Shown one piece after another: positions 1 through 64,000 of a stretch of 64,000 nucleotides of DNA; within the stretch, counting starts at the first letter, position 1; each line of letters begins with the position of its first letter. A program made the position numbers and the translations under genes. The DNA comes from a virus. The stretch is taken from the IMG/VR virus record IMGVR_UViG_3300045988_154761, positions 96,001 through 160,000 of that record. One strand, written 5' to 3'. The notes under the pieces are model-generated. The model saw only the letters and a list, made by a program, of their open reading frames with translations. It was not told where the DNA came from and made no database searches.

Positions 1-252
1 GAAAAGCGTTTACAGGAAGCAACTAAGTATTTTAATCAGCAGATGGAAGCTCTTGGTATCACTCTTGATGCAGATGAAGTTCGTAAGGCTATTGAAGCCG
101 CTGTTTATGAGGTAAATCGTGAACTTCATGATGAAAAGTTGAAGGAGAGCCAGCTTCAGAATACCAATCCTGTTCCTTCGAATGACAAGATTGATAACAC
201 TGGTAATGTTATCCCTGATGAAGATACTGTAACTGAAGAAGCAGTAGGCTAA
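1..252 (+). CDS. hypothetical protein, 3' end of a gene starting upstream of the window
   Basis: frame 1 is open from nt 1 to TAA at 250-252. Confidence 0.55.
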   Translation, partial: EKRLQEATKYFNQQMEALGITLDADEVRKAIEAAVYEVNRELHDEKLKESQLQNTNPVPSNDKIDNTGNVIPDEDTVTEEAVG

Positions 253-287
253 GATAATTTTCCTTTCTTATCTTAATAAAGGTGTTG

Positions 288-316
288 TTGAGACGTAATT
301 ACTCAGCGTCTATAAA
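288..316 (+). promoter_or_regulatory. weak sigma70-like promoter candidate upstream of the tRNA island
   Basis: TTGAGA (288-293), 17 nt spacer, TATAAA (311-316); spacer flanked by inverted repeat GAGACG/CGTCT. Confidence 0.35.
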
Positions 317-387
317 TAAGTTAAGTAACGTGAGGTTTGTTGGTAAAATACGAAAGTCCTTTCGGGAATGGAAAACCAATATTATAT

Positions 388-465
388 GGGAGTATAGTTC
401 AACTGGTTAGAATGCTGCTTTTACACGGCGGAGGCTTACAGGTTCGAGTCCTGTTATTCCCACCA
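388..465 (+). tRNA. tRNA-Val(TAC)
   Basis: hand fold: acceptor GGGAGTA/TATTCCC, anticodon loop TTTACAC, T arm ACAGG-TTCGAGT-CCTGT, encoded CCA. Confidence 0.85.
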
Positions 466-488
466 TCAGACTTAAATTTAAACAAAAG

Positions 489-610
489 TTGACACTCACA
501 GCAAATTTATTTTATGTTTTTGGAATAACGTCGTGTAAGGTTCGACTCCTTATTAACAAATCCCTTGAGCAAGGAATAGTTAACCGTGGATGGCTAGAAA
601 AAAGTGTCAA
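489..610 (+). ncRNA. ACAGCAA closing-helix RNA element, copy E1 (tRNA-mimic core)
   Basis: TTGACAC (489-495) pairs with GTGTCAA (604-610); ACAGCAA at 498-504; core has T-arm-like TAAGG-TTCGACT-CCTTA plus hairpins. Confidence 0.6.
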
Positions 611-623
611 GATTGCTCATTAT

Positions 624-714
624 GGAGTAGTAAGCCTAATTGGTAAGGCACCAGTTTGCTAAATTGGTAGTAGCTTGAAAGAGCGTACTGGTTCGAGTCC
701 AGTCTACTTCGCCA
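624..714 (+). tRNA. tRNA-Ser(GCT)
   Basis: acceptor GGAGTAG/CTACTTC, loop TTGCTAA, long variable arm, T arm ACTGG-TTCGAGT-CCAGT, G73, CCA. Confidence 0.85.
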
Positions 715-1540
715 CTAAATCCTTGAAAGAAAAAGTATAACAAGGACTTTCTTTTAAAAACACAGCAATGACCCGCCACCTTGTTTGTATAAGGGGAAAC
801 CTGTGAGTTATAGTTAAAAGGTCTATAACATTTATATCCCCATTAGTGTAATGGAGCATTCTCGTTAACTGATGTTGAGTAAACACTAAGGTAGCTCTTT
901 AGCGATAACAGCCACATTGGGAGAGGAAGTTGGTTCGAATCCAATTATAGGGTCCAGTAACTACGATACCGTCTTATAAAGATGGAAGTTCGCCTAACAG
1001 ATGGAGTATCGCTTAATGTTAGGATGTGTATATGGCGCAACTAAGTTCAGACCGTCCAGAACCTACAACCATATTAGCGGTGACAGCTTGGAGAGACAGC
1101 AAATATGCGGCAACTGGTGTAATAATAAAAGTAGCCATGGACAATATTTTTATTATGTTTGGAGTTCGATTCTTCTCTGCCGCTCCAAAAGACAGAATGG
1201 TTAGATATTTCTTGATGTCTTTTCAAAAAACAAGAAATCCGTAAGATATAGTACGAAACTTATCTTGGAATACAGTTTAGCTGGTTACAATGTATTCGAC
1301 ACTAAACCGCCCTCCAAGTCTGATGGACTGGTAACAATAGAAAGACCGCTGTTTACTCAATCGGGTGCGTTAAGCCCTTATACAATAAACAAGACTGATG
1401 ATGAAAATGACCAAGATAATTGGGTGCAAGTTTGCTGAAATATTTCTGTAGACCTCTCCCTAATCGAACCGAGGGCAGATAAGTGGAAAGCTGGTCTGTC
1501 AGTAATCATTAGTTCTTGTTTTATGTACCTTTAATAAGAA
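715..1540 (+). other. ORF-free, GC-elevated, hairpin-rich block (unclassified structured RNA candidates)
   Basis: only short spurious ORFs; many 6-7 bp hairpins (CCGTCTT/AAGATGG, CCTAACA/TGTTAGG, GAATACA/TGTATTC); an orphan tRNA-like D arm (~845) and T arm plus CCA (921-957) that I could not join into a tRNA. Confidence 0.3.
1088..1188 (+). ncRNA. ACAGCAA closing-helix element, divergent copy E12
   Basis: TTGGA (1088-1092) pairs with TCCAA (1184-1188); ACAGCAA at 1096-1102; second helix GCGGC (1107-1111)/GCCGC (1179-1183). Confidence 0.4.
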
Positions 1541-1561
1541 TAAAAATAAAAAGGTGTTTTT

Positions 1562-1882
1562 ATGGATTACATTGATAAGCAGTTTGCTAAACGTGGGTAT
1601 AAATTAGTACGTCAAAATGAATATGGCGCTTATTATGAAAGAAAAGATAATAAGTTTAATTATACAAGTGAACTTTGTATTATAGCTAAAGCAAATGGTA
1701 AACATCTTATTCAGTGTTATGATGCCCAAGTAGTTTATGGTCATCCTGAAAAGGATTCTAATAACTATCGTGTTATGAATCAAGTTGATGGAATTGATGC
1801 TTCTCTTTCTTTTTGGATTTGGTTAAAGTTTCATCAGCTTAAACACAAATATAAGTGGGATAAGGTGAAGAAACATGATTAA
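1562..1882 (+). CDS. hypothetical protein (106 aa)
   Basis: ATG preceded by AAAGGTG; overlaps the next gene by 8 nt. Confidence 0.7.
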   Translation: MDYIDKQFAKRGYKLVRQNEYGAYYERKDNKFNYTSELCIIAKANGKHLIQCYDAQVVYGHPEKDSNNYRVMNQVDGIDASLSFWIWLKFHQLKHKYKWDKVKKHD

Positions 1883-2147
1883 GAAATATATTAAGAAGCC
1901 AGTTACCATTGAAGCTATTATTTGGGATGGTGCTAATGAAACTGAAATTATGGAGTTCGTTGGTGCTCATTGCTGTGTTACTACTCAGCATACTATTAAT
2001 GGTACTGTAACTAATCTTATCATTAATACTCTTGAGGGAGACTATTATGCGTCTGTTGGCGATTATATCGTTAAGGGAATTAAAGGTGAGTTCTATCCTG
2101 TTAAACCTGATATCATGAAATTGACTTATGATGAGGTTATGGAGTAA
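1875..2147 (+). CDS. hypothetical protein (90 aa)
   Basis: ATG preceded by AAGGTGA; TAATG junction with the next gene. Confidence 0.7.
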   Translation: MIKKYIKKPVTIEAIIWDGANETEIMEFVGAHCCVTTQHTINGTVTNLIINTLEGDYYASVGDYIVKGIKGEFYPVKPDIMKLTYDEVME

Positions 2148-2563
2148 TGGATACTTCTTCATTTAAAATTATTGGTCATTATTCTATTTGTACTGGTGAA
2201 GTAGGCGAGTTTGAAACCAATGATATTTTAAAAGATAAAGAATTTAATTATTGGTATAAGAAAGATTCTGAAACTATTAAATATCCTTGGGAGTCTCGTA
2301 TCTTAGATGCTACTCAAGTTTGGACTAATGCTGATTGTTATCAAGATAGTACATCAGGTAAATGGATTTATAGATGTATTCCTTATGATGGTTTAATTTT
2401 TACTCTAGAAGCTAATTCTATGACAGAATTAGTAGAACTTATTAGAGATTTTGTTGAGCCTCCTGTAGAGGTTTTTGAAGAGCTTATTAAAAGTCAAAAT
2501 TATACAATTTTTGCTAATCATTTCAAAGAAGAAATTTCTAATAAAGACTTGACAAAGATTTAA
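2147..2563 (+). CDS. hypothetical protein (138 aa)
   Basis: translationally coupled start (TAATG); TAA stop. Confidence 0.7.
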   Translation: MDTSSFKIIGHYSICTGEVGEFETNDILKDKEFNYWYKKDSETIKYPWESRILDATQVWTNADCYQDSTSGKWIYRCIPYDGLIFTLEANSMTELVELIRDFVEPPVEVFEELIKSQNYTIFANHFKEEISNKDLTKI

Positions 2564-2577
2564 AAATATGGTAAGAT
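2549..2577 (+). promoter_or_regulatory. sigma70/sigmaA-like promoter
   Basis: TTGACA 2549-2554, 17 nt spacer, TGG-TAAGAT 2569-2577. Confidence 0.5.
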
Positions 2578-2661
2578 AAATACATCTTAAGAGAAGAGAA
2601 AAATAAAAATTTCTTAAAAATATAACAAGCAAAAAAGCAAAAAGAAAATTTTAATAAATGG

Positions 2662-2690
2662 TTGACATCTTAAAGATGATATGCTATAAT
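2662..2690 (+). promoter_or_regulatory. sigma70/sigmaA-like promoter driving E2 and tRNA-Glu
   Basis: TTGACA 2662-2667, 17 nt, TGC-TATAAT (2685-2690). Confidence 0.7.
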
Positions 2691-2722
2691 AAGTGCATAA
2701 ATAAAACCTCCTGAATAATAAA

Positions 2723-2840
2723 GTAGACTCTTACAGCAAATTCTTAAAAAGGTTAACACAATTGTCTTGAAAACAATCATTAGCGAGTTCGATTCTCGTC
2801 AGAGGGCGCTCTGTGGTGAATAATACGCAAAAGAGTCTAG
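2723..2840 (+). ncRNA. ACAGCAA closing-helix element, copy E2 (tRNA-mimic core)
   Basis: TAGACTCTT (2724-2732) pairs with AAGAGTCTA (2831-2839); ACAGCAA 2733-2739; core has anticodon-arm-like ATTGT-CTTGAAA-ACAAT, T arm GCGAG-TTCGATT-CTCGT and capped hairpin CAGAG-GGCG-CTCTG. Confidence 0.65.
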
Positions 2841-2852
2841 GCTAATTAATTT

Positions 2853-2928
2853 GGTCGGTTAGTCAAGTGGGCTAAGACACTGGCCTTTCACGTCAGTAGC
2901 ACGGGTTCGAACCCCGTACCGACTACCA
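2853..2928 (+). tRNA. tRNA-Glu(TTC)
   Basis: acceptor GGTCGGT/ACCGACT, loop CTTTCAC, T arm ACGGG-TTCGAAC-CCCGT, CCA. Confidence 0.85.
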
Positions 2929-3102
2929 TTATTCAAATCAGAAATCCATTCTTATGATAGTGAGAGTAAGTTTTATCGGATTTAAATGAGGGGAACTTAA
3001 ATCTATCGAAGGGTTAAGAAATAATTGTTTGACGAAAAGTTGTTTCTCCTTTCTCTCTATCTGAGATGAATAATTTCCTTTCTGTAAGATGATATTTATA
3101 AA

Positions 3103-3236
3103 GTAGAGACTAACAGCAATTTTGAAAATATGTTAAAAAGCCAAACTCCCATTCTTCGGTTCGAATCCGAACGTCTTCAGTTGAAGTATGTAGCCAAGTG
3201 GTTTAAGGCAGGAGTCCATAACAACAATGTCTCTAG
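3103..3236 (+). ncRNA. ACAGCAA closing-helix element, copy E3 (tRNA-mimic core)
   Basis: TAGAGAC (3104-3110) pairs with GTCTCTA (3229-3235); ACAGCAA 3113-3119; core T arm TTCGG-TTCGAAT-CCGAA and D-arm-like GCC-AAGTGGTTTAA-GGC. Confidence 0.6.
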
Positions 3237-3243
3237 TATTTAT

Positions 3244-3386
3244 GCTCGTGTAACTCAGTTGGCAGAGTAGCGGCCTTGATGGAGTAGTATAAGAAATATG
3301 TCCTGTAAAGGAAGATGTGAGTTCAAATCTCATTTTCATCACAATTAAGCCGTTTGTCGAGAGTTCGAATCTCTCCACGGGCACCA
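3244..3386 (+). tRNA. tRNA gene with a 67 nt insertion in the anticodon loop (identity unresolved; Lys, Thr or other)
   Basis: acceptor GCTCGTG/CACGGGC, D arm ACTC-AGTTGGCA-GAGT, anticodon stem GCGGC (3270-3274)/GCCGT (3349-3353) separated by 74 nt, T arm GAGAG-TTCGAAT-CTCTC, CCA. Confidence 0.6.
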
Positions 3387-3421
3387 ATAGCAGAAATGCT
3401 TATTTTGTAATGACTTCAATA

Positions 3422-3486
3422 GTAGATGCTTACAGCAATTTTAATTGTACTTATCTGTTAAATAAGAATACACAAAAAGCGTCTAT
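3422..3486 (+). ncRNA. ACAGCAA closing-helix element, copy E4 (short form)
   Basis: TAGATGCTT (3423-3431) pairs with AAGCGTCTA (3477-3485, one G:U); ACAGCAA 3432-3438; lies in the leader of the endonuclease gene. Confidence 0.6.
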
Positions 3487-3508
3487 CCCCTTTCTAAATG
3501 GAGGAATT

Positions 3509-3916
3509 ATGTAGATAGAAAATAATCGAGATAGAGGTAGAGCAGGATTAAGTTTAGCTATTGCTTATTTTGGTAGCAATGGTTATACTGTTAATCTTCC
3601 TATTAATGATACTCAATGGTATGATTTAGTAATTGAAAAAGATGGTAAATTTGAAACTGTTTAGTGTAAATTCACGGGAAGTAAAGAGAATGAAGTTAAC
3701 TTGACTTCTTGTGGTGGCACAAATGGTTCAAGATATGATTCAGTTTTAAATCATCCTTTAGATTGGTTATTTTGTGCGGATAAAGATAAAAATCTTTATC
3801 TGATTCCGATGGAAGATTTAAGAAAAGCTGGAAATACAAAAGCTATTTCTTTAAGAAAAGCTCCCAATTCTAATAAGCAAGGTTTTAATACTTATACTTA
3901 TTTGGTAGAAATTTAA
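3509..3916 (+). CDS. PD-(D/E)XK endonuclease of the group I intron-associated / homing type; 2 in-frame TAG
   Basis: ATG after GGAGGAA; TAG at codon 2 and at 3662-3664; motifs YDLVIEKDG and V-TAG-CK match the D...(E/Q)xK core. Confidence 0.7.
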
Positions 3917-3918
3917 AT

Positions 3919-4003
3919 GGGTGAGTAGTGAATCGGCAAACACGACAGACTGTAAATTTGTTTCCTAACGGAGTAGAAGGGTCGGCACCTTCCTCACCCA
4001 CCA
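3919..4003 (+). tRNA. tRNA-Tyr(GTA)
   Basis: acceptor GGGTGAG/CTCACCC, loop CTGTAAA, long variable arm, CCA; atypical T loop GTCGGCA. Confidence 0.75.
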
Positions 4004-4026
4004 ATAAAATTTTTGTTTTAAAACTC

Positions 4027-4055
4027 TTGACAAAATGAAAATCTTATGCTATAGT
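4027..4055 (+). promoter_or_regulatory. sigma70/sigmaA-like promoter driving E5, E6 and tRNA-Leu
   Basis: TTGACA 4027-4032, 17 nt, TGC-TATAGT (4050-4055). Confidence 0.7.
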
Positions 4056-4132
4056 AAAAATATGATAAAGATACAAATTTATTTGTAAGCTAATTGTTCA
4101 TTTTTTATTGTTCATAAAAGCATTCCTTTCAG

Positions 4133-4263
4133 GTAGACTCTAACAGCAACTTTACAATCACAAATGCTATGGGTCTGTTTGTTGGAGGTTCGAATCCTTC
4201 ACTCCCGACCATCGGGAGTTAGCTCAACGGATAGAGCAATAGATTTTGTAAAAATGAGTCTAG
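4133..4263 (+). ncRNA. ACAGCAA closing-helix element, copy E5, enclosing a circularly permuted tRNA-like body
   Basis: TAGACTC (4134-4140) pairs with GAGTCTA (4256-4262); ACAGCAA 4143-4149; order is TCTGT, variable region, T arm GGAGG-TTCGAAT-CCTTC, ACTCCCG-A-CCA-T-CGGGAGT, D arm GCTC-AACGGATA-GAGC, ATAGA. Confidence 0.65.
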
Positions 4264-4324
4264 TCAATAAATTAATAAATTGACGCTCCTATTTTTCTAA
4301 TAGGCAAATATAAATTCCTTTCAA

Positions 4325-4442
4325 GTAGACACGTACAGCAAAATTACTTGATGCTTTAATATGGAAAATTAACGATAAGGTTCGACTCCTTAATCTTCTT
4401 TGGAAGATGCGTGGTTGCTGGAAATCAAAAAACGTGTCTAGG
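4325..4442 (+). ncRNA. ACAGCAA closing-helix element, copy E6 (tRNA-mimic core, related to E1)
   Basis: TAGACACGT (4326-4334) pairs with ACGTGTCTA (4432-4440); ACAGCAA 4335-4341; T arm TAAGG-TTCGACT-CCTTA and capped hairpin ATCTTC-TTTG-GAAGAT. Confidence 0.65.
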
Positions 4443-4457
4443 TTAAGTATTAATTAT

Positions 4458-4542
4458 GCAGGATTGGCGGAATTGGCAGACGCGACGGATTCAAGTCCCG
4501 TTTCCTAATGGAGTAAGAGTTCAAGTCTCTTATCCTGCACCA
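4458..4542 (+). tRNA. tRNA-Leu(CAA)
   Basis: acceptor GCAGGAT/ATCCTGC, loop TTCAAGT, long variable arm, T arm AGAG-TTCAAGT-CTCT, CCA; A31:C39 mismatch. Confidence 0.8.
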
Positions 4543-4991
4543 TAGTCTTGATGATAGACTAACAAAACATCATCCCCCAACGCCCGTCCGAAGTCTTGGA
4601 GTAGAGAACAAGTGAATGGTTCTCGAACGCAAAGTAAGCTGTCATAAGCTGAAAAAGGCTATAAGCCGCACATGGGTAGAACACAGATATATGGTGAGAG
4701 ATGTTAGGGTGCGAATGTAACATCAAAAGCCTACAGCGAAAAGCTATACGGAGAAGTCTGTGCCGTGTTTACGGGAATAGGTGGTTGCGTACCTATTCAA
4801 ACAAAAACTCTGATTACTGCAACTAAATCGGGGTAGGTATTGAGGTTATGGGTCATATAACCTTAAAACACAATAAGCCGAGCATACTGCTTATTGCTCC
4901 TAACGGGTGGTGCTGAGGATGAACAACAAAAGCCAAGTTATAGAGTTCTTGTAAAAAACTCTGTTGCTATTTGAAAGAATAGCTCAATTAT
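4543..4991 (+). ncRNA. unclassified ~450 nt GC-rich structured spacer (U1) between complete tRNAs
   Basis: no ORF; many hairpins (ATGTTA/TAACAT, ATAGGT/ACCTAT, GGTTAT/ATAACC, ATAAGC/GCTTAT, AGAGTT/AACTCT, GCTATT/AATAGC). Confidence 0.35.
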
Positions 4992-5067
4992 GGGCCTGTA
5001 ACTCAGTTGGGAGAGTGTCTGCTTTGCACGCAGGAAGTCGCAAGTTCAAGTCTTGTCAGGTCCACCA
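4992..5067 (+). tRNA. tRNA-Ala(TGC)
   Basis: acceptor GGGCCTG/CAGGTCC with G3:U70, loop TTTGCAC, T arm TTCAAGT, CCA. Confidence 0.85.
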
Positions 5068-5521
5068 TAAGAGTTAGTTGCTCTCTTAGAATAAAAAGCA
5101 CCGTATTAACACAAGTTTACGATAATTAACTGGCCCTCGTCTGCGGGTAAACAGCAGTTTTAGGCTACTATAAGCCGAAGTTTTAAGGGCAGTTTCTTTA
5201 AAAAACATGCATATGGTTTTTCTTGTTATCTCTTTTTTATCCTAAAAATAAGACGTAGCAGCATGACTTGAGGCTATACATCAAGCTCCTGAGACCGAAG
5301 AAAAAAAGCTTCCTGTATGTCAATGGGAAAATAATCTATCTGTTTCTTAATAACAGGTGGGAGGGAGTATTTTAGGTCGGCAAGACCATGAGAGGATAGC
5401 GCTGTTCTCTCAACCCTTTGCAAAGGTTGCTGATGGGTTTTCCAAACGGATGTGGAAATTAAATGAATGGAAGGGTATAATTCAGCCCAAAATCAGCTCT
5501 AAAATTCAAGAAAATATATTT
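5068..5521 (+). ncRNA. unclassified ~450 nt structured spacer (U2)
   Basis: only a spurious 65-aa ORF; three-way junction GCCCT/AGGGC enclosing CTGC-GGGTAAACA-GCAG and GGCT-ACTATA-AGCC near 5140-5205. Confidence 0.3.
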
Positions 5522-5599
5522 GGGTGTGTAGTTCAGTCTGGTCAGAACACTTGACTGTTAATCAAGGAGTCGAAGGTTCAAATCCTTCCATACCCGCCA
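5522..5599 (+). tRNA. tRNA-Asn(GTT)
   Basis: acceptor GGGTGTG/CATACCC, loop CTGTTAA, T arm GAAGG-TTCAAAT-CCTTC, G73, CCA. Confidence 0.85.
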
Positions 5600-5952
5600 A
5601 AAGTGGAGAGTGTAGGTTCGAGTCCTGCCCCGCTCGTGGGAAACCCTTGCAGGAAGCTGTTAGGTACAGCGCCACTTAGAATTTCTTTCACCTTATTACG
5701 CGAAATATGGGATTGAGATGTTGCTTTAGTCGGGTTCTTTTACAGCAGAAAATAAGAACGCACCTGTTTAATTGGGTTTTTCAGTTCAGTAAAAACAAGA
5801 AAAACCTCGGTTGTTTAGAAATTTTCTTCTGATATTGAATGAAAACAAATAGAGAATTCTCTCATTGCAATGCCGAAAGGTAGTAAGTTACGAATTTACC
5901 CATGATAAATTACGAACTTGCTACCGAGTAGGGATAAGAGAGAATTAAACAT
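5600..5952 (+). ncRNA. unclassified ~350 nt structured spacer (U3)
   Basis: ORF-free; AAGTGG (5601-5606)/CCACTT (5672-5677) closes a 77 nt module; 10 bp stem GTAGTAAGTT/AACTTGCTAC; CC-GAAA-GG tetraloop hairpin. Confidence 0.3.
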
Positions 5953-6028
5953 GCTTTGGTAGCTCAATTGGTAGAGCAGTGGACTGAAAATCCACGTGTA
6001 GCCAGTTCAATTCTGGCCTAAAGCACCA
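5953..6028 (+). tRNA. tRNA-Phe(GAA)
   Basis: acceptor GCTTTGG/CTAAAGC, D arm GCTC-AATTGGTA-GAGC, loop CTGAAAA, T arm GCCAG-TTCAATT-CTGGC, CCA. Confidence 0.9.
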
Positions 6029-6029
6029 T

Positions 6030-6113
6030 TGCTGGCGAGTGAAACGGATATATAAATCACGCTTGGCTCATACCCAAGTAATAGTGGGTTCGACTCCCAT
6101 GCTTCAGCAACCA
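6030..6113 (+). tRNA. tRNA with CAT anticodon (Met or Ile2 type), irregular acceptor and oversized D loop
   Basis: anticodon arm CTTGG-CTCATAC-CCAAG, D stem GTGA/TCAC with 14 nt loop, T arm GTGGG-TTCGACT-CCCAT, CCA; acceptor needs a bulge or a mismatch. Confidence 0.55.
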
Positions 6114-6137
6114 AAAAACAAAAGGAAGTAAATTCTA

Positions 6138-6443
6138 ATGACTGATTTTAAGACTTACATTTATTAGACAGCAAGTAATAAAAAGTTTGTTTATAGATGT
6201 CCTCATTGTAATAAAGGGATAATGCAAGTAGCAGAAATTAAAACTGTTAAAGATGAAACTAATATTTTATCTTGGAATTATACTTGTCCAGTTTGTAAGA
6301 AACAAATGGTTTCTATTGAAAAAGATGGTTGTTCTTCTTTTAAAAGTGTGTTCCCTCCAATGACTCAAATTAGTGATAAAGAATTTACTGATATTAAAAA
6401 GGATGTAGGAGAAAAAGGTATCTATCTGTTCTCTGAAATATAA
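6138..6443 (+). CDS. small zinc-ribbon protein (101 aa), 1 in-frame TAG
   Basis: ATG 6138 after AAAGGAAG; TAG at codon 10; CPHC...CPVC; the track ORF 6222-6443 is its 3' part. Confidence 0.6.
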
Positions 6444-6450
6444 AATAAAT

Positions 6451-6545
6451 GCTAGCGTACAGAAGTGGTCATAACTGCCATCACTTGAAATGATGTGTGA
6501 CGGCTTGTATCCGTCTCGTGAGTTCGAATCTTACCGCTAGTGCCA
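6451..6545 (+). tRNA. tRNA-Ser(TGA)
   Basis: acceptor GCTAGCG/CGCTAGT, anticodon arm CATCA-CTTGAAA-TGATG, long variable arm, T arm GTGAG-TTCGAAT-CTTAC, G73, CCA. Confidence 0.85.
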
Positions 6546-6565
6546 TTAAAAACGGAGTCTTTAAT

Positions 6566-6769
6566 ATGAAAATCTGGAATGGAAATGATTTTGAATATCT
6601 TGGTTATTTTGTAAAAAACAACAAGAAAGCTAAATATTTTGAGGTTTTTGACAAGAATGGCAATCTTCTTTTTAGACAAACTAATTGGGGTCATGCTTGT
6701 GTGACTTCAGTTAAACATAAGATTGAAGACTTTCATAAAAAATATAGACAGGAGATAAAAAATGAGTAA
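6566..6769 (+). CDS. hypothetical protein (67 aa)
   Basis: first ATG downstream of tRNA-Ser; the longer track ORF (6497) would overlap the tRNA. Confidence 0.6.
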   Translation: MKIWNGNDFEYLGYFVKNNKKAKYFEVFDKNGNLLFRQTNWGHACVTSVKHKIEDFHKKYRQEIKNE

Positions 6770-7277
6770 TAATAATTCAATCGAAATCGAACGTAAGTTT
6801 TTAATTTCTGGTTTTCCTAAAGTTGATTTTGACGAAGTTGGAATTGTTAAAACTATTTATATTAATATCAAATATAATTCTGATGGAAAAATTTTACAGG
6901 AAATTCGTATAAGACGTTGGTTTGAAAGTGGCAAAGGTTATCGTCCAGATACTCTTACTTTCAAATCTGGTGGTACTTTAACTCGCACTGAAATTGAAAC
7001 AAATCTTACAGATAATTCTTTGTTTGACTGTTTTAATGAACTTGGTTATAATCCTATTGTAAAAGATTATAGAGGTCTTTACAATAATGGTTATTTAATT
7101 GAATTCAATCTTGTAGATGGTGGAAGTGAGACTGCTTTCTATTATGCCGAAGTTGAATTCAATTCTGAGGAAGAAGCCAATAGTTTTGTTTGGCCTTTTC
7201 CTGAAGTATTTATTGAGGAAGTTACTAATAAGCCTGAATACAAAATGGCGAATTATTGGAAACGTACTCGTGGATAA
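6762..7277 (+). CDS. CYTH-domain (triphosphate tunnel metalloenzyme) protein
   Basis: N-terminal IEIERKFLI (ExExK signature) and YYAEVEF near the C-terminus. Confidence 0.75.
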   Translation: MSNNNSIEIERKFLISGFPKVDFDEVGIVKTIYINIKYNSDGKILQEIRIRRWFESGKGYRPDTLTFKSGGTLTRTEIETNLTDNSLFDCFNELGYNPIVKDYRGLYNNGYLIEFNLVDGGSETAFYYAEVEFNSEEEANSFVWPFPEVFIEEVTNKPEYKMANYWKRTRG

Positions 7278-7301
7278 GGACTATTATTTAGTCCTTTATT
7301 T
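7277..7301 (+). terminator. intrinsic terminator-like hairpin
   Basis: AGGACT/AGTCCT stem followed by TTTATTT. Confidence 0.5.
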
Positions 7302-7377
7302 GCTGGATTAGTTCAGTTGATAGAACGTATGATTTGTAATCATAATGTCAGGGGTTTGAGTCCCTTATCCAGCTCCA
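7302..7377 (+). tRNA. tRNA-Thr(TGT)
   Basis: acceptor GCTGGAT/ATCCAGC, anticodon arm TATGA-TTTGTAA-TCATA, T arm AGGGG-TTTGAGT-CCCTT, CCA. Confidence 0.85.
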
Positions 7378-7414
7378 TGAACTTTTTTATAAAATAAAAA
7401 AGAGGATTTTTATT

Positions 7415-7606
7415 ATGGACGAATTTTTAATCTCCGAAATCTTTGAGCTGATTAAAACTTTAAAGAAAGACAAGTATACCAAGTATACCATGAAAGATGT
7501 TAATACCATTTGCGATTTGCTTGGTATTGAATTATTTTGGTATCAAAAGTTTGTTCTTCTTCGTCAGCTTAATGATAAAAATTATATGAGGTATATATGC
7601 CGATAA
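7415..7606 (+). CDS. hypothetical protein (63 aa)
   Basis: ATG after AAAGAGGA; overlaps the next gene by 10 nt. Confidence 0.6.
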   Translation: MDEFLISEIFELIKTLKKDKYTKYTMKDVNTICDLLGIELFWYQKFVLLRQLNDKNYMRYICR

Positions 7607-7866
7607 GAAACGGAAACAATGATATTTATAGTGACATTTTCTTCCAATATTTGAATGAGAATGAAGAGAAGATGATTAATGAAACCGCTTCTAAGATGGA
7701 AGAACGAAATCCGATTCTTTATCCTAAAGATGTTTCAGTAGCAATTTTGAAATCCATCTATAGTGATTATAAGAAATATCTTTATGAGCACGGATATACT
7801 TTTAAGAAAGAATACTTAGAAGAATACTTTAAAAATTTATCAGAAGAAATTTTAAAAAGTACTTGA
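7597..7866 (+). CDS. hypothetical protein (89 aa)
   Basis: track ORF; its TGA stop lies inside the next promoter -35. Confidence 0.65.
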   Translation: MPIRNGNNDIYSDIFFQYLNENEEKMINETASKMEERNPILYPKDVSVAILKSIYSDYKKYLYEHGYTFKKEYLEEYFKNLSEEILKST

Positions 7867-7891
7867 CAAGATGATGAGTATGTGGTATACT
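7863..7891 (+). promoter_or_regulatory. sigma70/sigmaA-like promoter ahead of tRNA-Arg and tRNA-Gln
   Basis: TTGACA 7863-7868, 17 nt, TGG-TATACT (7886-7891). Confidence 0.7.
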
Positions 7892-7932
7892 TAAGATGTA
7901 GTTGAGATAAGAAATAAGTAAATCTTTGATAT

Positions 7933-8007
7933 GTGGACGTAGTTTAATGGCTAAAACGGTGGCCTCCGGTTCCGCAGATAGGGTTTCGATTACCCCCGTC
8001 CACTCCA
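7933..8007 (+). tRNA. tRNA-Arg(CCG)
   Basis: acceptor GTGGACG/CGTCCAC, loop CTCCGGT, T loop TTCGATT, CCA; one mismatch each in the anticodon and T stems. Confidence 0.7.
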
Positions 8008-8058
8008 GAAAAACAAATGTCTCTCTCTTGTAGACAGACAAGATTTCCTTTTTTGTGT

Positions 8059-8165
8059 ACTTCGTGGTGGTAACAGTACGATAAATAAAATAAGCCATGT
8101 CCTGTCGGACTCAGAAATGAGATGGATGTCCTCTGTGGAGAATCGGGATTCAGGGGCGAAGTACA
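8059..8165 (+). ncRNA. unclassified ~107 nt structured element between tRNA-Arg and tRNA-Gln
   Basis: 8 bp closing helix GTACTTCG (8059-8066)/CGAAGTAC (8158-8165); internal hairpins GTCC-TGTC-GGAC and CCAT...ATGG. Confidence 0.35.
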
Positions 8166-8172
8166 AAAATAT

Positions 8173-8246
8173 TGAGCATTAGAATAATGGTAGTTCATTA
8201 GGCTTTGACCCTAATGGTGGGGGTTCGAATCCCTCATGCTCAGCCA
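8173..8246 (+). tRNA. tRNA-Gln(TTG)
   Basis: acceptor TGAGCAT/ATGCTCA (U1:A72), anticodon arm TTAGG-CTTTGAC-CCTAA, G73, CCA. Confidence 0.85.
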
Positions 8247-8260
8247 ATTAAAGGAGATAT

Positions 8261-9232
8261 ATGGATATTTTAATTGATTAGTACACAAAAGAAGAGTTAT
8301 AGCAAATTTTAAATAATAGTTCTTCTTATTCTGACGCTTTAAGAAAATTAGGATATAATTCTACATCAAACGCTAATCGTCGGCATTTAAAGAGAATTAT
8401 AAAAGAAAAAAACTTAGAAGTTAATTTTCTTCCAAAGACATACATAAAGAAATTATCTGATGAAGAAATTTTCAAAGAAGATTCTCATGTTAGTTAGAGT
8501 TGTGTGCGAGAACATTTTTTAGCTTTAAATATAGTTGAGTATAAATGTTCTATATGTGGATAGGAACCGTTTTGGAATGGAAAACCTTTAACTTTAACAT
8601 TAGACCACATTAATGGTAAAAACCGAGATAACAGACTTGATAATTTAAGGTGGGTTTGTCCTAATTGCGATAGATAGCTTCCTATTTTTGGGCGGAAAAA
8701 TAAAACAGAGTTAAAAAAGAAGAAGTTAAAAAAATTTGATTTGGTAAAAAACAACAAACCAAAATCTTACAAAAAATATTTTAAAATTTACAAAGATAAC
8801 AAAAGATTTTGTTTGGGTTGTGGAAAAGAAATTACCAATAATTCTCTATATTGTTTTGATTGTGCTAATAAGCATAGAAGAAAACAAAAAGATAGACCAA
8901 CCAAAGAAGAGTTAGAAAAAATGTTAAAAGAAGAAAAGGGTAATTTTTCAAAAATAGCTAACCAATTTGGTATTTCTGATAATGCAGTTAGAAAATGGTG
9001 TAATAATTATGGTTTATCCTGTAAATCATCTGCTTATAAAGCACCAAAAAAAGAAAAACAACAACGAATTGAGAAACCTGTAAAGCAATTAGATTTAAAT
9101 GGTAATTTAATTAAAAGCTATTCTTCTATTAATCAAGCTTATGTTGAAACTAAAATAGAGCATATTTCTCAATGTGCGAACGGGTTAAGGAAAACAGCTC
9201 GGGGTTATAATTGGGAATTTGAAAAAGATTAA
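8261..9232 (+). CDS. HNH homing endonuclease with C-terminal HTH/NUMOD-like modules; 5 in-frame TAG
   Basis: ATG after AAGGAGA; frame checked end to end (TAG only); LDHINGKNRDNRLDNLRWVCPNCDR-TAG-LP; the track ORF 8741-9232 is its 3' part. Confidence 0.8.
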
Positions 9233-9251
9233 AAATTTTTTAACAATTAAC

Positions 9252-9373
9252 GTAGACGCTTACAGCAAACAATAATAAAATCAAATTCTATTAAAAAAGA
9301 TTTAGGGTATTGTTCCTTGCTAATTAGTTTATGATGCTTTCATGATTCTCCTTTGTTAGTATTATGCGTCTAG
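9252..9373 (+). ncRNA. ACAGCAA closing-helix element, copy E7
   Basis: TAGACGC (9253-9259) pairs with GCGTCTA (9366-9372); ACAGCAA 9262-9268; no T arm in the core. Confidence 0.55.
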
Positions 9374-9380
9374 TTTATAA

Positions 9381-9447
9381 GTGCCGTACCAAGGTTGGAG
9401 TCACTCGACGGAGGGCTTAAGAAGGGGTTCGAATCCCCCACGGTGCA
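9381..9447 (+). ncRNA. tRNA-like fragment (acceptor-like stem plus T arm, no foldable D or anticodon arms, no CCA)
   Basis: GTGCCGT/ACGGTGC stem and GGGG-TTCGAAT-CCCC; the middle 36 nt do not fold as a cloverleaf. Confidence 0.3.
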
Positions 9448-9503
9448 AGATTGAATTGTTTGGAGTACTACAAACAAGATGGTAAGTTATTGATGATTTA
9501 AAA

Positions 9504-9568
9504 GTAAACCCTTACAGCAATTTAACTATTTAATTTTTGCTTGAAAAAAGATTAAGGATAGGGTTTAG
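9504..9568 (+). ncRNA. ACAGCAA closing-helix element, copy E8 (short form)
   Basis: TAAACCCT (9505-9512) pairs with AGGGTTTA (9560-9567); ACAGCAA 9514-9520. Confidence 0.55.
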
Positions 9569-9584
9569 TCCTGTAATGTTGAAA

Positions 9585-9671
9585 GTAGACACTAACAGCA
9601 ATTAAAATAAAAATACTGGGAAATATATTTAATTGGAATAAATACTTTTTTAGATTTTTAAAGTGTCTAGG
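9585..9671 (+). ncRNA. ACAGCAA closing-helix element, copy E9 (short form)
   Basis: TAGACAC (9586-9592) pairs with GTGTCTA (9663-9669); ACAGCAA 9595-9601. Confidence 0.6.
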
Positions 9672-9680
9672 ATTTTATAT

Positions 9681-9816
9681 GGGGATGTATCTCAATTGGT
9701 CAGAGGGCCCGACTTATGTTTTAGTAGTTTAAAAGTAAAACTTTTAATGCAAGTGCAAGACTTGTCTAAAACACCAAATCGGGAAGTTGAGTGTTCGAGC
9801 CACTCCATTCCCACCA
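9681..9816 (+). tRNA. tRNA gene with a 59 nt insertion in the anticodon loop (Ile-UAU if excised at 37/38)
   Basis: acceptor GGGGATG/CATTCCC, D arm TCTC-AATTGGTCA-GAGG, anticodon stem CCCGA (9708-9712)/TCGGG (9779-9783) separated by 66 nt starting CTTATG, T arm GAGTG-TTCGAGC-CACTC, CCA. Confidence 0.65.
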
Positions 9817-9837
9817 ACGGTAGCAAATTCAAATAAA

Positions 9838-9907
9838 GTAGACTCTTACAGCAATTACTTAGAGACTTGTGATTTGGGATTACATATGTTTTGAAAAATG
9901 AGTCTAG
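9838..9907 (+). ncRNA. ACAGCAA closing-helix element, copy E10 (short form)
   Basis: TAGACTC (9839-9845) pairs with GAGTCTA (9900-9906); ACAGCAA 9848-9854. Confidence 0.6.
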
Positions 9908-9915
9908 CTTTATTA

Positions 9916-9992
9916 GCGCCTGTAGTCTAATTGGATAAAACCGCACTCTTCTAAAGTGTATCTTATGAGTTCGAATCTCGTCAGGCGTGCCA
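9916..9992 (+). tRNA. tRNA-Arg(TCT)
   Basis: acceptor GCGCCTG/CAGGCGT, anticodon arm GCACT-CTTCTAA-AGTGT, T arm ATGAG-TTCGAAT-CTCGT, CCA. Confidence 0.8.
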
Positions 9993-10018
9993 ATGAAGTT
10001 TCAAACTTCATTTAATTT
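9993..10018 (+). terminator. intrinsic terminator-like hairpin
   Basis: ATGAAGTT-TCA-AACTTCAT followed by a T-rich tract. Confidence 0.55.
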
Positions 10019-10022
10019 ATTA

Positions 10023-10333
10023 TTGCGGAGTAGTGTAACGGTTAGCACAGCGGTCTTGAATTAGGGACTCCTATTTGGAAACGAATAGGTAATAAAGAGG
10101 GCTAAAACGGTTGACATCTTATTATTAAGTTAGTAAGACTATCCCGTGCTAAATCAGTTCAAAAAACTGTAAATGTGTAGAGAGCATAGACTCTCCACCT
10201 AAACCGAAAGGCAAGGTGATAATGTGCTCCAGACTACAACGATTTTTATCGGCTATGGTGACATAGAGTAGCAAGCTAAAACCGTACCATTCTGAGTGGG
10301 TTAGATTGAGTTCGAATCTCAACTCCGCTGCCA
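10023..10333 (+). tRNA. split tRNA gene interrupted by a 220 nt group I-like intron; predicted spliced anticodon CTA (amber suppressor), alternative TGA
   Basis: 5' part TGCGGAG-TA-GTGT-AACGGTTA-GCAC-A-GCGGT-CT (10023-10055); 3' part CTAAA-ACCGT, 20 nt variable region, TTGAG-TTCGAAT-CTCAA-CTCCGCT-G-CCA (10276-10333). Confidence 0.55.
10056..10275 (+). ncRNA. group I-like intron candidate inside the split tRNA
   Basis: 5' exon ends in U, intron ends in G; P1 GGTCT (10051-10055) with GGACT (10064-10068) including the U:G pair; P10 TTAG (10060-10063) with CTAA (10276-10279); P2 CCTATT/AATAGG; R-like TCCAGACTACAA (10228-10239); GAAA-capped hairpin; the P3/P7 core was not resolved. Confidence 0.45.
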
Positions 10334-10438
10334 ATTTAAAAGTAAAGGGAACATTGGAGTAATTAACCAATGAGATAATGATACCTTCGCTGTCAAGCTT
10401 TACTTTTTTTAAATAAATCTGTGAAGGAGATTTTGTTT

Positions 10439-11410
10439 ATGCAAGGAAGTATTTATATTATTCATAATTCAATAAACGATAAAAAGTATATTGGATAGAC
10501 TTCAAGAACAGTTGAAATTCGTTGGAAAGAGCATTTACAAGAAGCTCAAAATTTAGATTGCCATTATGCAATTTATAATGCTATAAGAAAATATGGGGTT
10601 GAAAATTTTTGGGTAGAAGAAATAGAAAAATGTGAAACGAAAGATTTAGATGAAAGAGAAAAATATTGGATAAAATATTATAATTCTTTTAAAAAAGGTT
10701 ATAATTCAACTCTTCGGGGAACCACAAATTTCAATTGTTTTTATAATAAATTAACTTTTGAAAATTCAAACTGTGTTTTTGATTCAATAGAGAATTTTTC
10801 AAGAATATATAGTTAGTATCATAATATATCATTGAGTCAAGTAAAAGACAAAATATTAAGAGCAATAAATAATGATAAAACTTTTTATGGTAAAAAGCCT
10901 GTAATTTTAAATTGGGATGTAGATGTATCTTCAGATAAAGACAAAGAAAAATTTGTTAAATAGTTTGAAGATATATATTAGAATAAAAGTGTAAGATGTA
11001 TTGAACTTAAAAAAAATTTTAATACTGTTGGGCAAGCGGCAAAGTATTTTGTTGAAAAAGAAATATATACTGGAAAATCTAGTAATCCTCTTCAAGCTGT
11101 TACAGTTTTAATTACTAAATCAATAAAAGACAATAAAGCTTGTAAATCTTTGAATAATTATCACTTTAAATATACATAGAAAAATAAAAAGATATTAAAC
11201 AAATCCTCTTTAAATCCTTATCAAAAAGTTCCAGTAAAATGTAATGAATTGAATTTAGTTTTTAATTCATAGGTTGAAGCTGCTTAGTATATGATAGATA
11301 ACAAATTGTGGGATGTTAGTTTAAAAACTGCACGATTAAGAATAACTGACTTAGTAAATAATAAGATAGAAAAATATAAAGGTTATTCTTTTTGTAAAAT
11401 ACAAACTTAA
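10439..11410 (+). CDS. GIY-YIG homing endonuclease with repeated NUMOD/IENR-like DNA-binding modules; 7 in-frame TAG
   Basis: ATG after GAAGGAGA; all 323 codons checked, TAG is the only interruption; GSIYIIHNSINDKKYIG-TAG-TSRTVEIRWKEH, KYWIKYYNS. Confidence 0.85.
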
Positions 11411-11444
11411 ATTAAAAGACAAAAATTAAAGGAGACAAAAAATT

Positions 11445-11900
11445 ATGTGTGACAACTGCAAGAATGACATTTCCCGACCGTCTAACTCTTCCATTGCTTA
11501 TGGTGTTTATGAGAGTGGTGGCGTAGTCAAGGCTGAGGTAACTGATACTGCATTTGATGCAATGCATGTTATTACTCGTCTTTGTGAAAAGGCTGATATG
11601 AAGACTATTTCTCTTGAAGGCATTTGGGAGAACACTCTTCTTGAAAACAGCTATCGTGGTAAGGCAAAGGTAAACCATGCTGATGGTGATAAGTTCGTTG
11701 AGGACATTGGTAAGGAGTTTGCTCGTGGCAAGGCTCTTGAAAAGTATCATCGAGCATTTGACCGTAAGATTCTTGCAATGCTTCTTGATGCACGAGTTCT
11801 GGTTGCAACCATTGAACATTATTGTGCCAAGAAGAGTATCAACACTGAAAAGATTCCTTCGATTGAAGCGATTTCCAAGAAGCGCTTTGGTTGTAAGTAA
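11445..11900 (+). CDS. hypothetical protein (151 aa)
   Basis: ATG after AAAGGAGA; followed by a terminator. Confidence 0.75.
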   Translation: MCDNCKNDISRPSNSSIAYGVYESGGVVKAEVTDTAFDAMHVITRLCEKADMKTISLEGIWENTLLENSYRGKAKVNHADGDKFVEDIGKEFARGKALEKYHRAFDRKILAMLLDARVLVATIEHYCAKKSINTEKIPSIEAISKKRFGCK

Positions 11901-11952
11901 TCAATAATAAAAAGTAGTTCGTTTAAAATTTTCATAAATTCACTCCAAAAAG

Positions 11953-11984
11953 AGGAAGAGGTCAAATGGCTTCTTCCTTTTTTT
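11953..11984 (+). terminator. intrinsic terminator
   Basis: AGGAAGA (11953-11959)/TCTTCCT (11972-11978) followed by TTTTTT. Confidence 0.65.
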
Positions 11985-12016
11985 ACACGTTTTTGAAAGA
12001 AACTTTTAATAAACAC

Positions 12017-12045
12017 TTGACAAGAAAAAAGATGTATGGTAATAT
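12017..12045 (+). promoter_or_regulatory. sigma70/sigmaA-like promoter
   Basis: TTGACA 12017-12022, 17 nt, TGG-TAATAT (12040-12045). Confidence 0.7.
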
Positions 12046-12071
12046 TTAAACAAATAGAAAGGAGAGTTGAT

Positions 12072-12485
12072 ATGGCAATTAATAGTTCTATTACATATGG
12101 AGAAGTTGAGGAATTCTTCTCTACTCTTATGTCTCCTGAGATTCCTAAGATGCGTAAATATTATGTCTATGGGATGTATCAGAAAGAACAGGAAAATGAA
12201 AAGAAAGTTGCTGAGTTTGAAAAAGCCGCAGGAGGAACTAAGGGTACTTGGCGTTATTTTGGTACGATGATTGGCGAGGATATGTGTGTTCTTACCCTTA
12301 CTCAGCGTGAAGATACAGAATATTATTTTCCTGCTTATAAAGACAAAGACGGGAAAATTCATGTTGGTCTTGAAGGCTACAAAGAATTTGATTTTGCAGT
12401 TCTTGCTTGTGTAGCTTATAAGTATACAAATTCTACAAATTCAATTCCTTGGATTTGCAAATTAATTGATAAAGAGGTAAATTAA
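12072..12485 (+). CDS. hypothetical protein (137 aa)
   Basis: ATG 12072 after AAAGGAGAG; the longer track start (12036) lies inside the promoter. Confidence 0.7.
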   Translation: MAINSSITYGEVEEFFSTLMSPEIPKMRKYYVYGMYQKEQENEKKVAEFEKAAGGTKGTWRYFGTMIGEDMCVLTLTQREDTEYYFPAYKDKDGKIHVGLEGYKEFDFAVLACVAYKYTNSTNSIPWICKLIDKEVN

Positions 12486-12851
12486 ATGCGTAAGCTTAAT
12501 ACGATTCAGAAGAGGAACAACCTTAATACTGTGTATGCAGTAGATGAAAAGGGCATTGGTAATGCCAATCATGTTTACAATGTTGTTGTAACTGATGGTC
12601 AGGGTAATGAGACTCCCTATTCTATTGCTTTCCAGAATGGCCCTCGCAAGGAAATGGATTCAATTCATGGACTTCTTGACACAGACCTTCTTGAGATTGT
12701 TCGTGACCGTCTTCAGGGTTTTCAGTCTGGCGAGTTTGCTTGTCGTGAGAATGCGATTGCACTTACTCATCTCGAAGAGTGTTTGCTCTGGATGGACAAG
12801 AGAGTTGAAGACCGTGCAGAACGTGGAGTACTTGGTACTTCTAATAAGTAA
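12486..12851 (+). CDS. hypothetical protein (121 aa)
   Basis: abuts the previous stop; well-formed globular sequence, family not recognised. Confidence 0.7.
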   Translation: MRKLNTIQKRNNLNTVYAVDEKGIGNANHVYNVVVTDGQGNETPYSIAFQNGPRKEMDSIHGLLDTDLLEIVRDRLQGFQSGEFACRENAIALTHLEECLLWMDKRVEDRAERGVLGTSNK

Positions 12852-12856
12852 TTAAG

Positions 12857-13297
12857 ATGGATAGAAATAATCTTACTGTAATTAAAGGGGGGAAGGATGA
12901 AAATTCTTCTCCTTCTTTAGAAAATAGACCAATTCCAAAGTGCAAATTCTGTTCTCAGCCAATGATTGCTGGAGAGAAAGATACCTATTATTGCACTTGT
13001 AAGAATTATTTGTCTTATTTACGTTTATTAGAGCAAATGCAAAAGTTAGAAGAGACTTATAAAACCAATATGGCTACTTATCAATCTATTGCTCAAAAGC
13101 TTTTGCAGGACTCTGATTACTATAAAAAGGTAATTGCTCTTACAAGAAAGAGACAGGAAGAAGAAAAAGAAGAAAAAAATAATCCTAAGAAGCCAGTAAA
13201 GGTAATTGATTTTACAGAAATAAACAATAATAAAAACAAGACAAAAGCTGAGAACGATGATATTTTAGGATATTATTGGTTTCCTCCAATTAACTAA
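12857..13297 (+). CDS. hypothetical protein with N-terminal zinc ribbon and Lys/Glu-rich tail
   Basis: CKFC...CTC motif. Confidence 0.7.
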   Translation: MDRNNLTVIKGGKDENSSPSLENRPIPKCKFCSQPMIAGEKDTYYCTCKNYLSYLRLLEQMQKLEETYKTNMATYQSIAQKLLQDSDYYKKVIALTRKRQEEEKEEKNNPKKPVKVIDFTEINNNKNKTKAENDDILGYYWFPPIN

Positions 13298-13339
13298 ATT
13301 ATTAATAAAACAAAGTAAAAAGAAAGGAGACAAAGAAAT

Positions 13340-13621
13340 ATGCCCCAGTGGGAAAGATGGCAAGGAGAATTGCTTCACAGTCTCCAAGATATTACAACAT
13401 ATAGTCATTTAGGACTTGTATTTACTTTAATTCCAAACGATGAAATTTCTATAGACCAAGAAGAAAAAGATTTGCATTTGTCAATTAAAGCAATGGTTTA
13501 TAAGAAATATTATAATTCTATTTCGCCCCCAAGATGGACTTGGAATGATTCTTTAGCATCTGCAAAAAACAATTTAATGGTATTTATCAATGAATGGTTA
13601 AAGAGAAGGGGGTTATTGTAA
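13340..13621 (+). CDS. hypothetical protein (93 aa)
   Basis: ATG after AAAGGAGA. Confidence 0.65.
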   Translation: MPQWERWQGELLHSLQDITTYSHLGLVFTLIPNDEISIDQEEKDLHLSIKAMVYKKYYNSISPPRWTWNDSLASAKNNLMVFINEWLKRRGLL

Positions 13622-13992
13622 TACAAACGATGGAAAGTAATAATAAAAAGCTGCATGGTATTTTAGGATTAATTCTTAATGCTTTTTACTTTTTTATTGG
13701 AGCCCATTATTTAACTACTTGTCATACGACAAGTATATTGTCGTATATTGTTTTAGTAATAGCTTTCTCTGTTTATATTGGATATTGTTATACTTTTGGC
13801 GTTAAATGGGAGATTAAGCATATTCAATACAACGAAGAGAAAATTGAAAACATAGAAAAGAAAATTAAAACAATGGAGAAGAGTATCAATTATCTTATGG
13901 AACACTCTCCTTTAGATGAGGAAAAATATAATAGATATTTAGATATTTCTGAACAAGAGGGATTTGACCCAATTACACATCAGCGACTTTAA
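13594..13992 (+). CDS. membrane protein (2 predicted TM helices); start uncertain (13594 or 13630)
   Basis: hydrophobic stretches LGLILNAFYFFIGAHYL and ILSYIVLVIAFSVYIGYCY. Confidence 0.55.
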   Translation: MVKEKGVIVIQTMESNNKKLHGILGLILNAFYFFIGAHYLTTCHTTSILSYIVLVIAFSVYIGYCYTFGVKWEIKHIQYNEEKIENIEKKIKTMEKSINYLMEHSPLDEEKYNRYLDISEQEGFDPITHQRL

Positions 13993-14021
13993 AAAAATTT
14001 TGAAAAGTATGTAATAAGTAC

Positions 14022-14050
14022 TTGACAAAATGAAAGTTAAGTGCTATTAT
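14022..14050 (+). promoter_or_regulatory. sigma70/sigmaA-like promoter
   Basis: TTGACA 14022-14027, 17 nt, TGC-TATTAT (14045-14050). Confidence 0.7.
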
Positions 14051-14329
14051 ATAACTAAGCTAAAGGTAACACTTTAGCGAACTAGAAAAGGCTTAAGACA
14101 AGATGTAGCAAGCATTCAATAATTGATTTGGTTGTAAGGCGTTTCACCAACGCAGATTGCTACGACGAACTAAACTTGCTTAAAGGTAGCGGGAGCAATC
14201 CTCTAAAAGATTTCCGATGGTGGTTTGGAACTTCTATATTTGGAGTAAGAAGGTAAATGGATAAGGCAACATTCGTGTTAGCGTTTATCGTGTAGGAAAT
14301 TTTAGAGCAGATAAAAGAAGGGAAATACA
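14051..14329 (+). ncRNA. long (~280 nt) GC-elevated structured leader or ncRNA candidate
   Basis: ORF-free stretch between the promoter and the 14330 gene; helices GCTAAAG/CTTTAGC, GTAGCAA/TTGCTAC, TTGCT/AGCAA. Confidence 0.35.
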
Positions 14330-14692
14330 ATGTCTACTAAAATTTACGAAATCATTCCTTATGAAGTAGAAGCTTTGAAGTGGGAAAAAGATAATTGGAA
14401 CGAAGTTGTAGAATTCTTTAAAGCTCATAATACTGAAATTAAGAATATTATTAAATATTCTGAAAAGGCACTTGAAAGATTTAAAAATCTTAACAAAACT
14501 TGGTTTGAAAATAATCTTGATAATGAAGGTAGAAATGCTTTTGTTGCTTATAGACCAGAAGATGATTCTCATGATGAATATGAAGAATTTGTTGACCTTG
14601 GAGATTATTTTGTAATTGGAAAAGATGGTTTAGTTTATGTAAAACAGGGGCTCAATTTTGAAAAGATGTTTAGGGAGAAAGAAAATGTTTGA
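14330..14692 (+). CDS. hypothetical protein (120 aa)
   Basis: track ORF; ATG after GAAGGGAAA. Confidence 0.7.
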   Translation: MSTKIYEIIPYEVEALKWEKDNWNEVVEFFKAHNTEIKNIIKYSEKALERFKNLNKTWFENNLDNEGRNAFVAYRPEDDSHDEYEEFVDLGDYFVIGKDGLVYVKQGLNFEKMFREKENV

Positions 14693-15062
14693 AGTTAAGT
14701 TTCTTCGTCATAATAAAGCAAAATACAGAAGTAATGTTTCTCAAGAGTATTCTTTCAAGAAAACTTTTAATACTGTAACAGAGCTTATGCAGTATTTAGA
14801 TAAAGCTCCACGAACCTCTGTTTCAGTAGTTGATTATAGTGGTCTTAGTCATTCTGAATGGTATGCTTTTTGTCAAAAAAGACATCAGAAGATTTGGAAT
14901 GATAGACTTAAATATAAGAAAGAGCATCCTGAATTTTCTTGGATTGACCAATATCTTACACCTGAACATAAGAGATTAGAATTCTATAATTTGTTAAAAG
15001 GTGGAATGTCTGAACCTGCGCATAGACTTCCAAGGAAGTATTACAAGAAACATGATTTGTAA
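14685..15062 (+). CDS. hypothetical protein (125 aa)
   Basis: ATG 14685 after GGGAGA; overlaps the upstream stop by 8 nt. Confidence 0.7.
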   Translation: MFEVKFLRHNKAKYRSNVSQEYSFKKTFNTVTELMQYLDKAPRTSVSVVDYSGLSHSEWYAFCQKRHQKIWNDRLKYKKEHPEFSWIDQYLTPEHKRLEFYNLLKGGMSEPAHRLPRKYYKKHDL

Positions 15063-15081
15063 TTAAATTAACAAGTTGCTG

Positions 15082-15133
15082 CAAAGTTGTCAAGAAAAAA
15101 GTTTTTAGAACTTCTTGACAACTTTGTTTTTTT
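15082..15133 (+). terminator. intrinsic terminator whose 3' arm carries the next promoter -35
   Basis: 13 bp stem CAAAGTTGTCAAG (15082-15094)/CTTGACAACTTTG (15114-15126) followed by TTTTTTT. Confidence 0.65.
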
Positions 15134-15143
15134 ATGCTATACT
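15115..15143 (+). promoter_or_regulatory. sigma70/sigmaA-like promoter
   Basis: TTGACA 15115-15120, 17 nt, TGC-TATACT (15138-15143). Confidence 0.7.
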
Positions 15144-15175
15144 TTATTTATAAAAATATTCAAGGAGTTTTTGAA

Positions 15176-15421
15176 ATGGAAAAAACTTTTAATATTAAGT
15201 GTACCATGGAAGAAAGATGGATTGATTCTTTTCTTTCTATGTTACGTTATATGGAAGTCTGTGGAAAAATTGGACATTCTACTTTAATTGGTTTCTATAG
15301 TGATGGTGATGGAGATTTCCGACCTCTATTTGAGCCTGATGTACAATTTAATAGAGATGATGGCTATGTTCCTGAAAAGGATAGTGGCAAAATCCCTTCG
15401 AGGATTTATGATGCTGGCTAA
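15176..15421 (+). CDS. hypothetical protein (81 aa)
   Basis: ATG after CAAGGAG; the longer track start lies inside the promoter. Confidence 0.65.
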   Translation: MEKTFNIKCTMEERWIDSFLSMLRYMEVCGKIGHSTLIGFYSDGDGDFRPLFEPDVQFNRDDGYVPEKDSGKIPSRIYDAG

Positions 15422-15450
15422 AAGTTAGCCAAGATTGGAGACTTTAATGA

Positions 15451-15666
15451 TTGGAAGTATTGGAAAGTAAAACAGTTGTTCCTTTTACGCCAGAAGAATT
15501 TGCTGAAAGAGCACAAGAGATTGTAAATTTATGCCAAGGTGATGCAACTCTTTTAAATGGTTGGGGACATAGAGCGATGGATAGTTTAATGGAAGATGTG
15601 TTATGGTCTTTAGGTTTTGATAAGCGGATTGAAATTTTTGACCAGTTACGTCGGGTGAGGTATTAA
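15451..15666 (+). CDS. hypothetical protein (71 aa), TTG start
   Basis: TTG 9 nt after TTGGAGA; TAATG junction with the next gene. Confidence 0.5.
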   Translation: MEVLESKTVVPFTPEEFAERAQEIVNLCQGDATLLNGWGHRAMDSLMEDVLWSLGFDKRIEIFDQLRRVRY

Positions 15667-16214
15667 TGAAGCAACTTAGGAAAAATGTTTTTGAGACTAA
15701 TTCTTCAAGTGTTCATTCATTGAGTATTAGTAGTAAAGATAATTATGATTATACTCAGTTAGATGATTATATTGAAGAAGATTATGGCCACAATGGTTAC
15801 GGTAAGTATCTAAAATTAAATTTTGAAGCCTTTGGATGGGGTTGGGATTCTGATTTAGATGACAATAGCGCAATAGCTAAACTTGAATATATTTTAACTG
15901 CTATAACTTGTTTCCAAGGTTATAATGTTAATTGGAGCAGCAAAGAAGATAAAGAAGAAGCTATTAAAGAAGTTATGGAATCTGATGATTTCCAAAAGTT
16001 TGAAGATGATGTAAAGTACGCTCTTTCTAAGCATGATATTCACATTACAGGAATTGAAATTAGTCCTGATGAAGATGGTTATGTAGACCATCAAAGTCTT
16101 GATTATTATGTTTCTGATGGAATGTATTATATTTTTGCAAGAGATGGAATTACATTAGAAGATTATATTTTTAATAAATGTTATAGTTTGATTATCGACA
16201 ATGACAATCACTAA
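15666..16214 (+). CDS. FETNSSS-family protein, paralog 1 (function unknown)
   Basis: N-terminus MKQLRKNVFETNSSSVHSLSI; C-terminal GYVDHQS motif. Confidence 0.75.
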   Translation: MKQLRKNVFETNSSSVHSLSISSKDNYDYTQLDDYIEEDYGHNGYGKYLKLNFEAFGWGWDSDLDDNSAIAKLEYILTAITCFQGYNVNWSSKEDKEEAIKEVMESDDFQKFEDDVKYALSKHDIHITGIEISPDEDGYVDHQSLDYYVSDGMYYIFARDGITLEDYIFNKCYSLIIDNDNH

Positions 16215-16354
16215 CACAAAAATAAAATAAAATAAGATAGAATAAAAGTGAAATTTTATCGTATCAATTTTTATTAAAAAATTAACAATTTTTCTTGTTT
16301 TTTAATAAAAAAGCTGCAAAAACAGGGTGAAAAAACAATTAAGGAGTAATTAAA

Positions 16355-16561
16355 ATGTCTAATAATAATAGTTGTATGTTTAAGTGTAAGAAGAAGAACT
16401 CAATTGATGGAAAGATTTATCGTGTATATCAGATTATGCCTCTTCCTAATCAGTTTGGTGCTCTTGGTCTTGTGGGTATTATGTATTGTGAGCAGGACAA
16501 GAAGTTTGATGCTAATGATTTGAGCCAGTTTGAAATTATTGAAGAGATTTCCCTTCAGTAA
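16355..16561 (+). CDS. hypothetical protein (68 aa)
   Basis: ATG after AAGGAG. Confidence 0.6.
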   Translation: MSNNNSCMFKCKKKNSIDGKIYRVYQIMPLPNQFGALGLVGIMYCEQDKKFDANDLSQFEIIEEISLQ

Positions 16562-16598
16562 TTAAATCAAAAAACTAACGAAATAATTTAATAAACAC

Positions 16599-16627
16599 TT
16601 GACATTTACCTCTCCTTATGATATTCT
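16599..16627 (+). promoter_or_regulatory. sigma70/sigmaA-like promoter inside an anti-SD/SD hairpin
   Basis: TTGACA 16599-16604, 17 nt, TGA-TATTCT; spacer ACCTCTCCTTA (16608-16618) is complementary to TAAGGAGAGGT (16642-16652). Confidence 0.65.
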
Positions 16628-16658
16628 TTTAGTAGAAAAAATAAGGAGAGGTGTTTTT

Positions 16659-17453
16659 ATGAACCTTTGCAATCAGTATAATCGTTTCGTTCGTTTTGTT
16701 GGTGATATTCTCATTACTGACCCTTGTTATATTATCCGCGAAGACCGCAAGATGAATTATAATGCTTATCCTAAGATGGAAGATTATTATTCCAAATATA
16801 AGATTATTGGGGATGGACACAAAGGTTATCCTACTCCTGATATGTATGAAGATGTTATTTATATTGAAATGAAGAAACCTCTTCGTATCTACGACCTTCC
16901 TGAAAGTCATCGTACTCCTGAGAGAGAAGCGAAGCTTGTTGATGCTTATGAAACGTGGATTAGAGGGACAAGAACAAAAGACCCTAATATTCACGTGATT
17001 CCTCTTTCTCCCACTTACGAAACTGAAAATGAAGCTTACAACAAAGCTGTAGCAAAGTGGGATTCTGAACAGGAAGATGACTGGGGAAAGTGCTGCTGCG
17101 GAGAAGCCATGGAAAAGCTTGGCCTTAATACTTTTATCGTCTGCGACACTATTTATGGTGATTGGTCTTGCACTGTTTTTAATTCTTTGACCAAGGAAAA
17201 GATGGGAGAGTTCTGTGCTGATTCTGGTCAGGTTGGTATTTTCCTTATGAGCGAAGTTCTTAAATATAACCCTAATCTTGACCTTCCTAAGCATTGTGCT
17301 ACTATTATTAAAAATTTTGATGGACATGTTCGTGTCAACAAGAAGAATAATGGTAAGTATACTTATGATGGCGAAGAATATGATGATATTGTTGCAGAGG
17401 TTGAAGGTGTCAGCAACACCTTAAATTTCAAAAGTGCTCAGACTGGATTTTAA
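16659..17453 (+). CDS. hypothetical Cys-containing protein (264 aa)
   Basis: ATG 16659 after TAAGGAGAGG; the track start 16599 is the promoter -35. Confidence 0.75.
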   Translation: MNLCNQYNRFVRFVGDILITDPCYIIREDRKMNYNAYPKMEDYYSKYKIIGDGHKGYPTPDMYEDVIYIEMKKPLRIYDLPESHRTPEREAKLVDAYETWIRGTRTKDPNIHVIPLSPTYETENEAYNKAVAKWDSEQEDDWGKCCCGEAMEKLGLNTFIVCDTIYGDWSCTVFNSLTKEKMGEFCADSGQVGIFLMSEVLKYNPNLDLPKHCATIIKNFDGHVRVNKKNNGKYTYDGEEYDDIVAEVEGVSNTLNFKSAQTGF

Positions 17454-17462
17454 GGAGATAAT

Positions 17463-18098
17463 ATGAAGCAGATTAGACGTAATGTTTTTGAAACTAATAG
17501 TAGCTCAAGTCATTCTCTTGTAATTACGACTGATAATGAACATTATACGAGAAAAGAAATCAACGATGAGTTTTATCTTACCAGAGAGGGCAAGGTAAGA
17601 TTGTGGGAATCTTCTCTTGAGTTTTACCGTTCACCTTTTGATATGCTGACAACTTTTAAGGGTAAATTGAGATATGCTATTGCTTCTTCTAACGGCAATC
17701 TTGTAGATGAACTTCGAGAAATTTGCAAGAAGTATATTGATGGATTCATAGATTTTGAATTTGATACAAAAGATTATGTTTGGGATTCAAATGTTAAAGA
17801 TTATGTAGAAGCAAAAAGTCCTGTCCCCAACTATGGTGGTACTGATGACTATCAAATTGAGGGCTGGCTTAAGCATTATAATATTTCTCTTGAGGAATTT
17901 TTAATTAATAAGAGATATATTGTAGTTGTTGATGGCGATGAATACACCATTTATGACCACATCAAAAAATCGGGTCTTTTTGACACATCAAAAATTATTC
18001 ATGATAGTTATGCTGAAGAACAAGAAAAATGGCACAAGCAATATTTAGCTCAACTGGAAAAGGAGAAAAAAGATGCAGACTCCAAACATGAAGACTAA
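17463..18098 (+). CDS. FETNSSS-family protein, paralog 2
   Basis: MKQIRRNVFETNSSSSHSLVI; ATG after AAGGAGA. Confidence 0.75.
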   Translation: MKQIRRNVFETNSSSSHSLVITTDNEHYTRKEINDEFYLTREGKVRLWESSLEFYRSPFDMLTTFKGKLRYAIASSNGNLVDELREICKKYIDGFIDFEFDTKDYVWDSNVKDYVEAKSPVPNYGGTDDYQIEGWLKHYNISLEEFLINKRYIVVVDGDEYTIYDHIKKSGLFDTSKIIHDSYAEEQEKWHKQYLAQLEKEKKDADSKHED

Positions 18099-18522
18099 AC
18101 GCAAAATGAAGCGTTATGAATTATCTGACTATTTTCTTTCTTTAAATACAGCAGAACAAATTGTTCTTCTTACTGACGCAGGGTTTAAAGAGGGATTTTG
18201 GAGAGAATCTAAAAAGTCTGACCATTATTGGATGACTTATCATTTTTGTCTTTTCAACTCCAAAATAGAAAGAATTTCGTATGAATTTAGCTTTGATGTA
18301 GCAATTGACCTTGATGACCTTAAGTCTTGGAATGATTTTGATAATCTTGAAGTCATTGATGATGATTTTGGTCAGCCGTACAATGCTTTTTTCAAAGCTC
18401 AAGATAGTGGACATAGTTTTTCTTTTCTTGATATGATTATTAAGAAGTATGAAAATAAAATGAACAAACTGGTAGAATCCAAAATTTTAGAAGAGGTAAA
18501 ATTAAATGAAACAAATCCGTAA
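18073..18522 (+). CDS. hypothetical protein (149 aa)
   Basis: ATG after AAGGAGA; overlaps both neighbours. Confidence 0.65.
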   Translation: MQTPNMKTKRKMKRYELSDYFLSLNTAEQIVLLTDAGFKEGFWRESKKSDHYWMTYHFCLFNSKIERISYEFSFDVAIDLDDLKSWNDFDNLEVIDDDFGQPYNAFFKAQDSGHSFSFLDMIIKKYENKMNKLVESKILEEVKLNETNP

Positions 18523-18943
18523 AAACGTATTTGAAACGAATTCTTCTTCTACTCACACTCTTGCTATTTGTACCGAGGATGAATATAAAAAATGGCAAGA
18601 AGGTAAAATGCTTTTTAACAAATGGAATGAAACTTTTATTAAAAACTCCATTAATATTACTAAGCAAGATAAAGTAGAAGCTGAAGAAAGATATAACACA
18701 TATAAAGGGAAGTACTATAAAGACTGGTCTGAACTTACAGAGGCAGAAAGAGACGAGTATACTTATAATTATATTGCCCAGCAACGCAGACAGGAAAAGA
18801 GCTTTTCTTTTGAAGAGGATGGTTTGACCTATCAAGAATTTATGCAAGATTGTAGTAACGGGGGACTTGAAACCGAAACTTCTCGCTATACTTCCCCGAG
18901 CGGAGACAAGCTTGTTATTACTTGTGCTTATGGTTATAACTAA
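18506..18943 (+). CDS. FETNSSS-family protein, paralog 3 (shorter)
   Basis: MKQIRKNVFETNSSSTHTLAI. Confidence 0.7.
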   Translation: MKQIRKNVFETNSSSTHTLAICTEDEYKKWQEGKMLFNKWNETFIKNSINITKQDKVEAEERYNTYKGKYYKDWSELTEAERDEYTYNYIAQQRRQEKSFSFEEDGLTYQEFMQDCSNGGLETETSRYTSPSGDKLVITCAYGYN

Positions 18944-18992
18944 TAGTTAAAAATATTTTAATAGGTCAAGGAGATTATTTTTTATTAACTCC

Positions 18993-19021
18993 TTGACTTA
19001 TCTCTTTTTATAGAGTATAAT
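18993..19021 (+). promoter_or_regulatory. sigma70/sigmaA-like promoter flanked by hairpins
   Basis: TTGACT 18993-18998, 17 nt, TATAAT 19016-19021; upstream hairpin GTCAAGGAG (18966-18974)/CTCCTTGAC (18989-18997) overlaps the -35; the spacer pairs with the downstream SD. Confidence 0.65.
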
Positions 19022-19047
19022 TTAGTTACTCGAAAGGAGAGATGATT

Positions 19048-19446
19048 ATGCTCGAAGGAATTAATATTATTAGTACAGAAGTAACTAAAGATGTAGATGT
19101 TCCTCTTTTTATTTTTATTTGTGGAATTGCTTGTGTTTTAATGTTTTGTTCAATCCAACTTCTAAAAGTTGGTTTTGGAATTACAAAATCCACTTCGCAC
19201 AAACTTTTTAAAATTGTTTTTAACAGTTTAAATATTGTTATTTTAGGAGTTTGCTTATTCTTTTCTTCTATTATAGTAAGCAAAGCTCTTAATGATTGTT
19301 TTTTCAATCCAATTTATTATAATGAATACACTGTAACGATTTCCGATGAAGTTAGTTACAATGAATTTACTAAGAAATATGAAATTCTTGAATACAATGA
19401 AAAAGATAGCACTTATGTAATTAGGGAGAAAGAAAATGTCGATTGA
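19048..19446 (+). CDS. small membrane protein, tandem paralog 1 of 4
   Basis: MLEGINIISTE, TM segments, ...KYEILEYNEKDSTYVIREKEN; alternative ATG at 19042. Confidence 0.7.
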   Translation: MLEGINIISTEVTKDVDVPLFIFICGIACVLMFCSIQLLKVGFGITKSTSHKLFKIVFNSLNIVILGVCLFFSSIIVSKALNDCFFNPIYYNEYTVTISDEVSYNEFTKKYEILEYNEKDSTYVIREKENVD

Positions 19447-19822
19447 AAATAACCCAGCCATTGAAGTACTTAATACAGTTACAACTACAAGTAACGGAAA
19501 CATGTTTGTTCTTATTGTGTCTGTTGCTATTGTTGTTGTTGGAATTGCTGGTATATGCACATTTATTGTAGATTGGGTTAAAAGAAACGGGTCAATGGAT
19601 GGATTTTGTGCTATTGTTATCGCAACAATTATCTTCTGCGTGATTGCAGGATTCAATGTTTATGCAATGAAGCATCCAGTTGAAACTATTTCTTATGAAA
19701 TTAGATTTACTGACCCCGACCATTTTTCTTTAACTGATTATGAAAAACTTGAAGAAGACTATATTGTTTCCAGAAAAGGGAAAATTTACACATTAAAAGA
19801 AAGGGTTGACAAAGATGATTGA
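19436..19822 (+). CDS. small membrane protein, tandem paralog 2 of 4 (most divergent)
   Basis: AIEVLNT, TM segments, ...YIVSRKGKIYTLKERV; 11 nt overlap with the upstream gene. Confidence 0.65.
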   Translation: MSIENNPAIEVLNTVTTTSNGNMFVLIVSVAIVVVGIAGICTFIVDWVKRNGSMDGFCAIVIATIIFCVIAGFNVYAMKHPVETISYEIRFTDPDHFSLTDYEKLEEDYIVSRKGKIYTLKERVDKDD

Positions 19823-20171
19823 TGGTGTTAATCTAATTACTACTGAGACTATTTGTATTTCTGGTAGTTTTTTGAGTAATCTGTTTCCTGCTATTATTGG
19901 AGTCGTAGGCTGTATTGCTGCAATTGTTGTAGCAATTCTTTGTGTTAAGGAAGAAGAATGGGGAGCTTTCTTCTTTGGTTTATCTATGGGCTTTCTTTTA
20001 GCTTTGGTTGCTTTTTTCTGTTTCAAGGATGCCTTTAATCCAAGATATGAAGAGCGATATCTTGTCCAGTTAGATGATAAAATTTCTTCTGAATTTATTG
20101 ACAAATATGATATTGTAGAACGAAAAGATAATAATGTCTATATAATTAAAGAGAGGAATACAAATGATTAA
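19815..20171 (+). CDS. small membrane protein, tandem paralog 3 of 4
   Basis: MIDGVNLITTE...KYDIVERKDNNVYIIKERN; ATG 19815 chosen by paralog alignment. Confidence 0.7.
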   Translation: MIDGVNLITTETICISGSFLSNLFPAIIGVVGCIAAIVVAILCVKEEEWGAFFFGLSMGFLLALVAFFCFKDAFNPRYEERYLVQLDDKISSEFIDKYDIVERKDNNVYIIKERNTND

Positions 20172-20517
20172 GGGTGTTGAAGTTTTAACCTCCGAAATGG
20201 TTAGAACATCTCCTGAATTTGATGGTTTAATTTTTACTGGGGTTCTTTTTATAGGTTTCACCTTAGTTCTATTTTGTTATTTCATCGACTGCGTTAAAAA
20301 CAAACTTGGTTGGACAACTCTTGTTTGTGCTATAGGTGTTATTTTACTTAGTTTGGTTGCTGGTAAAATGTTTAGAAATGCTTTCTTTCCAACCTATGAA
20401 GAAAGATACATGGTACAATTAAAAGAAGAAGTTCCTTTAGATTTTATAAAGAATTATGAGATTCTTGAAGATAAAGGAAATGACATTTATATTGTTAGAG
20501 AGAAAGGAAACGAATAA
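20164..20517 (+). CDS. small membrane protein, tandem paralog 4 of 4
   Basis: MIKGVEVLTSE...NYEILEDKGNDIYIVREKG. Confidence 0.7.
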   Translation: MIKGVEVLTSEMVRTSPEFDGLIFTGVLFIGFTLVLFCYFIDCVKNKLGWTTLVCAIGVILLSLVAGKMFRNAFFPTYEERYMVQLKEEVPLDFIKNYEILEDKGNDIYIVREKGNE

Positions 20518-20519
20518 AA

Positions 20520-20690
20520 ATGAAGATTTATTGTGCATATGACCACCTGAATTGTGAGTCTGCTCCAAAGTCTCAGGAAGAGGTTCATGCTTGTGAATAT
20601 TATGGTTCTTACCTTTGTAATGCTTGTCCCTCTCGTTATGATGGTGACAAAGTAAAGAAGTATATGGAGGATAATCCTCGTGAACACTAA
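20520..20690 (+). CDS. small Cys-rich protein (56 aa), below the track cutoff
   Basis: ATG 20520 two nt after the previous stop; MKIYCAYDHLNCES...HACEYYGSYLCNACPSRYDG; TAA at 20688-20690. Confidence 0.5.
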   Translation: MKIYCAYDHLNCESAPKSQEEVHACEYYGSYLCNACPSRYDGDKVKKYMEDNPREH

Positions 20691-20937
20691 TGGAGTTAAA
20701 CTGTATAATGAACGTGTAACAAAAGAATTTCTTAAGTATCGCAAGGTTCATCGTATTTATTGCAGTGATTGTAATGTTGAAATGAAGCGAAGTGGAATGG
20801 TTTATGCTACTTATCCACCCCTTTATGAGTATGTATGTCCTAAGTGTAATCACAAAATGACTTCTTCTGTTATTTATCCTGCAATTGAAGAAGTTTGGGA
20901 AAATGAAGATGATATGAGAAGAGAGGTAATGGACTAA
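20680..20937 (+). CDS. zinc-ribbon protein (85 aa), GTG start
   Basis: GTG 8 nt after GGAGGA; CSDC...CPKC. Confidence 0.55.
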   Translation: MNTNGVKLYNERVTKEFLKYRKVHRIYCSDCNVEMKRSGMVYATYPPLYEYVCPKCNHKMTSSVIYPAIEEVWENEDDMRREVMD

Positions 20938-21896
20938 TGAGCAATATTAAGACTTATCAGAATGGCAACTATATGGTTTCCATCGACTTGGCAAATGGAA
21001 CCAAGACTCGTGAAAATGATTTGAGCTTTTTCAAGGCTGATTTTCCAGAGTGCTGTGATTATAAAATTACTAATAATTGCGCACAGGGTTGTAGCTTTTG
21101 TCATGAGAACAGTACTCCAAATGGTAAGCATGGTGACATTCTTGGTGAACAGGGTATCAAGGTTCTTGAAAGTTTCCATGAATACACCGAGCTTGCAATC
21201 GGAGGTGGAGACCCTCTTTCTCATCCTGATTTGATTCCTTTCCTTCGTAAGTGTAAGGAGCTGAATCTTATCCCTAACATGACTGTTCACCAGTTTTCCT
21301 TTATGAAGAATCAGGAGCTTATTGAACAGCTTGTTAATGAGAAGCTTATTTATGGTATTGGTGTCTCTCTTGTTGACCCTCTTCAGCCGCAGTTCCTTAA
21401 GACTATTTCTAAGTATCCTAATCTTGTTCTTCATGTTATTAATGGCATTGTAACGATGGATACTCTTCGTGCTCTTAAGAATCGTGGGCTTAAGATTCTT
21501 ATTCTTGGCTATAAGACTGTTCGTCGTGGTGAAGAGTATGTTAAGGAAGATTGGGCTAAGGAACTTGTAACAAATAAGCAGAAGGCAATCTATGATAATC
21601 TTGGTCGTATGATTGATGAAAAGTGGTTCTCTGTTATTAGTTTTGACAATCTTGCTATTAAACAGCTTGAGCCTAAACGTCTTATGTCTGAGGAAGATTG
21701 GAATACTATGTATATGGGCGAAGACTATGATAATATGTCTAGTGCTTCTATGTACATTGATGCAGTAGAAATGCAGTTTGCTTGTAACTCTTGTGATGTA
21801 AATCATCGTTATGATGTTGGCAATAAGACTGTTACTGAAATGTATCAATTCTTGAGAGATTTAAATGGAGGAAACAACGATGAAACAAATTCGTAA
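20937..21896 (+). CDS. radical SAM enzyme (substrate unknown)
   Basis: CAQGCSFC (CxxxCxxC) near the N-terminus and AIGGGDPLSHPD (GGE-like SAM motif). Confidence 0.8.
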   Translation: MSNIKTYQNGNYMVSIDLANGTKTRENDLSFFKADFPECCDYKITNNCAQGCSFCHENSTPNGKHGDILGEQGIKVLESFHEYTELAIGGGDPLSHPDLIPFLRKCKELNLIPNMTVHQFSFMKNQELIEQLVNEKLIYGIGVSLVDPLQPQFLKTISKYPNLVLHVINGIVTMDTLRALKNRGLKILILGYKTVRRGEEYVKEDWAKELVTNKQKAIYDNLGRMIDEKWFSVISFDNLAIKQLEPKRLMSEEDWNTMYMGEDYDNMSSASMYIDAVEMQFACNSCDVNHRYDVGNKTVTEMYQFLRDLNGGNNDETNS

Positions 21897-22464
21897 AAAC
21901 GTATTTGAAACTAATTCAAGTTCTTGCCATTCTCTTGTTATTTCAAAGGATAATTATGGTTCAGAACATATTCCAGCTTATTTAAATTTTAATGCAGATG
22001 AAGATTATGGTTGGGACACACGTTGCTACTCTTCCACAGAAGATAAGGCTTCTTATCTTTACACCGCCATGCTTAATTGTGATATGTTTGCTCAAGCGAA
22101 AGATTTTAAGCGTAAACTTGAAGAAGATTTTAAGATTAAAATTTTCGTTCCAGCCTATAAAAGAGAAAAAAGTACATATGGTGGTTGGGAATTTTGGGAT
22201 AATGGCGGTTCTGTAGACCATGCAGGAGAACTTGTTCCCTTCATTAATGAAATTCTTGAAGATGATGACAAGTTAAAGCGTTTTCTTTTCGACCCAAGAA
22301 GTTGTATTTATACTGGCAATGATAATGGTTGCGACCCTGATGATAATTGTTATGTTGCTGATGCAGATGAAAATGGCGAATATTACGATTGGCGCACCGA
22401 AAAAAATATTAAGCATCCTCTTTGGGACGGAGAACATTATGAATATTACTTTAAGGGGAATTAA
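21880..22464 (+). CDS. FETNSSS-family protein, paralog 4
   Basis: ATG 21880 after GGAGGA; MKQIRKNVFETNSSSCHSLVI; GGSVDHAG. Confidence 0.75.
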   Translation: MKQIRKNVFETNSSSCHSLVISKDNYGSEHIPAYLNFNADEDYGWDTRCYSSTEDKASYLYTAMLNCDMFAQAKDFKRKLEEDFKIKIFVPAYKREKSTYGGWEFWDNGGSVDHAGELVPFINEILEDDDKLKRFLFDPRSCIYTGNDNGCDPDDNCYVADADENGEYYDWRTEKNIKHPLWDGEHYEYYFKGN

Positions 22465-22466
22465 TA

Positions 22467-22841
22467 ATGACTAATACAGGTGATTATCATCCCGTTAAAG
22501 GGTATTGCAATGAAAAAGGCATTTGGTGTGAATATGCCAATATTAGAGGGTATTGTAGCTTAACTGCATGTTTAAAGCACAATCCTGTTCAATTGAATAA
22601 CGCATCTGATTTCAGCTTAAATTTTTCTCGCTCTGAAAAATCTAAGATGTTTGTTAAATTTGAGCTAAAAGAATTTAACATGGAGAAAAATTTCGATGAT
22701 ACAGTTAATTTAAATTTTACTCTACCTATTGTAAATCAGGATTCTAATGAAGAAACTGGTACTTTAAAAGTAAAAATTCCTCGTGCTAAATATGAATTCG
22801 AGGAAGGTGGAATTAAAATTTCTGTTTTAAAATCTGAGTAA
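22467..22841 (+). CDS. hypothetical protein (124 aa) with Cys-rich N-terminus
   Basis: CNEKGIWCEYANIRGYCSLTAC. Confidence 0.65.
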   Translation: MTNTGDYHPVKGYCNEKGIWCEYANIRGYCSLTACLKHNPVQLNNASDFSLNFSRSEKSKMFVKFELKEFNMEKNFDDTVNLNFTLPIVNQDSNEETGTLKVKIPRAKYEFEEGGIKISVLKSE

Positions 22842-22842
22842 A

Positions 22843-22870
22843 GGGTATAACTGGGTATAAAAGGGTATAA
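22843..22870 (+). repeat. three direct GGGTATAA repeats at exact 10 bp spacing
   Basis: copies at 22843-22850, 22853-22860 and 22863-22870, immediately upstream of ATG 22873. Confidence 0.8.
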
Positions 22871-22872
22871 TT

Positions 22873-23343
22873 ATGGTTGATATTAAGTGGCTTTAGACTC
22901 AAGAAGGATAGAAAGCTTATTAGACTTGGATAAGAAAGTTAGCAAATCGAGCAGAAGATAGAACAGATATTCCAATTTTAGTAGACACCAATGGAGAAAT
23001 TTAGGTTTGGGTAACAATAAATAAAAAATATCTATCTAAAGAGCAATTTGAAAAACTTTCTGACAAATCTGATGGTGAAATTACTACAAAATTAGAATTT
23101 AAAACAAAAGATATTATTATAAGAGAGCTTACTTCTATTGCAAAAAGTAGAGATGCTTTAGCGGATAATGAAGATGAAAGAGAACTTTTATGTCCCCTCG
23201 TTTCATTGTTTCAGGGAATAGAAGATGCTATTACTAATGATATTTGCTATAAAGCTCAAAATGCTAAACAGCTTTTTATAAACAATTTCGAAAAAAATTT
23301 AGGAAAAGACGAAAATAATTCTAATAACCTCTTGACAAACTAA
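22873..23343 (+). CDS. hypothetical protein (156 aa), 4 in-frame TAG
   Basis: frame checked line by line; TAG at codons 8, 13, 17 and 44; TAA stop at 23341-23343. Confidence 0.55.
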
Positions 23344-23360
23344 GATACATCTGTTATAGT
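23332..23360 (+). promoter_or_regulatory. sigma70/sigmaA-like promoter
   Basis: TTGACA 23332-23337, 17 nt, TGT-TATAGT (23355-23360). Confidence 0.7.
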
Positions 23361-23378
23361 ATCTATTGTCATAAGTAG

Positions 23379-23440
23379 TTAGACTCTCACAGCAAACTAC
23401 AAAAAACTTTTATTTTGAAAAAAGGACAAAAAGAGTCTAG
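23379..23440 (+). ncRNA. ACAGCAA closing-helix element, copy E11, in the 5' leader of the vWA protein gene
   Basis: TAGACTCT (23380-23387) pairs with AGAGTCTA (23432-23439); ACAGCAA 23389-23395. Confidence 0.6.
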
Positions 23441-23462
23441 TCCTTTAGAAAAGGAGAAAATT

Positions 23463-25181
23463 ATGTATAACTACAACAATCCTAACAAGAAGAATAACAC
23501 TAAGGCTTGGGCTCCTAAGCCTGAAAAGCCTGTTACTAAGTCCAACCGAGTTAGCCGTAAGGCTTCTTTCATGGACAAGGTTGAGAATACTGCTAAGGGT
23601 TACTACACTCAGATTGCAGTTCCTTCTCTTCCTGCTGATAAGCAGTACACTTCTAACGGTGCTATTGCATACAAGTCCTCTGGTTCTGCTCTTCTTGACA
23701 TCAACACTTCCATCTCTGCTCTTCGTAGCCTGCCCGATGGTGATATTGTGAAGAAGTTCCGTGCAGCTTATTGTGAGAATCCTCGTCTCGCTATTCGTTG
23801 GCTGTTCTATGCTGGCGATATCCGTGAGGGTCAGGGTGAGCGCCGTCTCTTCCAGATTTGCCTTAAGGATATGATGAACAATGGTGGTGCTCAGATTGTG
23901 GCGAACCTGATTCCTATGATTCCTGAGTATTCTCGTTGGGATTATATCTATGTTGTCATGGATAATCCTACTACTAAGCCTGTTGTTCGTGAACTGATTC
24001 GTAAGCAGTGGAAGGAAGATATGGCTAATATGAAGAAGGGCAAGTCCATTAGCCTTATGGCGAAGTGGCTTGATAGTGCTTCTTCTCACAGCCATGATAC
24101 TCGTAAGCGTGGTCTTAAGACTATGGATATGCTCGGTCTGACTGAGCGTGAGTATCGCAAGGGTCTGTCTGCTCTTCGTAAGCACCTTGACGTTGTTGAG
24201 CGTAAGATGTCTTCTCAGAATTGGCAGAGCATTGATTATGAGACTGTTCCCTCTAAGGCAAACCTTAATTACAATAAGGCTTTCCTTCGTAATGATGAGG
24301 AGCGCCGTCGTGCCTATCTGAACGCTCTTACTAAGGGCGAGGCAAAGATTAATTCTTCTGTATCTAATCCTTGTGACATTGTTCACAAGTATTGCGAGAA
24401 TGATTGGGGTACTTCTCCTCATTCTTATGATGCCGCCCTTGAAGGCATGTGGAAGGCTCTTCCCAATCTTGTAACCGATGATAGTTCCACTATTGTTGTT
24501 GCCGATGGCTCTGGTTCTATGTGCGCTACTGTTGGTCGTACTCGTATGACTGCTCTTGAGGTTGCTAACTCTCTTGCAATTTACTTTGCAGAGCGTGCTA
24601 AGGGTGCATATAAGGGTCGTTACATTACTTTCTCTGCACGTCCTCAGATGGTTAATGTTAATCATGACTCTTTGCGTGCAAATCTTAGGGAAGCTGCTCG
24701 TCATAGTGAGATTGCTAATACCAACCTTGAAGCAGTATTTGACCTGATTCTTGATACTGCAATTAAGAATCATTCTCCTCAGAGTGATTTGCCAAAGAAT
24801 ATTCTGATTATCAGTGATGGTGGTTGGGATTCTATGGTAAATATTCGTACTCTTAATACTGGCAGTGGTTATGGTTATTGGGGCTATAACAGCACTCGTG
24901 CTACTGCTAAGGAAGCTCCTGCTTTCCTTAAGTCCATTGAGCAGAAGTACAAGAACGCTGGATATGAGATGAGCAAAATTTGTTATTGGAATGTTTGCGG
25001 AAACGGTACTACTGGTAACGGTCTTCCCATGACTAAGAATGATTATGGTATCATGGTCAGCGGGTTTAGTATCCAAACTTTGAAAATGATTCTCAGCGGC
25101 AAGACTAATCCTTGGGATGCACTTATGGAAGTGGTTTTGGATAAGCGTTACGACAAGATTGAAGAGCTAGCTTTTAAGTAA
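23463..25181 (+). CDS. DUF2828-like protein: helical N-terminal region plus C-terminal vWA domain with MIDAS
   Basis: ATG 23463 after AAGGAGA; NGAIAYKSSGSALLD, RLAIRWLFYAGDIREGQGERRLF, VVADGSGSM (DxSxS). Confidence 0.7.
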   Translation: MYNYNNPNKKNNTKAWAPKPEKPVTKSNRVSRKASFMDKVENTAKGYYTQIAVPSLPADKQYTSNGAIAYKSSGSALLDINTSISALRSLPDGDIVKKFRAAYCENPRLAIRWLFYAGDIREGQGERRLFQICLKDMMNNGGAQIVANLIPMIPEYSRWDYIYVVMDNPTTKPVVRELIRKQWKEDMANMKKGKSISLMAKWLDSASSHSHDTRKRGLKTMDMLGLTEREYRKGLSALRKHLDVVERKMSSQNWQSIDYETVPSKANLNYNKAFLRNDEERRRAYLNALTKGEAKINSSVSNPCDIVHKYCENDWGTSPHSYDAALEGMWKALPNLVTDDSSTIVVADGSGSMCATVGRTRMTALEVANSLAIYFAERAKGAYKGRYITFSARPQMVNVNHDSLRANLREAARHSEIANTNLEAVFDLILDTAIKNHSPQSDLPKNILIISDGGWDSMVNIRTLNTGSGYGYWGYNSTRATAKEAPAFLKSIEQKYKNAGYEMSKICYWNVCGNGTTGNGLPMTKNDYGIMVSGFSIQTLKMILSGKTNPWDALMEVVLDKRYDKIEELAFK

Positions 25182-25196
25182 GTTTTAAATATGAAA

Positions 25197-25230
25197 GGGG
25201 AAGAGAATTATTCTCTTCTCCTTTTTATTT
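25197..25230 (+). terminator. intrinsic terminator
   Basis: GAAGAG/CTCTTC stem followed by CTTTTTATTT. Confidence 0.6.
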
Positions 25231-25244
25231 ATAAAGGAGATATA

Positions 25245-26477
25245 ATGTCTTAGTATATTAGTTAGGTTTCATCTTTAATGGAACAATGGGATTTTGATAA
25301 AAATACTGTTTAGCCTAATGAAATAACAACAGGAGCGCATCAAAAAGTATTTTGGAAATGTCCTGTTTGCAAAGGTAAATGGAGTAATATTCCCCATACA
25401 GCAGGAAAAAATAGTTGCCCATATTGTAATAAAAGAAAAGTTTTAAAAGGTTTTAATGATTTAAAAACTAAAAATCCAGAATTACTTTGTGATTGGGATT
25501 ATTCTTTAAATCAAATTTTACCAGAAGAAGTTACTTTTTATTCAAATAAGAAAGTTTTTTGGAGATGTCACAAATGCGGATATTCATGGGAAGCAACTAT
25601 TAATAGTAGGACAAGACTTCATGCAGGATGCCCAAATTGTGCAAAAGGACATAAAACGAGTTTTCCCGAACAAGCAATATTTTTTTATTTAAGTAAACAT
25701 TTCTTTTGTATTAACAATTATAAATATGATAATACAAAAAAAGAAATAGATATATATATTCCATCTTTGCGTATCGGAATAGAATATAATGGAAGTTATT
25801 ATCATTCAAAATCTTAGACTAAGGATGAGAAAAAGAAAAAAGATTTGCAAAATTTAGATATTTAGTTAATTACAATAAAAAATAGCAAAGAGGACAAAAA
25901 CAACAACAATCTTATAGAACATAAATTAAATGATTCTTCTTTAGAATGGGCCATAAAACAACTTTTAAAAAATTTATATCTGGAAGATAATATTTCTTTA
26001 AACAAAGATTATCAAGATATTTTAAAATAGTATAAACAAAAAGAATATCAAAATTCTTTGGGAGAATTATATCCAAATTTATTAGAAGAATGGGATTATG
26101 ATAAAAATGTTTTAAATCCTTTATTAATATCTCCAAATTCTAACAAAAAAGCTTGGTGGAAATGTAAAAAATGCGGACGCAGTTGGCAAGCTGCTATTAA
26201 TAGTAGAACCCCTCCTCGTAGTAATGGTTGTAAAAAATGCGTGGGAGTTTATGAAAAAGCTGTTCTTTGTTTAGAAAACAGAAAAATTTATATCGGACTT
26301 AACAAACTTTGTAAAAAGTTAAACGTTTCAAGTGGAGCAATAACAACTTGCATAAAAAGAAGTAAAAACAAAATCGGACATTGTAAAGGATATCATTGGA
26401 AAATATATATTTTACATAAAGAGAAAAATTTTTCTTGGCCTTTCTCTGATGAGTTAACTTACGAAAGAGAGGGGTAA
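25245..26477 (+). CDS. homing-endonuclease-like protein: repeated treble-clef zinc ribbons flanking a nuclease-like core; 6 in-frame TAG
   Basis: ATG after AAGGAGA; frame checked; three W(D/E)xDKN...W.C..C...W......R.....C..C modules; EIDIYIPSLRIGIEYNGSYYH core; the track ORF 26058-26477 is its 3' part. Confidence 0.65.
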
Positions 26478-26493
26478 TTCCCTCTCTTTTTTT
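26466..26493 (+). terminator. intrinsic terminator overlapping the stop codon
   Basis: AGAGAGGG/CCCTCTCT followed by TTTTTTT. Confidence 0.65.
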
Positions 26494-26504
26494 GTTGTTT
26501 TCTA

Positions 26505-26533
26505 TTGACAAGCAAGAAAAATTGTGTTATCCT
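26505..26533 (+). promoter_or_regulatory. sigma70/sigmaA-like promoter
   Basis: TTGACA 26505-26510, 17 nt, TGT-TATCCT. Confidence 0.55.
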
Positions 26534-26575
26534 TTATATACAATCATAAGCATATTAAGTGAAAGGTGTATTATT

Positions 26576-26818
26576 ATGGGCTATTTTCGTAATTTAACTA
26601 ATGCAGAACTTTGGTCGGCTTGTTCAGAGCTAAAAGAGATTGAAAAAAAGAATCCTCCAAAAAACAAAGAGAATTGGCCTATTAAGTACGGAAGCTATTT
26701 TTCTAAGGCAGTAGATTATTATGACCATTTCGTATCTATGCCAGTTACAGTAGCAGTAAGCGAACTTAAATTTGAGGTAGAAAGACGAGGTATTATTAAT
26801 GACTGTAAAAGAGTATAA
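26576..26818 (+). CDS. hypothetical protein (80 aa)
   Basis: ATG 26576 after GAAAGGTG; the track start 26492 precedes the promoter. Confidence 0.6.
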   Translation: MGYFRNLTNAELWSACSELKEIEKKNPPKNKENWPIKYGSYFSKAVDYYDHFVSMPVTVAVSELKFEVERRGIINDCKRV

Positions 26819-27230
26819 TGAATGGCGTAAAGAGTTTGGTCGTGTTCAAGTTTTACTTTATGCTTTTCCTAATGTTTTAAAGAAAATTGGCAATGAAGAT
26901 TTAATCAAAGAACTTAAGATTTTAGGTTATGATGAGCATACTCTTGACTTTCTTAACTCAGCTATGGATGCTTGGGAGAAAGTTGAAAAAGAAGAGCTTA
27001 TGAAAGATATGAATGTTCAACCTGACCCAGATACTATTCCAGTTCCTAAGAAAGCACCTGTTGCACCTGAAGAGCCTAAAAATCCTTCTATTTCTAATTA
27101 TCATTTTCAACCTGCTTGGTGTAGTAATTGTATTCATAGTTGGGGAATAGACTGTTTTAGAGACCCTCTAAATGATATACCTTGTCCTAATTATAGAAGA
27201 GACCCGCCCGATGGAGGTTTTTACGGATAA
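26799..27230 (+). CDS. hypothetical protein (143 aa)
   Basis: track ORF; overlaps both neighbours. Confidence 0.65.
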   Translation: MTVKEYNEWRKEFGRVQVLLYAFPNVLKKIGNEDLIKELKILGYDEHTLDFLNSAMDAWEKVEKEELMKDMNVQPDPDTIPVPKKAPVAPEEPKNPSISNYHFQPAWCSNCIHSWGIDCFRDPLNDIPCPNYRRDPPDGGFYG

Positions 27231-28171
27231 TGAGAGTTTTATCTTTGTTTGATGGTATTAGTTGCGGTCATCTTGCACTTGAGAGAGCTGAAATTAAGAT
27301 TGATTCTTATGATGCTTATGAAATTGAAAAGAACGCAATTAAAGCTACAGAAACAAATTTCCCTGATGTGATTCAGCATGGAGATGTAACCATAGAAGAT
27401 TTTACCAAATATAAAGGTAAAATTGATTTACTTATTGGGGGTTCACCTTGTACAAATTTGAGCATGGCTGGTAATGGTCAAGGATTAAAAGGTTCTCAAA
27501 GTAAATTGTTTTATGAATATGCTCGTGCAATAAAAGAAGTCCAACCCAAATATTTTTTACTTGAAAATGTAATTATGAAAAAAGAATGGGAAGATATTAT
27601 TACAAATATTCTTGGAGTAGAACCCATTGAAATTAATTCTTCTCTTGTTTCAGCACAGAACAGACGTAGACTTTATTGGACTAATATCCCTAATGTAACA
27701 CTTCCCGAAGATAAAAATATTACTCTGGAAGATATTCTTGAAGATATTGAATTTCCCAATCCTGCGGCAATTAGAGGTCGTAGATTAAATAAAGCCACTA
27801 TTGTTGGTCGCAGATTAGATAAAAACGGGCATAGAAAAGATACTGATAAAACAATTCCTATTACACAATGTCTCGAAGTCCGCGCTACAAACACAGACAA
27901 ATCAAATTGTCTCACTACTGTAGACAAGGATAATGTTCTTACGCCACTTCCTATTGGTAGACATCCAGATGCTTTTAAAAATAATTTACCTTTTAGATAT
28001 TATACTACTAAAGAAATGTGTCGTTTACAGACTGTTCCTGATGATTTTCTTAATATGATTCCAGATAGTGCAGCAAGAAAGGCATTAGGTAATGGATGGA
28101 CAGTAGATGTAATTGCTCATATTTTTAGTTTTCTTCCAGATGAATATAAAGAGGACAAAATAAATGATTAA
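27230..28171 (+). CDS. dcm: DNA (cytosine-5)-methyltransferase
   Basis: motifs LFDGISCG (I), GGSPCTNLS (IV), ENV (VI), QNRRRLYW (VIII), GNGWTVDV (X). Confidence 0.9.
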   Translation: MRVLSLFDGISCGHLALERAEIKIDSYDAYEIEKNAIKATETNFPDVIQHGDVTIEDFTKYKGKIDLLIGGSPCTNLSMAGNGQGLKGSQSKLFYEYARAIKEVQPKYFLLENVIMKKEWEDIITNILGVEPIEINSSLVSAQNRRRLYWTNIPNVTLPEDKNITLEDILEDIEFPNPAAIRGRRLNKATIVGRRLDKNGHRKDTDKTIPITQCLEVRATNTDKSNCLTTVDKDNVLTPLPIGRHPDAFKNNLPFRYYTTKEMCRLQTVPDDFLNMIPDSAARKALGNGWTVDVIAHIFSFLPDEYKEDKIND

Positions 28172-28346
28172 GATTGGTGAAAAAGAATTTGTTAATGGAG
28201 ATATCTATTACAATCCTTTCTTTGGGGATTTGTGGATAATTCAAAATAACACCGAGATACGTAAAATCAATGACACGTATACTACTGATGTTAACGATGT
28301 TGTTGGCTTTGTGCATGTAGGTCACATTGATTTAGAGGTTAATTAA
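28164..28346 (+). CDS. hypothetical protein (60 aa)
   Basis: track ORF; 8 nt overlap with dcm. Confidence 0.55.
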   Translation: MIKIGEKEFVNGDIYYNPFFGDLWIIQNNTEIRKINDTYTTDVNDVVGFVHVGHIDLEVN

Positions 28347-28712
28347 ATGAGCTACGATATTAGTTATAGAGTCCAATGTAAAGATAACCCTAAACTTTGG
28401 GCTGATGTTGGAAACTGTGAAGCAAATATAACTTACAATTTGAGAGAAATGATTCAAAAGTCAACAGGTTTAGAATGGAAGAACGAAGAAGATAACGGTC
28501 TTGTAAAAGATGTTATTCCATTTATCATTCATGGCTTAGAAGAACTTGAAAGATTTCCAGATAAATATAAACAGTATGAATCTCCTAATGGATGGGGAAC
28601 AATCAGTGGATGTAAGAGCTTCTTTACTCGATGTATTTTAGATTGGACTAATTTTACAGAAGATAGTTGGACTTCTCCTTATAAAGACATTGTTCATTTT
28701 TGGATTGTATGA
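28347..28712 (+). CDS. hypothetical protein (121 aa)
   Basis: starts directly after the previous stop. Confidence 0.7.
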   Translation: MSYDISYRVQCKDNPKLWADVGNCEANITYNLREMIQKSTGLEWKNEEDNGLVKDVIPFIIHGLEELERFPDKYKQYESPNGWGTISGCKSFFTRCILDWTNFTEDSWTSPYKDIVHFWIV

Positions 28713-28909
28713 AATCAAATCAATATTTAATAAATCTAAATTTGGCAAATTGTTTATTTTATTTATATTATTTTATTTTAATTGGAATGGCAGGATTAGA
28801 TAATTCCACTGGAGAAATATTAACTCCTTTTTGTTTATTTATAAGTGGTTGTTTATTTATGATTGCTGTTCATTTTTTCAAACTTTATTTAAAGGACAAA
28901 GAAAAATGA
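28709..28909 (+). CDS. small membrane protein (66 aa)
   Basis: ATGA overlap with the upstream stop; two hydrophobic segments. Confidence 0.55.
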   Translation: MKSNQYLINLNLANCLFYLYYFILIGMAGLDNSTGEILTPFCLFISGCLFMIAVHFFKLYLKDKEK

Positions 28910-29133
28910 CGATTGAAAGACTAAGAGATATTCTCAATGATGTAGCAAACGGTGCAAATTGGGAACTATACAAAAACTCATTAGTAGTAATTAGCGTAGA
29001 AGATTCTAGAAACACTGTGGGAAGTAGACCTTACACAAAAGTTCGCTCAGTAGGCATGGGCTTTGATTGGGAAACAGGTCAATTTAGAATTGAACCTGAA
29101 AATAAATTAATGGAGGTTAGTAAAAGAAAATGA
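28906..29133 (+). CDS. hypothetical protein (75 aa)
   Basis: ATGA overlap with the upstream stop. Confidence 0.6.
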   Translation: MTIERLRDILNDVANGANWELYKNSLVVISVEDSRNTVGSRPYTKVRSVGMGFDWETGQFRIEPENKLMEVSKRK

Positions 29134-29402
29134 ACACTACTCAAGTTGCTTTGTGCATCATTCTTGCTATCGGAGTTTTAACAATTTTCTTTTTAGCAGG
29201 AACTATTATTGGTGGTATCCACGCTTATTCAAAAGCTTTTGCAGAAGCCGAAGAAACTCATAAAAATTTAGATGAGGCTAAAGAAAGTCTTATTAAATCT
29301 TTAGAGGGGAAAGCAGAAGCACAAAAAGAACTTATTGAATCCTATGAAGAGCTGGTAAAAACTCTTCAAGAAAAAAATAATAAACCCTTGACAGGAAACT
29401 AA
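29130..29402 (+). CDS. membrane-anchored coiled-coil protein (90 aa)
   Basis: N-terminal TM helix VALCIILAIGVLTIFFLAGTIIGGI followed by a Lys/Glu-rich helix. Confidence 0.65.
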   Translation: MNTTQVALCIILAIGVLTIFFLAGTIIGGIHAYSKAFAEAEETHKNLDEAKESLIKSLEGKAEAQKELIESYEELVKTLQEKNNKPLTGN

Positions 29403-29416
29403 TCTTATGGTATATT
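29388..29416 (+). promoter_or_regulatory. sigma70/sigmaA-like promoter of the large ncRNA
   Basis: TTGACA 29388-29393, 17 nt, TGG-TATATT (29411-29416). Confidence 0.7.
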
Positions 29417-29422
29417 AAGATT

Positions 29423-30195
29423 GTCCCAAGGGAAAGGACGAAAAAAGTGCGGAAGAGATTCCCATTGGTTTGCACTACTCGGGCCTGATAGACAAATCAC
29501 GCTCTTACCTGTAAGACACACAATTGAATATTCAATAATAGCTGAGATGCAATGACTTCGAAAGAAGCACCCTTCATAGGAATAGGAACTATGAAGATAC
29601 TAAGAGCATCTAGCTCTCCACCTGAAAGTTAATGGTGGAAAATTCTTGCAAGAATCACGAAATCCTACCCTCCGAATTCTTGCTCGGTGGTGCAGGTTGA
29701 TTGCCAACTAAAGATGTTGGACAAAGAGCGAGATACCTTTTAAGTGTAATGGTTAGAGGCTTATAGTAGGGTGAATACACCTATTCCCTACAAATGACTT
29801 GCTGGTGAAGAGTATCAGCCAAAGAGCGTCGCATTGTCCAGAGTACTGTAGTATAGGACCAAAGGCTCGTAGTGAGTCCAGATGCTAGGACCAGAGGCTC
29901 ATAGTGAGGCGAACGTTGTCTATTCCTCACCTTTAATAAGAATCCGATGGGGGTCGGAGCGCTTATTATCGTATTTGAATAACCTACGGGTAGGTTGTTC
30001 GCAGTTTTACAGAAGACTTGTAGATTTATAATCACTTGTCCGTCGAAATGGATAGCCGCAAACGGGAAAGTTTCAATGAGTGTAGGAAGTAATGTAACGG
30101 GGAATAACTTCCAAGTCTTCACAATTTATTGAATTAGCTAATTTAATAAAAGGTCTCATAATTAATTTAATATTGATTATGAGACTTTTATTTTT
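29423..30195 (+). ncRNA. large (~770 nt) structured noncoding RNA candidate with its own promoter and terminator
   Basis: no plausible ORF (only a 113-aa antisense one); visibly higher GC than the flanks; many helices (CTTCATAG/CTATGAAG, CCAAC/GTTGG, AACCTA-CGGG-TAGGTT, GGAAGT/ACTTCC, GTGAGG/CCTCAC); internal duplicated module GGACCA(A/G)AGGCTC(G/A)TAGTGAG. Confidence 0.6.
30153..30195 (+). terminator. intrinsic terminator of the large ncRNA
   Basis: 10 bp stem GTCTCATAAT (30153-30162)/ATTATGAGAC (30177-30186) followed by TTTTATTTTT. Confidence 0.75.
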
Positions 30196-30211
30196 ATAAT
30201 AGAGGTGTAAC

Positions 30212-30730
30212 ATGGAAAACATTTGGAAAACGTCATTGGAAAATAAGAAGAAAGAATGGAAGACGGTACTCGAAAATAAGAAGAAAGAACTTTCTGAGAT
30301 TAACAAAGATTTAAACAATCTTACGAGAAAATCTTATGATGAATATATTATGAAAGAACTCGCTCCAAAGCTGATTGGAAAATGTTATATTCATCAGGGA
30401 CATTATATTATGATTATTCAACCTCCTAAGTTGTTAGAAGGAAGATGTGATGTTAACTATTCTTCTTCATGGGGTTGTATTGAAATTAACAATTTTGAAG
30501 ATGAAACACCTTATGGTTGTTATACAGATTCAGAAATTGATGTAGCTCCTTATTATAATGAAGACATTGATTTGTTTTTCCTTTTAAATTATCCGAAAAA
30601 TTTTGACCATTTTCAACCTATTTCTCGTGATGAATTTAATGTAAGAATGGATGAAGCGGTTAGGAAATCTAGGGAACTAATTGAAAAAATGGAGAAAAAT
30701 ATTACTCCTCGTAAATTTTATAGATTTTAA
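30212..30730 (+). CDS. hypothetical protein (172 aa) with duplicated N-terminal ENKKKE(W/L) motif
   Basis: ATG after AGAGGTG. Confidence 0.7.
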   Translation: MENIWKTSLENKKKEWKTVLENKKKELSEINKDLNNLTRKSYDEYIMKELAPKLIGKCYIHQGHYIMIIQPPKLLEGRCDVNYSSSWGCIEINNFEDETPYGCYTDSEIDVAPYYNEDIDLFFLLNYPKNFDHFQPISRDEFNVRMDEAVRKSRELIEKMEKNITPRKFYRF

Positions 30731-30746
30731 GAAAGGGGAATAAAAT

Positions 30747-31757
30747 ATGTTTTTTAAGAAGCCAGAAAAAAAGATTATTCTCGAATATGACTCTTACCCT
30801 GCATCTAGTGTAGATTTTGAAGAATCTTCCAGCGAATCTTACACGAATAATCTTCCTAACCACATAATTATCGACAATCATATTTGGGAATATGAAAAAA
30901 TGGAAGATGTACCTTTTCCTGTTGGAGAAGATTGGGAATGGATTGATTGTTACAAGGCTCTTTATAAGACCTATTATGAAAAAATAAAATATGTAGGTCC
31001 AAGTAGAAAGTTCGTATATGAACTTAACAAAGTTTATGCCTTACCAGAAGGAGAAGAAGAATTTAGCAAAGTGGATTACTGTGGCAATGGTTTTCATGCT
31101 TGCTTAACTGTAAAAGATGCTCTGAAATGGTATAATTATATTTCATATGTTTCAAATTATGGTTATACTTATTCTGTTAGTGTTAAATTAACCGTTGTTG
31201 CAAAAGCAAAACTTTTGGTTAATAAAAAAGATTTATCAAACTGCTATGGAAAGCAAAATCTTGATAAAGGCAAAATTGTTGGTAAAGCGATTGTATTAAC
31301 TGGTTTTGTTAGTCCAGAAGAAGTTTACTCTAATCGAGAACAAGATATGTATTGGACCAGTAGTATTCTTAATAGTAATGCTTGCGATTATTTAAAATCT
31401 GCTTGTAAAACTAAAGAGGTTAGTTTAAACACTCTCGAAAAACTGACAAAAAATCTTAATATCACTCTCTTTGATTATAAAAAAATGCTTAATCTTGTTG
31501 AGAATGGCAAACATTTTGATATGACTTATGCTCAATGTATGTTTGATGTATATATTGACGAAGATAAAAAAGTTTCTCAGTGTTTAAACATGAATTATGG
31601 TCATGTATTGGCAGAAGAAATCATCAGCCATCTTGATTATCGACTTGCTATAATTGCTATAAAATTGGCTGACAATGATGATGCTTATAACAGAAGTTTA
31701 TCCGTAGCAGAAAAGATGCAAATTCTTTATTCTCATCAGATGCTTTCTAAAAAGTAA
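30747..31757 (+). CDS. hypothetical protein (336 aa)
   Basis: ATG after AAAGGGGAA; family not recognised. Confidence 0.75.
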   Translation: MFFKKPEKKIILEYDSYPASSVDFEESSSESYTNNLPNHIIIDNHIWEYEKMEDVPFPVGEDWEWIDCYKALYKTYYEKIKYVGPSRKFVYELNKVYALPEGEEEFSKVDYCGNGFHACLTVKDALKWYNYISYVSNYGYTYSVSVKLTVVAKAKLLVNKKDLSNCYGKQNLDKGKIVGKAIVLTGFVSPEEVYSNREQDMYWTSSILNSNACDYLKSACKTKEVSLNTLEKLTKNLNITLFDYKKMLNLVENGKHFDMTYAQCMFDVYIDEDKKVSQCLNMNYGHVLAEEIISHLDYRLAIIAIKLADNDDAYNRSLSVAEKMQILYSHQMLSKK

Positions 31758-31769
31758 ATTAATAAGTAG

Positions 31770-31798
31770 TTGACAAACTCGAAAGAGTATGTTAATAT
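31770..31798 (+). promoter_or_regulatory. sigma70/sigmaA-like promoter of the hairpin sRNA
   Basis: TTGACA 31770-31775, 17 nt, TGT-TAATAT (31793-31798). Confidence 0.7.
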
Positions 31799-31804
31799 AA
31801 TAAT

Positions 31805-31930
31805 AAGAACTGTGGTACAATTTACCTCCTTATAATAGACTGAATTTGCTAATAAGGCCACCTCCTTTTTCGTATTTTGTTCATGTTTGTTTCCTCCAAA
31901 AACAAATTTTGTACCACAGTTCTTTTTTAT
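31805..31930 (+). ncRNA. ~125 nt hairpin RNA (sRNA or attenuator) carrying three CCUCC motifs
   Basis: 16 bp perfect arms AAGAACTGTGGTACAA (31805-31820)/TTGTACCACAGTTCTT (31909-31924) followed by a T-run; CCTCC at 31825-31829, 31861-31865 and 31893-31897; the predicted TSS coincides with the 5' arm. Confidence 0.55.
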
Positions 31931-31952
31931 TCCTTTGTAAAGGAGCTTGTTA

Positions 31953-32177
31953 ATGAGATTGAATGATGTATCTCTAATAAGTTTTGCTCTTTATCTTTTA
32001 TGCGGGTTTGCCGTAACATATAATGTTTATAATTGTCCTGCTAATAAAAATGATAAAGAAGTAACCTTGTTGCATTATTTAACTTTGATTTTTTGCTGGC
32101 CTATTGCTCTTGTTATGGCAGCAATTTATTGGTTTAAGATTCAAAGTGAAATAAGAAAACAGAAGAAAATTAAATAA
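31953..32177 (+). CDS. small membrane protein (74 aa)
   Basis: ATG 7 nt after AAAGGAG; two hydrophobic helices. Confidence 0.6.
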   Translation: MRLNDVSLISFALYLLCGFAVTYNVYNCPANKNDKEVTLLHYLTLIFCWPIALVMAAIYWFKIQSEIRKQKKIK

Positions 32178-32182
32178 AACTC

Positions 32183-32211
32183 TTGACAACAGACTCTTTT
32201 TGGTTTATACT
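32183..32211 (+). promoter_or_regulatory. sigma70/sigmaA-like promoter inside an anti-SD/SD hairpin
   Basis: TTGACA 32183-32188, 17 nt, TATACT 32206-32211; AGACTCTTTT (32191-32200) pairs with AAAGGAGTCT (32232-32241). Confidence 0.65.
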
Positions 32212-32248
32212 ATTGATAGTAAATTAGACTGAAAGGAGTCTTTTCTAT

Positions 32249-33070
32249 ATGTGCAAATGGTGTGAGAATTATAGATTCACTATTAACGCTACGAGCAAAA
32301 AGAATCTTATTAACCATGGTGATTTTTATGTTCATGTTAATTATTGTCCTGTATGTGGTACTTTACTAAATGAAAATCTCAAAAAGGACAATGATTTAAA
32401 CAAACGCTATATTATTCGTATTAAGCCTAATGTAACAGGACTGGGTGTCCCTGTAAATGGACAAAACTATTATTATACTGCGGAAGGTATGACCCGCGAA
32501 GAGGTCATTTTTGAAACAAAAAATGAAGCTTGTCCTTTTAAGACTTACTTCGAAGCAAAATGCACTGCTGATTGGTTTTTCAATGAAGAAGATTATGAAA
32601 TTGAAGAAATTGTAAGCCCTAATACACCAAAAGAATCCTCAACAAAAAAAAGCAAAGAGCGAGTTTATTTTGCTAAAATTAAAGTTCCTATTGGAAGCAA
32701 AGAAGACCAAGAAAGAAAAGTTTTTTATAAGGGGGCCACTCATTTTGGTGATAAACCTATCCTTACAGATGAAGATGGAGCAAAATATTTTAGCTCTACC
32801 AAAGCTCTTAAAGAAGAATTGGATTGGTTTTATAAACCAGAAGATTATATTGTTATTTTCAAAGATATTGTCAAAATGGAATTGCCTGACCATAAAGATG
32901 AAAAGAAAGAAAAACTTCCTCATTTTACGAAGGAAGATTTTTACTATAAGTCTGATTCTGGTAGTGTAATTAGTACAATTTACGATAGAAACACGAACAA
33001 AAAATACGAATTTTCTTCTAAGACAATTGATAAATTTAATCAAATCATAGATAAACTTAACAGTTTATAA
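32249..33070 (+). CDS. hypothetical protein (273 aa) with N-terminal zinc ribbon
   Basis: CKWC...CPVC. Confidence 0.75.
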   Translation: MCKWCENYRFTINATSKKNLINHGDFYVHVNYCPVCGTLLNENLKKDNDLNKRYIIRIKPNVTGLGVPVNGQNYYYTAEGMTREEVIFETKNEACPFKTYFEAKCTADWFFNEEDYEIEEIVSPNTPKESSTKKSKERVYFAKIKVPIGSKEDQERKVFYKGATHFGDKPILTDEDGAKYFSSTKALKEELDWFYKPEDYIVIFKDIVKMELPDHKDEKKEKLPHFTKEDFYYKSDSGSVISTIYDRNTNKKYEFSSKTIDKFNQIIDKLNSL

Positions 33071-33096
33071 TTAAAACAAAGTAAAGGAATGATAAT

Positions 33097-33591
33097 ATGA
33101 TTAGTCCGACATATGGACGAGTAAATATGAAACAAATAGCCAAAATTATTTTTGACTATATTAGAGAACGTACAGATGTAGCAGAACATAATCATATTGT
33201 CATTGGTACTGATAGTCAAAATCACAAAGATGAAACAAAAGCCGTCATTGTCATTGCTGTCTATACCGATGGCAAAGGTGGTAAGTTCTTCTATGAGATT
33301 CAAAAACTACCCATTATTTTAAATTTAAAGGTTAAAATTCACAAAGAAACTGAATTAAGCATTGCTTATGCTGACCAGTTAATTGATGAATTAACAACTT
33401 TGTCTATTCAAGAGAATTTTAACTATGAAAAGTATACTAGCATTGGGATTCATGTAGATGCTGGATATGCTGGACCAAGTGGTCAAGTAATTCCAGAAAT
33501 TGTTGGATGGTTGAAAGGTGCTGGTTACGAACCAACTGTTAAACCAGATAGTTTTGTAGCAAGTACGATTGCAGACAGGATTAGTAAATGA
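33097..33591 (+). CDS. YkuK/DUF458-family RNase H-like protein
   Basis: IVIGTDSQ, HVDAGYAGPSG and GYEPTVKPDSFVAS...ADR match B. subtilis YkuK as I recall it. Confidence 0.8.
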   Translation: MISPTYGRVNMKQIAKIIFDYIRERTDVAEHNHIVIGTDSQNHKDETKAVIVIAVYTDGKGGKFFYEIQKLPIILNLKVKIHKETELSIAYADQLIDELTTLSIQENFNYEKYTSIGIHVDAGYAGPSGQVIPEIVGWLKGAGYEPTVKPDSFVASTIADRISK

Positions 33592-33890
33592 AAAGTTCAA
33601 AAGATTTTTATTCTAATTGTTTACTTGAAGTTATTAAAGCTAAAATAAAAAATCCTAAAATTAAAATAATGTATCTTCCTGCTTTCTTGAATGAAGTTCC
33701 TTGCCCACATTGGATGTGGCTTGATGAGGAAGGAGAGCATGATTTTCATTACAAAGAATGCTTACCTTGGTATAAATGGGTTTGGCATAAAGGTCATATA
33801 AGGACAGTTCATCGAGGTTGTTATAAAGGCTGTATTAACCAGATGATTGAAAAGAAATACTACAAAGGAGAAAAACAAAATGGCAACTAA
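33588..33890 (+). CDS. hypothetical protein (100 aa)
   Basis: ATGA overlap with the upstream stop. Confidence 0.65.
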   Translation: MKSSKDFYSNCLLEVIKAKIKNPKIKIMYLPAFLNEVPCPHWMWLDEEGEHDFHYKECLPWYKWVWHKGHIRTVHRGCYKGCINQMIEKKYYKGEKQNGN

Positions 33891-34065
33891 ATGTTTTTGT
33901 GATAGATGCGGAATGCCTATTTCAAGTCTTTTCAATATGAAGGTTTTGAAAATTAAAAGACATTTTGAACGAGGCGGCGAAATTTGGGATGATTTTCAAT
34001 CTTATGATTTATGTAGTGATTGTTTAAAGAAAGTGGATGAATTTCTTCAAGAAAGTAAAATTTAA
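33880..34065 (+). CDS. zinc-ribbon protein (61 aa)
   Basis: ATG 33880 after AAAGGAG; CDRC...CSDC. Confidence 0.6.
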   Translation: MATKCFCDRCGMPISSLFNMKVLKIKRHFERGGEIWDDFQSYDLCSDCLKKVDEFLQESKI

Positions 34066-34080
34066 AAATACTTTCAAATA

Positions 34081-34398
34081 ATGGGAAAAGAAGCCATGAA
34101 AAATTTTAAAAATAAACTTCTTGGTTTTTGGTATTATATTAAATTCTATTATATTCATCCTAATAAACCTTATATGGATAAATTAAAACGAGCAAGTGAA
34201 GTAATGAAAGCAAGTCCTTATTCATATAAGCAGTGGGCTGAATTTTTAAATAGGTCAGAAAAAGATGTAAGAAAAATTTTTCATAAGAGATTTTTCTTAA
34301 CATGGAGAGATTACCAAATTATTGCAAATAAAACTAATACTACAGTAGCATATTTAATGCAAGGGACTACTGCTAGTATATATATTAAAAGGAGTTAA
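34081..34398 (+). CDS. hypothetical protein (105 aa)
   Basis: track ORF. Confidence 0.6.
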   Translation: MGKEAMKNFKNKLLGFWYYIKFYYIHPNKPYMDKLKRASEVMKASPYSYKQWAEFLNRSEKDVRKIFHKRFFLTWRDYQIIANKTNTTVAYLMQGTTASIYIKRS

Positions 34399-34404
34399 TT
34401 TAAA

Positions 34405-34788
34405 GTGAATTTGAAGAAAAGCTATACTTATTATATTGTATATATGGGCTTGAAACCTGAAGCAACTATTACAACTTATGGTAATGAAGAACGCACTCTT
34501 GATAAAGAGATTGACAGCATGGATGATATTGTTGCAATTCAAACAAAGCTCAATGAAGAATACGGCTTTGCTGATTGCGTAATTATGTTTTATAAACTCC
34601 TTAGAACTTCTTATAACACTGTTCAGAATAATCCTAGTGGTATGGCTGATATGATGAGCGCTATGGCAGGAATGATGGGTAGTGGACTTCCTCAGACTGC
34701 TACAAAAGTTTCTGCTGAAGCTGAAGTAAAGGATGAAAAAAATGTCGAAGAAGCAAAGGAAGAAGATACGACAAGCAAAATTCAGTGA
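34405..34788 (+). CDS. hypothetical protein (127 aa), GTG start uncertain
   Basis: GTG 10 nt after AAAGGAG. Confidence 0.5.
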   Translation: MNLKKSYTYYIVYMGLKPEATITTYGNEERTLDKEIDSMDDIVAIQTKLNEEYGFADCVIMFYKLLRTSYNTVQNNPSGMADMMSAMAGMMGSGLPQTATKVSAEAEVKDEKNVEEAKEEDTTSKIQ

Positions 34789-35131
34789 TTATCAATACAA
34801 CGATAGCGACCCTCGTTTTAAAGTTTTATTTCGCAATGGAGATTGGCTTGTAATTAAATTTATCAATGATGGAGCTTTTTATTCTTACTGCTTAAATTGT
34901 AGAGAATATCTTCATGCTACCTCCACTTTGTCTAATTCAGAATTTATTACAAGATACTCTCTTGAAAGAGAATTTACTTATTGCCCTTATTGCGGAAGTA
35001 AAAATCTTAAAGATAAAAAATCAGCAAAAAAGAAAAATTATTCTTATCTAATTGAAGAAAAAGCTATCCAATACAAAGACTTACCAGAAGAATTAAAATT
35101 GTATCCTTATAAAATTGGTAAGAAAACTTAA
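34733..35131 (+). CDS. zinc-ribbon protein (132 aa)
   Basis: CLNC...CPYC. Confidence 0.6.
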   Translation: MKKMSKKQRKKIRQAKFSDYQYNDSDPRFKVLFRNGDWLVIKFINDGAFYSYCLNCREYLHATSTLSNSEFITRYSLEREFTYCPYCGSKNLKDKKSAKKKNYSYLIEEKAIQYKDLPEELKLYPYKIGKKT

Positions 35132-35138
35132 TAACCAC

Positions 35139-35167
35139 TTGACAACTCTCTTTGCTTGTAGTATTAT
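35139..35167 (+). promoter_or_regulatory. sigma70/sigmaA-like promoter inside an anti-SD/SD hairpin
   Basis: TTGACA 35139-35144, 17 nt, TATTAT 35162-35167; CAACTCTC (35143-35150) pairs with GAGAGTTG (35192-35199). Confidence 0.65.
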
Positions 35168-35206
35168 ATAAATACAAATCGAAAAAGTAAGGAGAGTTGT
35201 TAAATT

Positions 35207-35743
35207 ATGTTTACTAAACAGGAATATCTTGAAGAATATAAAAACAATAATAAAAAAGCCAACATTACTAAACTTTTTGGCTATATTGAGGAACGTCTTG
35301 ACCATAATTCCAGTTTAGGCTGTAACGTGGCTTGTTTTGAAAATTTCCAGCTCAGTCCGACTTTATGGAAAATTCTAACCAATGATAAACAATTTAAAGT
35401 GATTTGTAAATGTAGAGGATACGACCTTGCTTTTCAGAAGAATGAAGATGGTTCTTGGGTTGATATTACCAGCGCCAAAGCAAAAGAAAACGCAGAAATT
35501 TGGAATCAGCTTTTTAAAGATAATGATGTAAGTTATTTCTTTAATGTTATTATGGGGCGTCTTTTTGCTGTTGGTCGTAAAAAGAACATCAAACATCCTT
35601 ATTATACTATTCATAAAGATTGCTGTAGTTCTATTGTTTGGGAATTGGCAAACAATAAAACTTTTCTTGAAAAGATTGTTGAAAATGGATGGGACTTTGA
35701 TTGTGGTCCTGATTCTATTCCTTATATTCAAATTAAGGGATAA
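35207..35743 (+). CDS. hypothetical protein (178 aa)
   Basis: ATG after AAGGAGAG. Confidence 0.7.
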   Translation: MFTKQEYLEEYKNNNKKANITKLFGYIEERLDHNSSLGCNVACFENFQLSPTLWKILTNDKQFKVICKCRGYDLAFQKNEDGSWVDITSAKAKENAEIWNQLFKDNDVSYFFNVIMGRLFAVGRKKNIKHPYYTIHKDCCSSIVWELANNKTFLEKIVENGWDFDCGPDSIPYIQIKG

Positions 35744-35768
35744 TTAAATAATATGTGTAGGAGAGAAA

Positions 35769-35984
35769 ATGTATATTCCAAAAAGTGATAGATAGATATC
35801 TTTACTTCCTTTTACTGGCTGTGATGAAAAGAAATGCCCATGGAAGGATTGTGTAAGACATCCTGAAAGTGGATTTACCTATAATTCCATGGGACATTTA
35901 TCTTATCTTTGTAAAAAATTTAAAGAAGTCCCGAAAGAAGTTGAAGAAACGAAGGAGAAAGAAACAAAGACAAATGATTCTTAA
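35769..35984 (+). CDS. small Cys-containing protein (71 aa), 1 in-frame TAG
   Basis: ATG after TAGGAGAG; TAG at 35793-35795; frame checked to TAA at 35982-35984. Confidence 0.45.
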
Positions 35985-36330
35985 AATTATTATTAACCTT
36001 TGGCGATTTGTTTTTATTCTGGATGTTTTAGTTTTCTTTTATCTTGTCAGAGAAGTTACAAAATATGTAAACGATTTCTTTGACGCGAGAAATGTTAAGA
36101 TTGAAGTATCCAATACTGGTTCTGTAATTCCAATTATTCAAATTCTTATTCTAAGTGCTCTTCCAATCATTAATATTATTTTAGGTTGGACATGGATATT
36201 TAATTACGAAAAATTTATGAAATTAGCTTGCATTAAACTAAATGAACATCTTTATAAGATGGGCATCATTTCTGATGAATTAAAAGATGAATTTTATTAT
36301 AAAGTAATTAAAGATTTTGAAGGGTCTTAA
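35974..36330 (+). CDS. membrane protein (118 aa)
   Basis: internal ATG of track ORF 35869; hydrophobic N-terminus; 11 nt overlap with the previous gene. Confidence 0.5.
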   Translation: MILKIIINLWRFVFILDVLVFFYLVREVTKYVNDFFDARNVKIEVSNTGSVIPIIQILILSALPIINIILGWTWIFNYEKFMKLACIKLNEHLYKMGIISDELKDEFYYKVIKDFEGS

Positions 36331-36335
36331 TTGAT

Positions 36336-36824
36336 ATGAAAACTGAAAAAGAAGTAATTCCTGCTCAAGAAAAAACATATTGGGTTGCAGATGACGGTCG
36401 TAGATTTTCTACCGAAGAAGAATGTTTCGCTTATGAAAAAAGAGCAAGTATTCGTGATGTAATGGTTGAGCGCTCCTTCTTGGTTCCTAACCTTTACGAA
36501 GATAAAGTAGAGTTTTGGTTTATTTTAGGCGAAGAAGCTACTCCTACTTATCTTATTAGTTATATCGAATATTTTTTAAGAATTTATATCAGCACTTGGC
36601 AAAAAAAGACTTTAACTCAAGCTTGTTTAGAACAGAAAAAAGACCAGAAGTATTATCTTATCGGTTTAAAAATTGATAATAACGGAGATAATTCTACTTT
36701 TGAAGTTCTTACCATTGATTCCGCAGAAGAAGAAACAAAAGAAGCCATCACTGATTACGAAAAAATCTTGAAAGAATACTCTGCTCTTAGAGAAAGATTA
36801 GCTGTATTCCCAAACTCAATTTAA
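36336..36824 (+). CDS. hypothetical protein (162 aa)
   Basis: track ORF. Confidence 0.7.
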   Translation: MKTEKEVIPAQEKTYWVADDGRRFSTEEECFAYEKRASIRDVMVERSFLVPNLYEDKVEFWFILGEEATPTYLISYIEYFLRIYISTWQKKTLTQACLEQKKDQKYYLIGLKIDNNGDNSTFEVLTIDSAEEETKEAITDYEKILKEYSALRERLAVFPNSI

Positions 36825-36831
36825 TAAACAC

Positions 36832-36860
36832 TTGACAACTCCTTTTAAGTTTGGTATACT
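36832..36860 (+). promoter_or_regulatory. sigma70/sigmaA-like promoter inside an anti-SD/SD hairpin
   Basis: TTGACA 36832-36837, 17 nt, TATACT 36855-36860; CAACTCCTTT (36836-36845) pairs with AAAGGAGTTG (36884-36893). Confidence 0.7.
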
Positions 36861-36901
36861 TTAAACATGAAGTGAATCCATTGAAAGGAGTTGTTTAATA
36901 A

Positions 36902-37240
36902 ATGTATAATCGTAATTTTCATAATAAAATTGGTTCGGATAAAATCAAGCTCACTTTCCACTCTCGTGACCGTGGTTTGGAAAGATTGGGTATTAAGAAT
37001 GAAAGAGAGCTTCGTCAGTTAGCTTGCAATGCTCGTAACAAAGGTATCAATCTTGATGCTTTAACTATTTACAATTATGAAAAGAATGGGCTAACCAGTG
37101 AAGAAATGTATGCTTTTAAGCGTCGTTTCCATACCAAGTCTAACAGTGAACGTATTTATTACCACAAAGGTTTTGTCTTTGTATTCGCTGGTAAAAATGC
37201 TTGCACACTTAAAACTGTAATCGAATTAAAAAATATTTGA
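36902..37240 (+). CDS. hypothetical protein (112 aa)
   Basis: ATG after AAAGGAG. Confidence 0.7.
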   Translation: MYNRNFHNKIGSDKIKLTFHSRDRGLERLGIKNERELRQLACNARNKGINLDALTIYNYEKNGLTSEEMYAFKRRFHTKSNSERIYYHKGFVFVFAGKNACTLKTVIELKNI

Positions 37241-37249
37241 GGTGAAATT

Positions 37250-37654
37250 ATGAATTATAAAACTGGAAATAATGTAGTAGAAAACAAAATTGTTACCTAT
37301 TATCCTGTTCTTGTAGTTAAGTTTAATCAATATAAATGTGCTTATTATATTAAACGCGACCTTTTGTATTCTGTTCCTAATTATTTTTTCACTCAAGACA
37401 CAGAAGAAGATAATATTCTTTGCGCGAATTCTGAGGGAGGAGCTTTGGCATTGGTTGGAGAATTTAAATCTGACCCAAACAGCGAAAGTTTAATTAACAC
37501 TTTCGTTAAAGCAGTTAAATCTTATAATAATCCCATCCATCTCCCAGAGGCTCCTCAATATATTGAACATTACTTTTCTGTTATTTGCAAAAAGCACGTT
37601 TTTACTACTTCTCTAATGGACAATAAATATCATACTTCCCCTGAAAATTTTTAA
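37250..37654 (+). CDS. hypothetical protein (134 aa)
   Basis: ATG after GAGGTGA. Confidence 0.7.
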   Translation: MNYKTGNNVVENKIVTYYPVLVVKFNQYKCAYYIKRDLLYSVPNYFFTQDTEEDNILCANSEGGALALVGEFKSDPNSESLINTFVKAVKSYNNPIHLPEAPQYIEHYFSVICKKHVFTTSLMDNKYHTSPENF

Positions 37655-37665
37655 GGAGATAAATT

Positions 37666-38175
37666 ATGGATAATTATGAAGCTATGAAGCCATGGGAGCA
37701 TGGAAAGATTGTTGAAATTCATCATGATATCAAGTCTCTTTCTGTGTATCCTATCGTTTATGAAAACAAAGACCTTTATGTATGCCGAGTATCAGGTTCT
37801 ACAGAAGTAATTATAATTAGAAAAAATTCTTATCAAAATTACGTCTTTGAATCTCACGAAAAGTATATGAGTTGGAGACAAAACAACCCTCTTGCTAGTC
37901 TTAATAGCAGACATTTCTTTGTATATATCCCCAAGGATGGGAAAATTTCTTTCGCTGATAATTTTCCTGTTAGAGATTCTCTTGATGAAGCATTGGCTAA
38001 AGCTGAACACGCTTATGATGAAGAGGAGAAATCTTTTAAGCGTTTGCAAACCAGCTTTGAATATTATGCCAATAGAATTGAAGACACAAAAGAAACTTTA
38101 AGACAGAAAATGTCACGTATTGAAAATATTAAGGCTCAAATTGCGGAAAGGGATAAGAATAAAAATGGTATTTAA
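37666..38175 (+). CDS. hypothetical protein (169 aa)
   Basis: ATG after AAGGAGA. Confidence 0.7.
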   Translation: MDNYEAMKPWEHGKIVEIHHDIKSLSVYPIVYENKDLYVCRVSGSTEVIIIRKNSYQNYVFESHEKYMSWRQNNPLASLNSRHFFVYIPKDGKISFADNFPVRDSLDEALAKAEHAYDEEEKSFKRLQTSFEYYANRIEDTKETLRQKMSRIENIKAQIAERDKNKNGI

Positions 38176-38497
38176 TATTACTGATAACGGTCTTGCTCAT
38201 TCTAATATGGAAACCTATTATTGTATTGGTATTCCTCGCAAGAAGCTTCCTCTTAATTATGGTGAATCACCTTCTTATGGTTTTGCTAATAGAGGTTGGG
38301 CAAATATCCCTTATCTCATTGCAGAACAATTTACTCTTTCTTGTTATTCTTTTGATACCGAAAAAGATGCTAAGGAATGGTGGAGTAAGAACAAGAAGTT
38401 TTTCCTTGAAAACAAAACTTATACCAAGGAATATGACTTTAATTATGCGAAGATTATCAAGGTAGAAATTGGTAGTAAGTATACTATCATGCATTAA
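38165..38497 (+). CDS. hypothetical protein (110 aa)
   Basis: internal ATG of track ORF 38120; overlaps the upstream stop. Confidence 0.55.
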   Translation: MVFNITDNGLAHSNMETYYCIGIPRKKLPLNYGESPSYGFANRGWANIPYLIAEQFTLSCYSFDTEKDAKEWWSKNKKFFLENKTYTKEYDFNYAKIIKVEIGSKYTIMH

Positions 38498-38508
38498 AGG
38501 AGAATATT

Positions 38509-38895
38509 ATGCTTCCTCTTAAGAATCACCCTGCTTACTATATTACTATTAAGGCTAATCGAGATTCTGAAATTAAAACTCTTTTTGCAGGAGAAGATTA
38601 TCTTGGTCTTGCTGGCTTCTTTGTTGATTTTGATAAGGCAAGACGTTTTAATTGTCCCCTTTCAGCAGAAAAGTGGTTTAAATTTCATTTTGATGAGGAA
38701 ACCCTTCCTCCTGAATATTATGACTGGACAAGCATTACCATTGAAGAGCTTAAGCTCGTTCCTGTTATGAATATCTATCTTTCCAAAGAAGATACTGTTA
38801 CTAACAATGCAACTCTTGAAACTACCAAGAAGCGTACATATAATAAGAAGAAAAAGGTAGATGTTCCTATTACAGAACCTTATAAAGAAGTATAA
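38509..38895 (+). CDS. hypothetical protein (128 aa)
   Basis: ATG after AAAGGAGA. Confidence 0.7.
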   Translation: MLPLKNHPAYYITIKANRDSEIKTLFAGEDYLGLAGFFVDFDKARRFNCPLSAEKWFKFHFDEETLPPEYYDWTSITIEELKLVPVMNIYLSKEDTVTNNATLETTKKRTYNKKKKVDVPITEPYKEV

Positions 38896-38921
38896 TTCAT
38901 AAAAATTTAACAACTTAAATA

Positions 38922-38950
38922 TTGACAAGTATCTTTTTTTATGTTAAACT
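38922..38950 (+). promoter_or_regulatory. sigma70/sigmaA-like promoter enclosed by a 14 bp inverted repeat
   Basis: TTGACA 38922-38927, 17 nt, TAAACT 38945-38950; GACAAGTATC (38924-38933) pairs with GATACTTGTC (38964-38973). Confidence 0.6.
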
Positions 38951-39026
38951 AATAATAGAAAAGGATACTTGTCCTTTATTTTAATTTAAATAAATCTGTT
39001 GAAATACACAGAAGAATGGAGATAAT

Positions 39027-40058
39027 ATGGCAACTGTTTAGTATCATTATGGTAAAAATAATTCTTTGCTTCGTTGGTATCATCCTATTGTAAGAGGTGT
39101 GACTTATAATAATGTGGTGGTAATTGATTGGCCTAAGAGTGAACTAAAGAGCGCAAGTATTGATATGTGTACGCAACCAAAGCTTAGTCCTGAAAAGATG
39201 TATAGTCTTTATGGGTATAAGCCAGACGTTGTTACAAACGCTTTCTTTTTTGATACTGCAAGCGGAACTTCTATCTGGAATTTGAAAAGTAATAATACCA
39301 TTTATGCTCAGGATGGTAATTTCTCTAATGGTTGGGGTATTACAAATTCTGGAAAGATTATGAATGGCGTATTTAATAATGGTGTTGGTTGGAGAGATTT
39401 TGGCACAGAATATCCTGCTTTGTTTAAAAATAAACAACCTCAATCTGTAAAAAACTATGCTGACATTGATTATGAAGCCAAAAGACAGATGTTCGGTTGG
39501 ACAAAGACAGATGGTAATCCTAAAAACGAAAAGTATTTTATTGTTTCTGTTGTATCTGGTGGTATGAAACTTTCCGTTGCTCAGAATCTTATTAAATCTC
39601 TTTTTCCTGATGTAGATTATTGTTGCAATCAAGATGGCGGAAATTCTACTTACACAAACTTTGAAGGAAAGCGTCTTTCTGCGTCTGGTTGGTTAAGACC
39701 TGTTGATTCTATTCTTGCTTTCTGGCTTCGCTCTAATGCTGAAAGAGAAAAAGCAGAAATAGAAGAAAAAAAGCAAGACAAGGCTAACAAGAAAGAAGAA
39801 AACCGTCCTAAGAAAACTGGTTATCGTTGTCAGTTAGGAGCATTTAGTAATTCAACTCGCGCAATTACTTATAGAAATGAAATTAGAACTCTTACTGGCG
39901 TAATTGATTATTCAACTGCTTTTTGTATTCAAGACCCCAAGACCAAGCTCTATAAAGTTCAAGTAGGATTCTTTGCTAAAAAATCTGGCGCTGAAAAAGT
40001 TAAAGCTGATTTAGCTGAAAAGGGATATAATTGTTATATCTGCTATGTGGAGGAATAA
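39027..40058 (+). CDS. putative cell-wall lysin: phosphodiester-glycosidase (NAGPA/DUF2233)-like domain plus C-terminal SPOR domain; 1 in-frame TAG
   Basis: ATG after GGAGATA; TAG at codon 5; VVTNAFFFD and NQDGGNSTY motifs; C-terminal YRCQLGAFSN...YKVQVGFF SPOR-like repeat. Confidence 0.65.
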
Positions 40059-40061
40059 ACA

Positions 40062-40445
40062 ATGTCTACCATATTTACTATGCGAGAAATAACTGAAAAA
40101 TTAGATAAAATAGCTCAAGATTATAATTCGTTAATTATTTCAGCTTATCAAAATAATGATGAGTAGAAACAAAAGTATTACAAGGCGGAATTCTACAGGT
40201 TAACTTTTGCTTCATCCGAATTGAAGAAATTTGAAGATTGGGGATTCTGTGCTATAACTTATATTCCTATCTTCCAAAGATGGGCTTGTCTATTCCCTAG
40301 AAACTATAAATATATAGGTGGCAGAAGCTATCCTTATTCCGAAGATGACCCTCCTATTCTTTTTGTTAGTGGAGTGGTTGACGGAATTTTAGACGAATAT
40401 TTATATAAGGAGTACACTCAAGGACATGAACGAGAAGAAGTATGA
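40062..40445 (+). CDS. hypothetical protein (127 aa), 1 in-frame TAG
   Basis: ATG 4 nt after the lysin stop; TAG at 40164-40166; frame checked. Confidence 0.55.
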
Positions 40446-40446
40446 A

Positions 40447-40731
40447 GTGATTTCTGATATTACCTCTCCTATTGATTAGGAAATTGCAGATTTTATTCAA
40501 CGTATTATTGACAACGATGAAACTCTGGCTACTTTAACTGATACTTTCTTTATCAGTTATGATTATGAATATGAAAATGTTTATATTTGTACTACCTATC
40601 CACAGTATTTAACTGTAATTAATCACCAACTTTTTAAAGATTTGTGTGATATAATTAATGAGTATTATGGATTTTCTGTCTTTGTTAGAAAAGTTGACTC
40701 AATTATTAGCATTAAATCCAAGGAAAACTAA
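40447..40731 (+). CDS. hypothetical protein (94 aa), GTG start, 1 in-frame TAG
   Basis: 94 codons interrupted only by one TAG; start assignment tentative. Confidence 0.4.
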
Positions 40732-40751
40732 CAATTTAATTTAATAAATAG

Positions 40752-40780
40752 TTGACAACACCTCTCTTTTATGGTATATT
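40752..40780 (+). promoter_or_regulatory. sigma70/sigmaA-like promoter inside an anti-SD/SD hairpin
   Basis: TTGACA 40752-40757, 17 nt, TATATT 40775-40780; CACCTCTCTTTT (40759-40770) pairs perfectly with AAAAGAGAGGTG (40794-40805). Confidence 0.7.
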
Positions 40781-40810
40781 AACTATACTAAAAAAAAGAG
40801 AGGTGCTTTT

Positions 40811-41371
40811 ATGTTTAAAATTTTGTGTATTGTTGGCGGATTCTTTTTTATTGCACTTGTTGTATTTGTTTGTCATTTTGCTTGTATTATTTATAAAGAT
40901 GAAGATGATGGATACAAAAATACAATAATTGATTGGATTAAACAATATCACAAAGATTGGCGTAATTGGGCGCATTTAAAGTTTAACGAATGGAAAAAAT
41001 ATTATATTTTAGCTCCTGATGAATGGAGATTAACATGGTTTTCTCCTAAGCGAACCATTAGAGATAAAAAAGGTCTTTGGGATACAGTTTATATTAACTT
41101 TGGTTTTATTGGAAATATTAGATATGTCCTTTTTAAGCATAACATGGACAATAAGTATGAAAAGAATAAAGCTGCTCAAAGTTCTCAAGATAATTTAAGA
41201 TATGTTCTTGAAGCTGTTCAAGGAGATATTGATAAAATTCAAAAGAAAGCCGAAGAAGAAATTAATAAAGCCAAAGAAGAAACAAATAAGATTCGAGAAT
41301 CTTATTTAAACGAAGAATCTTATTTAAATAAAGAAATTGAATTAAAATCTACTGATAAATGGGAGAATTGA
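40811..41371 (+). CDS. membrane-anchored protein, paralog of 41373-42002
   Basis: N-terminal TM helix; shared VYINFGFIGNIRY motif and C-terminal coiled coil. Confidence 0.7.
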   Translation: MFKILCIVGGFFFIALVVFVCHFACIIYKDEDDGYKNTIIDWIKQYHKDWRNWAHLKFNEWKKYYILAPDEWRLTWFSPKRTIRDKKGLWDTVYINFGFIGNIRYVLFKHNMDNKYEKNKAAQSSQDNLRYVLEAVQGDIDKIQKKAEEEINKAKEETNKIRESYLNEESYLNKEIELKSTDKWEN

Positions 41372-41372
41372 T

Positions 41373-42002
41373 ATGCCACTATTAAAAATTGCTATGATTT
41401 TACTTTTAGTTGCTTTAGCAGGATTTTTTATTTCGTTTCTTTGGTATCTTTTGCTTGGCCCACTTATTTTTAAAGGAATCTTTAAGGCTGATTTAGATGA
41501 TATCAATGAAAAGCGCAAAGGCGAAGAATGTACCAAGATGGATTTTGATAAGTGGTACGACATTTTTTGTTTAAACAATGAGAAATGGAATTTGGGCTGT
41601 CTTCCGTATTGTCGTCTTGATACAACAAGACAAAGATTTGGAGAAATTATTATTACTTCAAATTATTGGAATCATAATTATTGTGTTAAAAATATTTATG
41701 TGGATTTTGGTTTTATTGGCAATCTAAAATATTCTCGTTGGCGTCATAAATATCTTAAAAATAAAAAGACCCAAGAAATTCAAGAAAGAGAAGTAAAAAA
41801 TCTTAAATTTATTCTTGAAAGCGCTCAGGAAGATATTGAAATTCTCAAAAAGCAATCCAAAGAAGAAATTAGCCAAGCAGCAGAAACCACTAAAAAAGTC
41901 AAAGAGAATCTTGACAAACAAAAGTTACGAAAGATGAAAACAGGGTATGATAATGACCCTCCAATGTACTCCATCTTTAGATATGATGACGTAGAGTTTT
42001 AA
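41373..42002 (+). CDS. membrane-anchored protein, paralog of 40811-41371
   Basis: N-terminal TM helix; IYVDFGFIGNLKY; coiled-coil tail. Confidence 0.7.
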   Translation: MPLLKIAMILLLVALAGFFISFLWYLLLGPLIFKGIFKADLDDINEKRKGEECTKMDFDKWYDIFCLNNEKWNLGCLPYCRLDTTRQRFGEIIITSNYWNHNYCVKNIYVDFGFIGNLKYSRWRHKYLKNKKTQEIQEREVKNLKFILESAQEDIEILKKQSKEEISQAAETTKKVKENLDKQKLRKMKTGYDNDPPMYSIFRYDDVEF

Positions 42003-42049
42003 ATAAAAGATTTCTTTTATTTAATTAAAAATGTTAAGGAGAACAATTA

Positions 42050-42271
42050 ATGTTTATTACTTGGAATAATACTTTGGTTAACGCTGATAATATTTCTTAT
42101 ATGATGGCTAAAAACAAAACTATTTTATTTGCTCTGCAAAGTAGAAATTATCTTATTGAATATGGAAGTGAAGATTTGGCAAAAAAAGCTCTTTCTAAGG
42201 TTCGTGTTGCTATTGCCAAAGGTTCTTCTATTGTAGACATCTCTGAAAGCAAAATTCAGGAGGTAATCTAA
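42050..42271 (+). CDS. hypothetical protein (73 aa)
   Basis: ATG after AAGGAGAA. Confidence 0.6.
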   Translation: MFITWNNTLVNADNISYMMAKNKTILFALQSRNYLIEYGSEDLAKKALSKVRVAIAKGSSIVDISESKIQEVI

Positions 42272-42580
42272 ATGATTATTAGTTACGATAACCAAATTAT
42301 CAATTTGTATATGGGTTGGAGAGCTATTCATCTTGACGCTGGAGGCTTTGATATCGCATATCCGCTGGATACACCAACTTATACTATCACTATCGAGCTT
42401 AACGATAAATCTTCTTGCAATTTGGGTGTTTTTGGAGAAAATGAGCTTTGTTTGGCAAAAATGATGATAGATAAAATTAAAGAGGGTTTAGCTAATAATA
42501 CTTCTTTCCTTGACCTTGATGATTACTTGAAAATGTGGAAGAAGAAATTAGAAAAAGAAAAGGAAACTAAGAATGGATAA
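42272..42580 (+). CDS. hypothetical protein (102 aa)
   Basis: starts directly after the previous stop. Confidence 0.65.
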   Translation: MIISYDNQIINLYMGWRAIHLDAGGFDIAYPLDTPTYTITIELNDKSSCNLGVFGENELCLAKMMIDKIKEGLANNTSFLDLDDYLKMWKKKLEKEKETKNG

Positions 42581-43262
42581 TGGATTTAATTTAAAAAAAG
42601 ATAGAATTACTTTTGACTGTATGTCAGAAGATATGCAAATGAGTGATGCAGGATTTAACGCCCTTATGGGATGTACTATCCTGTGGGGATTGATTTGTAA
42701 TTTCTTCATCTGTATGTTCCTTGAAACACAAGTCTTTAGCTTTGTATTGTCTCATCCTCTTCTCTTTATTCTAGGTTATTTCGCTCTTGCTTTTCTCGGG
42801 GCTATGATTACTAGTGGCACAGAAAACGCTGTAGTTGCTTTCCTTGGGTTTAATCTTATTTGTTTACCCATTGGAGCACTTCTAAGCGTTTATGTGGGCC
42901 AGTATACAGCGTTGAGTATTAGCTATGTATGTCTTCTTACTGCTATTATTGTAGTAATTATGATTATTGTTAGTACAGTATTTCCAGAGTATTTTTGTTC
43001 TCTTGGACATATCCTTCTTGTATCTTTAATTAGTATTATTTTTATTGAGGGAGTTTTAGTATTCTTCCTTGGATACGAAGGTCATGTAATTGATTATCTT
43101 GTAGTAGCACTGTTTTCTCTTTATATTGGGTATGATTGGTATTGTTCTCAGAGCTATGCTGCTACACCTTATAATGCCATCAGTTGTGCAACAGACCTTT
43201 ATCTTGATATTATTAATATCTTTGTTCGTTTGCTTGCAATTCTTGGCAAGAAAAAAGATTAA
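42573..43262 (+). CDS. Bax inhibitor-1/YccA-like multi-pass membrane protein
   Basis: 6-7 hydrophobic helices and C-terminal ATDLYLDIINIFVRLLAILG, typical of the BI-1 family. Confidence 0.65.
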   Translation: MDNGFNLKKDRITFDCMSEDMQMSDAGFNALMGCTILWGLICNFFICMFLETQVFSFVLSHPLLFILGYFALAFLGAMITSGTENAVVAFLGFNLICLPIGALLSVYVGQYTALSISYVCLLTAIIVVIMIIVSTVFPEYFCSLGHILLVSLISIIFIEGVLVFFLGYEGHVIDYLVVALFSLYIGYDWYCSQSYAATPYNAISCATDLYLDIINIFVRLLAILGKKKD

Positions 43263-43266
43263 ATAC

Positions 43267-43295
43267 TTGACAACTCCTTATTTTTTTGGTATTAT
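43267..43295 (+). promoter_or_regulatory. sigma70/sigmaA-like promoter inside an anti-SD/SD hairpin
   Basis: TTGACA 43267-43272, 17 nt, TATTAT 43290-43295; ACAACTCCTTA (43270-43280) pairs with TAAGGAGTTGT (43310-43320). Confidence 0.7.
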
Positions 43296-43325
43296 TTAAG
43301 TATCAAGAATAAGGAGTTGTTTTTT

Positions 43326-43583
43326 ATGGAAAAGAAAAAGTATACTTACGATTTAACTTTTGAGGAAGTCCTTGAAGAAATTTGGTTTGAAGATTGTTGG
43401 TATTAGGGTAATAATTTTGGTGATGGTACTATCATTTATGCCAATGTTGATAAAGAACTTTGCATGAATACTTTTGGTGGAGCTATGGGTGGACATACTC
43501 ATCACCTTATTCTTACTGAGAGAATTTATGAACAAATGTATCGTCGTGTATATACTCAACCTGATGCTGAAAGGAGAGCGTAA
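43326..43583 (+). CDS. hypothetical protein (85 aa), 1 in-frame TAG
   Basis: ATG after TAAGGAG; TAG at 43404-43406; frame checked to TAA at 43581-43583. Confidence 0.55.
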
Positions 43584-43978
43584 TGTTATATCATCTCTCT
43601 CGTGACCCCAATCTTACTATATTAACTCCACAAATTCCAGAGACAGCAATTCCTTATAATGAGGATGTATCTATTCCAAGAGTTTGCTTTGCTCCTACTA
43701 TTGAAGGTTGTCTTTCAGCTTTGGGAGATATTGGCATGGAGTATTATGTTTATACTCCTGTTAATCAAAAGCTCAAAGGTTACTCTTGCAGAAGTCATGT
43801 ATGTGATGCTCCCGCTACAGGAGAAAGATGGATTAGAAAACCTGTTGCAGTTAAAAAGATTGGAAAAATCAAATCTCGTGATACAGGTATTTCCAAGCCT
43901 ATGACTATTAAATATAAAGGTCGTACAGAACAGATTTGGTATCTTAAGTATGTCTATAAATGGAAGGAGCGCTATTGA
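43583..43978 (+). CDS. hypothetical protein (131 aa)
   Basis: TAATG junction. Confidence 0.7.
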
Positions 43979-44292
43979 TGGAGCGTATTAAAAAGGGACG
44001 TAAACCCCCTACTCGTGATAAGAGAGAGAACTGTGGTATTGTAACTTCTCTTCTTGATGCCAATGGTAATAATATTATCACTGGTAATCTTTATGAGTTT
44101 AAAAGTCAGAAGTATCATTATATGGGAAAGGTTTTTTATAATAGATATCAGAAGGCTTTTGGTATTTTTATGGGGTGCTGGTATGGAGATAGGAATCCTA
44201 ACAATCCCGAAAACTATGGCAAGTTTGTAGCCATCCCTAAAGATAATGGCATGAAGAATCAAATTTTTCCTGTTGAAGAAATGGAGGTTTAA
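43978..44292 (+). CDS. hypothetical protein (104 aa)
   Basis: TGATG junction; ATG after GGAAGGAG. Confidence 0.65.
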   Translation: MERIKKGRKPPTRDKRENCGIVTSLLDANGNNIITGNLYEFKSQKYHYMGKVFYNRYQKAFGIFMGCWYGDRNPNNPENYGKFVAIPKDNGMKNQIFPVEEMEV

Positions 44293-44293
44293 T

Positions 44294-44500
44294 ATGAAAA
44301 TCACACACGTTAAATCCAAAGTTGTCTTACCAGAAGAAAACTATTGGTATGACATTAATTATAACACAGAAATTGCAACTTGTTCTCATTGTAACCGTAG
44401 AGGAAAAATTAGACTCAAAATTACTAAGGAGGGTGTCTACGCAATCAGTAATCCTTATTGTCCCGCTTGTGGAGCTTTTATGAAAAACGGCTGTAATTGA
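44294..44500 (+). CDS. zinc-ribbon protein (68 aa)
   Basis: ATG after TGGAGG; CSHC...CPAC. Confidence 0.6.
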   Translation: MKITHVKSKVVLPEENYWYDINYNTEIATCSHCNRRGKIRLKITKEGVYAISNPYCPACGAFMKNGCN

Positions 44501-44508
44501 GGTATAAT

Positions 44509-44811
44509 ATGTCAAAAATTGTTTGTGCTGCTATTAAATTTACAAGCAAAGCAGATGAAGACAACATTATTGTTCTTCCTTGTATTCGTCATGGTGATGG
44601 ATACAAGCAGTTTGTTTATCTTAATTTTGTATTAGCTGGAAATTATTCTCGTGGCGATTGGAACAAAGAAGAAGGTTTTGTTGACAGCGATGGAAAATTT
44701 CATTCAAGAGAAGAAGCTTTTAAAATTGTAAAAGATTCTCTTCCTGCTTCTCTTATTTACTTTAAAGAACAGCATAAAGAAACCGAACTTTACTCGGAGG
44801 ACTTATATTAA
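44509..44811 (+). CDS. hypothetical protein (100 aa)
   Basis: ATG after TGAGGT. Confidence 0.65.
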   Translation: MSKIVCAAIKFTSKADEDNIIVLPCIRHGDGYKQFVYLNFVLAGNYSRGDWNKEEGFVDSDGKFHSREEAFKIVKDSLPASLIYFKEQHKETELYSEDLY

Positions 44812-45080
44812 TGAATAATAAAAAACATCCTGATACCGTTTCTTATGATGTCTATGAACAAGTTGCGTGGGAGAGAGACCTCGTAGAAGACCAGTTGAAT
44901 ACACTTGGGTTTGGAGTAGGTAGTAAAGTAACATGCAGGAAGAAACTTGTAGCTACATATCAAAAAGACGGACGCTATAATGTTGCTCGAACCTTTGAGG
45001 TTTGTTCTGAATGTGGAGAACAGTTACATTCAGATATGAATTTCTGTCCTTATTGCGGAAGGAAAATTTTAGATGACTAA
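44811..45080 (+). CDS. hypothetical protein (89 aa) with C-terminal zinc ribbon
   Basis: TAATG junction; CSEC...CPYC. Confidence 0.65.
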   Translation: MNNKKHPDTVSYDVYEQVAWERDLVEDQLNTLGFGVGSKVTCRKKLVATYQKDGRYNVARTFEVCSECGEQLHSDMNFCPYCGRKILDD

Positions 45081-45450
45081 TAATATTTTTGCTATGCCTA
45101 TTGGTCTTAGAGGGACAAGCACTGTTTGGCATAACGACACTAAAATTGGTATTTGTTTAACTTCTAATAATTCTCCTTTGCTTGGAAACTTTGTTCCTTT
45201 AAATGAAATTTCTGTTATGGATAATAAAGGGGATAATCCGTTGTCTGAAAATGAACTTAAAACCATTACAGAAATTAGAACAGATATTTATGAAATTAGC
45301 CCTGAACATGAGAGATATATGTTACTTAATGCAGACGAAGAAATTTATCTTGGGGAAAGAATAATTCATTTATTTTATCTTTCTCATCGTGATGAATTTC
45401 TTGTAGTTGGTATTAATTATTCCATTGCTGACCCTGAAAAAATTTGTTAA
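45073..45450 (+). CDS. hypothetical protein (125 aa)
   Basis: 8 nt overlap with the upstream gene. Confidence 0.65.
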   Translation: MTNNIFAMPIGLRGTSTVWHNDTKIGICLTSNNSPLLGNFVPLNEISVMDNKGDNPLSENELKTITEIRTDIYEISPEHERYMLLNADEEIYLGERIIHLFYLSHRDEFLVVGINYSIADPEKIC

Positions 45451-45457
45451 TAAACCC

Positions 45458-45486
45458 TTGAAATAATCCTTTTATTTTGATATAAT
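45458..45486 (+). promoter_or_regulatory. sigma70/sigmaA-like promoter
   Basis: TTGAAA 45458-45463, 17 nt, TATAAT 45481-45486; inverted repeat TTTTGATA/TATCAAAA straddles the -10. Confidence 0.6.
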
Positions 45487-45520
45487 TACTGTATCAAAAT
45501 TGAAAGGAGATAAAGCTGAT

Positions 45521-46345
45521 ATGAGCTTTTATCTGAAAGAAACCACAACTAACTCTTATGTTCAGTTTGTTGGTAATCAGTACAGCTATATTTCAAATCC
45601 TGACAAGAAACATTTGTTTAAGGATGTTGACAAAGCTGCCAACATTGTTCTCAATCATTCTCTTGTTGACAAGTTTTTGTCAAATCGCGTATTTTCCATC
45701 TATCACGCCGAAACTGGCAATCTGGTATATGATAAACTTGTCTCTAATGTGGCAAATAAAGGATTGATTCTCTCAAGTGTTTCTAAAGCGGTTCTTAACT
45801 TGCAAGAAAGCTTAGGTGAAGCACCTGTCACAAATGAGAATCCTATCGAAATGAAATTTAAAGATTCAGTTTTGCCTGTTGTTTCTCATTCCAATTGCGC
45901 AAAAGCAATGATTGATGGTGATGAACTTCCTGTCAAAGATTCAACCAAAAGATATCAAGCAAGCGAATATTCCAGAAATAAGATTCTTCCTCCTTTGGAA
46001 GCCATGTCAAAAACTTTTGAAAATATCACTTCTGCTATTAATTCTCTTCCGTCCAATGAAGACTTAGCTACACAACTGGGTGATTACAATGCTCAGGTAG
46101 TTGATATTCTTCATTATATCGAGTTCTCTCACCTTGATGCTTGCAATGGTTATCTTATCTTTAAAAAGCTTCAAGATGTCCTTATTGCAAGACGTACTGT
46201 TAAGGAACAAATGGAAATTATCAACAAGCTTGAAAATTGCGGTTTGATTGTTGAAAAAATTAATGCCGCTAACAATCGAGCTAAGAAAACACTTGAAGAA
46301 TCTCGTTCCTATTGTCCTCGTAGTGACATTGATATTTTTGATTAA
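45521..46345 (+). CDS. hypothetical protein (274 aa)
   Basis: ATG after AAAGGAGA; the track start 45500 lies in the leader. Confidence 0.7.
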   Translation: MSFYLKETTTNSYVQFVGNQYSYISNPDKKHLFKDVDKAANIVLNHSLVDKFLSNRVFSIYHAETGNLVYDKLVSNVANKGLILSSVSKAVLNLQESLGEAPVTNENPIEMKFKDSVLPVVSHSNCAKAMIDGDELPVKDSTKRYQASEYSRNKILPPLEAMSKTFENITSAINSLPSNEDLATQLGDYNAQVVDILHYIEFSHLDACNGYLIFKKLQDVLIARRTVKEQMEIINKLENCGLIVEKINAANNRAKKTLEESRSYCPRSDIDIFD

Positions 46346-46372
46346 AGTTTTTGATTAAAATTTAATAAACAC

Positions 46373-46401
46373 TTGACAGCTTCTTTCTTACTTGCTATAA
46401 T
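46373..46401 (+). promoter_or_regulatory. sigma70/sigmaA-like promoter inside an anti-SD/SD hairpin
   Basis: TTGACA 46373-46378, 17 nt, TATAAT 46396-46401; 14 bp pairing of 46376-46389 with 46414-46427 (contains AAAGGAG). Confidence 0.7.
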
Positions 46402-46433
46402 GTAGCTACAGTAAAGAAAGGAGCTGTTATTTT

Positions 46434-46676
46434 ATGAAAAAGATTGATAAAGTCCTCTGCTATTCTCAGGAAGATTTAAGAAAAGATATCGTCAAGGCTC
46501 TCTTTGGTGAGAATGCAATTCTTGGCGGAGACTATGTTGATTTTCATTACACACCTGAAAATGATGCTGGTCTTGTTGTTAAATTTTATGATAAAGACTC
46601 GCCTTTTATATCTAAGACCTTTATTATTAGAATTGAAGATGCCGACAACAAGGAAGTTACAAAGGAGGAAATCTAA
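46434..46676 (+). CDS. hypothetical protein (80 aa)
   Basis: ATG after AAAGGAG. Confidence 0.65.
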   Translation: MKKIDKVLCYSQEDLRKDIVKALFGENAILGGDYVDFHYTPENDAGLVVKFYDKDSPFISKTFIIRIEDADNKEVTKEEI

Positions 46677-46798
46677 TGGCTAATAAACCTGATTAAATTT
46701 TAATTCTGATTCTATTGCTACTGAAAAAGAAAGAGCGCGTAATAATTATTACAATTACTGGATTTAAAATAAATTAATTTAAAAAGGAGAAAACTATA

Positions 46799-47239
46799 AT
46801 GCCTAAATCTCGTATGGCACGCAATTTTAAAGCTCGAAAGGGTATTTCTCGTAATTACACACTTCTTGCTCGTCAAAAGGAGTTTCCCAAGTTGACCTGT
46901 AAAAAGAACCTTCCTACTCCTGATACTAAAGATAGTGACAATCCTAATAATGTTAAGTACATTCTTAAGGAAAATGATACTCAATGCGCTATCTTCTCTA
47001 CAGAGCTTAAATCTCAGAATAATCATAAAGACTCTCTTTATTTGATTGTAGGCGCTCTTACTGGTGCTCTTCTTCTTACTGAAAAGGAGATTGAAGAGTA
47101 TTTTGATTTAACCCCTATGATTGATAAGAAACTCACTCTTAAGGACGCTCCTTATAAGAACACTGGTGTTAAGATTGAGTATGACACAAATGATATTCCT
47201 ACAGATATTGTTGATTTCAAGGGTGCTCCCATTAAGTAA
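46799..47239 (+). CDS. hypothetical protein (146 aa)
   Basis: ATG after AAAGGAGAA. Confidence 0.7.
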   Translation: MPKSRMARNFKARKGISRNYTLLARQKEFPKLTCKKNLPTPDTKDSDNPNNVKYILKENDTQCAIFSTELKSQNNHKDSLYLIVGALTGALLLTEKEIEEYFDLTPMIDKKLTLKDAPYKNTGVKIEYDTNDIPTDIVDFKGAPIK

Positions 47240-47250
47240 AGGAGAATAAT

Positions 47251-48936
47251 ATGAAAAAGAATGATTTCCCCACTAACCCCGTAGCTTTTGCTCAATATGT
47301 TTGGGAAAATATTGAAATTAAAGACATATTAGTTGATAGATTTGGAAAATTTTGGAAAGTAACTTCTTATAAAATTTGCAATGGTCGTAAAATAAGAATT
47401 GAAATTCGTTGTATTAGGGACTCTGGCACAGACTACAAAAATGAAGGTTGCAAAAAATTAACTCGTTACGACCTTGCTAGCAAATATTATTTTTATATTA
47501 ATAATATTGCTGTTAAGATTCCTGATGTTGAAGATTGGGATGTTAAAACTTTCGTCCAAAATTATAATACGCTTTGGTATATTCTTGATACAATGGTTCC
47601 TATTACAAAAGAAGAAACAACAGATATGTATGCTTTGTTTCTTTTAACTCAAGAAGCAGATAAGATTTACGAAGAAAAAGACAAAAAGATTTCTACTATT
47701 AGGGATTTAAATGAATTAAAGAACAAATTTGAAAAACGTGATTATTATGATGGAGACAAGATTCGAGAAAAATGTGTTAATTGTCTCCCAAAAGAGGACA
47801 CAAAAATGACAGAAAACGAAAAAAATTACTTCCTTAAAAATAAGGAAAAAACGGGTGTCGATAACCAATTAAAATCCGCATTTTATTCGCAGGAAGATTT
47901 GGATGCCGCTATTGAAAAAATTGGTGACTTCCTTGAAACCCATACAAATACTGCTAAAAACAAGTGTAAAGAATCCGTTAAGAAATTTGCTGGCTTATCT
48001 GATGAAGATTTAGATGAAATTTGTACACGAGTGGTGGACACTTTTTATTCGGCTTCCGATTTTTCTAAGAAAACTTTCGACGAATTTAAGAGTTGGATGA
48101 AAGAAAAGTACAAGGATTACACAAAAGAAGTTAAAGAAGAACCTAAAACTAAGACTGAAACTGTTAAAGTAAACAATAATCAGTCTGTTATTACCGTTGA
48201 TAATAATGATACGGATACTGGAACGCATAAGGTTGATAATATTGACAAATTATTCCCTAATTTTAATAAATATTTTAATAACAACACCAATACAAAAGAT
48301 GATGATAAGGAAGTAGATGATAAGGAAGTAGATGATTTCATTAACAGACCTTTCCATATCGGAGATATTGTAATTGATAAAAATGGAAACGTAGGTTATA
48401 TTTCTGAAATTTGTTCCAGAGACAATACTTGGTTTTATTATTATGTTCCTGTTGTTATTAAATCTAACCATATCACTTTTAAGGTTCAAAAACCTCTCGA
48501 TTCTACCCTTGAGAATTATATTCAAATTGGAGCATGGGATTTAACTTATAGTGGAGCAAGAAAAAATCTCTCTGGCTTTAAAGAATTTAAGAATTTATCT
48601 TTAACTTATAACAAGGAACTCCCCGAAGAACTTCTTAAAGAATTTCTTGACAGAAACAAAGAATCCCTTAGTAAAAAGAAGACCGATGAAAAAGATAATA
48701 ATACATCTACAACAGATAATGCAACACCTCCATCCAGCAGAAAAGTTGTTAGTGCTGATTCACTTCCTAATTATCTTAGTAAGCTTCATCTTACTGATTC
48801 TGCTTATAGCTATGAAGTAAATACTAAACTTACTACCGACATTGTTCGTAAGCTGAATGAAGTTATCGAAACTCTTGATGATATTATTCGGTATCTTCAA
48901 GAAGAAGAACACAAGAGACAGCTTGAAGAAAGATAA
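47251..48936 (+). CDS. large hypothetical protein (561 aa) with low-complexity acidic linker
   Basis: ATG after AAGGAGAA; contains the DDKEV tandem repeat. Confidence 0.75.
   Translation: MKKNDFPTNPVAFAQYVWENIEIKDILVDRFGKFWKVTSYKICNGRKIRIEIRCIRDSGTDYKNEGCKKLTRYDLASKYYFYINNIAVKIPDVEDWDVKTFVQNYNTLWYILDTMVPITKEETTDMYALFLLTQEADKIYEEKDKKISTIRDLNELKNKFEKRDYYDGDKIREKCVNCLPKEDTKMTENEKNYFLKNKEKTGVDNQLKSAFYSQEDLDAAIEKIGDFLETHTNTAKNKCKESVKKFAGLSDEDLDEICTRVVDTFYSASDFSKKTFDEFKSWMKEKYKDYTKEVKEEPKTKTETVKVNNNQSVITVDNNDTDTGTHKVDNIDKLFPNFNKYFNNNTNTKDDDKEVDDKEVDDFINRPFHIGDIVIDKNGNVGYISEICSRDNTWFYYYVPVVIKSNHITFKVQKPLDSTLENYIQIGAWDLTYSGARKNLSGFKEFKNLSLTYNKELPEELLKEFLDRNKESLSKKKTDEKDNNTSTTDNATPPSSRKVVSADSLPNYLSKLHLTDSAYSYEVNTKLTTDIVRKLNEVIETLDDIIRYLQEEEHKRQLEER
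48301..48336 (+). repeat. 15 bp tandem repeat (2.4 copies) inside the 47251 gene
   Basis: GATGATAAGGAAGTA repeated, encoding DDKEVDDKEVDD. Confidence 0.85.
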
Positions 48937-48951
48937 TTAAATACTTATAAT

Positions 48952-48996
48952 AAACTTGTTTATCTTATATCGGATAAACAAGTTTATTTTTATTTT
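48952..48996 (+). terminator. intrinsic terminator
   Basis: 13 bp stem AAACTTGTTTATC/GATAAACAAGTTT followed by a T-run. Confidence 0.75.
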
Positions 48997-49005
48997 AGAT
49001 TGTAC

Positions 49006-49034
49006 TTGACACCTTGACTTTTATGTGTTATACT
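49006..49034 (+). promoter_or_regulatory. sigma70/sigmaA-like promoter
   Basis: TTGACA 49006-49011 (a second TTGACT at 49014), 17 nt, TGT-TATACT (49029-49034). Confidence 0.65.
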
Positions 49035-49075
49035 ATATATGGGTTAATAGACTATTAAAGAAAGGAGATATTATT

Positions 49076-50041
49076 TTGAAAGAATTTCAAGAATTTAAAG
49101 ATTTAGAATAGTTTTATTTAAAAGCACAAGAGATATTTAAAGATAGAAAAAGAGTGGATAGTTACAAAGAAATGTGTAAGCTTTTAGATGAACCTTGTTA
49201 TGCTTCACCTTCTTGTAAAGAACGTCAAAAAATACAATTTACCACTTGGAAAAAATGTTTTACATGGCGCAAATCAAAATAGAAGTTTATTAATATTAAA
49301 ATGATTCCGAAAGAAATTTTTGACGAAAATCTTTAGGAACTTAAGATTAAACGAGAAGAAAAATCAAAAGCGCAATCTGAAAAAACTCTTCAAAATTATA
49401 TTAAGAATTATAAACTTAATCATTTATTAACTGGAAGATGGCCTTCTCGTCCCTGCTCTTGGGATAAGAGAGGTGTATATATAGTTTATAATAAATCTAA
49501 CAAAAATTCTTACAAAGGTCCTGTTTGTTATATTGGTAGTACTGCTGTTGCTTTTTATAAAAGATTTAATAACCATTTACATCCTTCTCAAACCATGTCT
49601 CAAGAAATAAGAGATTTAATGGAAGAGAAAGATACTCATATTAACTTTTTGTGGTTCGCTCCTGATGATGCAACAGAAGATGAAATACATGAGGAAGAAG
49701 CCGAGTTCTGGTCTATATATCAGAAAAAAGGATATCATATGCTTAATAAGCATATTCCTCAATATCATAGAACTTTAAAAAATCCTAATAAAAAGAAAAT
49801 TGCTCCCCATGGTTCTTATTTAACAGATAAAGACTGGGTTCAATATAAAAAGATTAGTGCGAAAATTCCTTCTGACAAGATTCCACTTTTAATTAAATTC
49901 TTACAAAAAGATTTGAAATTAGAATTTTCAGAAGATTTTAATATGTGGACTGAACCTGACATGATTCCCAAAATACAAAAGTTTGTAGAAGAAAATAAAA
50001 AGAAAGTAGAAATACGAGAGGTTGATAAAGATGACGAATAA
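49076..50041 (+). CDS. GIY-YIG-domain endonuclease-like protein with an N-terminal domain shared with the next gene; TTG start, 3 in-frame TAG
   Basis: TTG 8 nt after AAAGGAGA; frame checked; GVYIVYNKSN...VCYIGSTAVAFYKRFNNHL...EAEFWSIYQKKGYHMLN. Confidence 0.65.
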
Positions 50042-51392
50042 TTAGCTTTATAAAAAATGCCAATAGAAATTAAAGAATGTTACAGAGGTAGAATCTTATA
50101 AAGCTATGTGTGCTTTATTAAATGAAGAATACTTCAAGTACAAGAAAAGTAAAGATAGATAGCTTGAAGTTTGGAAAACCTGTTTTAGCTATGATTTACT
50201 TAAAAGTGGTAAGTTTATTAATATTAGACTTCTTTCGGAATCAGAACATTTCCAGACCCTTACGGAACTGTTTAAAACAGATTCCATTTCTTACTCCCTT
50301 TGTGGCTTGCTTAACCAATATAGTGATGAAACAAATGAAAGTATTGTTTATATAACTAAATCTGAACTTGCTTTTTGTTTAGGATTTTTTAATGAATCTT
50401 ATAGCACAGTAAAAAAATATCCTGAAGTGTATTCTTATCAAGTTGAAAATGATATTTTAGCCCTTAGAAATAGTCGATATCCGTTTATTAAAGAACATAA
50501 AGATTCTATTAAAGGTTGGAGAAAAGTAAAAGAAAATTCTTCTAAACCATCTAATGACACTCTTCAAAAAGTAGAAGATTTTACTATCCATTATTCATCT
50601 AATTATGAATATAAAGTTGAAAATGCCTTAAAGAATCTTGCTGATAGTGGTTATATTACTTTACATGAAGTCTATATGGGTGCTTTTGTTGATGATAACT
50701 TTAACTGGATTCCTAATATAGACAATATTTCAAATAAAGATGGCAGATATTATTTTAAAAGTGATGAAACAACTACTTTGGTTATTCCATATAAAGATAG
50801 AGAGCTTACACCAGAAGAAGAAGTTAAATATATTCAAATTACCAATGAAATTTTCAGACAAATGAATCTTGATGGAATTCAAGATGTTTTTAAACAAAAT
50901 AAACAACTTAAATTTAGACAACAATTATTTCCTCAATTACTTTCTAATATGGGATGCTTATATATTTATAAAGCATATCGTATTGGATTTTCTTCTGAAC
51001 ATATTGGAGACAAAGAAACAAAAGTAAAAACTAAATTACAATCTACTTTTGATATAGCTTCTTTAAAGAAAGCATTAGCAGATAATAATAGTACAGCTAC
51101 TAAAGCCAATCTTAAAAATGCTCAAAAACGTATTGAAGATAATATTTCTTCTAAGCATACTTTAGGTAATACTTTATCTGAAAGTCAAAAATTAGAACAA
51201 GAATATTCTACTTTTATATTAAAAAAGTTATCAAAAGAATTACTTAATATAGATGTTGATTCCTATTTTCCATCCACTTCTGATTCTTCTAACGCAATTC
51301 AATTTATTAATTCAAAGAAAAAAGCTATTTTTAACAATAGTTTACGACGTTTAAATAATAAAAGATAGTATGATGAAAAAGCTCAAAAATAA
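50031..51392 (+). CDS. hypothetical protein (453 aa) sharing a ~60-aa N-terminal domain with 49076; 4 TAG read as sense
   Basis: ATG 50031 overlaps the upstream gene by 11 nt; TAG at 50043, 50064, 50160 and 51366; first TAA at 51390-51392. Confidence 0.55.
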
Positions 51393-51418
51393 ATTCCTTT
51401 ATTTTACTACCCAAAATC

Positions 51419-51611
51419 CAAAAACGTACATTTTAAAAAATTGATGATTTTTTAAACCCTTATTTTATATGGCTTTAAATGAGGTCAGGTCAAAATTTGT
51501 CTGTAGATATATTATATATTATTCTTAGGACGAATTTTGACCTGACCCTCTTAAAACCCTTATATTTACTGTATTTAAAAATTTGCTAAAATTTCAAAAT
51601 GTACGTTTTTG
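51419..51611. repeat. 193 bp nested inverted-repeat element
   Basis: outer 16 bp perfect arms CAAAAACGTACATTTT (51419-51434)/AAAATGTACGTTTTTG (51596-51611); inner 15 bp arms GGTCAGGTCAAAATT (51483-51497)/AATTTTGACCTGACC (51533-51547); direct repeats AAACCCTTAT. Confidence 0.8.
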
Positions 51612-51779
51612 AAAAAGTCCCTCAACAGGAGAGTTTCTAACTTCATACTTCGCTTACGCTCGTATTCACTAAGAAACTCTATCATTTCTGCAAACTTTAT
51701 TTCTATAACTTTTATTTCAACAATTCATATATAAATAAGTAATACTTCCATGTTTCATTTAAAAACCACACGACAGAAA

Positions 51780-52015
51780 ATGAAAGAAAGGTTAGAGTTT
51801 GTTGAAGTGAGCCTTGCGAACGATTACAAACTCTTATTCCTTTCTTCATTTGGCAGTCGTAACCGCGAGAGGATGTTTGCATTATGAAAGAGAGAGCATT
51901 AGCGACGGACGGAGCGTAATGCGACCATCTTTCATAATGATACAAACACCGCATCACGGTGGATTATCGGCGAAGCACCATTGTAATGAAATACCATTAC
52001 AATGAAGCGCCTTCG
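51780..52015. ncRNA. GC-elevated, strongly structured noncoding segment (strand unknown)
   Basis: 12 bp stem CATTATGAAAGA (51880-51891)/TCTTTCATAATG (51928-51939); 10 bp stem CATTGTAATG (51979-51988)/CATTACAATG (51995-52004); ~20 bp imperfect stem 51781-51802/51826-51848. Confidence 0.4.
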
Positions 52016-52078
52016 TAATAATAAATTATTACTCAAAAACACCTTTCGTAATAATAACAAGAAATCTTTATTAAACTA

Positions 52079-52107
52079 TTGACTTTTTGCTCTATATCTG
52101 TTATTAT
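52079..52107 (+). promoter_or_regulatory. sigma70/sigmaA-like promoter
   Basis: TTGACT 52079-52084, 17 nt, TGT-TATTAT (52102-52107). Confidence 0.65.
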
Positions 52108-52245
52108 ATCTATGCTGAGAAAGATAATTGATAAAATATAAATATCTTTCTTTCGTAACGCCAAAATTCTGGAAGTTCTTATGTGAAGTGGAGTGCTTGC
52201 ACGAACACTGAACTTAGAACTTCCCCTGTAAATGAAGTTTGTATT

Positions 52246-52572
52246 ATGAAGTCTATTTTGCTTAATAAAAATATGATGAGTACTTTAAAAGATAAAAAAT
52301 ATAAGATTACTTCTCTTAAGCATGTTAATCCTAATAATACTTCTGTTCTTGCTCATTATAAGTGTAATGTGTTTAAAGATAACGTTGACAGAATGTATAT
52401 CTTCTTTAAAGTGTCTTGTAATAATATTACTTCTTCTATTCTTTGTGAAGACCTTAATTTGGGTATTTGTATCATTAATGACCCTATTTCCTTTAAAACT
52501 CTTATGAAGTGTTTTAATGAGAATGCTTATTATTTTTTAAAAAGAAAATATCCTGAAAATAAGAAAAAATAA
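52246..52572 (+). CDS. hypothetical protein (108 aa), paralog of 52616-52933
   Basis: start ATTATGAAGTCTAT is shared with the next gene; the track GTG start 52183 is rejected. Confidence 0.6.
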   Translation: MKSILLNKNMMSTLKDKKYKITSLKHVNPNNTSVLAHYKCNVFKDNVDRMYIFFKVSCNNITSSILCEDLNLGICIINDPISFKTLMKCFNENAYYFLKRKYPENKKK

Positions 52573-52615
52573 GAAATATAAAATATAAATATTCTTTTAA
52601 AAGAAAGGTAATATT

Positions 52616-52933
52616 ATGAAGTCTATGAAGCTTAATACCTCTGCTAAGTATAAAAACAATAAGTTCCAGATTAAGTATCTTAAATATAAGAGATATAATA
52701 TGGTCTTATTTGCCACTTACTCTACAGGATATAATAACAATAATATCTTTTTACATAGATATGAACCTTTTATCTATTTTGATAGAACTTCAAGAACTCT
52801 TCATTATGTAAGTGATATTGACTATATTACTTACTATGGAGCTGATATTAACATTAGACCTCTTATGATTCGTTTTGGTATTAATGCTTGGAGATATCTT
52901 ACTCAGGAATATAATGAGAATAATCGTGAGTAA
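52616..52933 (+). CDS. hypothetical protein (105 aa), paralog of 52246-52572
   Basis: MKSMKLN...; GC-rich hairpin CGTGAG-TAATG-CTCACG spans its stop. Confidence 0.65.
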   Translation: MKSMKLNTSAKYKNNKFQIKYLKYKRYNMVLFATYSTGYNNNNIFLHRYEPFIYFDRTSRTLHYVSDIDYITYYGADINIRPLMIRFGINAWRYLTQEYNENNRE

Positions 52934-52983
52934 TGCTCACGTAACAATAATGTGCTTGATTAAAAAATAAAGGATGTGTAATT

Positions 52984-53460
52984 ATGGGTTCTATTCTTAC
53001 TCATACGTTTGGTACTTATACTGTATTTCGTACTATTCATTCTATCTATGAGAATACTAATGAGGTCGCTCCTTGTATCGTAGCTTTTACTCCTTGTGAT
53101 GATATGATGTTAAGTACTATTACTATGGAGTATGAACTTCAAGATGTATTCGATACTTTTGATTATCTTTTGAAAAATCAGTTTGACTCTTTTGCTAAAT
53201 GCGAGCAACGCTCGCGCGTTGAATCTGCTATTTATGATGGTAATTCTTCTCCTTTGAATATCTCTGAACTTGTTGATGAAGTTATTGAAATTATGGAAAA
53301 GAATTATAATTTTTATAGATGTAGTATTGAAATTGTTAAGTCTGTTGAAGATGTTTACCTTGAAGAACTAACTGGTATTAGGAGCAGCGCTCCCGCGCTA
53401 ATTCGTGATATCAATAAGACTAAGGAAATTCGTAAAGTAGATATTAAATTTGTTGATTGA
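52984..53460 (+). CDS. hypothetical protein (158 aa)
   Basis: ATG after AAAGGATG; TGA stop; contains two GC-rich hairpins. Confidence 0.7.
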   Translation: MGSILTHTFGTYTVFRTIHSIYENTNEVAPCIVAFTPCDDMMLSTITMEYELQDVFDTFDYLLKNQFDSFAKCEQRSRVESAIYDGNSSPLNISELVDEVIEIMEKNYNFYRCSIEIVKSVEDVYLEELTGIRSSAPALIRDINKTKEIRKVDIKFVD

Positions 53461-53565
53461 GAGCAGTGCTCCCGCACTAATGGTATGGTTACTGACAAAG
53501 ATAAAGCTAAGGCTAAGAAGTTAGAAGAGGAATATAACTCTAAAAAATAAGGAGCAAATTAAATT

Positions 53566-54057
53566 ATGATTACTTATTTTAAATTCAAAGATATGATTGA
53601 TATTGCTTATCATAGTAATAATGATACTTTGTATTTTTCTTTTTCTGATGATTATCTTCAAAAACATTCTCCTTTTAAGAATTCTAAGGACTATATGCTT
53701 GAATATGAAAAGCGTACCACTGATAATCTTGATGACTTAGAAAATAATATTGTCAGTATTATTCTTAAGTTACATCCCAATGATATCTTTGGTTATAACT
53801 CTGGTTGCTATGTTGAATATTTTATTAGTAAATTCAATAAAAAAATTGGGATTAATGACTATGACTGGGATAGCTTCTTGAGAGTCTTTAAGAAACAACC
53901 TTTGCTTAAGTTTACTAAACTTATGATTGATAACAGTGATGATATCAATGATGAGTATGCTGTTATTTCAGCTTTATATCTCATGTGCAAGAATCCTAAC
54001 TTTGCTACATTGGCAGATGCAGGGTTTAAGTTTGTTAATATGACAGGAGAGAATTAA
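53566..54057 (+). CDS. hypothetical protein (163 aa), paralog of 54060-54581
   Basis: shared C-terminal pattern L.KFT.L......D..YAVIS.LY..C...........GFK. Confidence 0.7.
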   Translation: MITYFKFKDMIDIAYHSNNDTLYFSFSDDYLQKHSPFKNSKDYMLEYEKRTTDNLDDLENNIVSIILKLHPNDIFGYNSGCYVEYFISKFNKKIGINDYDWDSFLRVFKKQPLLKFTKLMIDNSDDINDEYAVISALYLMCKNPNFATLADAGFKFVNMTGEN

Positions 54058-54059
54058 AA

Positions 54060-54581
54060 ATGTCTGAACGTGTTTATAATTTTCAGGATATTCTTTATTT
54101 TAATTATTATACCGAAGAAGATAGCGAACATCACTTGATTGTTGATAATTTGGCTATTGATATGACTTGGGAATATTCTCGTGAAAATGCTCCTTATGAT
54201 TTGCTTGCGTCCTGCAAACGGGGTGATTTGAGTAATGCTGTTGAATTTTGTAATCGTGTAGACAATGTTGTTTATAGAGGGTATAAGTATAATCAAGATA
54301 GCAGTGTTACTTTTACTACTGGCGTTACTCTTTTGAATTTTACACAGACTGTTCAAGATGCTATTGATAATAAGAATGGTTGGACTATGAAGACTCTGGC
54401 TGAGTTGTTTGAATCTCTTCCTTTGTCTAAGTTTACTTCTCTTATTCAAGTTTGTAGTGACGGATTTTTTCTTGATAGTACTTATGCTGTTATCTCTTGC
54501 CTATATACTTTATGTAATGGCTTGAGTGTTCCTTTGGTTACTGAGAGCGGGTTTAAGTTGGAAAAGTTTACTATTTCCTAA
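54060..54581 (+). CDS. hypothetical protein (173 aa), paralog of 53566-54057
   Basis: see the previous entry. Confidence 0.7.
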   Translation: MSERVYNFQDILYFNYYTEEDSEHHLIVDNLAIDMTWEYSRENAPYDLLASCKRGDLSNAVEFCNRVDNVVYRGYKYNQDSSVTFTTGVTLLNFTQTVQDAIDNKNGWTMKTLAELFESLPLSKFTSLIQVCSDGFFLDSTYAVISCLYTLCNGLSVPLVTESGFKLEKFTIS

Positions 54582-54624
54582 GTGATATTAAAGATTCTTT
54601 TAAATTATTTAAGGAGATACTTTT

Positions 54625-55437
54625 ATGAAGTGGTTTGTTGATGGATATATTCTCAATATTCATTTTGTTTATGATGCATTATCTGATACTTTAACTTTTG
54701 ACGGACAGAGCAACAGTATTGGTTTAATTGGCGATAAAAGTCATGTGTGTGACGTTGTGAAAGAAAAAATTTATTGCGGTACTAAGTATGTACGTGATGT
54801 TGAAATTAGTAGCGTTGACGTTACTATGGAGAATTTTGCTTTTAATACTGCTAAGACTGTCACTATTACTAAGGCTATGCAGATTAATAATTTTGTAAAT
54901 ACTTTATATAGTAGATGGCAGAAACTCGGAATAATTAGGTCTCTTGAAAATCCTATCAATGAATCTTGGACCGATTATTATAATTATTGTAAATGGTACA
55001 CTTCTTTAGTAACTACCTTTAGTAATTTTATTGTGCAAAACTATATTAAAGTACAGGGTCAGAAGCCTTTGAAAGATATTGATGGCGGCATCAATAAATG
55101 GCTTGCTTATATTAAAGAGAAGTATAGACTTGATTTATATGGAAGATATGATAAGTCCTTTAATAAAATTATGAATATTGAAGATTTCTTTAAAACTTTG
55201 ATGTTCTTCTGTTCTGATTTTAAAATTTCTGGCTACATTGATGGCGGCAACGCCATCGTTTCGCCTATCGTTGATACAGAAAATAGAAAAAAGTATGTTC
55301 TTCCTTTACGTTATGGTAAAGTCGCTGATATTCCTGCTTCTTTTTTGGAAACTCTTTCTAACTTGGAAAATTCAGATAATTATACAGAAGAAGAATTTTT
55401 TGTTGTTGATAGTATTGATTTTCCTGTAAAAAAGTGA
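54625..55437 (+). CDS. hypothetical protein (270 aa)
   Basis: ATG after AAGGAGA. Confidence 0.7.
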   Translation: MKWFVDGYILNIHFVYDALSDTLTFDGQSNSIGLIGDKSHVCDVVKEKIYCGTKYVRDVEISSVDVTMENFAFNTAKTVTITKAMQINNFVNTLYSRWQKLGIIRSLENPINESWTDYYNYCKWYTSLVTTFSNFIVQNYIKVQGQKPLKDIDGGINKWLAYIKEKYRLDLYGRYDKSFNKIMNIEDFFKTLMFFCSDFKISGYIDGGNAIVSPIVDTENRKKYVLPLRYGKVADIPASFLETLSNLENSDNYTEEEFFVVDSIDFPVKK

Positions 55438-55455
55438 AGAGGTGTATAATTGTAA

Positions 55456-56043
55456 ATGAACAAGAAAGAAAATAAATATCGCTTACGCGATGAGTATATT
55501 AAACATAAAAAAGAACAGTTTGAGAAAAATCTTGAAAGGGCTTTTGATGAAAATAATTTACATGTAGTTATTTTTACTGATAATCAGCAGTCTTCTTGTT
55601 ATGGGCATCATGAGTACTGTGATATGTATGGTGGTTGTGATAACACTTGGAGAGATAACATTAGAAATTTATTGACAGGAAAACTTAAATATTATAAGAT
55701 GACTGTTAATAAGTGGATTACTTATAAATGTGATTGTGGTTGTAATACTTTTTATATTTATAAGGATTGGTTTGTGTGTTCTGAATGTTTTTCTGAACAT
55801 ATTATGAATGACTTTGTTATTACTTATAAAACTAAAGAAGATGCTGAAAAAGTAACTATGCCGATGACTGGAACAGTTGGAATGAATACATGGCATAGAT
55901 TTGGTTTAATTAGTAAATATGAGTTTGATAAATTTATGAAGAACTGTACTAACCCTGAACAAGTTGTATACTAGCAAATAAATTTACCAGAAGTATACTA
56001 GCAAATAAATTTACCAGAACAGGAGGTTTTTGGTAATGGATAA
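55456..56043 (+). CDS. zinc-ribbon protein, paralog of 56036-56800; extended through 2 TAG codons
   Basis: the track ORF ends at TAG 55972-55974; reading TAG as sense gives VYQQINLPE twice and a TAA at 56041-56043. Confidence 0.55.
55966..56019 (+). repeat. 27 bp perfect tandem duplication, each copy carrying a TAG
   Basis: GTATACTAGCAAATAAATTTACCAGAA at 55966-55992 and 55993-56019. Confidence 0.9.
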
Positions 56044-56800
56044 GATTACTTATTTAAGAAAGACTAAAGAGAAAATTGAAAATGATTATCTTGAAAAGCT
56101 TAATGAACTTGATAAAAGTTTTAAGAGTGATAATGTCATGATTACTGTTTATATTGAGAAGATTATTTTTGAAAATCTTGATTATAAGGTCAATAATGGT
56201 GACTTAGAACTTGATAATTATGATTTGAAGACATTGCTGAGAGGAAAGTTGCGCTTTCCTATTAATAGTCGCTATGCTGATGGAAAATATGTTACTCAGT
56301 GGTTTGTGGATAGATGTCCTAAGTGTGGTTGCTATTTATATTATCCTAAATACAATCCTAATTTTGGATATACTGGGGTATGTGCTAATTGTTTTGAGGA
56401 AAGAATTTTAGAGAGATTAAAAGCTATTAATTTTCCTACTGAAAAGTCTGGTCAGCTTGTGAATTATAAGTATTACACTGTTGCTGGTACTATGAATAGA
56501 AATGAACTTGAACAGTTTATGAGTGAACTTGGGATTGAAAAGTATTGCAATGGCACTTTAATGAGTATTGATAAGGATTTAAATATATTAGAATTAGGTG
56601 ATATTATTGATAGTGGCAATGCTATCAGTTCGTGTAGCATTGATAGTGACAATAAAGAAAAAGACACTTCTGAAAAGGACACTTCTGAAAAGGACACTTC
56701 TGAAAAAGATATTTCTGCTCGTGATGATATTGAAAAAACCATGAAGAATTTCTTTGGTAATATTTGGGATAATCTTTATCAAGATAAACAATCTTCCTAA
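56036..56800 (+). CDS. zinc-ribbon protein with C-terminal EKDTS repeats, paralog of 55456
   Basis: ATG after AGGAGG; CPKCGC...CANC. Confidence 0.7.
   Translation: MDKITYLRKTKEKIENDYLEKLNELDKSFKSDNVMITVYIEKIIFENLDYKVNNGDLELDNYDLKTLLRGKLRFPINSRYADGKYVTQWFVDRCPKCGCYLYYPKYNPNFGYTGVCANCFEERILERLKAINFPTEKSGQLVNYKYYTVAGTMNRNELEQFMSELGIEKYCNGTLMSIDKDLNILELGDIIDSGNAISSCSIDSDNKEKDTSEKDTSEKDTSEKDISARDDIEKTMKNFFGNIWDNLYQDKQSS
56657..56716 (+). repeat. 15 bp tandem repeat, 4 copies, in-frame (EKDTS)
   Basis: GAAAA(A/G)GACACTTCT x3 plus one degenerate copy. Confidence 0.85.
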
Positions 56801-56934
56801 AGGGTAATAAGAAAAATGGAGTGAAATATAGCTAACAAGATTCTTGTGAAAGGTTGAATAAATTACAAGAAAGTTGTAAAGTTTGAGAGTGAATTATTGT
56901 TAAACGATAATTTTGTTTGAGAAAAAACGTAATC

Positions 56935-57003
56935 TGGAACGTTATGGTACATTTGGAACATTTAAAGGAATGTTTGGAACATTCTTGGAATATTTGGTAC
57001 ATT
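56935..57003 (+). repeat. array of six 9 bp direct repeats TGG(A/T)A(C/T)(A/G)TT (iteron-like)
   Basis: copies at 56935, 56945, 56954, 56975, 56986 and 56995 in an intergenic region. Confidence 0.75.
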
Positions 57004-57185
57004 AGCTCTGACGTACCGAAGGCCAATTTTGCCCATTTTCCTATTCTGGTGCTCTTTTAGATAAGGAGAGGTAGGCACAAACACAATTCTTTTTTCAAAA
57101 AAAATTTACAAAAAGTTCATAATCTGTTCACAATTTAAACAAACTGCCCTCAAATGTAAGAATTGTTACAATCTGTAATAACTTC

Positions 57186-57214
57186 TTGACAACACCTCCT
57201 TCCTATGTTATAAT
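57186..57214 (+). promoter_or_regulatory. sigma70/sigmaA-like promoter
   Basis: TTGACA 57186-57191, 17 nt, TGT-TATAAT (57209-57214); followed by a ~165 nt leader. Confidence 0.7.
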
Positions 57215-57381
57215 ACTCTCATGGTTGTATAAAGTAGGTAATAAACATTATTGCCAACGACCTAAGCGTTAAGGGTGAGTAATCTATTAAGAATCCGTAT
57301 CTTAATATAAGTTATTCATCATATAGACTTAAGGAAGGAAAGAGCTTTGCCTTAATCAAGGTTAAGCCAAAAAAGCGATAA

Positions 57382-58296
57382 ATGAAAAACAAGAAATATA
57401 CAATTAAATATAGCAAGCCTAACCATAGCAACACAAACACAAACACAAACACCCCCACACATGAAGCACAGCTCACAAATACACATCCTCTAATTAAGAC
57501 AAGTATTTGTAAAGCGATTGCAACTTGTCTCACATTCAGTTTAGTGGTAAGTATAGTAGGGTATGCTCAAGCCTTAAATAAAACAGGCAAAGATAATACT
57601 TCAACCTTGAGTGAAACTGAAATCTCATCTCCTCATTATATTGCCATTAAAAACTTTCAAACACACAAAGAAAATTATTGGGACATAAACAACATTGGAA
57701 ATGTTAGTCCTGATAGAATTTTTTATGTGGACATGAGTAAAATGGTTGAGAATAATGCTGAAAATAATGATGAACCTGTTTATATTTTTTCAGACATGAG
57801 CGTACAGTATTCCGAAGGTCAAATTTCTGAAAGCAAGACTTCTGAACCTGAACATACAGAACCTAAGACCTCAACTTATCGCTACGCATATTTAATTCAT
57901 CTGACTGATTCTGAACGTTATACAGTTTATTCTGTTTTAGCAGGAGAAGTTGGAAATGCTTCTTATCGAGATAAACTTTTAGTAGCTCAATGTTTTTATG
58001 ATGGCTTAGTATATAATAAATGTACTCCTAAACAGTTAGCCAATAGTCAATATGATGGCTATAAAGATTTTAACAAATTTAAGGAAGAGTGTATTAAATG
58101 TAACAAAAACTATTATGAAGACATTGTAAAAGCTGTTGAAGAAGTTTTTGATAAGGGTAATGTTCCAGTAGATGAATTTATTCTTTATTTTTATGGTTAT
58201 AAAGGCTATACTTCTAAATGGCATGAAACTCAAAAATTAGTTGAACAAACAGATGTACATAAATATTTTGCTCAGTGGAAGGAACCGCAAATATAA
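57382..58296 (+). CDS. membrane-anchored protein with possible SleB-like cell-wall hydrolase domain
   Basis: NTNTNT low-complexity N-terminus, TM helix, C-terminal region SERYTVYSVLAGEVGNAS...LLVAQCFYD reminiscent of Hydrolase_2. Confidence 0.45.
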   Translation: MKNKKYTIKYSKPNHSNTNTNTNTPTHEAQLTNTHPLIKTSICKAIATCLTFSLVVSIVGYAQALNKTGKDNTSTLSETEISSPHYIAIKNFQTHKENYWDINNIGNVSPDRIFYVDMSKMVENNAENNDEPVYIFSDMSVQYSEGQISESKTSEPEHTEPKTSTYRYAYLIHLTDSERYTVYSVLAGEVGNASYRDKLLVAQCFYDGLVYNKCTPKQLANSQYDGYKDFNKFKEECIKCNKNYYEDIVKAVEEVFDKGNVPVDEFILYFYGYKGYTSKWHETQKLVEQTDVHKYFAQWKEPQI

Positions 58297-59102
58297 TGGG
58301 AAAATTTTAGGATTTAACAGGTCAAACTTTTGGAAACTTAAAAGTAATTGGTAAAACAACTGACCCAATAAAAAGTAAAAAAGGCAAGGGAGTATATTGG
58401 GATTGTGAATGTAAATGTGGAAAAATTACACAAGTTCACACAAGAGATTTAAAAAGTAACCATATACAATCTTGTGGTTGTTCTTACAGACCTGAACATA
58501 ACGATTATGAAGAATATGATGAAAACACTTATAAATTCTGGAATCGTGAACATACTGATTATTTTTTAAGTGACAAAAAAAATCTACAGAAGATTTTAAA
58601 TTATTATTGGAGAAAAGATTCTCTTGGATATTGGCTAACTCGAAAAATAATTAACGGAGAAAGGAAAATTATTAGACTCCACAAATATTTAAAAGATATT
58701 GATGACCCTAAAATTGTTGTTGACCACAAAGACGGAAACAAAGACAATAATAGGGACAATAATCTCAGAATAACCACCCAACAAAACAATACTTTAAATA
58801 AAAGTATTAGAACTGATAATAGTTCAAATATTTGTGGTGTAGAATTCATCAAAAGAATTAATCGTTGGAAAGCCACTATACAATATTCAGGTAAAAGAAT
58901 TACTTTAGGAGAGTATCCAAATTTTGACCAAGCCAAATTTGCCCGTTATTATGGAGAAGTCCAAATATTCAAAGAATTTGCTAGAGATTATGAAAGCAAA
59001 ATAAATTATCTAAAAGAAAATAAAGATGGAAATAAAGATATTATAGAAAAGCTTACAAAAAGAATTAAAAAGTATTATGATATCGAATGTGAAAACATCT
59101 GA
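58296..59102 (+). CDS. HNH endonuclease with AP2-type DNA-binding domain; 1 in-frame TAG
   Basis: TAATG junction; TAG at codon 5; VVDHKDGNKDNNRDNNLRITTQQNN and RWKATIQYSGKRITLGEY; TGA stop at 59100-59102. Confidence 0.75.
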
Positions 59103-59520
59103 TTGTTTTAATTTGTAAGCAAGCTTAGGACTTGAGTACGGTCTGAATATAATTTGGATATATTTTAATTCTAAAATATGGCAAATTTAATTTAGACTGA
59201 AAAGTAATAATAATTATAATTAAATTAAAAGAAAAAGCAAAAGAAATAGGAAAAAATAAAAAAATAAATAGTCAAAAGGCTATTAATAATTTAATTATAA
59301 TACATTACAAATACAAAAGTACAAAGCTACTAAAAATTAGTAGTATACTTTTACCTAAATGATGATGCAACAAAAAACAGAACGAAATTTATAAGTAATT
59401 AATATATAATTAATCCATAATTTTGTTTAGTTGTATATCTATTGCTCAAGTATGCTTTATATGACCTAATGATGTCTGTAGTAAGTCAAGAAATATTATT
59501 AGTGAAATACTATTAAACTC

Positions 59521-59549
59521 TTGACAAGCTACAGGCATTTTGTTATAAT
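59521..59549 (+). promoter_or_regulatory. sigma70/sigmaA-like promoter
   Basis: TTGACA 59521-59526, 17 nt, TGT-TATAAT (59544-59549). Confidence 0.7.
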
Positions 59550-59585
59550 AATTAATGTAAAGAGATGTAAAGAGAGGTGTATGTA

Positions 59586-60074
59586 ATGCCGAGAGGTAGA
59601 CCGAGGAAGAAGCCATTGCCTACAACTGATACTGTCGCAACAAACTCTAGTGGGGATGTTGTAAAGGAAGCCTCTAGTGAGACTACCAAGACAGAAGATG
59701 TTAATGAAATGGGAGTAGAAGTAGAGTCTGTAAATAAGGGCAGACCCAAGAAGGATGATGATAACACCCCCTCTTCTAAAAGAAGAGAGGATACACCTCG
59801 ATGTGTATGTTGCAAAGAACCTGTTTATTCAGGGCGTAGATTAAATCTATCTTTGCTTACAACACTTGCATCTTATCATTTTGCTGTAGAGGAAATGCAG
59901 CCTTACATTTGTAGTAGATGTGCTTCTGATTTAGGTGAGGTTATTAATAAATGGCTTATTAATCATGGAGCAGAAGTTAAACCATACTACAAGCCAGAAT
60001 ATATGGCTAAGAAGTATGATGAGAATTTAAATAATCCAAACAAAAATTCTAAGGAGGATAATTTAAATGGCTGA
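59586..60074 (+). CDS. AT-hook plus Cys4 zinc-finger DNA-binding protein
   Basis: ATG after AGAGAGGTG; PRGRPRKKP and KGRPKK AT-hook cores; CVCC...CSRC. Confidence 0.65.
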   Translation: MPRGRPRKKPLPTTDTVATNSSGDVVKEASSETTKTEDVNEMGVEVESVNKGRPKKDDDNTPSSKRREDTPRCVCCKEPVYSGRRLNLSLLTTLASYHFAVEEMQPYICSRCASDLGEVINKWLINHGAEVKPYYKPEYMAKKYDENLNNPNKNSKEDNLNG

Positions 60075-60366
60075 AACCAGTATTGATTTTATTCATGGAG
60101 AAGATGTTGCAGTATGGAGTTCTGATTATTTCACTGTAATTAGAACTATGGAGGAATATCTCAAGAATTATCCTGACGAAGTAAGCATTGTATCTGATTA
60201 CAGTGACAGTGATGGGCAGAACAGATGTTTGACTATTAAGATTCCTGCTAAGTGGATGAGGAATCCTAAGCCTCCCAAGAGTCGCAATTTGACTGAGGAA
60301 CAGAGAGAAGCCATGGTAGAACGTGGCAAGAGAATTGCTGCTTCAAGATGGGGAAACAAGGAATAA
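60067..60366 (+). CDS. hypothetical protein (99 aa)
   Basis: 8 nt overlap; last + strand gene. Confidence 0.65.
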   Translation: MAETSIDFIHGEDVAVWSSDYFTVIRTMEEYLKNYPDEVSIVSDYSDSDGQNRCLTIKIPAKWMRNPKPPKSRNLTEEQREAMVERGKRIAASRWGNKE

Positions 60367-60401
60367 CAAGTAGATACAATTATAAATATGTAGATATAAG
60401 A

Positions 60402-60433
60402 AGACCTAACTTTCATAAGTTGGGTCTTTTTTG
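60402..60433 (+). terminator. intrinsic terminator ending the + strand block
   Basis: AGACCTAAC/GTTGGGTCT stem followed by TTTTTT. Confidence 0.7.
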
Positions 60434-60579
60434 TTTTGCTTGGTGGACTTATAAATAAATTATCTATATTTGAGCTTCAATTTTGAAAGATGGAAGTAAG
60501 GTGGTGTAATTTAATGGTGGAAATTGAAATTGATTTTGAGATGAAATTTATAAAGAATTGTTTATAAATGAAATGGGGG

Positions 60580-60975
60580 AATATTTGCTGAATATTTCTT
60601 GGGAAGAGTTATGAGAAGCGAAGCGGGAAAAAGGGAGCTCCTCGGTGGTTTAAAAAGACTTCCCCCCGTTGCGCTTTAAAAAGGGTGGGTGGGTTGGGAG
60701 ATTAAAGTGAGAGAGAAACATAGTGGGACCTTCGCATCCGACGAACCTAAAAAAGTTTTGCCCTTTGACGAGGGTTTATTGAAAAGAAGGCGTTTTTCCT
60801 TTCGATTACCAATTTTTAATTTTCTGGGGTGGTGGTGGGGAAAACCAAAAAATTTCCCCCGTGGAAATTAGAAAAAATCTCCCCTTGAATAAGGAAAAAA
60901 TTCCCCATTAAAAGGGAAATAGATTCTCACTGAGTAAGAATCTTAACTTATAGCCACTGAGTAACTATAAGTGCT
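60580..60975. repeat. G/C-run-rich convergent intergenic region: G4-type motifs, AAAAAAT(T/C)TCCCC repeats, twin hairpins
   Basis: GGGTGGGTGGGTTGGG 60683-60698; GGGGTGGTGGTGGGG 60826-60840; A-run plus TCCCC units at 60652, 60847, 60871 and 60893; hairpins 60922-60942 and 60947-60971 share the loop CACTGAGTAA. Confidence 0.75.
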
Positions 60976-61011
60976 AAGAAGTCTAACCCACCCTCCCTAC
61001 CAAGACTTCAC

Positions 61012-61461
61012 TTAACGGACACAAATTGAACCAATGTCTTCATAACGAACGACTTTGTATTCTTCTCGATTATTGTCACGAAGATGAATTTCCTGAAGTC
61101 GTTCATTCCATGTTACATAATCACACCACATATCAGTGCCATCTTTAAGATAAACCTGAGTCACTGGATGCTCCCTCCTTATTTTCTTCCAAAAATATTT
61201 TTGTTGTTCACAGAAATGCTCATATTCATATTTTTCATCCCTTCGACGGTATTCCTCGTAATACTTTTTAGCCATAGCTAAAGAATCAATAGACTTACCA
61301 TCTTTGAATTTTCTTGCTGCTAAGATTGAAGTTTCATCCATTTTAGCAATTCCAATGAATGTGAGAATTGTAATAGGAATTACAATAAACCAAAACAAAG
61401 GAACTCCTGCAAACAGACGAATTAGAATTGCAATGGGAAGACCAATTGCGAAGTAAGCCAA
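61012..61461 (-). CDS. membrane-anchored hypothetical protein (149 aa), TTG start
   Basis: track ORF; two N-terminal hydrophobic helices. Confidence 0.6.
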   Translation of the reverse strand: MAYFAIGLPIAILIRLFAGVPLFWFIVIPITILTFIGIAKMDETSILAARKFKDGKSIDSLAMAKKYYEEYRRRDEKYEYEHFCEQQKYFWKKIRREHPVTQVYLKDGTDMWCDYVTWNERLQEIHLRDNNREEYKVVRYEDIGSICVR

Positions 61462-61494
61462 AGTATCACAACCTTTCTTTAATTTTGATTATAC

Positions 61495-61821
61495 TTAGGT
61501 TTCATCAGTAATTTTCCCTCCTCTCTTTTCTTTAACTACCTGAGCATAATCCATTTCATAACACCAAATAGAGCCATTGTCATACAAAGGCTTGACAGTG
61601 ACATTATCGGGATTTAACAAATTATCTCTAACATGATTTACTTCCTTCATAGAGAAGAAATAACGAGCGGTTTCATCCTTACGCTTGCGCATACAAACTT
61701 TGTTGAAATGACAGATACACTCTGTAAAGTAAGAGTCAAGCATTTCAGACATGACTTCGGCAAAAATAGCAGCAGAAGAGACAGGAATAGTATTGTTGTT
61801 AAGATTCTTTTTCATAACCAT
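61495..61821 (-). CDS. hypothetical protein (108 aa)
   Basis: ATG at 61819-61821 after GAAAGGA; the longer track start is rejected. Confidence 0.6.
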   Translation of the reverse strand: MVMKKNLNNNTIPVSSAAIFAEVMSEMLDSYFTECICHFNKVCMRKRKDETARYFFSMKEVNHVRDNLLNPDNVTVKPLYDNGSIWCYEMDYAQVVKEKRGGKITDET

Positions 61822-62037
61822 AAATCCTTTCTTAAATAAATAGTTTGATTGTTGAGGTTGATTTGTAAGAAAGGGGAGATTTCTCTCCCCAATCTTATTT
61901 TGCTCTACCAATGAGCCACAGGATTGCGATTGCAATCTCAAAACAAAGTAACACACCTTCGATGGTTATACACTTCACCTCCTTTCATTAAATTTTAAAG
62001 AATTTACATATACACCATCTCCTTTCTTATTATAACA

Positions 62038-62739
62038 TTAATGCTGCTGGAATACAACAGTTTTCACCTTCTTATTCCAACATTTCTGACAAACTGTACA
62101 AGTGACAGTCTTATCATGCTGATTAGGACAAGTCGTATAATTCTTGGGGAATTCAGGGTTCTTAGACTTGTCCTTGAAATCAACATAAGCCACAGGAAGA
62201 TTATACGGATTAGGAACAACCCAATCTTTATCCCATGCAGAGAAGATAACATTTAAGTTTTTGGGAAGCTTTTCATTTTCAGAAAGCCATTCGTTCACGA
62301 TAAAATACTTCTTCGTAAATGCCATAAACTTAATCTTGGGATTCTTCAAAGCAATGTTAACCATTCCATCGAAGAAATCGTAATCAGGAATATCACCAGC
62401 ATCGAAAAATCTGCAAAGACCAAGACCAGAATGTTTGAGCTTGAAATCAACCTGATTCCAGAAATCCTCGTGGTCGTTGTTATAAATACGAAGATTGCGC
62501 AGATATGAAGCCTGAACAACCGCAATCTGCTGACAACCTTTCATACAATAACAACCATCCTTCTTACAAGGAGCATCTTCACGACAACAACAAGTCGGAA
62601 CTGCCAAATCAATGACTCCCATCCCAGTCTTGGAGTTCTTGGTAGTCATGTGAATCTCATTCGTTCTCATAGAGAGATGCTGAATGTATTCCTCACGAGA
62701 CATGGTGAATTCCTTCTTGTTGTTAACAGATTTAGCCAT
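62038..62739 (-). CDS. Cys-rich protein, possibly GP88-like family
   Basis: ATG after AAAGGAAG; PTCCCREDAPCKKDGCYCMKG and a C-terminal CxxC; family call from memory only. Confidence 0.5.
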   Translation of the reverse strand: MAKSVNNKKEFTMSREEYIQHLSMRTNEIHMTTKNSKTGMGVIDLAVPTCCCREDAPCKKDGCYCMKGCQQIAVVQASYLRNLRIYNNDHEDFWNQVDFKLKHSGLGLCRFFDAGDIPDYDFFDGMVNIALKNPKIKFMAFTKKYFIVNEWLSENEKLPKNLNVIFSAWDKDWVVPNPYNLPVAYVDFKDKSKNPEFPKNYTTCPNQHDKTVTCTVCQKCWNKKVKTVVFQQH

Positions 62740-62794
62740 AGTTAAAACTTCCTTTCAAAAATAAAATGTTTGTCGGTATGTTAGGGACTATATG

Positions 62795-63325
62795 TTAGCA
62801 ATACTCATGGGTGGTTTTATTTTCATCCATAGCACTGATTGCCTTAGTAGAAAGGCATAAAAAGTCTTCGTTTGTAAAAGTATGAAGTTGATTTTGTGCT
62901 TTGTGCTTGGCATCGTCAAAACTTTTTGCTTCAACGACAACTTCGAGAGTACCTTTAATTTCAAGGTTAACTTCATACTTTTGAAGTTTAGAAGACAGCT
63001 TAAGTTCTGTTGCATAATACTCTTTAAGAGTTCTTGTCGCAGAAGCAAAGCTAGACCCAAAAGCAAGACCAGTCCAAAGAGTAATGTTTCTCTTAAGGTC
63101 AACAATCCAATAGACAGTAGGATGTTCAAGCTCTTCCTTCATTTCAGATTGCTCCTTGAGATACTTCATAAAGTCCCGAAGATACTCATACATATAGGCT
63201 TCTTTGATATGTTTGCCATCATACTGAGAAGTAGGCAAAGAAATGTTGTCATAATACTCAGGGTCTCCAAAAGCAATCATGACAACGGGCTTATTGATAT
63301 GGTCTCCACAGAAATAAGTTAACAT
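62795..63325 (-). CDS. hypothetical protein (176 aa)
   Basis: ATG at 63323-63325 after AAGGAG, TAATG junction with the upstream gene. Confidence 0.65.
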   Translation of the reverse strand: MLTYFCGDHINKPVVMIAFGDPEYYDNISLPTSQYDGKHIKEAYMYEYLRDFMKYLKEQSEMKEELEHPTVYWIVDLKRNITLWTGLAFGSSFASATRTLKEYYATELKLSSKLQKYEVNLEIKGTLEVVVEAKSFDDAKHKAQNQLHTFTNEDFLCLSTKAISAMDENKTTHEYC

Positions 63326-63651
63326 TACGCACACTCCTTTTCAATTTCTTTGATGTGAGACAGCATGGAATTTGTAGCAGGAACAAAGTTATGGATATAA
63401 GAAAGCGCATAGTGATTTTTCCAATCACGACTATCCCAAATCCATTTGATAGAAAGTTTTCCAGTTTCGGGGTTGTAGATAGTCATGATTCCAAGACATC
63501 TTTCAGGACTTTCATCAAGGATATCAACTTTGTACGGGTAAAACTCGATATAATATCTATGTTCTACGTTTGCCCAAGGGATAAAGATTTTAAACTTGCC
63601 ATACTCATTTTCGAGGTTGGTACGAACAGAATGAAGATTTAAAGTTGACAT
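63325..63651 (-). CDS. hypothetical protein (108 aa), paralog of the partial gene at 63696
   Basis: ATG after AAAGGAG. Confidence 0.65.
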   Translation of the reverse strand: MSTLNLHSVRTNLENEYGKFKIFIPWANVEHRYYIEFYPYKVDILDESPERCLGIMTIYNPETGKLSIKWIWDSRDWKNHYALSYIHNFVPATNSMLSHIKEIEKECA

Positions 63652-63695
63652 AATTATACTCCTTTCAAATTTAACCTACTTGATTTAAGATAACC

Positions 63696-64000
63696 TTATT
63701 CATACTCCCTTTCTAACTGTCTAATAATGCCTTCCAAATTTTCCACGACTCTCTGAAAACAATAAAAATAAGATTCATCCCAATGATAACATCTTTTCTT
63801 ATTGTCACGGACACAGGTAACTTTAAGAGATTCTATTTCTTCAATCCATGTAACATGAATATTATAAGAATCTCTTGGAAGCGTATCATCCCGCTCACCG
63901 ACAAAGTTGTACTGATATGGTGTAAACTGGATAAGATAACGATGATGAATATTTGTTTCATGGGACCAAATCTTGATATCACCATAAATAGATTCGACAG
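63696..64000 (-). CDS. hypothetical protein, 3' part (start lies beyond the window), paralog of 63325-63651
   Basis: open - strand frame ending ...IIRQLEREYE, stop complement at 63696-63698; shares the HRY.I.F.PY pattern. Confidence 0.55.
   Translation of the reverse strand, partial: VESIYGDIKIWSHETNIHHRYLIQFTPYQYNFVGERDDTLPRDSYNIHVTWIEEIESLKVTCVRDNKKRCYHWDESYFYCFQRVVENLEGIIRQLEREYE

Follow-up and report, generated by a model that had tools for sequence, protein, structure and literature searches.

A probable code-15 human-gut phage reads TAG as sense, most likely as glutamine, and carries an intron-split amber-suppressor tRNA

Does TAG still terminate translation in the DNA considered here, or is it read as an amino acid? 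The window, a stretch of 64,000 nucleotides from a virus (positions 96,001 to 160,000 of IMG/VR record IMGVR_UViG_3300045988_154761), holds frames interrupted by TAG alone, which the initial annotation took for intact genes with a sense TAG, most likely glutamine, concentrated in selfish-endonuclease and lysis genes. A rescan counting only TAA and TGA as stops, followed by explicit translation, reproduced all 15 frames, with 40 in-frame TAGs and zero internal TAA or TGA (2, 1, 5, 7, 4, 6, 1, 1, 1, 1, 1, 3, 4, 2 and 1 TAGs, from the frame at 3509 to that at 58296). Both open reading frames (ORFs) said to run on beyond a terminal TAG (51366 and 55972) do so, reaching TAA 8 and 23 codons further on. 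With code 11, the stop of + strand ORFs 60 aa or longer is TAA in 70 cases, TGA in 15 and TAG in four; two of these four are spurious frames, and at most two credible genes are terminated by TAG among the 89 ORFs counted. Two other in-frame TAGs, at 26778 and 32225, belong to 5' leaders and not to genes. ORF statistics, coding density included, do not by themselves prove non-randomness: in a merged-frame control, simple ORF statistics did not set the TAG signal apart from chance. The signal is accepted as non-random because of homology, cross-strain conservation and a suppressor tRNA, and the sense reading stands on these.

TAG is a sense codon in this DNA, as the initial annotation had proposed, and the genes that bear it are not pseudogenes. 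Alignments to Pfam and PDB entries run across the TAGs, and TAGs at specific codons are kept in 13-16 related strains of 85-100% identity. Core genes are among those with conserved TAGs (all features described here lie on the + strand). One of unknown function (22873..23343), present in 15 of 15 strains, has four TAGs (22894, 22909, 22921 and 23002; codons 8, 13, 17 and 44) kept in 15-16 of 16 loci. A small zinc-ribbon protein encoded within the tRNA array (6138..6443; TAG 6165, codon 10) has its TAG conserved in 16 loci, and a 3-nt indel upstream of it is in frame. In a small core gene preceded by AGGAG before its ATG (35769..35984), 13 of 14 strains have TAG at codon 9 (35793), the other GAA. 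A cell-wall-binding protein (39027..40058), phosphodiester-glycosidase-like with a Pfam SPOR domain, keeps its TAG (39039, codon 5) in 14 strains; its homologues combine PF09992 and PF05036, and those with 36-57% identity conserve residues 6-47. Two further core genes carry TAG at 40164 (40062..40445; codon 35) and at 40477 (40426..40731; codon 18), the latter conserved in 14 strains. The TAG frame of this last gene, initially drawn from a GTG at 40447, is real, with its start more likely at ATG 40426, in agreement with a 101-aa public gene call. A small gene assigned to phrog_21328 (43326..43583) has TAG 43404 at codon 27. Among relatives, a 642-aa NrdD matches Thermotoga NrdD end to end (E 1.8e-153), crossing three TAGs without gaps, a 1150-aa tail-module protein contains 24 TAGs and no other stop, and a PHROG 'tail protein' (E 1e-29) contains 7-10. 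A public protein collection already places Q at TAG in these genes.

The remaining frames include endonucleases; genes of strain-variable presence hold 28 of the 40 TAGs. A PD-(D/E)XK endonuclease (3509..3916; TAGs 3512, codon 2, and 3662), with GGAGG 4 nt upstream of its ATG, matches Pfam PDDEXK_5 over residues 6-124 (E 2.7e-11), spanning TAG52. A GIY-YIG homing endonuclease (10439..11410) has seven TAGs (10496, 10814, 10961, 10979, 11177, 11270 and 11285); Pfam GIY-YIG covers its residues 3-89 (E 3.6e-10) and I-TevI (1mk0) its residues 1-90 (E 7e-8), both spanning TAG20. Endonuclease domains do extend across the TAGs, as anticipated, but the residue opposite is not always Q. A strain-variable HNH_3 and NUMOD1 endonuclease, identified with Pfam (8261..9232), contains five (8279, 8300, 8495, 8561 and 8675), and a mobile protein with three DUF4379 zinc-finger domains (25245..26477; Pfam E 4.3e-51), found in only two of 15 related strains, contains six (25251, 25263, 25311, 25815, 25863 and 26028). 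A strain-variable, weakly GIY-YIG-like gene by Pfam (49076..50041) has TAGs at 49109, 49280 and 49334, the first of which may precede the true start because a public gene call begins at 49172. It is paralogous at the N-terminus to a strain-variable gene of unknown function (50031..51392; TAGs 50043, 50064, 50160 and 51366) found in one related locus only. The strain-variable endonuclease at 58296..59102 (TAG 58308, codon 5) was initially described as HNH-AP2; Pfam gives HNH_3 only, and AP2 was not detected. In the gene at 55456..56043, TAGs 55972 and 55999 lie near the 3' end; since three strains carry TGG at codon 173 and stay in frame, TAG there may be read through or truncating in the window strain.

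The decoder, overlooked in the initial annotation, lies in the window at 10024-10333, at the end of a tRNA array (388..10333) that comprises 13 uninterrupted tRNAs, two tRNAs with mini-inserts, and the suppressor tRNA, and that includes tRNA-Gln(UUG). This tRNA(CUA), found by ARAGORN with an intron search, is interrupted in its anticodon loop by a 219-nt group I-type intron (10057..10275), with U ending the 5' exon and G ending the intron. Exon 1 (10024..10056) ends at U33 (ggtcT); exon 2 (10276..10333) contains the anticodon CTA (10276-10278) and contributes the long variable arm, the discriminator G and a CCA that is itself encoded. Once joined, the exons fold into a cloverleaf whose loop reads CUCUAAA, and an intron-less allele in strain L015 (9782-9872) has the same exons, confirming the splice junction. 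The window intron has no Rfam match of its own; it aligns through the core to a 198-nt intron of strain L021 that matches Rfam Intron_gpI (34.2 bits, E 2.9e-7), and it has an 18-mer common to an element family inserted in tRNA genes, one member of which reaches the Rfam gathering score. Insertion follows nucleotide 33 (window type) or 35 (L021 type), and some strains lack the intron. All 10 strains examined have a tRNA(CUA) at the locus: five intron-less, two with the 219-nt intron (ARAGORN) and three read by eye. In these three, the 198-nt-intron allele was labelled His(atg) by ARAGORN, a mis-call. Separately, tRNA-like mini-inserts occur in the anticodon loops of several tRNAs. The GIY-YIG gene at 10439 stands directly 3' of the intron-bearing tRNA; strains L016 and L018, which have the intron, carry a homologue after the tRNA, and none follows the five intron-less alleles. 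With seven TAGs in its frame, the endonuclease would need its neighbour's spliced tRNA for translation.

Were TAG an ordinary stop, the frames would be decaying pseudogenes, as expected of selfish endonucleases: homing endonucleases often degenerate, most of the TAGs sit in genes of variable presence, and in strain L019 a public gene call is shortened where TGG has become TAG. This explanation is effectively refuted, since TAG is the sole interruption, without TAA, TGA or frameshift, the core-gene TAGs are conserved, relatives' essential genes carry TAGs (NrdD and the tail proteins), and every strain examined has the tRNA(CUA). Glutamine is the best assignment for TAG. Between strains TAG is swapped mainly for CAA or CAG, the former two mutations away: orthologous codons are CAA at codons 101 and 139 of the 8261 gene, CAG or CAA (WYQGNN) at codon 27 of the 43326 gene in at least six strains, and CAG (NNDEQKQ) at codon 35 of the 40062 gene in one. 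Conversely, six sites with CAA or CAG in the window are TAG in a strain, including codons 114 and 133 of the 22873 gene (CAG), codon 90 of the 25245 gene (CAA) and a CAA in the 40426 gene. TAG36 of NrdD stands opposite Q of the Thermotoga enzyme, and the paralogous N-termini at 50031 and 49076 align as KDRxLEV versus KERQKIQ, respectively. The claim that TAG sits where the families usually carry Gln did not hold at several positions, where distant homologues have S (I-TevI, opposite TAG20), A and N (NrdD) or K, V, L or N (the SPOR protein); since other residues appear at these variable sites, the assignment leans mainly on close-strain comparisons. The acceptor end is also Gln-like: every suppressor allele whose sequence was read combines a U1.U72 mismatch with G73, and the phage's own tRNA-Gln(UUG) (8173-8246) has U1-A72 and G73. 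Another amino acid, namely Glu (misacylation without amidation), Ser, Leu or Tyr (given the class II body) or pyrrolysine, is quite improbable. It would fit the window suppressor's long variable arm, which resembles Ser, Leu or Tyr tRNAs and which tRNA-Gln normally lacks, the 'Pyl' label from ARAGORN, the GAA at codon 9 of the 35769 gene, AAA and AAG against TAG in the GIY-YIG gene, the S of I-TevI, and a host, likely of the Bacillota, in which GlnRS may be missing. Many Bacillota lack GlnRS and make Gln-tRNA via GluRS and GatCAB, and charging of a CUA tRNA by this route is not obvious. However, the curated exchanges are mostly with CAA and CAG, and TCN, TTR and TAY seldom exchange with TAG. 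The variable arm is not a shared suppressor feature, because suppressor bodies differ between strains at the one locus and some are class I with the same U1.U72/G73 end. The tRNA also lacks the compact tRNA-Pyl form, and the ~150 kb covered revealed no pyl genes.

TAG is used unevenly among genes. The initial annotation's partition of TAG-rich mobile and lysis genes from a TAG-free bulk proves to be limited to the window: in ~90 kb walked in relatives, TAG density is highest in tail genes, TAGs also occur in NrdD, ThyX, a RecJ-like gene and a DnaQ-like exonuclease, and long blocks of early-type genes are TAG-free. The 'lysis' label rested on the single NAGPA and SPOR protein at 39027; PHROGs, Pfam and NCBIfam called no holin, endolysin or spanin among the other TAG genes. 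The window consists mostly of early-type, TAG-free genes in which endonucleases with late-gene-like codon usage are embedded. TAG richness in endonucleases may reflect neutral drift rather than a regulatory adaptation of selfish genes, a possible, if somewhat doubtful, explanation. Because endonucleases are not needed before the suppressor is made and have AT-rich third positions, CAG-to-TAG (C-to-T) changes would build up in them as in late genes. Consistent with this, GC3 in endonuclease-like genes is 0.166 versus 0.251 in the bulk and the AAG fraction 0.14 versus 0.41, the two longest tail genes exceed them in TAG density (24 per 1150 and 10 per 408 codons versus 12.5 per 1000), and endonuclease TAGs are found all along the genes and differ from strain to strain. 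Yet endonuclease-like genes prefer TAG over CAG by 28 to 3 (with 66 CAA; TAG-free genes have 130 CAA and 91 CAG) although G-ending codons are otherwise avoided in them. The first TAG falls in codons 2-15 in 10 of the 15 genes (expected 2.4, P = 5e-6), four endonuclease genes have TAGs at codons 2-14, single early TAGs of core genes are conserved, and gating of a recoded intron endonuclease has been proposed (Borges et al.; 10.1101/2021.08.26.457843).

The source of the window is very probably a ~205-225-kb human-gut phage using genetic code 15, in which TAG most likely encodes glutamine, a phage tRNA(CUA) from an intron-split gene decodes it, and TAG is distributed as described. No close GenBank relative was found; strong Shine-Dalgarno motifs and Bacillus/Enterococcus-phage affinities suggest a host in the Bacillota. 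In the window strain the intron after U33 must leave to form the CUA anticodon, presumably by self-splicing, and a host enzyme would charge the tRNA with Gln. Counting against this reading, neither a release-factor gene nor one for an aminoacyl-tRNA synthetase turned up in the ~150 kb sampled of the ~210 kb. Genes read by unmodified host machinery, that is the early-type blocks and most of the window, would avoid TAG and stop at TAA or TGA, and genes expressed after the suppressor appears, namely the tail genes beyond the window and, dispersed within it, the free-standing homing endonucleases, would use TAG freely, largely in place of CAG. The one or few TAGs of conserved core genes, usually within the first 15 codons, may act as a gate, an early stop until suppressor tRNA is present.

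Group I introns in bacterial and phage tRNAs are known from Azoarcus tRNA-Ile and the cyanobacterial tRNA-Leu(UAA) type, and an intron paired with a free-standing endonuclease is termed 'collaborative homing'. The window intron resembles the former in its ~200-220 nt, anticodon-loop position, 5'-site U, last base G and core motifs common to elements matching Rfam Intron_gpI, and differs in that its host gene is an amber suppressor, with insertion after 33 or 35. A GIY-YIG gene immediately 3' only where the intron is present points to putative collaborative homing, unlike which this endonuclease would depend on the spliced product of its neighbour.

Reading TAG as Gln with a suppressor tRNA of the phage's own, though correctly called here, is an already described phage strategy, known from crAss-like and Lak phages and named clades (Borges et al.; 10.1101/2021.08.26.457843), with proteomic proof in gut phages (PMC9523058) and with block-wise code use covered by the Mgcod preprint (10.1101/2022.06.29.495998). 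That the recoded stop is enriched in lysis genes and occurs in an intron homing endonuclease in such an enriched way has likewise been published (10.1101/2021.08.26.457843), and the TAG distribution here is the early/late mosaic reported for code-15 gut phages, recoded homing endonucleases included (Borges et al.). Like them, this phage has TAG aligned with Gln, a phage tRNA(CUA), a human-gut source, standard-code-compatible early genes and recoded late, structural and lysis genes; unlike the clades of Borges et al., it belongs to another lineage, of ~210 kb. The gut phage phAss-1 (proposed Phassvirus; PMC10607447) reads TAG as Gln in 41 ORFs, including structural genes, and has tRNA-Sup(CTA) genes, a LAGLIDADG endonuclease and no dedicated aminoacyl-tRNA synthetase; it differs in its 136-kb genome and three suppressor tRNA genes, with no intron mentioned, and has no detectable relationship to the window. 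Theta (HDV-like) ribozymes adjoin phage suppressor tRNAs in recoded gut phages (PMC10879173). None was detected in the window with Rfam; by analogy, the element here may also be an RNA-level processing element tied to tRNA-Sup maturation, but as an intron within the tRNA rather than a 3'-trailer ribozyme. What is new relative to known code-15 gut phages is a suppressor tRNA that a group I intron splits in some strains and that has a TAG-dependent GIY-YIG gene behind it, several unrelated suppressor bodies at one locus, and strong clustering of TAGs in the first 15 codons of early-type core genes.

TAG is read as a sense codon in this phage. The initial annotation listed 15 frames with 40 in-frame TAG codons and no internal TAA or TGA, all of which were reproduced when translation proceeded from the given starts with only TAA and TGA as stops. 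Under the standard table (code 11), plus-strand open reading frames of at least 60 amino acids terminate at TAA (70), TGA (15) or TAG (4); two of the four TAG-ended frames are spurious, and the two credible ones are those already singled out from the sequence. TAG seldom serves as a terminator, TAA or TGA being used in its place, and the TAG-rich tail genes likewise close on one of these. Among the starts, that of the 40447 gene (genes are named by window start coordinate) is more likely the ATG at 40426, in agreement with the public gene call, the true start of the 49076 gene may be downstream of its first TAG, and the TAGs at 26778 and 32225 are located in 5' leaders. Coding density, proposed as a check between code 15 (TAG as glutamine) and code 11, does rise under code 15, but it also rises when TGA or TAA is treated as sense and so is not diagnostic. 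Neither is a count of long frames broken by one stop type, which is swamped by adjacent same-frame genes split by TAA. Given that crude ORF statistics fail to separate TAG from TGA and TAA, the argument is carried by homology, by conservation and by the decoder.

Conserved domains of otherwise intact genes run across the TAGs, bearing out the sense reading. Pfam matches to PDDEXK_5 (residues 6-124; E 2.7e-11) and GIY-YIG (residues 3-89; E 3.6e-10) both cross a TAG, and residues 1-91 of I-TevI align with the GIY-YIG domain over TAG20, the in-frame TAG at codon 20; a PDB search with the PDDEXK_5 protein returned nothing usable. In the SPOR protein (39027), the 40 residues after TAG5 are conserved in homologues only 36-57% identical, making a start downstream of TAG5 impossible. 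TAG is kept across 14-16 strains (85-100% identity) at codon 10 of the 6138 gene, codons 8, 13, 17 and 44 of 22873, codon 9 of 35769, codon 5 of 39027 and codon 18 of 40426 (the 40447 frame), and upstream of one such strain-conserved TAG the frame is preserved by an in-frame 3-nt indel. In 10 of the 15 genes the first TAG falls at codons 2-15, where 2.4 such genes would be expected (P = 5e-6), and strong AGGAG-type ribosome-binding sites precede most starts upstream of early TAGs. These early TAGs may serve as a gate on translation. The PD-(D/E)XK gene carries TAG immediately after its ATG (3509-3514) behind a strong GGAGG site. The same ATG-TAG start occurs in a ThyX-like gene and a small membrane protein of relatives (L145 2386-2391 and L146 3116-3121; L numbers denote loci from related strains or phages), and in a fourth instance (L200 6996) the start has probably been called wrongly.

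The proposal that TAG most likely encodes glutamine is also supported, principally by exchanges between close strains, which mainly involve CAA and CAG. Among curated orthologues, TAG in the window is matched in other strains by CAA at codons 101 and 139 of the 8261 gene, by CAG or CAA in at least six strains at codon 27 of 43326 and by CAG in another strain at codon 35 of 40062. The reverse, with CAA or CAG in the window and TAG in a strain, is seen at 10439 codon 219, 40447 codon 18, 49076 codon 51, 25245 codon 90 and 22873 codons 114 and 133. Partners other than glutamine codons are AAA, AAG, GAA and GAG, plus a single GAT where the alignment is poor. CAA is prominent despite being two mutations from TAG, which points to synonymous exchange. 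These tallies cover curated genes only; unfiltered and third-position-filtered tallies over all loci were set aside, as they take in antisense frames and 5' extensions (TAA, TGG). When a relative's NrdD is aligned end to end with that of Thermotoga (E 1.8e-153), TAG36 stands opposite Q, TAG107 opposite A and TAG462 opposite N, while the remaining distant-homologue alignments place TAGs at variable sites and are uninformative on the residue. Codon usage is consistent with glutamine: endonuclease-like genes contain 66 CAA, 3 CAG and 28 TAG codons, and the TAG-free genes 130 CAA and 91 CAG. Pyrrolysine is rejected because the tRNA has the wrong shape for it and the sampled DNA contains no pyl genes.

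The decoder is a suppressor tRNA, tRNA(CUA), at 10024-10333 (+), with exons 10024-10056 and 10276-10333 separated by an intron (10057-10275). Standard tRNA scans miss it because it is split: neither default ARAGORN nor Rfam finds a CUA tRNA in the window, and ARAGORN with intron search reports one at 10025-10329 with a 219-nt insert. A tRNA(CUA) is present at this locus, directly after tRNA-Arg(UCU), in 10 of 10 related strains, uninterrupted in five, with the same 219-nt intron as the window in two and with a different 198-nt intron, inserted after U35 of a different tRNA body, in three. Intron-less alleles correspond to the joined exons of both types (L015 9782-9872, window type; L020 9799-9873, the type of L021), and the L015 allele, which has the window's exons, fixes the junction as ggtcU/CUAaaacc. 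The joined window exons give a cloverleaf fold whose variable arm is long. In different strains the locus holds three unrelated tRNA(CUA) bodies, namely class I, class II (with the long variable arm) and a third without encoded CCA; further alleles lie at L014 9797-9874, L017 9823-9893 and L023 9823-9893. All suppressor bodies share a U1.U72 mismatch and G73, and the phage's own tRNA-Gln(UUG) has U1-A72 and G73. The identity elements of Escherichia coli GlnRS include a weak 1:72 pair, G73 and U35. We infer that the suppressor is charged with glutamine. No release-factor (RF2) or tRNA synthetase gene was seen in the ~150 kb covered by the window and its relatives, the genome being ~60 kb larger; such accessory code-change genes are optional in published code-15 phages.

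The interrupting sequences are two different probable group I introns, one inserted after nt 33 and the other after nt 35. The 198-nt intron of L021 matches the full Rfam Intron_gpI model (34.2 bits, E 2.9e-7, short of the gathering score of 50), and the 219-nt window intron, for which Rfam gives no match at E <= 10, aligns with it through the core. An 18-mer of the window intron also occurs in 51 IMG/VR loci, many of them inside tRNA genes (Leu-UAA, Phe-GAA, CUA), and one member of this family (L101) reaches the Rfam gathering score at 50.5 bits. The splice sites read ggtcU/uga...gcaaG/CUA in the window type and cucU/gug...gaaaG/AAA in the L021 type, and in both cases a U stands before the intron and a G closes it. 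On visual inspection, the exon sequence GGUCU can form a P1-type helix with GGACU at intron nt 9-13. We infer that the intron is self-splicing. The GIY-YIG gene with seven TAGs lies downstream of tRNA(CUA) in intron-bearing strains only. Suppressor tRNAs split by an intron were not met with in a search of the literature, but the feature is a detail within a known system. In other phages, RAGATH-33 RNAs (127-140 bits) occur within ~100 nt of the 18-mer (L083 1933-2061, L094 2396-2508, L096 227-339, L115 1029-1157), and a ROOL RNA (290 bits) sits among tRNAs at one 18-mer locus (L085 7507-8092).

Other tRNA genes of these phages are interrupted in a different manner. In some strains only, the anticodon loops of Lys-UUU, Ile-UAU, Pro-UGG, Glu-UUC, Gly-UCC and other tRNAs are broken by tRNA-like inserts of 50-90 nt, as at 3244-3390 (insert 3278-3344) and 9681-9816 (insert 9718-9776) in the window and at L002 4486-4623, L003 10923-11063 and 12762-12886, L017 9486-9619 and L019 1426-1570 in relatives. 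The gene at 9681-9816, called 'SeC(tca)' by ARAGORN and considered as an opal suppressor, is tRNA-Ile(UAU) with such an insert. Each insert consists of a 7-bp closing 'acceptor' stem and a T-arm-like hairpin (loop TTCAAAT, TTCGAAT or TGCAAGA), usually followed by A and CCA; the closing stems comprise at least 12 different sequences, with perfect pairing throughout (e.g. GTTTTAG/CTAAAAC and CTGAGAG/CTTTCAG). Intron-less alleles place the insertion points exactly after nt 32, 34 or 36, and the Rfam tRNA model matches one insert itself (3278-3341, 39.9 bits). No description of such inserts was found in a literature search. One idea is that they are excised by RNase P and RNase Z before ligation of the tRNA halves. 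Upstream of the window, relatives encode a T4 Rnl1-type RNA ligase (PF09511, E 9e-13) adjoining a P-loop kinase (AAA_33), as well as a Thg1-like tRNA 5'-end enzyme and a PARP-like protein (loci L146 191-2550, L002 1192-2016 and L145 10001-11260). Together they make up a toolkit for tRNA repair and ligation, which could act on the interrupted tRNAs. A weak match to YrlA (Y RNA-like) lies within the tRNA array at 4157-4255 (+), scoring 40.6 bits against a gathering score of 69 (E 1.9e-6).

Megablast and tblastn of the window found no close relative among GenBank phages, the best protein matches (~37% identity) being to Bacillus and Enterococcus phages. Exact-protein look-ups recovered window proteins on human-gut metagenome contigs of 205-225 kb, and one protein is found in over 2,000 blocks of a public assembly index, which indicates that the phage is common in the gut. 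Shine-Dalgarno use, together with YorF and Bacillus-phage affinities, suggests a Bacillota host. The window has a G+C content of 32%, with nearly all genes on the plus strand as far as ~60 kb. Most genes lack a family match, the exceptions being radical SAM, DUF2828/DUF7788, C5 methylase, RNase H-like, Bax1-I membrane and GP88-like proteins. Four paralogues (15666-16214, 17463-18098, 18506-18943 and 21865-22464) share a near-identical N-terminal peptide, MKQ[IL]R[KR]NVFETNSSS.HSL, and have neither a family match nor a TAG. Long antisense frames of 260-580 codons at 23445-25184 (-), 20874-21860 (-) and 16629-17420 (-) were rejected as genes. They lie opposite 23415-25181, 20913-21896 and 16599-17453 and are by-products of the sense genes themselves, which have a higher G+C (37-43%) and almost lack TTA, CTA and TCA codons. 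After codon shuffling of the DUF2828 gene, antisense runs remain long (on average 364 of 589 codons), and the analysis shows that this gene differs from its neighbours in codon usage.

Within the window, seven endonuclease-like or strain-variable genes hold 28 of the 40 TAGs, and the other 12 are spread over eight core genes, usually one each. The HNH_3 family matches the 58296 protein above cutoff (E 7e-6) and the 8261 protein below it (E 2.9e-4), with NUMOD1 at E 1.5e-5. Two of 15 strains carry the 25245 gene, and among loci covering the respective sites the 50031 gene is present in one, 49076 in four, 8261 in eight and 10439 in two to three; homologues of the HNH gene, used as probes for other genome regions, led back to the same site only. 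A lysis-like annotation attaches to a single TAG gene, 39027 (SPOR, with a phosphodiester-glycosidase/NAGPA domain in homologues), PHROGs and NCBIfam giving none for the non-endonuclease TAG genes, and both the Bax1-I membrane protein (42573-43262) and a weak holin_6_1 match at the window start are free of TAG. The picture in the initial annotation, of TAG concentrated in selfish and lysis genes while the bulk is free of it, is limited to the window; beyond it the pattern becomes an early/late mosaic that includes tail genes. In related contigs, the ~30 kb past the window end contain only TAG-free small genes and one 778-aa gene with a single TAG. Upstream, the genes of relatives (PARP, Thg1-like protein, helicases, ligases, DnaB, split DnaE) are mostly TAG-free, with TAGs in NrdD (3), a DnaQ-like exonuclease (3), ThyX (2), a RecJ-like protein (3) and every endonuclease (5-9). 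The tail module, further upstream, includes a 1150-aa protein with 24 TAG, 20 CAA and 2 CAG codons, a 335-339-aa protein with 7-9 TAGs and a 408-412-aa PHROG 'tail protein' (E 1e-29) with 7-10 TAGs; another protein in this direction, called as 1725 aa, is ended by the locus boundary. Genome-wide, long TAG-free, early-type blocks of ORFans stand against TAG-rich late genes, timing here being read from gene types, and the endonucleases that lie within the early blocks have the codon usage of late genes. Mobile elements have colonised the lineage heavily. In relatives, the gene for a DnaE-type polymerase is interrupted by an endonuclease gene rich in TAG, an intein (Intein_splicing) lies near the radical SAM gene in some strains, and a LAGLIDADG gene is found near DnaB (loci L200 118-7024, L206 12272-17312, L016 19511-19957 and L206 4193-5044).

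It is possible, though rather unlikely, that TAG constitutes a layered, programmed translation gate coupled to intron splicing and to the spread of selfish elements. With one conserved TAG in the first 5-18 codons of core genes and a high density in endonucleases, translation would wait for tRNA(CUA), which in this strain would become available only once the group I intron had been spliced out; the GIY-YIG endonuclease travelling with the intron, with its seven TAGs, would itself depend on the spliced tRNA. Were this so, the code switch would be mechanistically coupled to the spread of selfish elements, and the swapping of suppressor tRNA alleles at one locus would form part of a selfish conflict. 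The TAG distribution in the window belongs to the early/late mosaic already published, and the findings leave the current picture of stop-codon recoding unchanged.

In code-15 gut phages, TAG is read as glutamine, suppressor tRNAs occur, early genes keep the standard code, lysis-cassette genes and a group I intron endonuclease are preferentially recoded, and in-frame stops have been proposed to delay endonuclease production (Borges et al.; 10.1101/2021.08.26.457843). Proteomics has proven code 15 in crAss-like phages (PMC9523058), phAss-1 (PMC10607447) stands for a comparable group of gut phages, and theta ribozymes tie RNA processing to tRNA-Sup (PMC10879173). Gene calling under table 11 fails on the present, very common gut phage, shredding its tail genes, NrdD and all endonucleases. 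With this phage, the use of code 15 extends to a large and prevalent lineage whose hosts are probably Bacillota, and a natural allelic series becomes available for the timing of the code switch, comprising a suppressor tRNA with and without intron, three unrelated tRNA bodies and conserved near-start TAGs. In its recoded TAG, its tRNA(CUA) and its early/late mosaic, it resembles the published code-15 gut phages.

What the first reader, a model, noticed from the sequence alone, without database searches (positions are those of the whole stretch)
9681..9816. Canonical tRNA body with a 59 nt branched insertion in the anticodon loop
The acceptor, D, anticodon and T stems are all well formed and CCA is encoded. 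However, 66 nt separate the anticodon stem strands (CCCGA and TCGGG). The insert is far too short for a group I or II intron. Immediately past CTTA it forms a 7 bp helix (TGTTTTA/TAAAACA), followed by two hairpins (TTAAAAG/CTTTTAA and CAAGT/ACTTG). Excision at the eukaryal/archaeal 37/38 position would give Ile(UAU). Protein-spliced tRNA introns are not expected in bacteria or their phages. Alternatively this is a tRNA-scaffolded ncRNA.
Basis: seen in the sequence. Interest (0 to 1): 0.7.

Follow-up and report, generated by a model that had tools for sequence, protein, structure and literature searches.

The report
tRNA-like intron inside phage tRNA-Ile
A gut jumbo-phage isoleucine tRNA gene is split in its anticodon loop by a 59-base miniature tRNA look-alike that ends in CCA, which suggests, but does not prove, that ordinary tRNA-trimming enzymes cut it out.

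Summary
Window 9681-9816 is a good tRNA (Rfam 49.5 bits) with 66 nt between the anticodon-stem strands.

The insert is not an arbitrary branched RNA. Bases 9718-9776 form a miniature tRNA:
- a 7-bp acceptor helix,
- a D-arm,
- no anticodon arm,
- a 5-bp T-stem with a 7-nt T-loop abutting the acceptor 3' strand,
- then A73 and CCA.

Removing exactly that element leaves the loop CUUAUAA, which reads tRNA-Ile(UAU). The insertion lies at 36/37, not 37/38.

The same architecture recurs in 21 distinct elements in gut jumbo-phage contigs. They interrupt Ile, Lys, Gln, Glu, Gly and Thr tRNAs at 34/35, 35/36 or 36/37. Of pair cells, 98.4% are paired, and 11 of 12 pairs show compensatory change. Intronless orthologues confirm the boundaries for the Lys, Gln and Ile families.

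There is no BHB motif, no group I core and no ribozyme hit.

My best mechanism is inferred, not shown. RNase P cuts at the inner 5' end, a tRNA 3'-end endonuclease cuts after CCA, and a 3'-OH/5'-P RNA ligase seals the exons. No ligase was found in about 95 kb examined.

Lak megaphages were reported in 2019 to carry related "enigmatic" tRNA introns.

The parts
9681..9717 (+). 5' exon of tRNA-Ile(UAU). Contains acceptor 5' strand 9681-9687, D arm 9690-9706, anticodon stem 5' strand 9708-9712, loop C32 U33 and anticodon TAT 9715-9717.
   Evidence: Rfam tRNA 49.5 bits; ARAGORN -i; coordinates checked.
9718..9776 (+). Nested tRNA-like intervening element, 59 nt. Contains acceptor 5' strand GTTTTAG 9718-9724, TA, D-arm GTTT-AAAAGTA-AAAC 9727-9741, linker TTTTAAT 9742-9748 in place of an anticodon arm, T-arm GCAAG-TGCAAGA-CTTGT 9749-9765, acceptor 3' strand CTAAAAC 9766-9772, discriminator A 9773 and CCA 9774-9776.
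   Evidence: Architecture scan. Covariation over 21 homologous or analogous elements. Seven close variants keep this fold at 99.1% and vary only in the linker. Folded alone, z = -2.49.
9777..9816 (+). 3' exon. Contains A37 A38 9777-9778, anticodon stem 3' strand 9779-9783, variable loop 9784-9788, T arm 9789-9805, acceptor 3' strand 9806-9812, A73 9813 and CCA 9814-9816.
3244..3386 (+). Second interrupted tRNA of the same kind in the window: tRNA-Lys(UUU). Its loop is CTT | 67-nt nested tRNA-like element 3278-3344 ending A-CAA | TTAA.
   Evidence: The nested part scores 39.9 bits with Rfam tRNA. The syntenic intronless orthologue L106 c11004-11079 has the loop CTTTTAA and a nearly identical body.
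9585..9672 (+). Upstream RNA module GTAGACACT-AACAGCAA ... AAGTGTCTAG, ending about 10 nt before the tRNA. It is one of 11 such modules. It probably belongs to the same transcript and is not part of the intron.
   Evidence: Motif search: 11 found against 0.26 expected. The closing helix was read.

Best explanation
Window 9681-9816 is a phage tRNA-Ile(UAU) gene. Its anticodon loop is interrupted between U36 and A37 by a 59-nt intervening element that is itself a miniature tRNA.

The element has a 7-bp acceptor helix stacked on a 5-bp T-stem with a 7-nt T-loop. It has a D-arm and no anticodon arm, and it ends in discriminator A plus CCA. It belongs to a mobile family of such elements that sit in the anticodon loops of several tRNA species in human-gut jumbo phages.

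Proposed mechanism (inferred, not shown):
1. The nested element is treated as a tRNA by the end-maturation machinery.
2. RNase P cuts immediately 5' of its G+1. This leaves the 5' exon ending in U36 with a 3'-OH.
3. A tRNA 3'-end endonuclease cuts directly after its CCA, as Thermotoga-type RNase Z or RNase BN does. This leaves a 5'-phosphate on A37.
4. The outer cloverleaf holds the two exon ends together as a nick in the anticodon loop.
5. An ATP-dependent 3'-OH/5'-P RNA ligase of the T4 Rnl1 type seals the nick, giving mature tRNA-Ile(UAU) and a free 59-nt tRNA-like RNA.

Shown: the anatomy, the family, the exact boundaries, presence/absence polymorphism and the covariation.

Inferred: that splicing happens, and which enzymes do it.
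For: (1) Removing exactly [7-bp helix ... N73 + 3 nt] restores a canonical 7-nt loop in every case.
- Ile: CTTAT|AA
- Lys: CTT|TTAA and CTTT|TAA
- Gln: CTTT|GAC
- Glu: CTTTC|AC
- Gly: CTTCC|AA
- Thr: TTT|GTAA

(2) Intronless orthologues confirm those boundaries.
- L106 tRNA-Lys against window 3244-3386.
- Window tRNA-Gln 8173-8246 against L001 c4480-4639.
- L293 tRNA-Ile is 93.6% identical over 78 nt to the in-silico spliced L013 gene.

(3) The insertion site moves between 34/35, 35/36 and 36/37. It always coincides with the inner element's own 5' end and its NCCA end. The inner fold, not the outer tRNA, therefore defines the cut sites.

(4) In 21 distinct elements, 98.4% of acceptor and T-stem pair cells are paired and 11 of 12 pairs show compensatory change. 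The covariation score is 0.977 against 0.27 for shuffles, and slid registers reach at most 51%. T54, C56 and A58 are invariant. NCCA is present in 19 of 21.

(5) The base before the cut is always a pyrimidine, usually U. Together with the 12-bp stack and RCCA, these are the known recognition features of bacterial RNase P (established knowledge).

(6) The 3' end of the nested element tracks the phage's own tRNA style.
- In this family ordinary tRNA genes encode CCA (13/13, 21/23, 11/11, 12/12) and nested elements end in CCA.
- In Lak-A2, 0/6 ordinary tRNA genes encode CCA and the nested tRNA-like parts lack it.

(7) The inner element is 93-97% identical between two tRNA-Ile bodies that are only 77-78% identical. 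Close relatives differ by presence or absence of inserts. Both observations indicate mobility.
Against: - There are no RNA data, so splicing itself is unproven.
- No RNA ligase, RtcB, polynucleotide kinase or RNase Z-like gene was found. The search covered the 64-kb window and about 30 kb of flanks in sister contigs. The host's repertoire is unknown.
- An endonuclease that cuts exactly after CCA is documented in only a few bacteria.
- Two of the 21 elements end in ACAA or CCCT instead of NCCA.
- Lak megaphage introns carry an extra 26-31 nt hairpin leader between the 5' exon and the tRNA-like part. RNase P alone cannot define their 5' splice site, so a different shared mechanism may exist.
- No intronless allele of this particular gene was found.
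Confidence: 0.45

Rival explanations
1. The element is a true intron, but a dedicated protein endonuclease removes it. This enzyme (phage or host encoded, not yet recognised) would use the tRNA-like fold as a handle. It would leave 2',3'-cyclic phosphate and 5'-OH ends, which RtcB joins.
For: Lak introns have a 5' hairpin leader that RNase P cannot account for. The window encodes a DUF2828/VWA (PHROG 'RNA-binding') protein and Y-RNA-like modules; if that protein is a Ro60 relative, as I suspect but did not test, bacterial Rsr/Y RNA operons often carry RtcB (established knowledge). Many window proteins have no family match.
Against: No RtcB, EndA or HEPN-type nuclease was found in about 95 kb inspected. 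The cut sites coincide precisely with tRNA 5' and CCA ends. A new enzyme does not explain this more simply than the enzymes that already make those ends.
Confidence: 0.2
2. The element is not spliced. The outer tRNA is an inactivated gene or a folding scaffold, and the product is the 59-nt tRNA-like RNA (or the whole 136-nt RNA). It might act as a decoy for tRNA-targeting defences or as a partner of the Ro60-like protein.
For: There is no direct evidence of splicing. The array is full of other tRNA-like non-tRNA elements (9381-9450; permuted YrlA-like 4157-4255). The excised element has a mature-tRNA-like CCA end, which suggests it is made to last.
Against: Both exon halves stay intact, and the anticodon loop is exactly restorable in six tRNA species across divergent phages. 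In the arrays inspected, the interrupted gene was the only tRNA-Ile(UAU) that ARAGORN called. The exons are close to intronless functional-looking tRNA-Ile genes.
Confidence: 0.15
3. It is an archaeal/eukaryal-type intron, cut at a bulge-helix-bulge motif by a splicing endonuclease.
For: The position is in the anticodon loop, the insert is short and there is no ribozyme core.
Against: The two junctions are not in 3-nt bulges separated by a 4-bp helix. One lies at the first pair of a 7-8 bp helix and the other 4 nt beyond its other strand. The site is 36/37 here and 34/35 or 35/36 in relatives. No tRNA_int_endo family hit was found.
Confidence: 0.02
4. It is a self-splicing or self-cleaving RNA, such as a miniature group I-like intron or a small ribozyme.
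For: The neighbouring suppressor tRNA (10025-10333) does carry a 219-nt intron with U at the 5' splice site and G at its 3' end.
Against: The insert is 59 nt and ends in A, not G. Rfam gives no hit at E <= 1 other than tRNA. Across the family only the tRNA-like features are conserved, and everything else varies in sequence and length from 50 to 123 nt.
Confidence: 0.03

Closest known systems
'Enigmatic' tRNA introns of Lak megaphages (Devoto et al. 2019, PMC6784885)
   Same: Both are phage tRNA genes interrupted in the anticodon loop. Both introns contain a T-arm plus acceptor helix, and one Lak intron was noted as possibly encoding a tRNA. Intron sequences are nearly identical across genomes. 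Presence/absence alleles exist.
   Different: Lak introns have a 26-31 nt 5' hairpin leader before the tRNA-like part, and that part does not end in CCA. Here the element starts at the 5' splice site and ends in NCCA at the 3' splice site. The phage lineage differs (about 205-225 kb versus 540 kb) and so do the tRNA species affected. No mechanism was proposed for Lak.
Archaeal/eukaryal protein-spliced tRNA introns (BHB motif, EndA/Sen, RtcB or Trl1)
   Same: Short, non-catalytic intron in the anticodon loop that needs protein enzymes and a ligase.
   Different: No BHB motif. Not at 37/38. The cut sites are set by a nested tRNA fold. The predicted end chemistry is 3'-OH/5'-P rather than cyclic phosphate/5'-OH.
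Bacterial group I introns in tRNA anticodon loops (cyanobacterial tRNA-Leu(UAA) and others)
   Same: A bacterial-world tRNA gene interrupted in the anticodon loop, with a mobile element. One probable example sits 200 nt downstream in the same array (10057-10275).
   Different: This insert is 59 nt and has no P1-P9 core, no terminal G and no Rfam hit.
tRNA-like structures excised by RNase P and RNase Z (MALAT1 mascRNA, mitochondrial tRNA punctuation)
   Same: A tRNA-shaped module inside a longer RNA defines two precise cuts made by tRNA-end enzymes. This is the closest analogue for how it would work.
   Different: Those systems do not religate the flanks. Here the flanks are the two halves of another tRNA and must be joined.
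T4 Pnkp/Rnl1 repair of anticodon-loop nicks
   Same: The substrate would be a tRNA nicked in the anticodon loop with 3'-OH and 5'-P ends, sealed by a phage ligase.
   Different: In T4 the nick is damage from a host anticodon nuclease. Here it would be a programmed processing step. No Rnl homologue has been found yet.
YrlA-type bacterial Y RNAs (tRNA-like domain, Rsr/Ro60 partner)
   Same: A tRNA top-half mimic with a shortened or absent anticodon arm. YrlA-like modules and a Ro60-like protein are encoded in the same window.
   Different: In YrlA the acceptor stem is closed by a loop and the ends emerge from the anticodon side. Here the topology is the reverse, with a free NCCA end. Rfam YrlA does not hit 9681-9816.

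Membership tests
tRNA (Rfam RF00005), outer gene | Covariance-model score at or above the gathering threshold over the full model | tested here: met
   49.5 bits against 29, model positions 1-71, window 9681-9813.
tRNA (Rfam RF00005), outer gene | Contiguous 7-nt anticodon loop | tested here: not met
   66 nt lie between the stem strands. A 7-nt loop CTTATAA is restored only after removing 9718-9776.
tRNA-Ile(UAU) | Loop C32 U33 U34 A35 U36 A37 A38 with A73, and homology to uninterrupted tRNA-Ile(UAU) genes | tested here: met
   In-silico splicing gives CTTATAA with A73. Sister interrupted genes match intronless phage tRNA-Ile(TAT) genes: L013 vs L293 93.6% over 78 nt, L005 vs L252 98% over 53 nt, L126 vs L255 96.6% over 58 nt. 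Aminoacylation cannot be tested here.
tRNA-Ile(UAU) | An intronless allele of this very gene | tested here: not met
   0 matches to ..GGCCCGACTNNNAATCGGGAA.. in viral contigs and metagenome contigs.
Archaeal/eukaryal BHB tRNA intron | Both splice sites in 3-nt bulges flanking a 4-bp helix | tested here: not met
   The MFE and the conserved fold place the 5' site at the first pair of a 7-8 bp helix and the 3' site 4 nt past its other strand.
Archaeal/eukaryal BHB tRNA intron | Canonical position 37/38 | tested here: not met
   36/37 here. Relatives use 34/35, 35/36 and 36/37, fixed by intronless orthologues.
Archaeal/eukaryal BHB tRNA intron | Splicing endonuclease and RtcB/Trl1 ligase available | tested here: inconclusive
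   None found in the window or in about 30 kb of flanks of sister contigs. More than half of the roughly 215-kb genome and the host were not examined.
Group I intron | Conserved P1-P9 core (Rfam RF00028), length of about 200 nt or more, terminal G | tested here: not met
   No Rfam hit at E <= 1. The insert is 59 nt and its last base is A.
Small self-cleaving ribozymes (hammerhead, twister, pistol, hatchet, HDV-like) | Match to a family covariance model | tested here: not met
   The Rfam E-value search of 1-14000 found only tRNA at this site.
Lak-type phage tRNA introns | Intron in the anticodon loop of a phage tRNA gene whose 3' part is a T-arm plus acceptor helix abutting the 3' exon | tested here: met
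   Compare Table S6 sequences.
Lak-type phage tRNA introns | 26-31 nt 5' hairpin leader, and a tRNA-like part without CCA | tested here: not met
   There is no leader: the acceptor helix starts at the splice site. NCCA is present.
tRNA-like RNase P / RNase Z substrates | 12-bp acceptor/T-stem coaxial stack, T-loop with U54, C56 and A58, single-stranded 3' NCCA | tested here: met
   Composite alignment of 21 elements: 98.4% paired, T54/C56/A58 invariant, NCCA in 19 of 21.
tRNA-like RNase P / RNase Z substrates | Actual cleavage by these enzymes | not testable with these tools
   Needs in vitro assays or end-specific RNA sequencing.
YrlA / Y RNA | Rfam RF02553 match; acceptor closed by a loop; Ro-binding stem formed by the 5' and 3' ends | tested here: not met
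   No YrlA hit at 9681-9816, and the topology is opposite. The only YrlA-like hit is 4157-4255, at 40.6 bits against a threshold of 69.

The most novel reading that the evidence does not exclude
This would be a third route of tRNA splicing, distinct from self-splicing and from BHB endonuclease splicing. A tRNA-shaped intron would be excised by the universal tRNA end-processing enzymes: RNase P at its 5' end and an RNase Z-like cut after CCA. The host tRNA halves would then be rejoined by a 3'-OH/5'-P ligase. The intron family would be mobile among phage tRNA genes and would release a stable CCA-ended mini-tRNA with a function of its own.
Probability: 0.35. Interest if true: 0.9.

Novelty: new variant of a known kind. 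Interest (0 to 1): 0.75.

Why it matters
Protein-dependent tRNA introns are textbook markers of archaea and eukaryotes. Bacteria and their viruses were thought to have only self-splicing ones. Introns in phage tRNAs were reported once, in Lak megaphages, and left as "enigmatic".

This locus and its relatives give a simple sequence rule: the intron equals a mini-tRNA from +1 to CCA. That rule turns the puzzle into a directly testable mechanism.

If the mechanism is confirmed, several consequences follow.
- tRNA end-maturation enzymes can double as a splicing apparatus.
- It would explain why tRNA predictors miss or mislabel phage tRNAs. Here ARAGORN called this gene SeC(TCA), and called homologous genes in related contigs Trp(CCA).
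- That mislabelling matters for inferring genetic-code changes in recoded phages.
- It would reveal a new class of small mobile elements and a new family of CCA-ended tRNA-like RNAs.

Tried and rejected
- ARAGORN's reading as an opal-suppressor or SeC tRNA (TCA): rejected. The helix + N73 + CCA rule and the intronless Ile orthologues give TAT. TGA does not appear recoded in the homing-endonuclease ORFs.
- Trp(CCA) and Leu(UAA) readings: rejected for the same reasons, and because the outer body is class I.
- Megablast of 11400-31000 against INPHARED phages: one 35-nt hit only, so no annotated relative.
- Search for an intronless allele of this gene: nothing in viral or metagenome contigs.
- Search for RNA ligase, RtcB, PNK or EndA with PHROGs, Pfam and NCBIfam in the window and flanks: none.
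- ARAGORN's 'tRNA-Val(cac) i(30,46)' at 838-956: the acceptor pairs only 5 of 7 and it does not fit the rule, so it was left aside.
- Literature searches for a described mechanism: only the Lak report was found.
- The sigma-70 promoter scan near the gene was not above chance.

Full report
**1. Observation.**
Window 9681-9816 (+) reads as a tRNA with an encoded CCA. Its parts are acceptor GGGGATG/CATTCCC, a D arm, anticodon stem CCCGA/TCGGG, T arm GAGTG-TTCGAGC-CACTC and A73-CCA. Exactly 66 nt lie between the two anticodon-stem strands. Rfam's tRNA model gives 49.5 bits against a threshold of 29. ARAGORN misses the gene with default settings. With introns allowed it reports a 77-nt tRNA plus a 59-nt intron, but labels it SeC(TCA). 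The minimum-energy fold of the 136 nt is a cloverleaf with a three-way junction in the anticodon loop (z = -2.46).

**2. What the insert is.**
The splice register is ambiguous from the sequence alone: CCA, TCA, TAA and TAT are all possible anticodons. Related sequences resolved it.

Exact and loose pattern scans of IMG/VR and of metagenome contigs returned two groups of relatives:
- The same gene occurs in many independent assemblies of 125-225 kb phage contigs, several labelled human gut.
- Quite different tRNA genes carry different inserts at the same place.

In every case the insert begins with a 7-nt strand whose complement lies at the other end. One further base and then CCA follow, and the outer loop resumes immediately after. 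A 5-bp stem with a 7-nt loop, T-(T/G)-C-R-A-N-N, sits directly 5' of that 3' strand.

That is the acceptor/T-arm stack, T-loop, discriminator and CCA of a tRNA. In the window the element is 9718-9776:
- GTTTTAG
- TA
- GTTT-AAAAGTA-AAAC (D arm, homologous to TAGTTTAAATGGTAAAAT in longer relatives)
- linker TTTTAAT in place of an anticodon arm
- GCAAG-TGCAAGA-CTTGT
- CTAAAAC
- A
- CCA

Removing exactly this leaves CTTAT+AA, which is C32 U33 UAU A37 A38. The gene is therefore tRNA-Ile(UAU), with the insertion at 36/37.

**3. Boundaries tested against intronless genes.**
An ARAGORN -i survey of the related loci and a purpose-written scanner found the same architecture in other tRNA species.

| Locus | Loop with insert | tRNA |
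|---|---|---|
| window 3244-3386 | CTT \| 67 nt ...A-CAA \| TTAA | Lys(UUU) |
| L001, L063, L166, L167 | CTTT \| 85 nt ...A-CCA \| GAC | Gln(UUG) |
| L220 | CTTTC \| 66 nt ...A-CCA \| AC | Glu(UUC) |
| L220 | CTTCC \| 69 nt ...T-CCA \| AA | Gly(UCC) |
| L213 | TTT \| 88 nt ...C-CCA \| GTAA | Thr(UGU) |
| L141, L220 | further Lys cases | Lys(UUU) |

Three intronless counterparts fix the junctions independently of the rule.
- L106 has, at the syntenic position, an uninterrupted tRNA-Lys with loop CTTTTAA and almost the same body as window 3244-3386.
- The window's own uninterrupted tRNA-Gln (8173-8246, loop CTTTGAC) is syntenic with the interrupted Gln gene of L001.
- L293 carries an uninterrupted tRNA-Ile(TAT) that is 93.6% identical over 78 nt to the in-silico spliced L013 gene.

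No intronless allele of the window's own tRNA-Ile body was found.

**4. Statistics.**
I built a composite alignment of 21 distinct elements, taking the first 9 and the last 28 nt of each.
- 98.4% of the 252 pair cells are paired.
- 11 of 12 pairs have changes on both sides.
- The covariation score is 0.977, against 0.27 ± 0.03 for shuffles (0 of 500 reach it).
- Every slid register gives at most 51% pairing.
- T54, C56, A58 and the G53-C61 pair are invariant.
- NCCA is present in 19 of 21; the exceptions are ACAA and CCCT.

There is a caveat. My scanners required 6-7 acceptor pairs, so acceptor pairing is partly ascertained. T-stem pairing, the T-loop and (outside the Ile pattern) CCA were not selected for.

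Among seven close variants of the 59-nt element, every variable site but three lies in the linker. The tRNA-like fold stays at 99.1%.

Two controls argue against chance:
- A scan for this architecture on both strands of the whole window gave NCCA-ending hits only in the tRNA array.

**5. Context.**
The window is part of a human-gut phage genome of roughly 205-225 kb. It has no annotated relative in INPHARED.

Positions 388-10333 hold an array of at least 16 tRNA genes. Most are preceded by a conserved RNA module, GUAGAC-NNN-(U/A)ACAGCAA ... NNN-GUCUAG. There are 11 copies against 0.26 expected. One copy lies in the 5'UTR of a DUF2828/VWA 'RNA-binding' protein. Another weakly matches YrlA.

Homing-endonuclease genes (PD-(D/E)XK, HNH, GIY-YIG) sit between the tRNAs. 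They are the only ORFs with in-frame TAG.

The tRNA at 10025-10333 is a class II amber suppressor, tRNA(CUA). A 219-nt intron (CU|...G|CUAAA) splits it. Its intronless orthologue is L157 c9078-9167.

The array therefore holds two kinds of tRNA intron side by side.

**6. Mobility.**
Close relatives differ by presence or absence of the inserts. Lys is interrupted in the window but not in L106. Gln is interrupted in L001 but not in the window.

The same 59-nt element is 93-97% identical in two tRNA-Ile bodies that are only 77-78% identical (Fisher p = 0.001-0.017). This fits lateral spread, perhaps helped by the neighbouring free-standing endonucleases. That last suggestion is inference.

**7. 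Mechanism.**
What is shown is a geometry. One junction is at +1 of a tRNA-like acceptor helix and is preceded by a pyrimidine. The other is immediately after NCCA. The position within the outer loop varies.

This is the geometry of tRNA end maturation. It is not that of a bulge-helix-bulge, which would have two symmetric bulges 4 bp apart. It is not that of group I splicing either.

A cross-check supports this. In this phage family ordinary tRNA genes encode CCA (13/13, 21/23, 11/11, 12/12, 7/7) and the nested elements end in CCA. In Lak-A2 no ordinary tRNA gene inspected encodes CCA (0/6), and the Lak nested tRNA-like parts lack it.

I therefore propose the following steps:
1. RNase P cleaves at 9717/9718.
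2. An RNase Z/BN-like enzyme cleaves after CCA at 9776/9777.
3. A T4 Rnl1-like ligase seals the resulting 3'-OH/5'-P nick in the anticodon loop.

Every enzymatic step is inference.

Points against:
- No RNA ligase, RtcB, PNK, EndA or RNase Z gene appeared in the window or in about 30 kb of flanks in sister contigs.
- Lak introns carry a 26-31 nt hairpin leader that this model does not explain.

The flanks do encode tRNA- and NAD-related enzymes: a Thg1-like protein (96.6 bits), a Cys-phosphatase, PARP+WGR, Macro, NADAR and an IscS-like protein.

**8. Comparison and novelty.**
The closest precedent is the Lak megaphage report of tRNAs with "enigmatic introns", one of which "may itself encode a tRNA" (PMC6784885). 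Six full-text searches found no mechanism and no later description. The library is incomplete, however.

The present case is a cleaner, leaderless, CCA-ended variant. It occurs in another phage lineage and in other tRNA species. I rate it a new variant of a known but unexplained kind.

It works most like tRNA-like modules excised by RNase P and RNase Z (mascRNA, mitochondrial punctuation), combined with T4-style anticodon-loop ligation. It fails the membership tests for BHB introns, group I introns, small ribozymes and YrlA.

Noticed in passing
window 488, 2723, 3103, 3422, 4133, 4325, 9252, 9504, 9585, 9838, 23379 (+): There are eleven copies of an RNA module, GTAGAC-NNN-(T/A)ACAGCAA ... NNN-GTCTAG, against 0.26 expected. 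The variable NNN covaries between the two arms. Ten copies lie within the tRNA array, where checked ending about 10-20 nt before a tRNA. One is in the 5'UTR of the DUF2828/VWA 'RNA-binding' gene (23463-25181). Some enclose a circularly permuted tRNA-like domain; 4157-4255 hits Rfam YrlA at 40.6 bits, below threshold. It may be a Y-RNA-like system with a Ro60-like partner.
   Followed up: partly
window 10025-10333 (+), intron 10057-10275: A class II amber-suppressor tRNA(CUA) is split by a 219-nt intron (CU|...G|CUAAA). Default ARAGORN misses it, and Rfam group I does not recognise the intron. The intronless orthologue is L157 c9078-9167. L002 has a different Sup(CUA) with a similar intron, whose intronless orthologue is L063 2974-3048. 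Introns may be one reason suppressor tRNAs go undetected in recoded phages.
   Followed up: partly
window 3410-3916, 8261-9232, 10439-11410, 25191-26477, 58296-59102 (+): In-frame TAG codons (1-7 per ORF) occur in the homing-endonuclease-type genes (PD-(D/E)XK_5, HNH_3+NUMOD1, GIY-YIG, DUF4379 zinc-finger). A few further ORFs carry in-frame TAG (22873-23343, which had no Pfam hit, and 49172-50041 and 50031-51392, which were not scanned). The rest of the window reads in the standard code. A TAG falls at the Q of the YIGQT motif, consistent with TAG=Gln. Expression of these selfish genes would depend on the suppressor tRNA.
   Followed up: partly
window 3244-3386 (+), nested part 3278-3344: A second nested tRNA-like intron lies in tRNA-Lys(UUU). 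It ends ACAA instead of ACCA. A PD-(D/E)XK endonuclease gene follows immediately, and that gene is absent from the relative L106, which has the intronless Lys gene.
   Followed up: yes
window 9381-9450 (+): A free-standing tRNA-like element (7-bp acceptor GTGCCGT/ACGGTGC, canonical T arm AGGGG-TTCGAAT-CCCCC) has no CCA and no normal anticodon arm. It is conserved in L001 and L002.
   Followed up: no
L466 1403-2227 and neighbours; L486 1-10000 (sister contigs, about 8-20 kb upstream of the window start): A gene cluster lies next to the tRNA array. It encodes a Thg1-like 3'-5' nucleotidyltransferase (Pfam 96.6 bits), a Cys-phosphatase (HCNAGISRS), PARP+WGR, Macro, NADAR, an IscS-like cysteine desulfurase, the BRCT end of a LigA-like ligase, UvrD and ThyX. 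This points to tRNA repair or modification and ADP-ribose metabolism.
   Followed up: partly
window 33097-33588 (+): A 164-aa protein matches PF04308, RNaseH_like (YkuK family), at 128.7 bits. Its function is unknown. It is a possible nuclease.
   Followed up: no
all interrupted tRNAs in window and loci L001-L227: Every tRNA carrying a nested element in this family has U34: UAU, UUU, UUG, UUC, UCC and UGU. These include the Lys, Gln and Glu tRNAs that anticodon nucleases classically target. With only about half of the ordinary phage tRNAs having U34, this could reflect either an insertion-site preference or a function.
   Followed up: no
window 838-956 and 960-1500 (+): This region holds further irregular tRNA-like sequences (T-arm GTTGGTTCGAATCCAAT; GGAGTTCGATTCTTC ... 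GCCGCTCCA). ARAGORN -i calls one of them Val(cac) with a 46-nt intron, but it does not fit the nested-tRNA rule.
   Followed up: no

Follow-up and report, generated by a model that had tools for sequence, protein, structure and literature searches.

Group I introns are known from the anticodon loops of bacterial and plastid tRNA genes, where the described examples, assigned to subgroup IC3, interrupt cyanobacterial and plastid tRNA-Leu(UAA), tRNA-fMet, Azoarcus tRNA-Ile and Agrobacterium tRNA-Arg (PMC3984707). All phage introns known up to the 2014 review were located within protein-coding genes (PMC3984707). Suppressor tRNAs of recoded phages are also already known; TAG to glutamine is the only TAG reassignment reported for phages in published surveys (bioRxiv 10.1101/2021.08.26.457843), and the theta-ribozyme paper that deals with suppressor-tRNA neighbourhoods does not mention introns (Kienbeck et al., PMC10879173). 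Full-text literature searches turned up no report of a group I intron in a phage tRNA after the 2014 review, and both the location of such an intron inside a phage tRNA gene and the nature of the interrupted gene, a tRNA that changes the genetic code, appear to be new.

The window analysed here, a 64,000-nt stretch of an IMG/VR virus record, very probably carries a phage amber-suppressor tRNA gene with anticodon CUA (10024-10333, plus strand), split between U33 and C34 by a compact group I intron without an ORF. The parts of this gene and the endonuclease gene next to it lie on the plus strand, and all positions are numbered from the first base of the window.

Gene architecture, splice junction and anticodon

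The 5' exon (10024..10056) supplies the 5' strand of the acceptor stem, the D arm, the 5' strand of the anticodon stem and the loop bases C32 and U33, reading in order U1, acceptor GCGGAG, U8 A9, D arm GUGU-AACGGUUA-GCAC, A26, GCGGU, C32 U33. The 3' exon (10276..10333) opens with C34 U35 A36 A37 A38, followed by the anticodon stem 3' strand ACCGU, a 20-nt variable region and the T arm UUGAG-UUCGAAU-CUCAA, and its distal part, which extends to 10333, comprises the acceptor 3' strand CUCCGCU, the discriminator G73 and an encoded CCA (10331-10333). As the preliminary description of this locus had stated, the two tRNA halves pair apart from the U1•U72 mismatch, the last base of the 5' exon is U (U10056) and that of the insert is G (G10275). 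Both halves and the 3' end of the gene also stand as described, but its start is at 10024, one base further on than the 10023 given originally, and the insert given as 220 nt is a 219-nt intron (10057..10275) that has no ORF and ends with omega-G10275. The intron call is based on covariation (alignment A2), homology to the RF00028-scored intron of contig L006 and the MFE z-score of -2.68.

Default ARAGORN and the Rfam tRNA model made no call for the 10024-10333 gene, which is missed by such standard finders because it is split by a 219-base group I intron. When introns were allowed (ARAGORN -i), a tRNA(cta) with a 219-nt intron and the same junction was returned, and the 91-mer spliced in silico was likewise called tRNA(cta) by ARAGORN, in line with what had been anticipated for the spliced form. 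The description of this gene as the missing amber suppressor is also in keeping with the 13-gene tRNA array of the window, in which default ARAGORN and Rfam tRNA called no other tRNA(CUA).

The splice junction can be read directly from a related phage contig, L003, which carries the same tRNA without the insert. This is an intron-less allele of the gene in the intron-bearing contig L002, with the same flanks and the junction GCGGUCU|CUAAAACCGU, and the uninterrupted tRNA (L003 3202-3289) scores 55.3 bits with Rfam tRNA. Because the allele reads GCGGU-CUCUAAA-ACCGU, the junction is CU|CUAAA and the anticodon CUA; at the level of sequence the predicted anticodon is confirmed without reliance on any splicing rule. 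Nor can the boundary slide, since the first bases of the intron (U) and of the 3' exon (C) differ, as do the last bases of the 5' exon (U) and of the intron (G). Removal of the insert leaves the same 7-nt anticodon loop, CUCUAAA, in the spliced 91-mer as in the natural allele. The predicted spliced junction sequence is GCACAGCGGTCTCTAAAACCGTACC, and the unspliced junction sequences are GCGGTCTTGAATTAGG and GTAGCAAGCTAAAACC.

A second kind of anticodon-loop insert occurs in neighbouring tRNA genes of the same phages, which is small and tRNA-like, has a 7-bp stem and NCCA, and cannot be group I. These small inserts may require a protein endonuclease and a ligase. The ARAGORN label tRNA-SeC(tca) at 9681-9816 was rejected as an opal suppressor, as the rule for these inserts gives Ile(UAU). 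No insert-less allele of that tRNA was found in IMG/VR, and no RNA ligase or repair gene was found among the 18 window ORFs scanned.

Fold and relatives of the intron

A P1-P10 fold with a P3/P7 pseudoknot accounts for the insert, and in an alignment of nine related intron-bearing tRNAs 87.0% of cells were paired in this fold, against 29-42% in a control in which the 3' partners were slid. Changes on both sides were seen in 32 of the 66 pairs among the nine introns, and none of 500 shuffles matched the observed values on four of five measures. As MAFFT misaligns P1, P2 and P10 of the Leu-type introns, these helices were judged on the window-type and L002-type copies only.

P1 (10052..10069) is formed by GGUCU (10052-10056) and the guide GGACU (10065-10069) around the loop 10057-10064; its 5 bp include the U10056•G10065 wobble at the 5' splice site, and it is identical in window-type and L002-type contigs, the sole change (10058 G>A) being in the loop. 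Directly 5' of the P1 guide, the P10 guide half UUAG (10061..10064) pairs with CUAA (10276-10279), the first four bases of the 3' exon; P10 is kept in all window-type and L002-type copies and is invariant, hence no covariation can be counted for it. Both guide pairings of the preliminary description are therefore present in the sequence, with the guide itself relocated from 10060-10068 to 10061-10069. The P2 hairpin (10070..10089), CCUAUUU-GGAAAC-GAAUAGG, becomes CCUUAAA-GGAAAC-UUUAAGG in L002, with four pairs changed on both sides.

The P3/P7 core, which could not formerly be traced by eye, has now been traced, and both helices are 100% paired across the nine introns, with compensatory changes. 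P3 pairs GAGGG (10097..10101) with CUCUC (10191-10195), and four of its five pairs are compensatory; P7 pairs GAGCAU (10182-10187) with GUGCUC (10224-10229) within the span 10180..10230, with compensatory changes at two pairs, and reads GACUAU/AUAGUC in L006 (two pairs changed on both sides) and GAGUA/UACUC in L056. G10180:C10230 may close P7 with A10181 bulged, and G10182:C10229 is proposed by analogy as the guanosine-binding pair; both pairs and the bulge match the usual layout and are invariant in the intron family. An alternative P7, GACUAC/GUAGC (10233-38 with 10268-72), was discarded, covariation and the Rfam-aligned L006 intron assigning that helix to P9.

The remaining helices behave similarly. 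P4 (10107-10111 with 10143-10147) encloses P5 (10118-10123 with 10132-10137), and the two are 93% and 100% paired, respectively, each with compensatory changes; the window copy has only four good pairs in P4, where C10144>U in L032 retains a G•U pair. P6 (2 bp) and P6a occupy 10148..10176, and P6a (10155-10159 with 10165-10169) is 97% paired, with four of its five pairs changed on both sides and a U•G pair retained by A10166>G in L001. J7/3, P3' and P8 lie inside 10180..10230, P8 being formed by 10196-10200 with 10214-10218 and, distally, 10204-05 with 10210-11 under a GAAA loop, and being 87% paired in the nine-intron alignment. In the P9 domain (10232..10272) the P9 stem (G10232 and 10234-10237 with 10268-10272) is 100% paired, P9a (10240-10243 with 10248-10251) 94% and P9b (CUAUG-GUGA-CAUAG, 10253-10266) 100%, both of the latter with compensatory changes. 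The group I geometry proposed at the outset is upheld by the U•G pair in P1, the terminal G, the adjoining P1 and P10 guides and the covarying P1-P10 fold.

The Rfam model RF00028, a match to which had been set as a test at the outset, gave none on the window, either at the gathering threshold (50 bits) or at E <= 10. Since a genuine T4-type td intron used as a control was also missed, this result is not counted against a group I intron and is considered an uninformative test, with the proviso that the control weakens the counter-evidence and does not remove it. The intron of the phage tRNA(CUA) gene in L006 scores 58.2 bits with RF00028, above the threshold, and can be aligned to the window intron through J6/7, P7, P3', P8, J8/7, P7' and P9, the differences being mainly compensatory changes in P7, a helix left unmarked as paired in the Rfam structure line. 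An unannotated intron-split tRNA(CUA) gene was also detected in the RefSeq crAss-like phage cr115_1 (NC_055898.1), the intron of which scores 21.3 bits (E = 0.003), below threshold. This gene was the one weak blastn match obtained with a Leu-type relative as query; 9600-10450 of the window gave no match in 50,697 GenBank phage genomes. Related introns interrupt other phage tRNA(CUA) and tRNA(UAA) genes, and a terminal G is present in every window-type, L002-type, Leu-type, L006, L056 and cr115_1 copy. A P7'-P9 motif scan of 185,579 species genomes returned 14 matches, none with the upstream P7 motif TAGAGAGCA; these were counted as chance, and no bacterial home of the intron family was found in that scan. 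No second copy of the intron was found in the window.

The same split gene is found in at least 14 other contigs, and the intron is present in 11 of 11 metagenome matches, at least one of which is from the human gut. Among seven close relatives, five have 1-3 substitutions, each of which falls in a loop or keeps a pair, and none is in the exons. Compensatory differences separate the window type from the L002 type in the acceptor, T arm, P2, P3, P5 and P6a, a pattern characteristic, as far as sequence comparison goes, of selection acting on the tRNA as well as on the ribozyme fold. Sister phages (L052, L053, L055 and L058) have intron-less suppressors at the same locus. Such uninterrupted alleles show that the intron serves no necessary function and that the tRNA can work without it; it is most plausibly a selfish element, mobile in the past, that became established in the suppressor tRNA genes of this phage group.

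It is proposed that, upon transcription of the tRNA array, the intron would fold into P1-P10, including the P3/P7 pseudoknot, and that free guanosine bound in P7 would attack 3' of U10056, held in the U•G pair of P1. G10275 would then dock, and the freed 3'-OH of U33 would attack the G10275|C10276 bond with P10 as the guide, so that ligation of the exons would yield a tRNA of 91 nt whose anticodon loop reads CUCUAAA.

Removal of the insert by a protein endonuclease and ligase, and not by group I self-splicing, is considered very unlikely; such a pathway would suit the second, group I-incompatible kind of insert in the same phages, whereas the insert at 10057-10275 has every sequence and structure hallmark of group I introns, is homologous to introns recognised by RF00028 and has no 7-bp stem and NCCA signature. 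The gene could alternatively be dead, with a decayed intron that does not splice, TAG being decoded by a tRNA outside the window or by some other mechanism. Compatible with this are the RF00028 result, the intron-less suppressors of sister phages and the fact that the window covers ~64 kb, whereas the whole genome is probably close to 200 kb to judge by related contigs of 150-216 kb, but a decayed gene is hard to reconcile with the unchanged exons of the seven close relatives, the restriction of their intron changes to loops and pair-keeping positions, the compensatory changes in tRNA and ribozyme helices between the window and L002 types, and the lack of another tRNA(CUA) among the window's 13 tRNA genes, and is judged improbable. 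It would take a splice after CUUGA for the gene to encode tRNA-Ser(UGA), or another sense tRNA, and no suppressor, an outcome of other junctions that the preliminary description had raised and that is now extremely improbable. The 5' side, GCGGU-CU-UGA-A, does look like a tRNA-Ser(UGA) anticodon arm and is accompanied by a long variable region and discriminator G73; against this, the intron-less L003 allele reads CUCUAAA, the 'UGA' is UAA in L001 and L035 (G to A at 10058, a P1 loop position), a splice after CUUGA would have neither the U•G pair nor the terminal G at its splice sites, and a tRNA-Ser(UGA) is already present in the window at 6451-6545. The UGA anticodon, contradicted by L003 and L001, was accordingly dropped in favour of the intron-split tRNA(CUA).

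TAG decoding and its amino acid

TAG is a sense codon in this phage, as would suit a CUA suppressor. Of 71 long plus-strand ORFs, only two terminate at TAG, and both continue in frame, long-ORF coverage rises from 41.7 to 50.7 kb when TAG is taken as sense, six ORFs each require 3-7 TAG read-throughs, and Pfam domains extend across TAG codons in HNH/NUMOD, GIY-YIG and DUF4379 ORFs. The TAG-containing genes of the window are mainly homing-endonuclease genes. One of them, a free-standing GIY-YIG homing-endonuclease gene (10439..11410; Pfam GIY-YIG, E = 3.6e-10), lies 105 nt 3' of the tRNA and contains seven TAG codons in frame; it makes use of the suppressor and may assist the mobility of the intron or of the locus. 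The gene is present in the window, L001, L031 and L035 and absent from L029, L030, L032 and L034.

Glutamine is the most likely amino acid of the spliced tRNA, with host GlnRS as the charging enzyme, to judge from the tRNA and from the positions at which TAG is used. Two TAG sites in the GIY-YIG protein, YIG-X-T and FNS-X-VEAA, are conserved columns aligned with Gln in six of seven and three of three informative homologues, respectively, and the standard-code JGI homologue P0006, the only one checked at the codon level, has CAG and CAA there; this evidence covers two conserved columns of one protein. Where L001 and the window differ at TAG sites, the codons exchanged for TAG are of several kinds (CAA, AAG and AAA). 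The tRNA has GlnRS-type features in U1•U72, G73 and U35, but its 20-nt variable region is unlike that of tRNA-Gln. A near-identical anticodon arm, a 1:72 mismatch and G73 recur in other phage tRNA(CUA) genes.

It is unlikely that the gene is a functional intron-split suppressor with which TAG is read as serine, or as some amino acid other than glutamine. In favour of serine, the 20-nt variable region contains a stem of 5 bp (CCAUU/AGUGG) and is accompanied by G73. A long variable arm and G73 make up the bacterial SerRS identity set, SerRS does not read the anticodon, and a paralogous GIY-YIG protein in the window carries Ser at the position corresponding to YIG-X-T (YIG-S-T). The six unpaired bases that follow the variable stem are, on the other hand, atypical for tRNA-Ser, and U1•U72, G73 and the anticodon arm are common to class-I phage tRNA(CUA) genes. 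The class II-like variable region of 20 nt noted earlier is present, as is G73, but the tRNA is probably not Ser-type, the two TAG columns aligning with Gln and not Ser, with CAG and CAA codons in P0006. TAG as serine, unsupported by the aligned homologues, was set aside, and glutamine is also the sole TAG reassignment in the phage surveys (bioRxiv 10.1101/2021.08.26.457843).

The mature tRNA, most likely Gln-charged by host GlnRS, would then decode the in-frame TAGs of phage genes. With the intron located within the suppressor gene, splicing is needed before the gene product can decode TAG, and would be an obligatory step in TAG decoding from this gene; the phage may have a second suppressor in the part of its roughly 200-kb genome that lies outside the window. 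A rather doubtful extension is that self-splicing gates the code switch, such that the homing endonucleases, and any late genes, with TAG codons would be translated only after the suppressor is spliced, that ribozyme folding, the supply of guanosine nucleotide or a phage factor would determine when or how far recoding takes place, and that intron-split suppressors would explain a considerable part of the cases, ~60% of TAG-recoded phage genomes, in which a suppressor has yet to be found. The split gene offers a concrete explanation, open to checking, for the apparent lack of a suppressor in many TAG-recoded phage genomes, as illustrated by the unannotated gene of NC_055898.1, and would make RNA catalysis a part of the code switch. 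It belongs to a whole lineage of phage tRNA introns missed by RF00028, and a covariance model built from the family would be immediately applicable to recoded phage genomes.

Relation to known introns and suppressor tRNAs

Like the bacterial and plastid tRNA introns, the window intron is compact (~200-250 nt) and ORF-less, is located in the anticodon loop with the anticodon stem flanking the splice sites, and has a U•G pair in P1, a terminal G, P2, a P9 domain and no P5abc extension. The anticodon-loop location and the lack of P5abc, P7.1 and P7.2 in the model would fit subgroup IC3, and the J6/7-P7-P3'-P8 stretch (GUGUAGAGA...CCUAA) may resemble its counterpart in the introns of Azoarcus and Anabaena. 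Sister introns of the same phage family lie at the classic U34|A35 site of tRNA(UAA), as in bacterial and plastid tRNA-Leu(UAA), whereas the window intron is inserted at U33|C34, a site for which we know of no report in any tRNA intron. It differs further from the bacterial and plastid introns in its host gene, a phage tRNA that is a stop-codon suppressor, and in its P7, GAGCAU/GUGCUC instead of the usual GACUA/UAGUC, and it goes undetected by RF00028.

With the T4 td, nrdB and sunY introns (subgroup IA2) it has in common that it is a phage-borne group I intron, and with td in particular the P4'-P6 motif AUCCCGUGCUAAAU, a GUGA-capped hairpin in P9 and a lack of detection by RF00028. The T4 introns reside in protein-coding genes, contain endonuclease ORFs and have the extra helices P7.1 and P7.2, none of which applies to the window intron. 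The interrupted gene itself resembles the suppressor tRNAs of gut phages (crAss-like, Lak and others; bioRxiv 10.1101/2021.08.26.457843, PMC10879173) in being phage-encoded, in its CUA anticodon and in its position within a tRNA array, and in both cases TAG is probably read as Gln and in-frame TAGs cluster in certain genes, homing endonucleases among them. Unlike the suppressors described by Borges et al. and Kienbeck et al., the gene is interrupted and hence uncalled by standard tRNA finders.

The split tRNA(CUA) gene and its junction

The predicted tRNA(CUA) gene occupies positions 10024-10333 on the plus strand, as two halves separated by a 219-nt insert (10057-10275; 220 nt in the preliminary description). 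The 5' half (10024-10056) comprises U1, the acceptor strand GCGGAG, U8, A9, a D arm (GUGU-AACGGUUA-GCAC), A26, the anticodon stem strand GCGGU, C32 and U33, and the 3' half (10276-10333) consists of CUAAA, the anticodon stem strand ACCGU, a 20-nt variable region, a T arm (UUGAG-UUCGAAU-CUCAA), the acceptor strand CUCCGCU, G73 and CCA. In the sequence from 9700 to 10700 the features of the preliminary description are all recognizable, although its 5' coordinates were one base low. Of the 13 tRNAs that default ARAGORN reports in the window, none has anticodon CUA and none lies at 10024-10333, and the Rfam tRNA model likewise does not call the split gene there. With introns allowed, ARAGORN reports a tRNA(cta) with a 219-nt intron between GGUCU and CUAAA, and it also returns tRNA(cta) from the in silico spliced 91-mer.

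Pattern scans of IMG/VR recovered a close relative (L001, 93-98% identity over aligned segments), a diverged relative (L002) and a third locus, L003, in which an L002-type tRNA lies in the same flanking DNA but is insert-free, with ...GCACGGCGGUCU joined directly to CUAAAACCGUACC... (55.3 bits with the Rfam tRNA model). Because the bases flanking each boundary differ, the insertion point is unambiguous, and because the anticodon loop of this natural intron-less allele reads CUCUAAA, its anticodon is CUA, as had been predicted from splicing rules. A junction yielding UGA (Ser) can be ruled out, as the G of that triplet is an A in L001 and in the related locus L035.

Fold and conservation of the group I intron

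The insert is a group I intron. The splice-site geometry proposed earlier is present: the 5' exon end U10056 pairs with G10065 inside a 5-bp P1, the last intron base is G10275, and the four bases that begin the 3' exon form P10 with UUAG (10061-10064), which lies immediately upstream of the P1 guide. A scan of IMG/VR with the conserved 17-mer GTGCTCCAGACTACAAC returned 22 loci, 12 of which (including L001 and L002) carry related introns, in nearly every case with a tRNA 3' half immediately downstream. Nine intron-bearing tRNAs were aligned with MAFFT, a P1-P10 structure was written from the window copy and its pairs were counted; 87.0% of the cells are paired, a figure that drops to 29-42% on sliding the 3' partners by 1-3 columns. 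Of the 66 pairs, 32 change on both sides, and for four of five measures none of 500 shuffles attains the value observed. The P3/P7 core, which could not be traced by eye, was located, P3 (10097-10101 with 10191-10195) and P7 (10182-10187 with 10224-10229) each being 100% paired, with four of the five P3 pairs compensatory; covariation is also seen in P5, P6a, P8, P9a and P9b. MAFFT misaligned P1, P2 and P10 of the Leu-type copies, so these helices were judged on the window and L002 types only, between which P2 contains four compensatory pairs. GACUAC/GUAGC was rejected as P7, since covariation and a relative aligned by Rfam identify it as the P9 stem. The intron, which contains no ORF, gives a folding z-score of -2.68 on its own.

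The Rfam group I model (RF00028), suggested as a check, does not match the window intron, not even with the cutoff relaxed to E <= 10. It equally misses a control, a genuine T4-type td intron located by a 100% match to a 50-mer. The 196-nt intron of another phage tRNA(CUA), L006, scores 58.2 bits (threshold 50), and that of a RefSeq phage, cr115_1, falls below threshold (21.3 bits, E = 0.003). The L006 and window introns can be aligned through J6/7 (GUGUAGA), P7, P3', P8, J8/7, P7' and P9 (GACUACAAC...), with P7 reading GAGCAU/GUGCUC in the window versus the usual form, GACUAU/AUAGUC, in L006, two pairs being changed on both sides; in the related locus L056 it is GAGUA/UACUC. Because the Rfam structure line in the L006 match does not mark P7 as paired, such compensatory changes likely cost RF00028 score.

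Eleven metagenome contigs matched a 22-mer from the 3' exon (one of them labelled as human gut, another as viral metagenome), and all 11 carry the intron, six of the window type and five of the L002 type. Seven close relatives of the window copy were compared: two match it exactly over the gene and five differ by 1-3 substitutions, none in the exons and every one either in a loop or pair-preserving (e.g., C10144>U, giving G•U in P4, and A10166>G, giving U•G in P6a). The acceptor stem reads GCGGAG/CUCCGC in the window type and GGGGGU/ACCCCC in the L002 type, and these changes, like those in the T stem, are compensatory; P1/P10, the anticodon arm, U1•U72 and G73 do not differ. Selection is therefore acting on the tRNA as well as on the ribozyme fold.

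TAG recoding and the suppressor locus

TAG is a sense codon in the window. Treating it as such raises long-ORF coverage from 41.7 to 50.7 kb, and the 71 ORFs on the plus strand that reach 100 aa end in TAA (56), TGA (13) or TAG (2), both TAG-ended ORFs continuing in frame past the TAG. The TAG-rich ORFs, in which Pfam domains flank the TAGs on both sides, include those for two GIY-YIG endonucleases (10439-11410, seven in-frame TAGs; 49025-50041), an HNH/NUMOD endonuclease (8261-9232) and a DUF4379 zinc-finger protein (25191-26477), the last three with 3-7 each. In-frame TAGs are concentrated in such homing-endonuclease-like ORFs and two ORFs of unknown function, TAG-bearing positions also including 22873-23343 and 49983-51392; most other window ORFs have none.

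TAG is probably read as Gln. Distant homologues of the GIY-YIG protein have Gln aligned with its TAGs in YIG-X-T and FNS-X-VEAA, and one of them, a JGI protein without in-frame TAG, uses CAG and CAA at these sites. In other phage tRNA(CUA) genes the anticodon arm is nearly identical, the 1:72 pair is likewise mismatched and G73 is again present, features that the textbook rules of GlnRS identity assign to Gln. Codon exchanges at TAG sites between L001 and the window are mixed (CAA, AAG, AAA). Reading as Ser by the split suppressor is kept as a minority alternative because a variable region of 20 nt is unlike that of tRNA-Gln. On the best reading, ordinary two-step group I splicing would produce a Gln-type amber suppressor.

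The split gene is the only TAG suppressor seen in the window, and translation of the free-standing GIY-YIG gene 105 nt downstream (10439-11410) needs such a suppressor because of its seven TAGs. Splicing could gate the code switch. A second suppressor may lie elsewhere in the genome, of which the window covers 64 kb. The window, L001, L031 and L035 have the GIY-YIG gene; L029, L030, L032 and L034, nearly identical in other respects, lack it. Conjecturally, it may help the locus to spread. Since relatives have working alleles that lack the intron, the simplest view is that the intron is a selfish element.

The suppressor site, just 3' of tRNA-Arg(UCU) (9916-9992), differs among sister phages: L052, L053, L055 and L058 have an intron-less class-I tRNA(CUA), and in L056 and L057 a related intron interrupts tRNA(CUA) between U35 and A36. 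This single slot is hypervariable: the tRNA(CUA) bodies that occupy it are unrelated, some contain an intron and others do not, and intron positions differ. L052 and L057 have acceptor, D and T arms and flanks in common but differ in the anticodon stem beside the insertion point, a pattern to be expected if co-conversion accompanied intron homing.

Related introns and other tRNA interruptions

A tRNA(CUA) split at the same U35/A36 position by a group I intron of ∼230 nt lies, unannotated, just upstream of the large terminase gene of the crAss-like phage cr115_1 (NC_055898.1, ∼30.3-30.6 kb; L059 1054-1354). Most members of the intron family reside in tRNA(UAA) genes split between U34 and A35 (CUU/AAAA), the classic tRNA-Leu intron site. 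Family loci comprise L004 4190-4578, L006 c2206-2603, L007 c1564-2024 (with an HNH-like ORF inside the intron), L009 c2919-3230, L013 9359-9676, L019 c6028-6483, L020 c727-1070, L021 c2080-2707 and L023 c2808-3375, L013 and L021 having different 3'-exon starts. Some of the host tRNAs are class I and not Leu-like, and ARAGORN mislabels several as Stop, Phe or SeC. A P7'-P9 motif scan of 185,579 species genomes found no member of the family.

A second, apparently undescribed tRNA interruption consists of 50-122-nt anticodon-loop inserts resembling a tRNA minihelix, with a 7-bp closing stem, an inner hairpin, a T-arm-like hairpin abutting the 3' strand of the closing stem, and a terminal N-CCA. 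Such inserts occur in the window (9681-9816, insert 9718-9776; 3244-3386) and in L001, L003, L009, L027-L037 and L052-L058. Among 40 distinct interrupted tRNAs reported by ARAGORN in the window and fetched loci, 25 have exactly one excision fitting a rule of a perfect 7-bp stem plus NCCA that leaves a normal tRNA (rough chance expectation ∼0.04 per tRNA), after loop position 32, 34, 35 or 36, the mature anticodons being Ile UAU, Gln UUG, Lys UUU, Leu CAA, Glu UUC, Thr UGU and Gly UCC. ARAGORN's opal suppressor at 9681-9816 was rejected, as excision gives the loop CUUAUAA of tRNA-Ile(UAU); the insert within 3244-3386 ends in ACAA and fails the strict rule. Some inserts match the Rfam tRNA model (e.g., 3278-3341, 39.9 bits). 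One idea is that RNase P would cut the 5' side and a CCA-measuring enzyme the 3' side, an RNA ligase sealing the loop. A search of IMG/VR found no insert-less allele of the window gene. The 46-nt insert at 29/30 of a tRNA-Val(cac) called by ARAGORN -i (window 838-956, L002 9467-9585, L053 c13339-13457) fits neither pattern. Other RNA-related features include a Ro-like protein (window 23415-25181; PHROG 'RNA-binding protein', DUF2828, DUF7788, weak VWA match), a ROOL RNA (RF03087, 341 bits) adjoining the intron-bearing tRNA in L009 (c3240-3847), and a weak Y-RNA-like YrlA match (37 bits, below threshold) inside the tRNA array of L056 (c7067-7165).

No paper on the minihelix-type inserts came up in a literature search, and full-text searches, whose incomplete coverage leaves priority uncertain, turned up none describing an intron within a phage tRNA gene; introns go unmentioned in the theta-ribozyme paper. 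As of a 2014 review, all known phage group I introns lay in protein-coding genes, despite the many tRNA genes that phages carry (PMC3984707).
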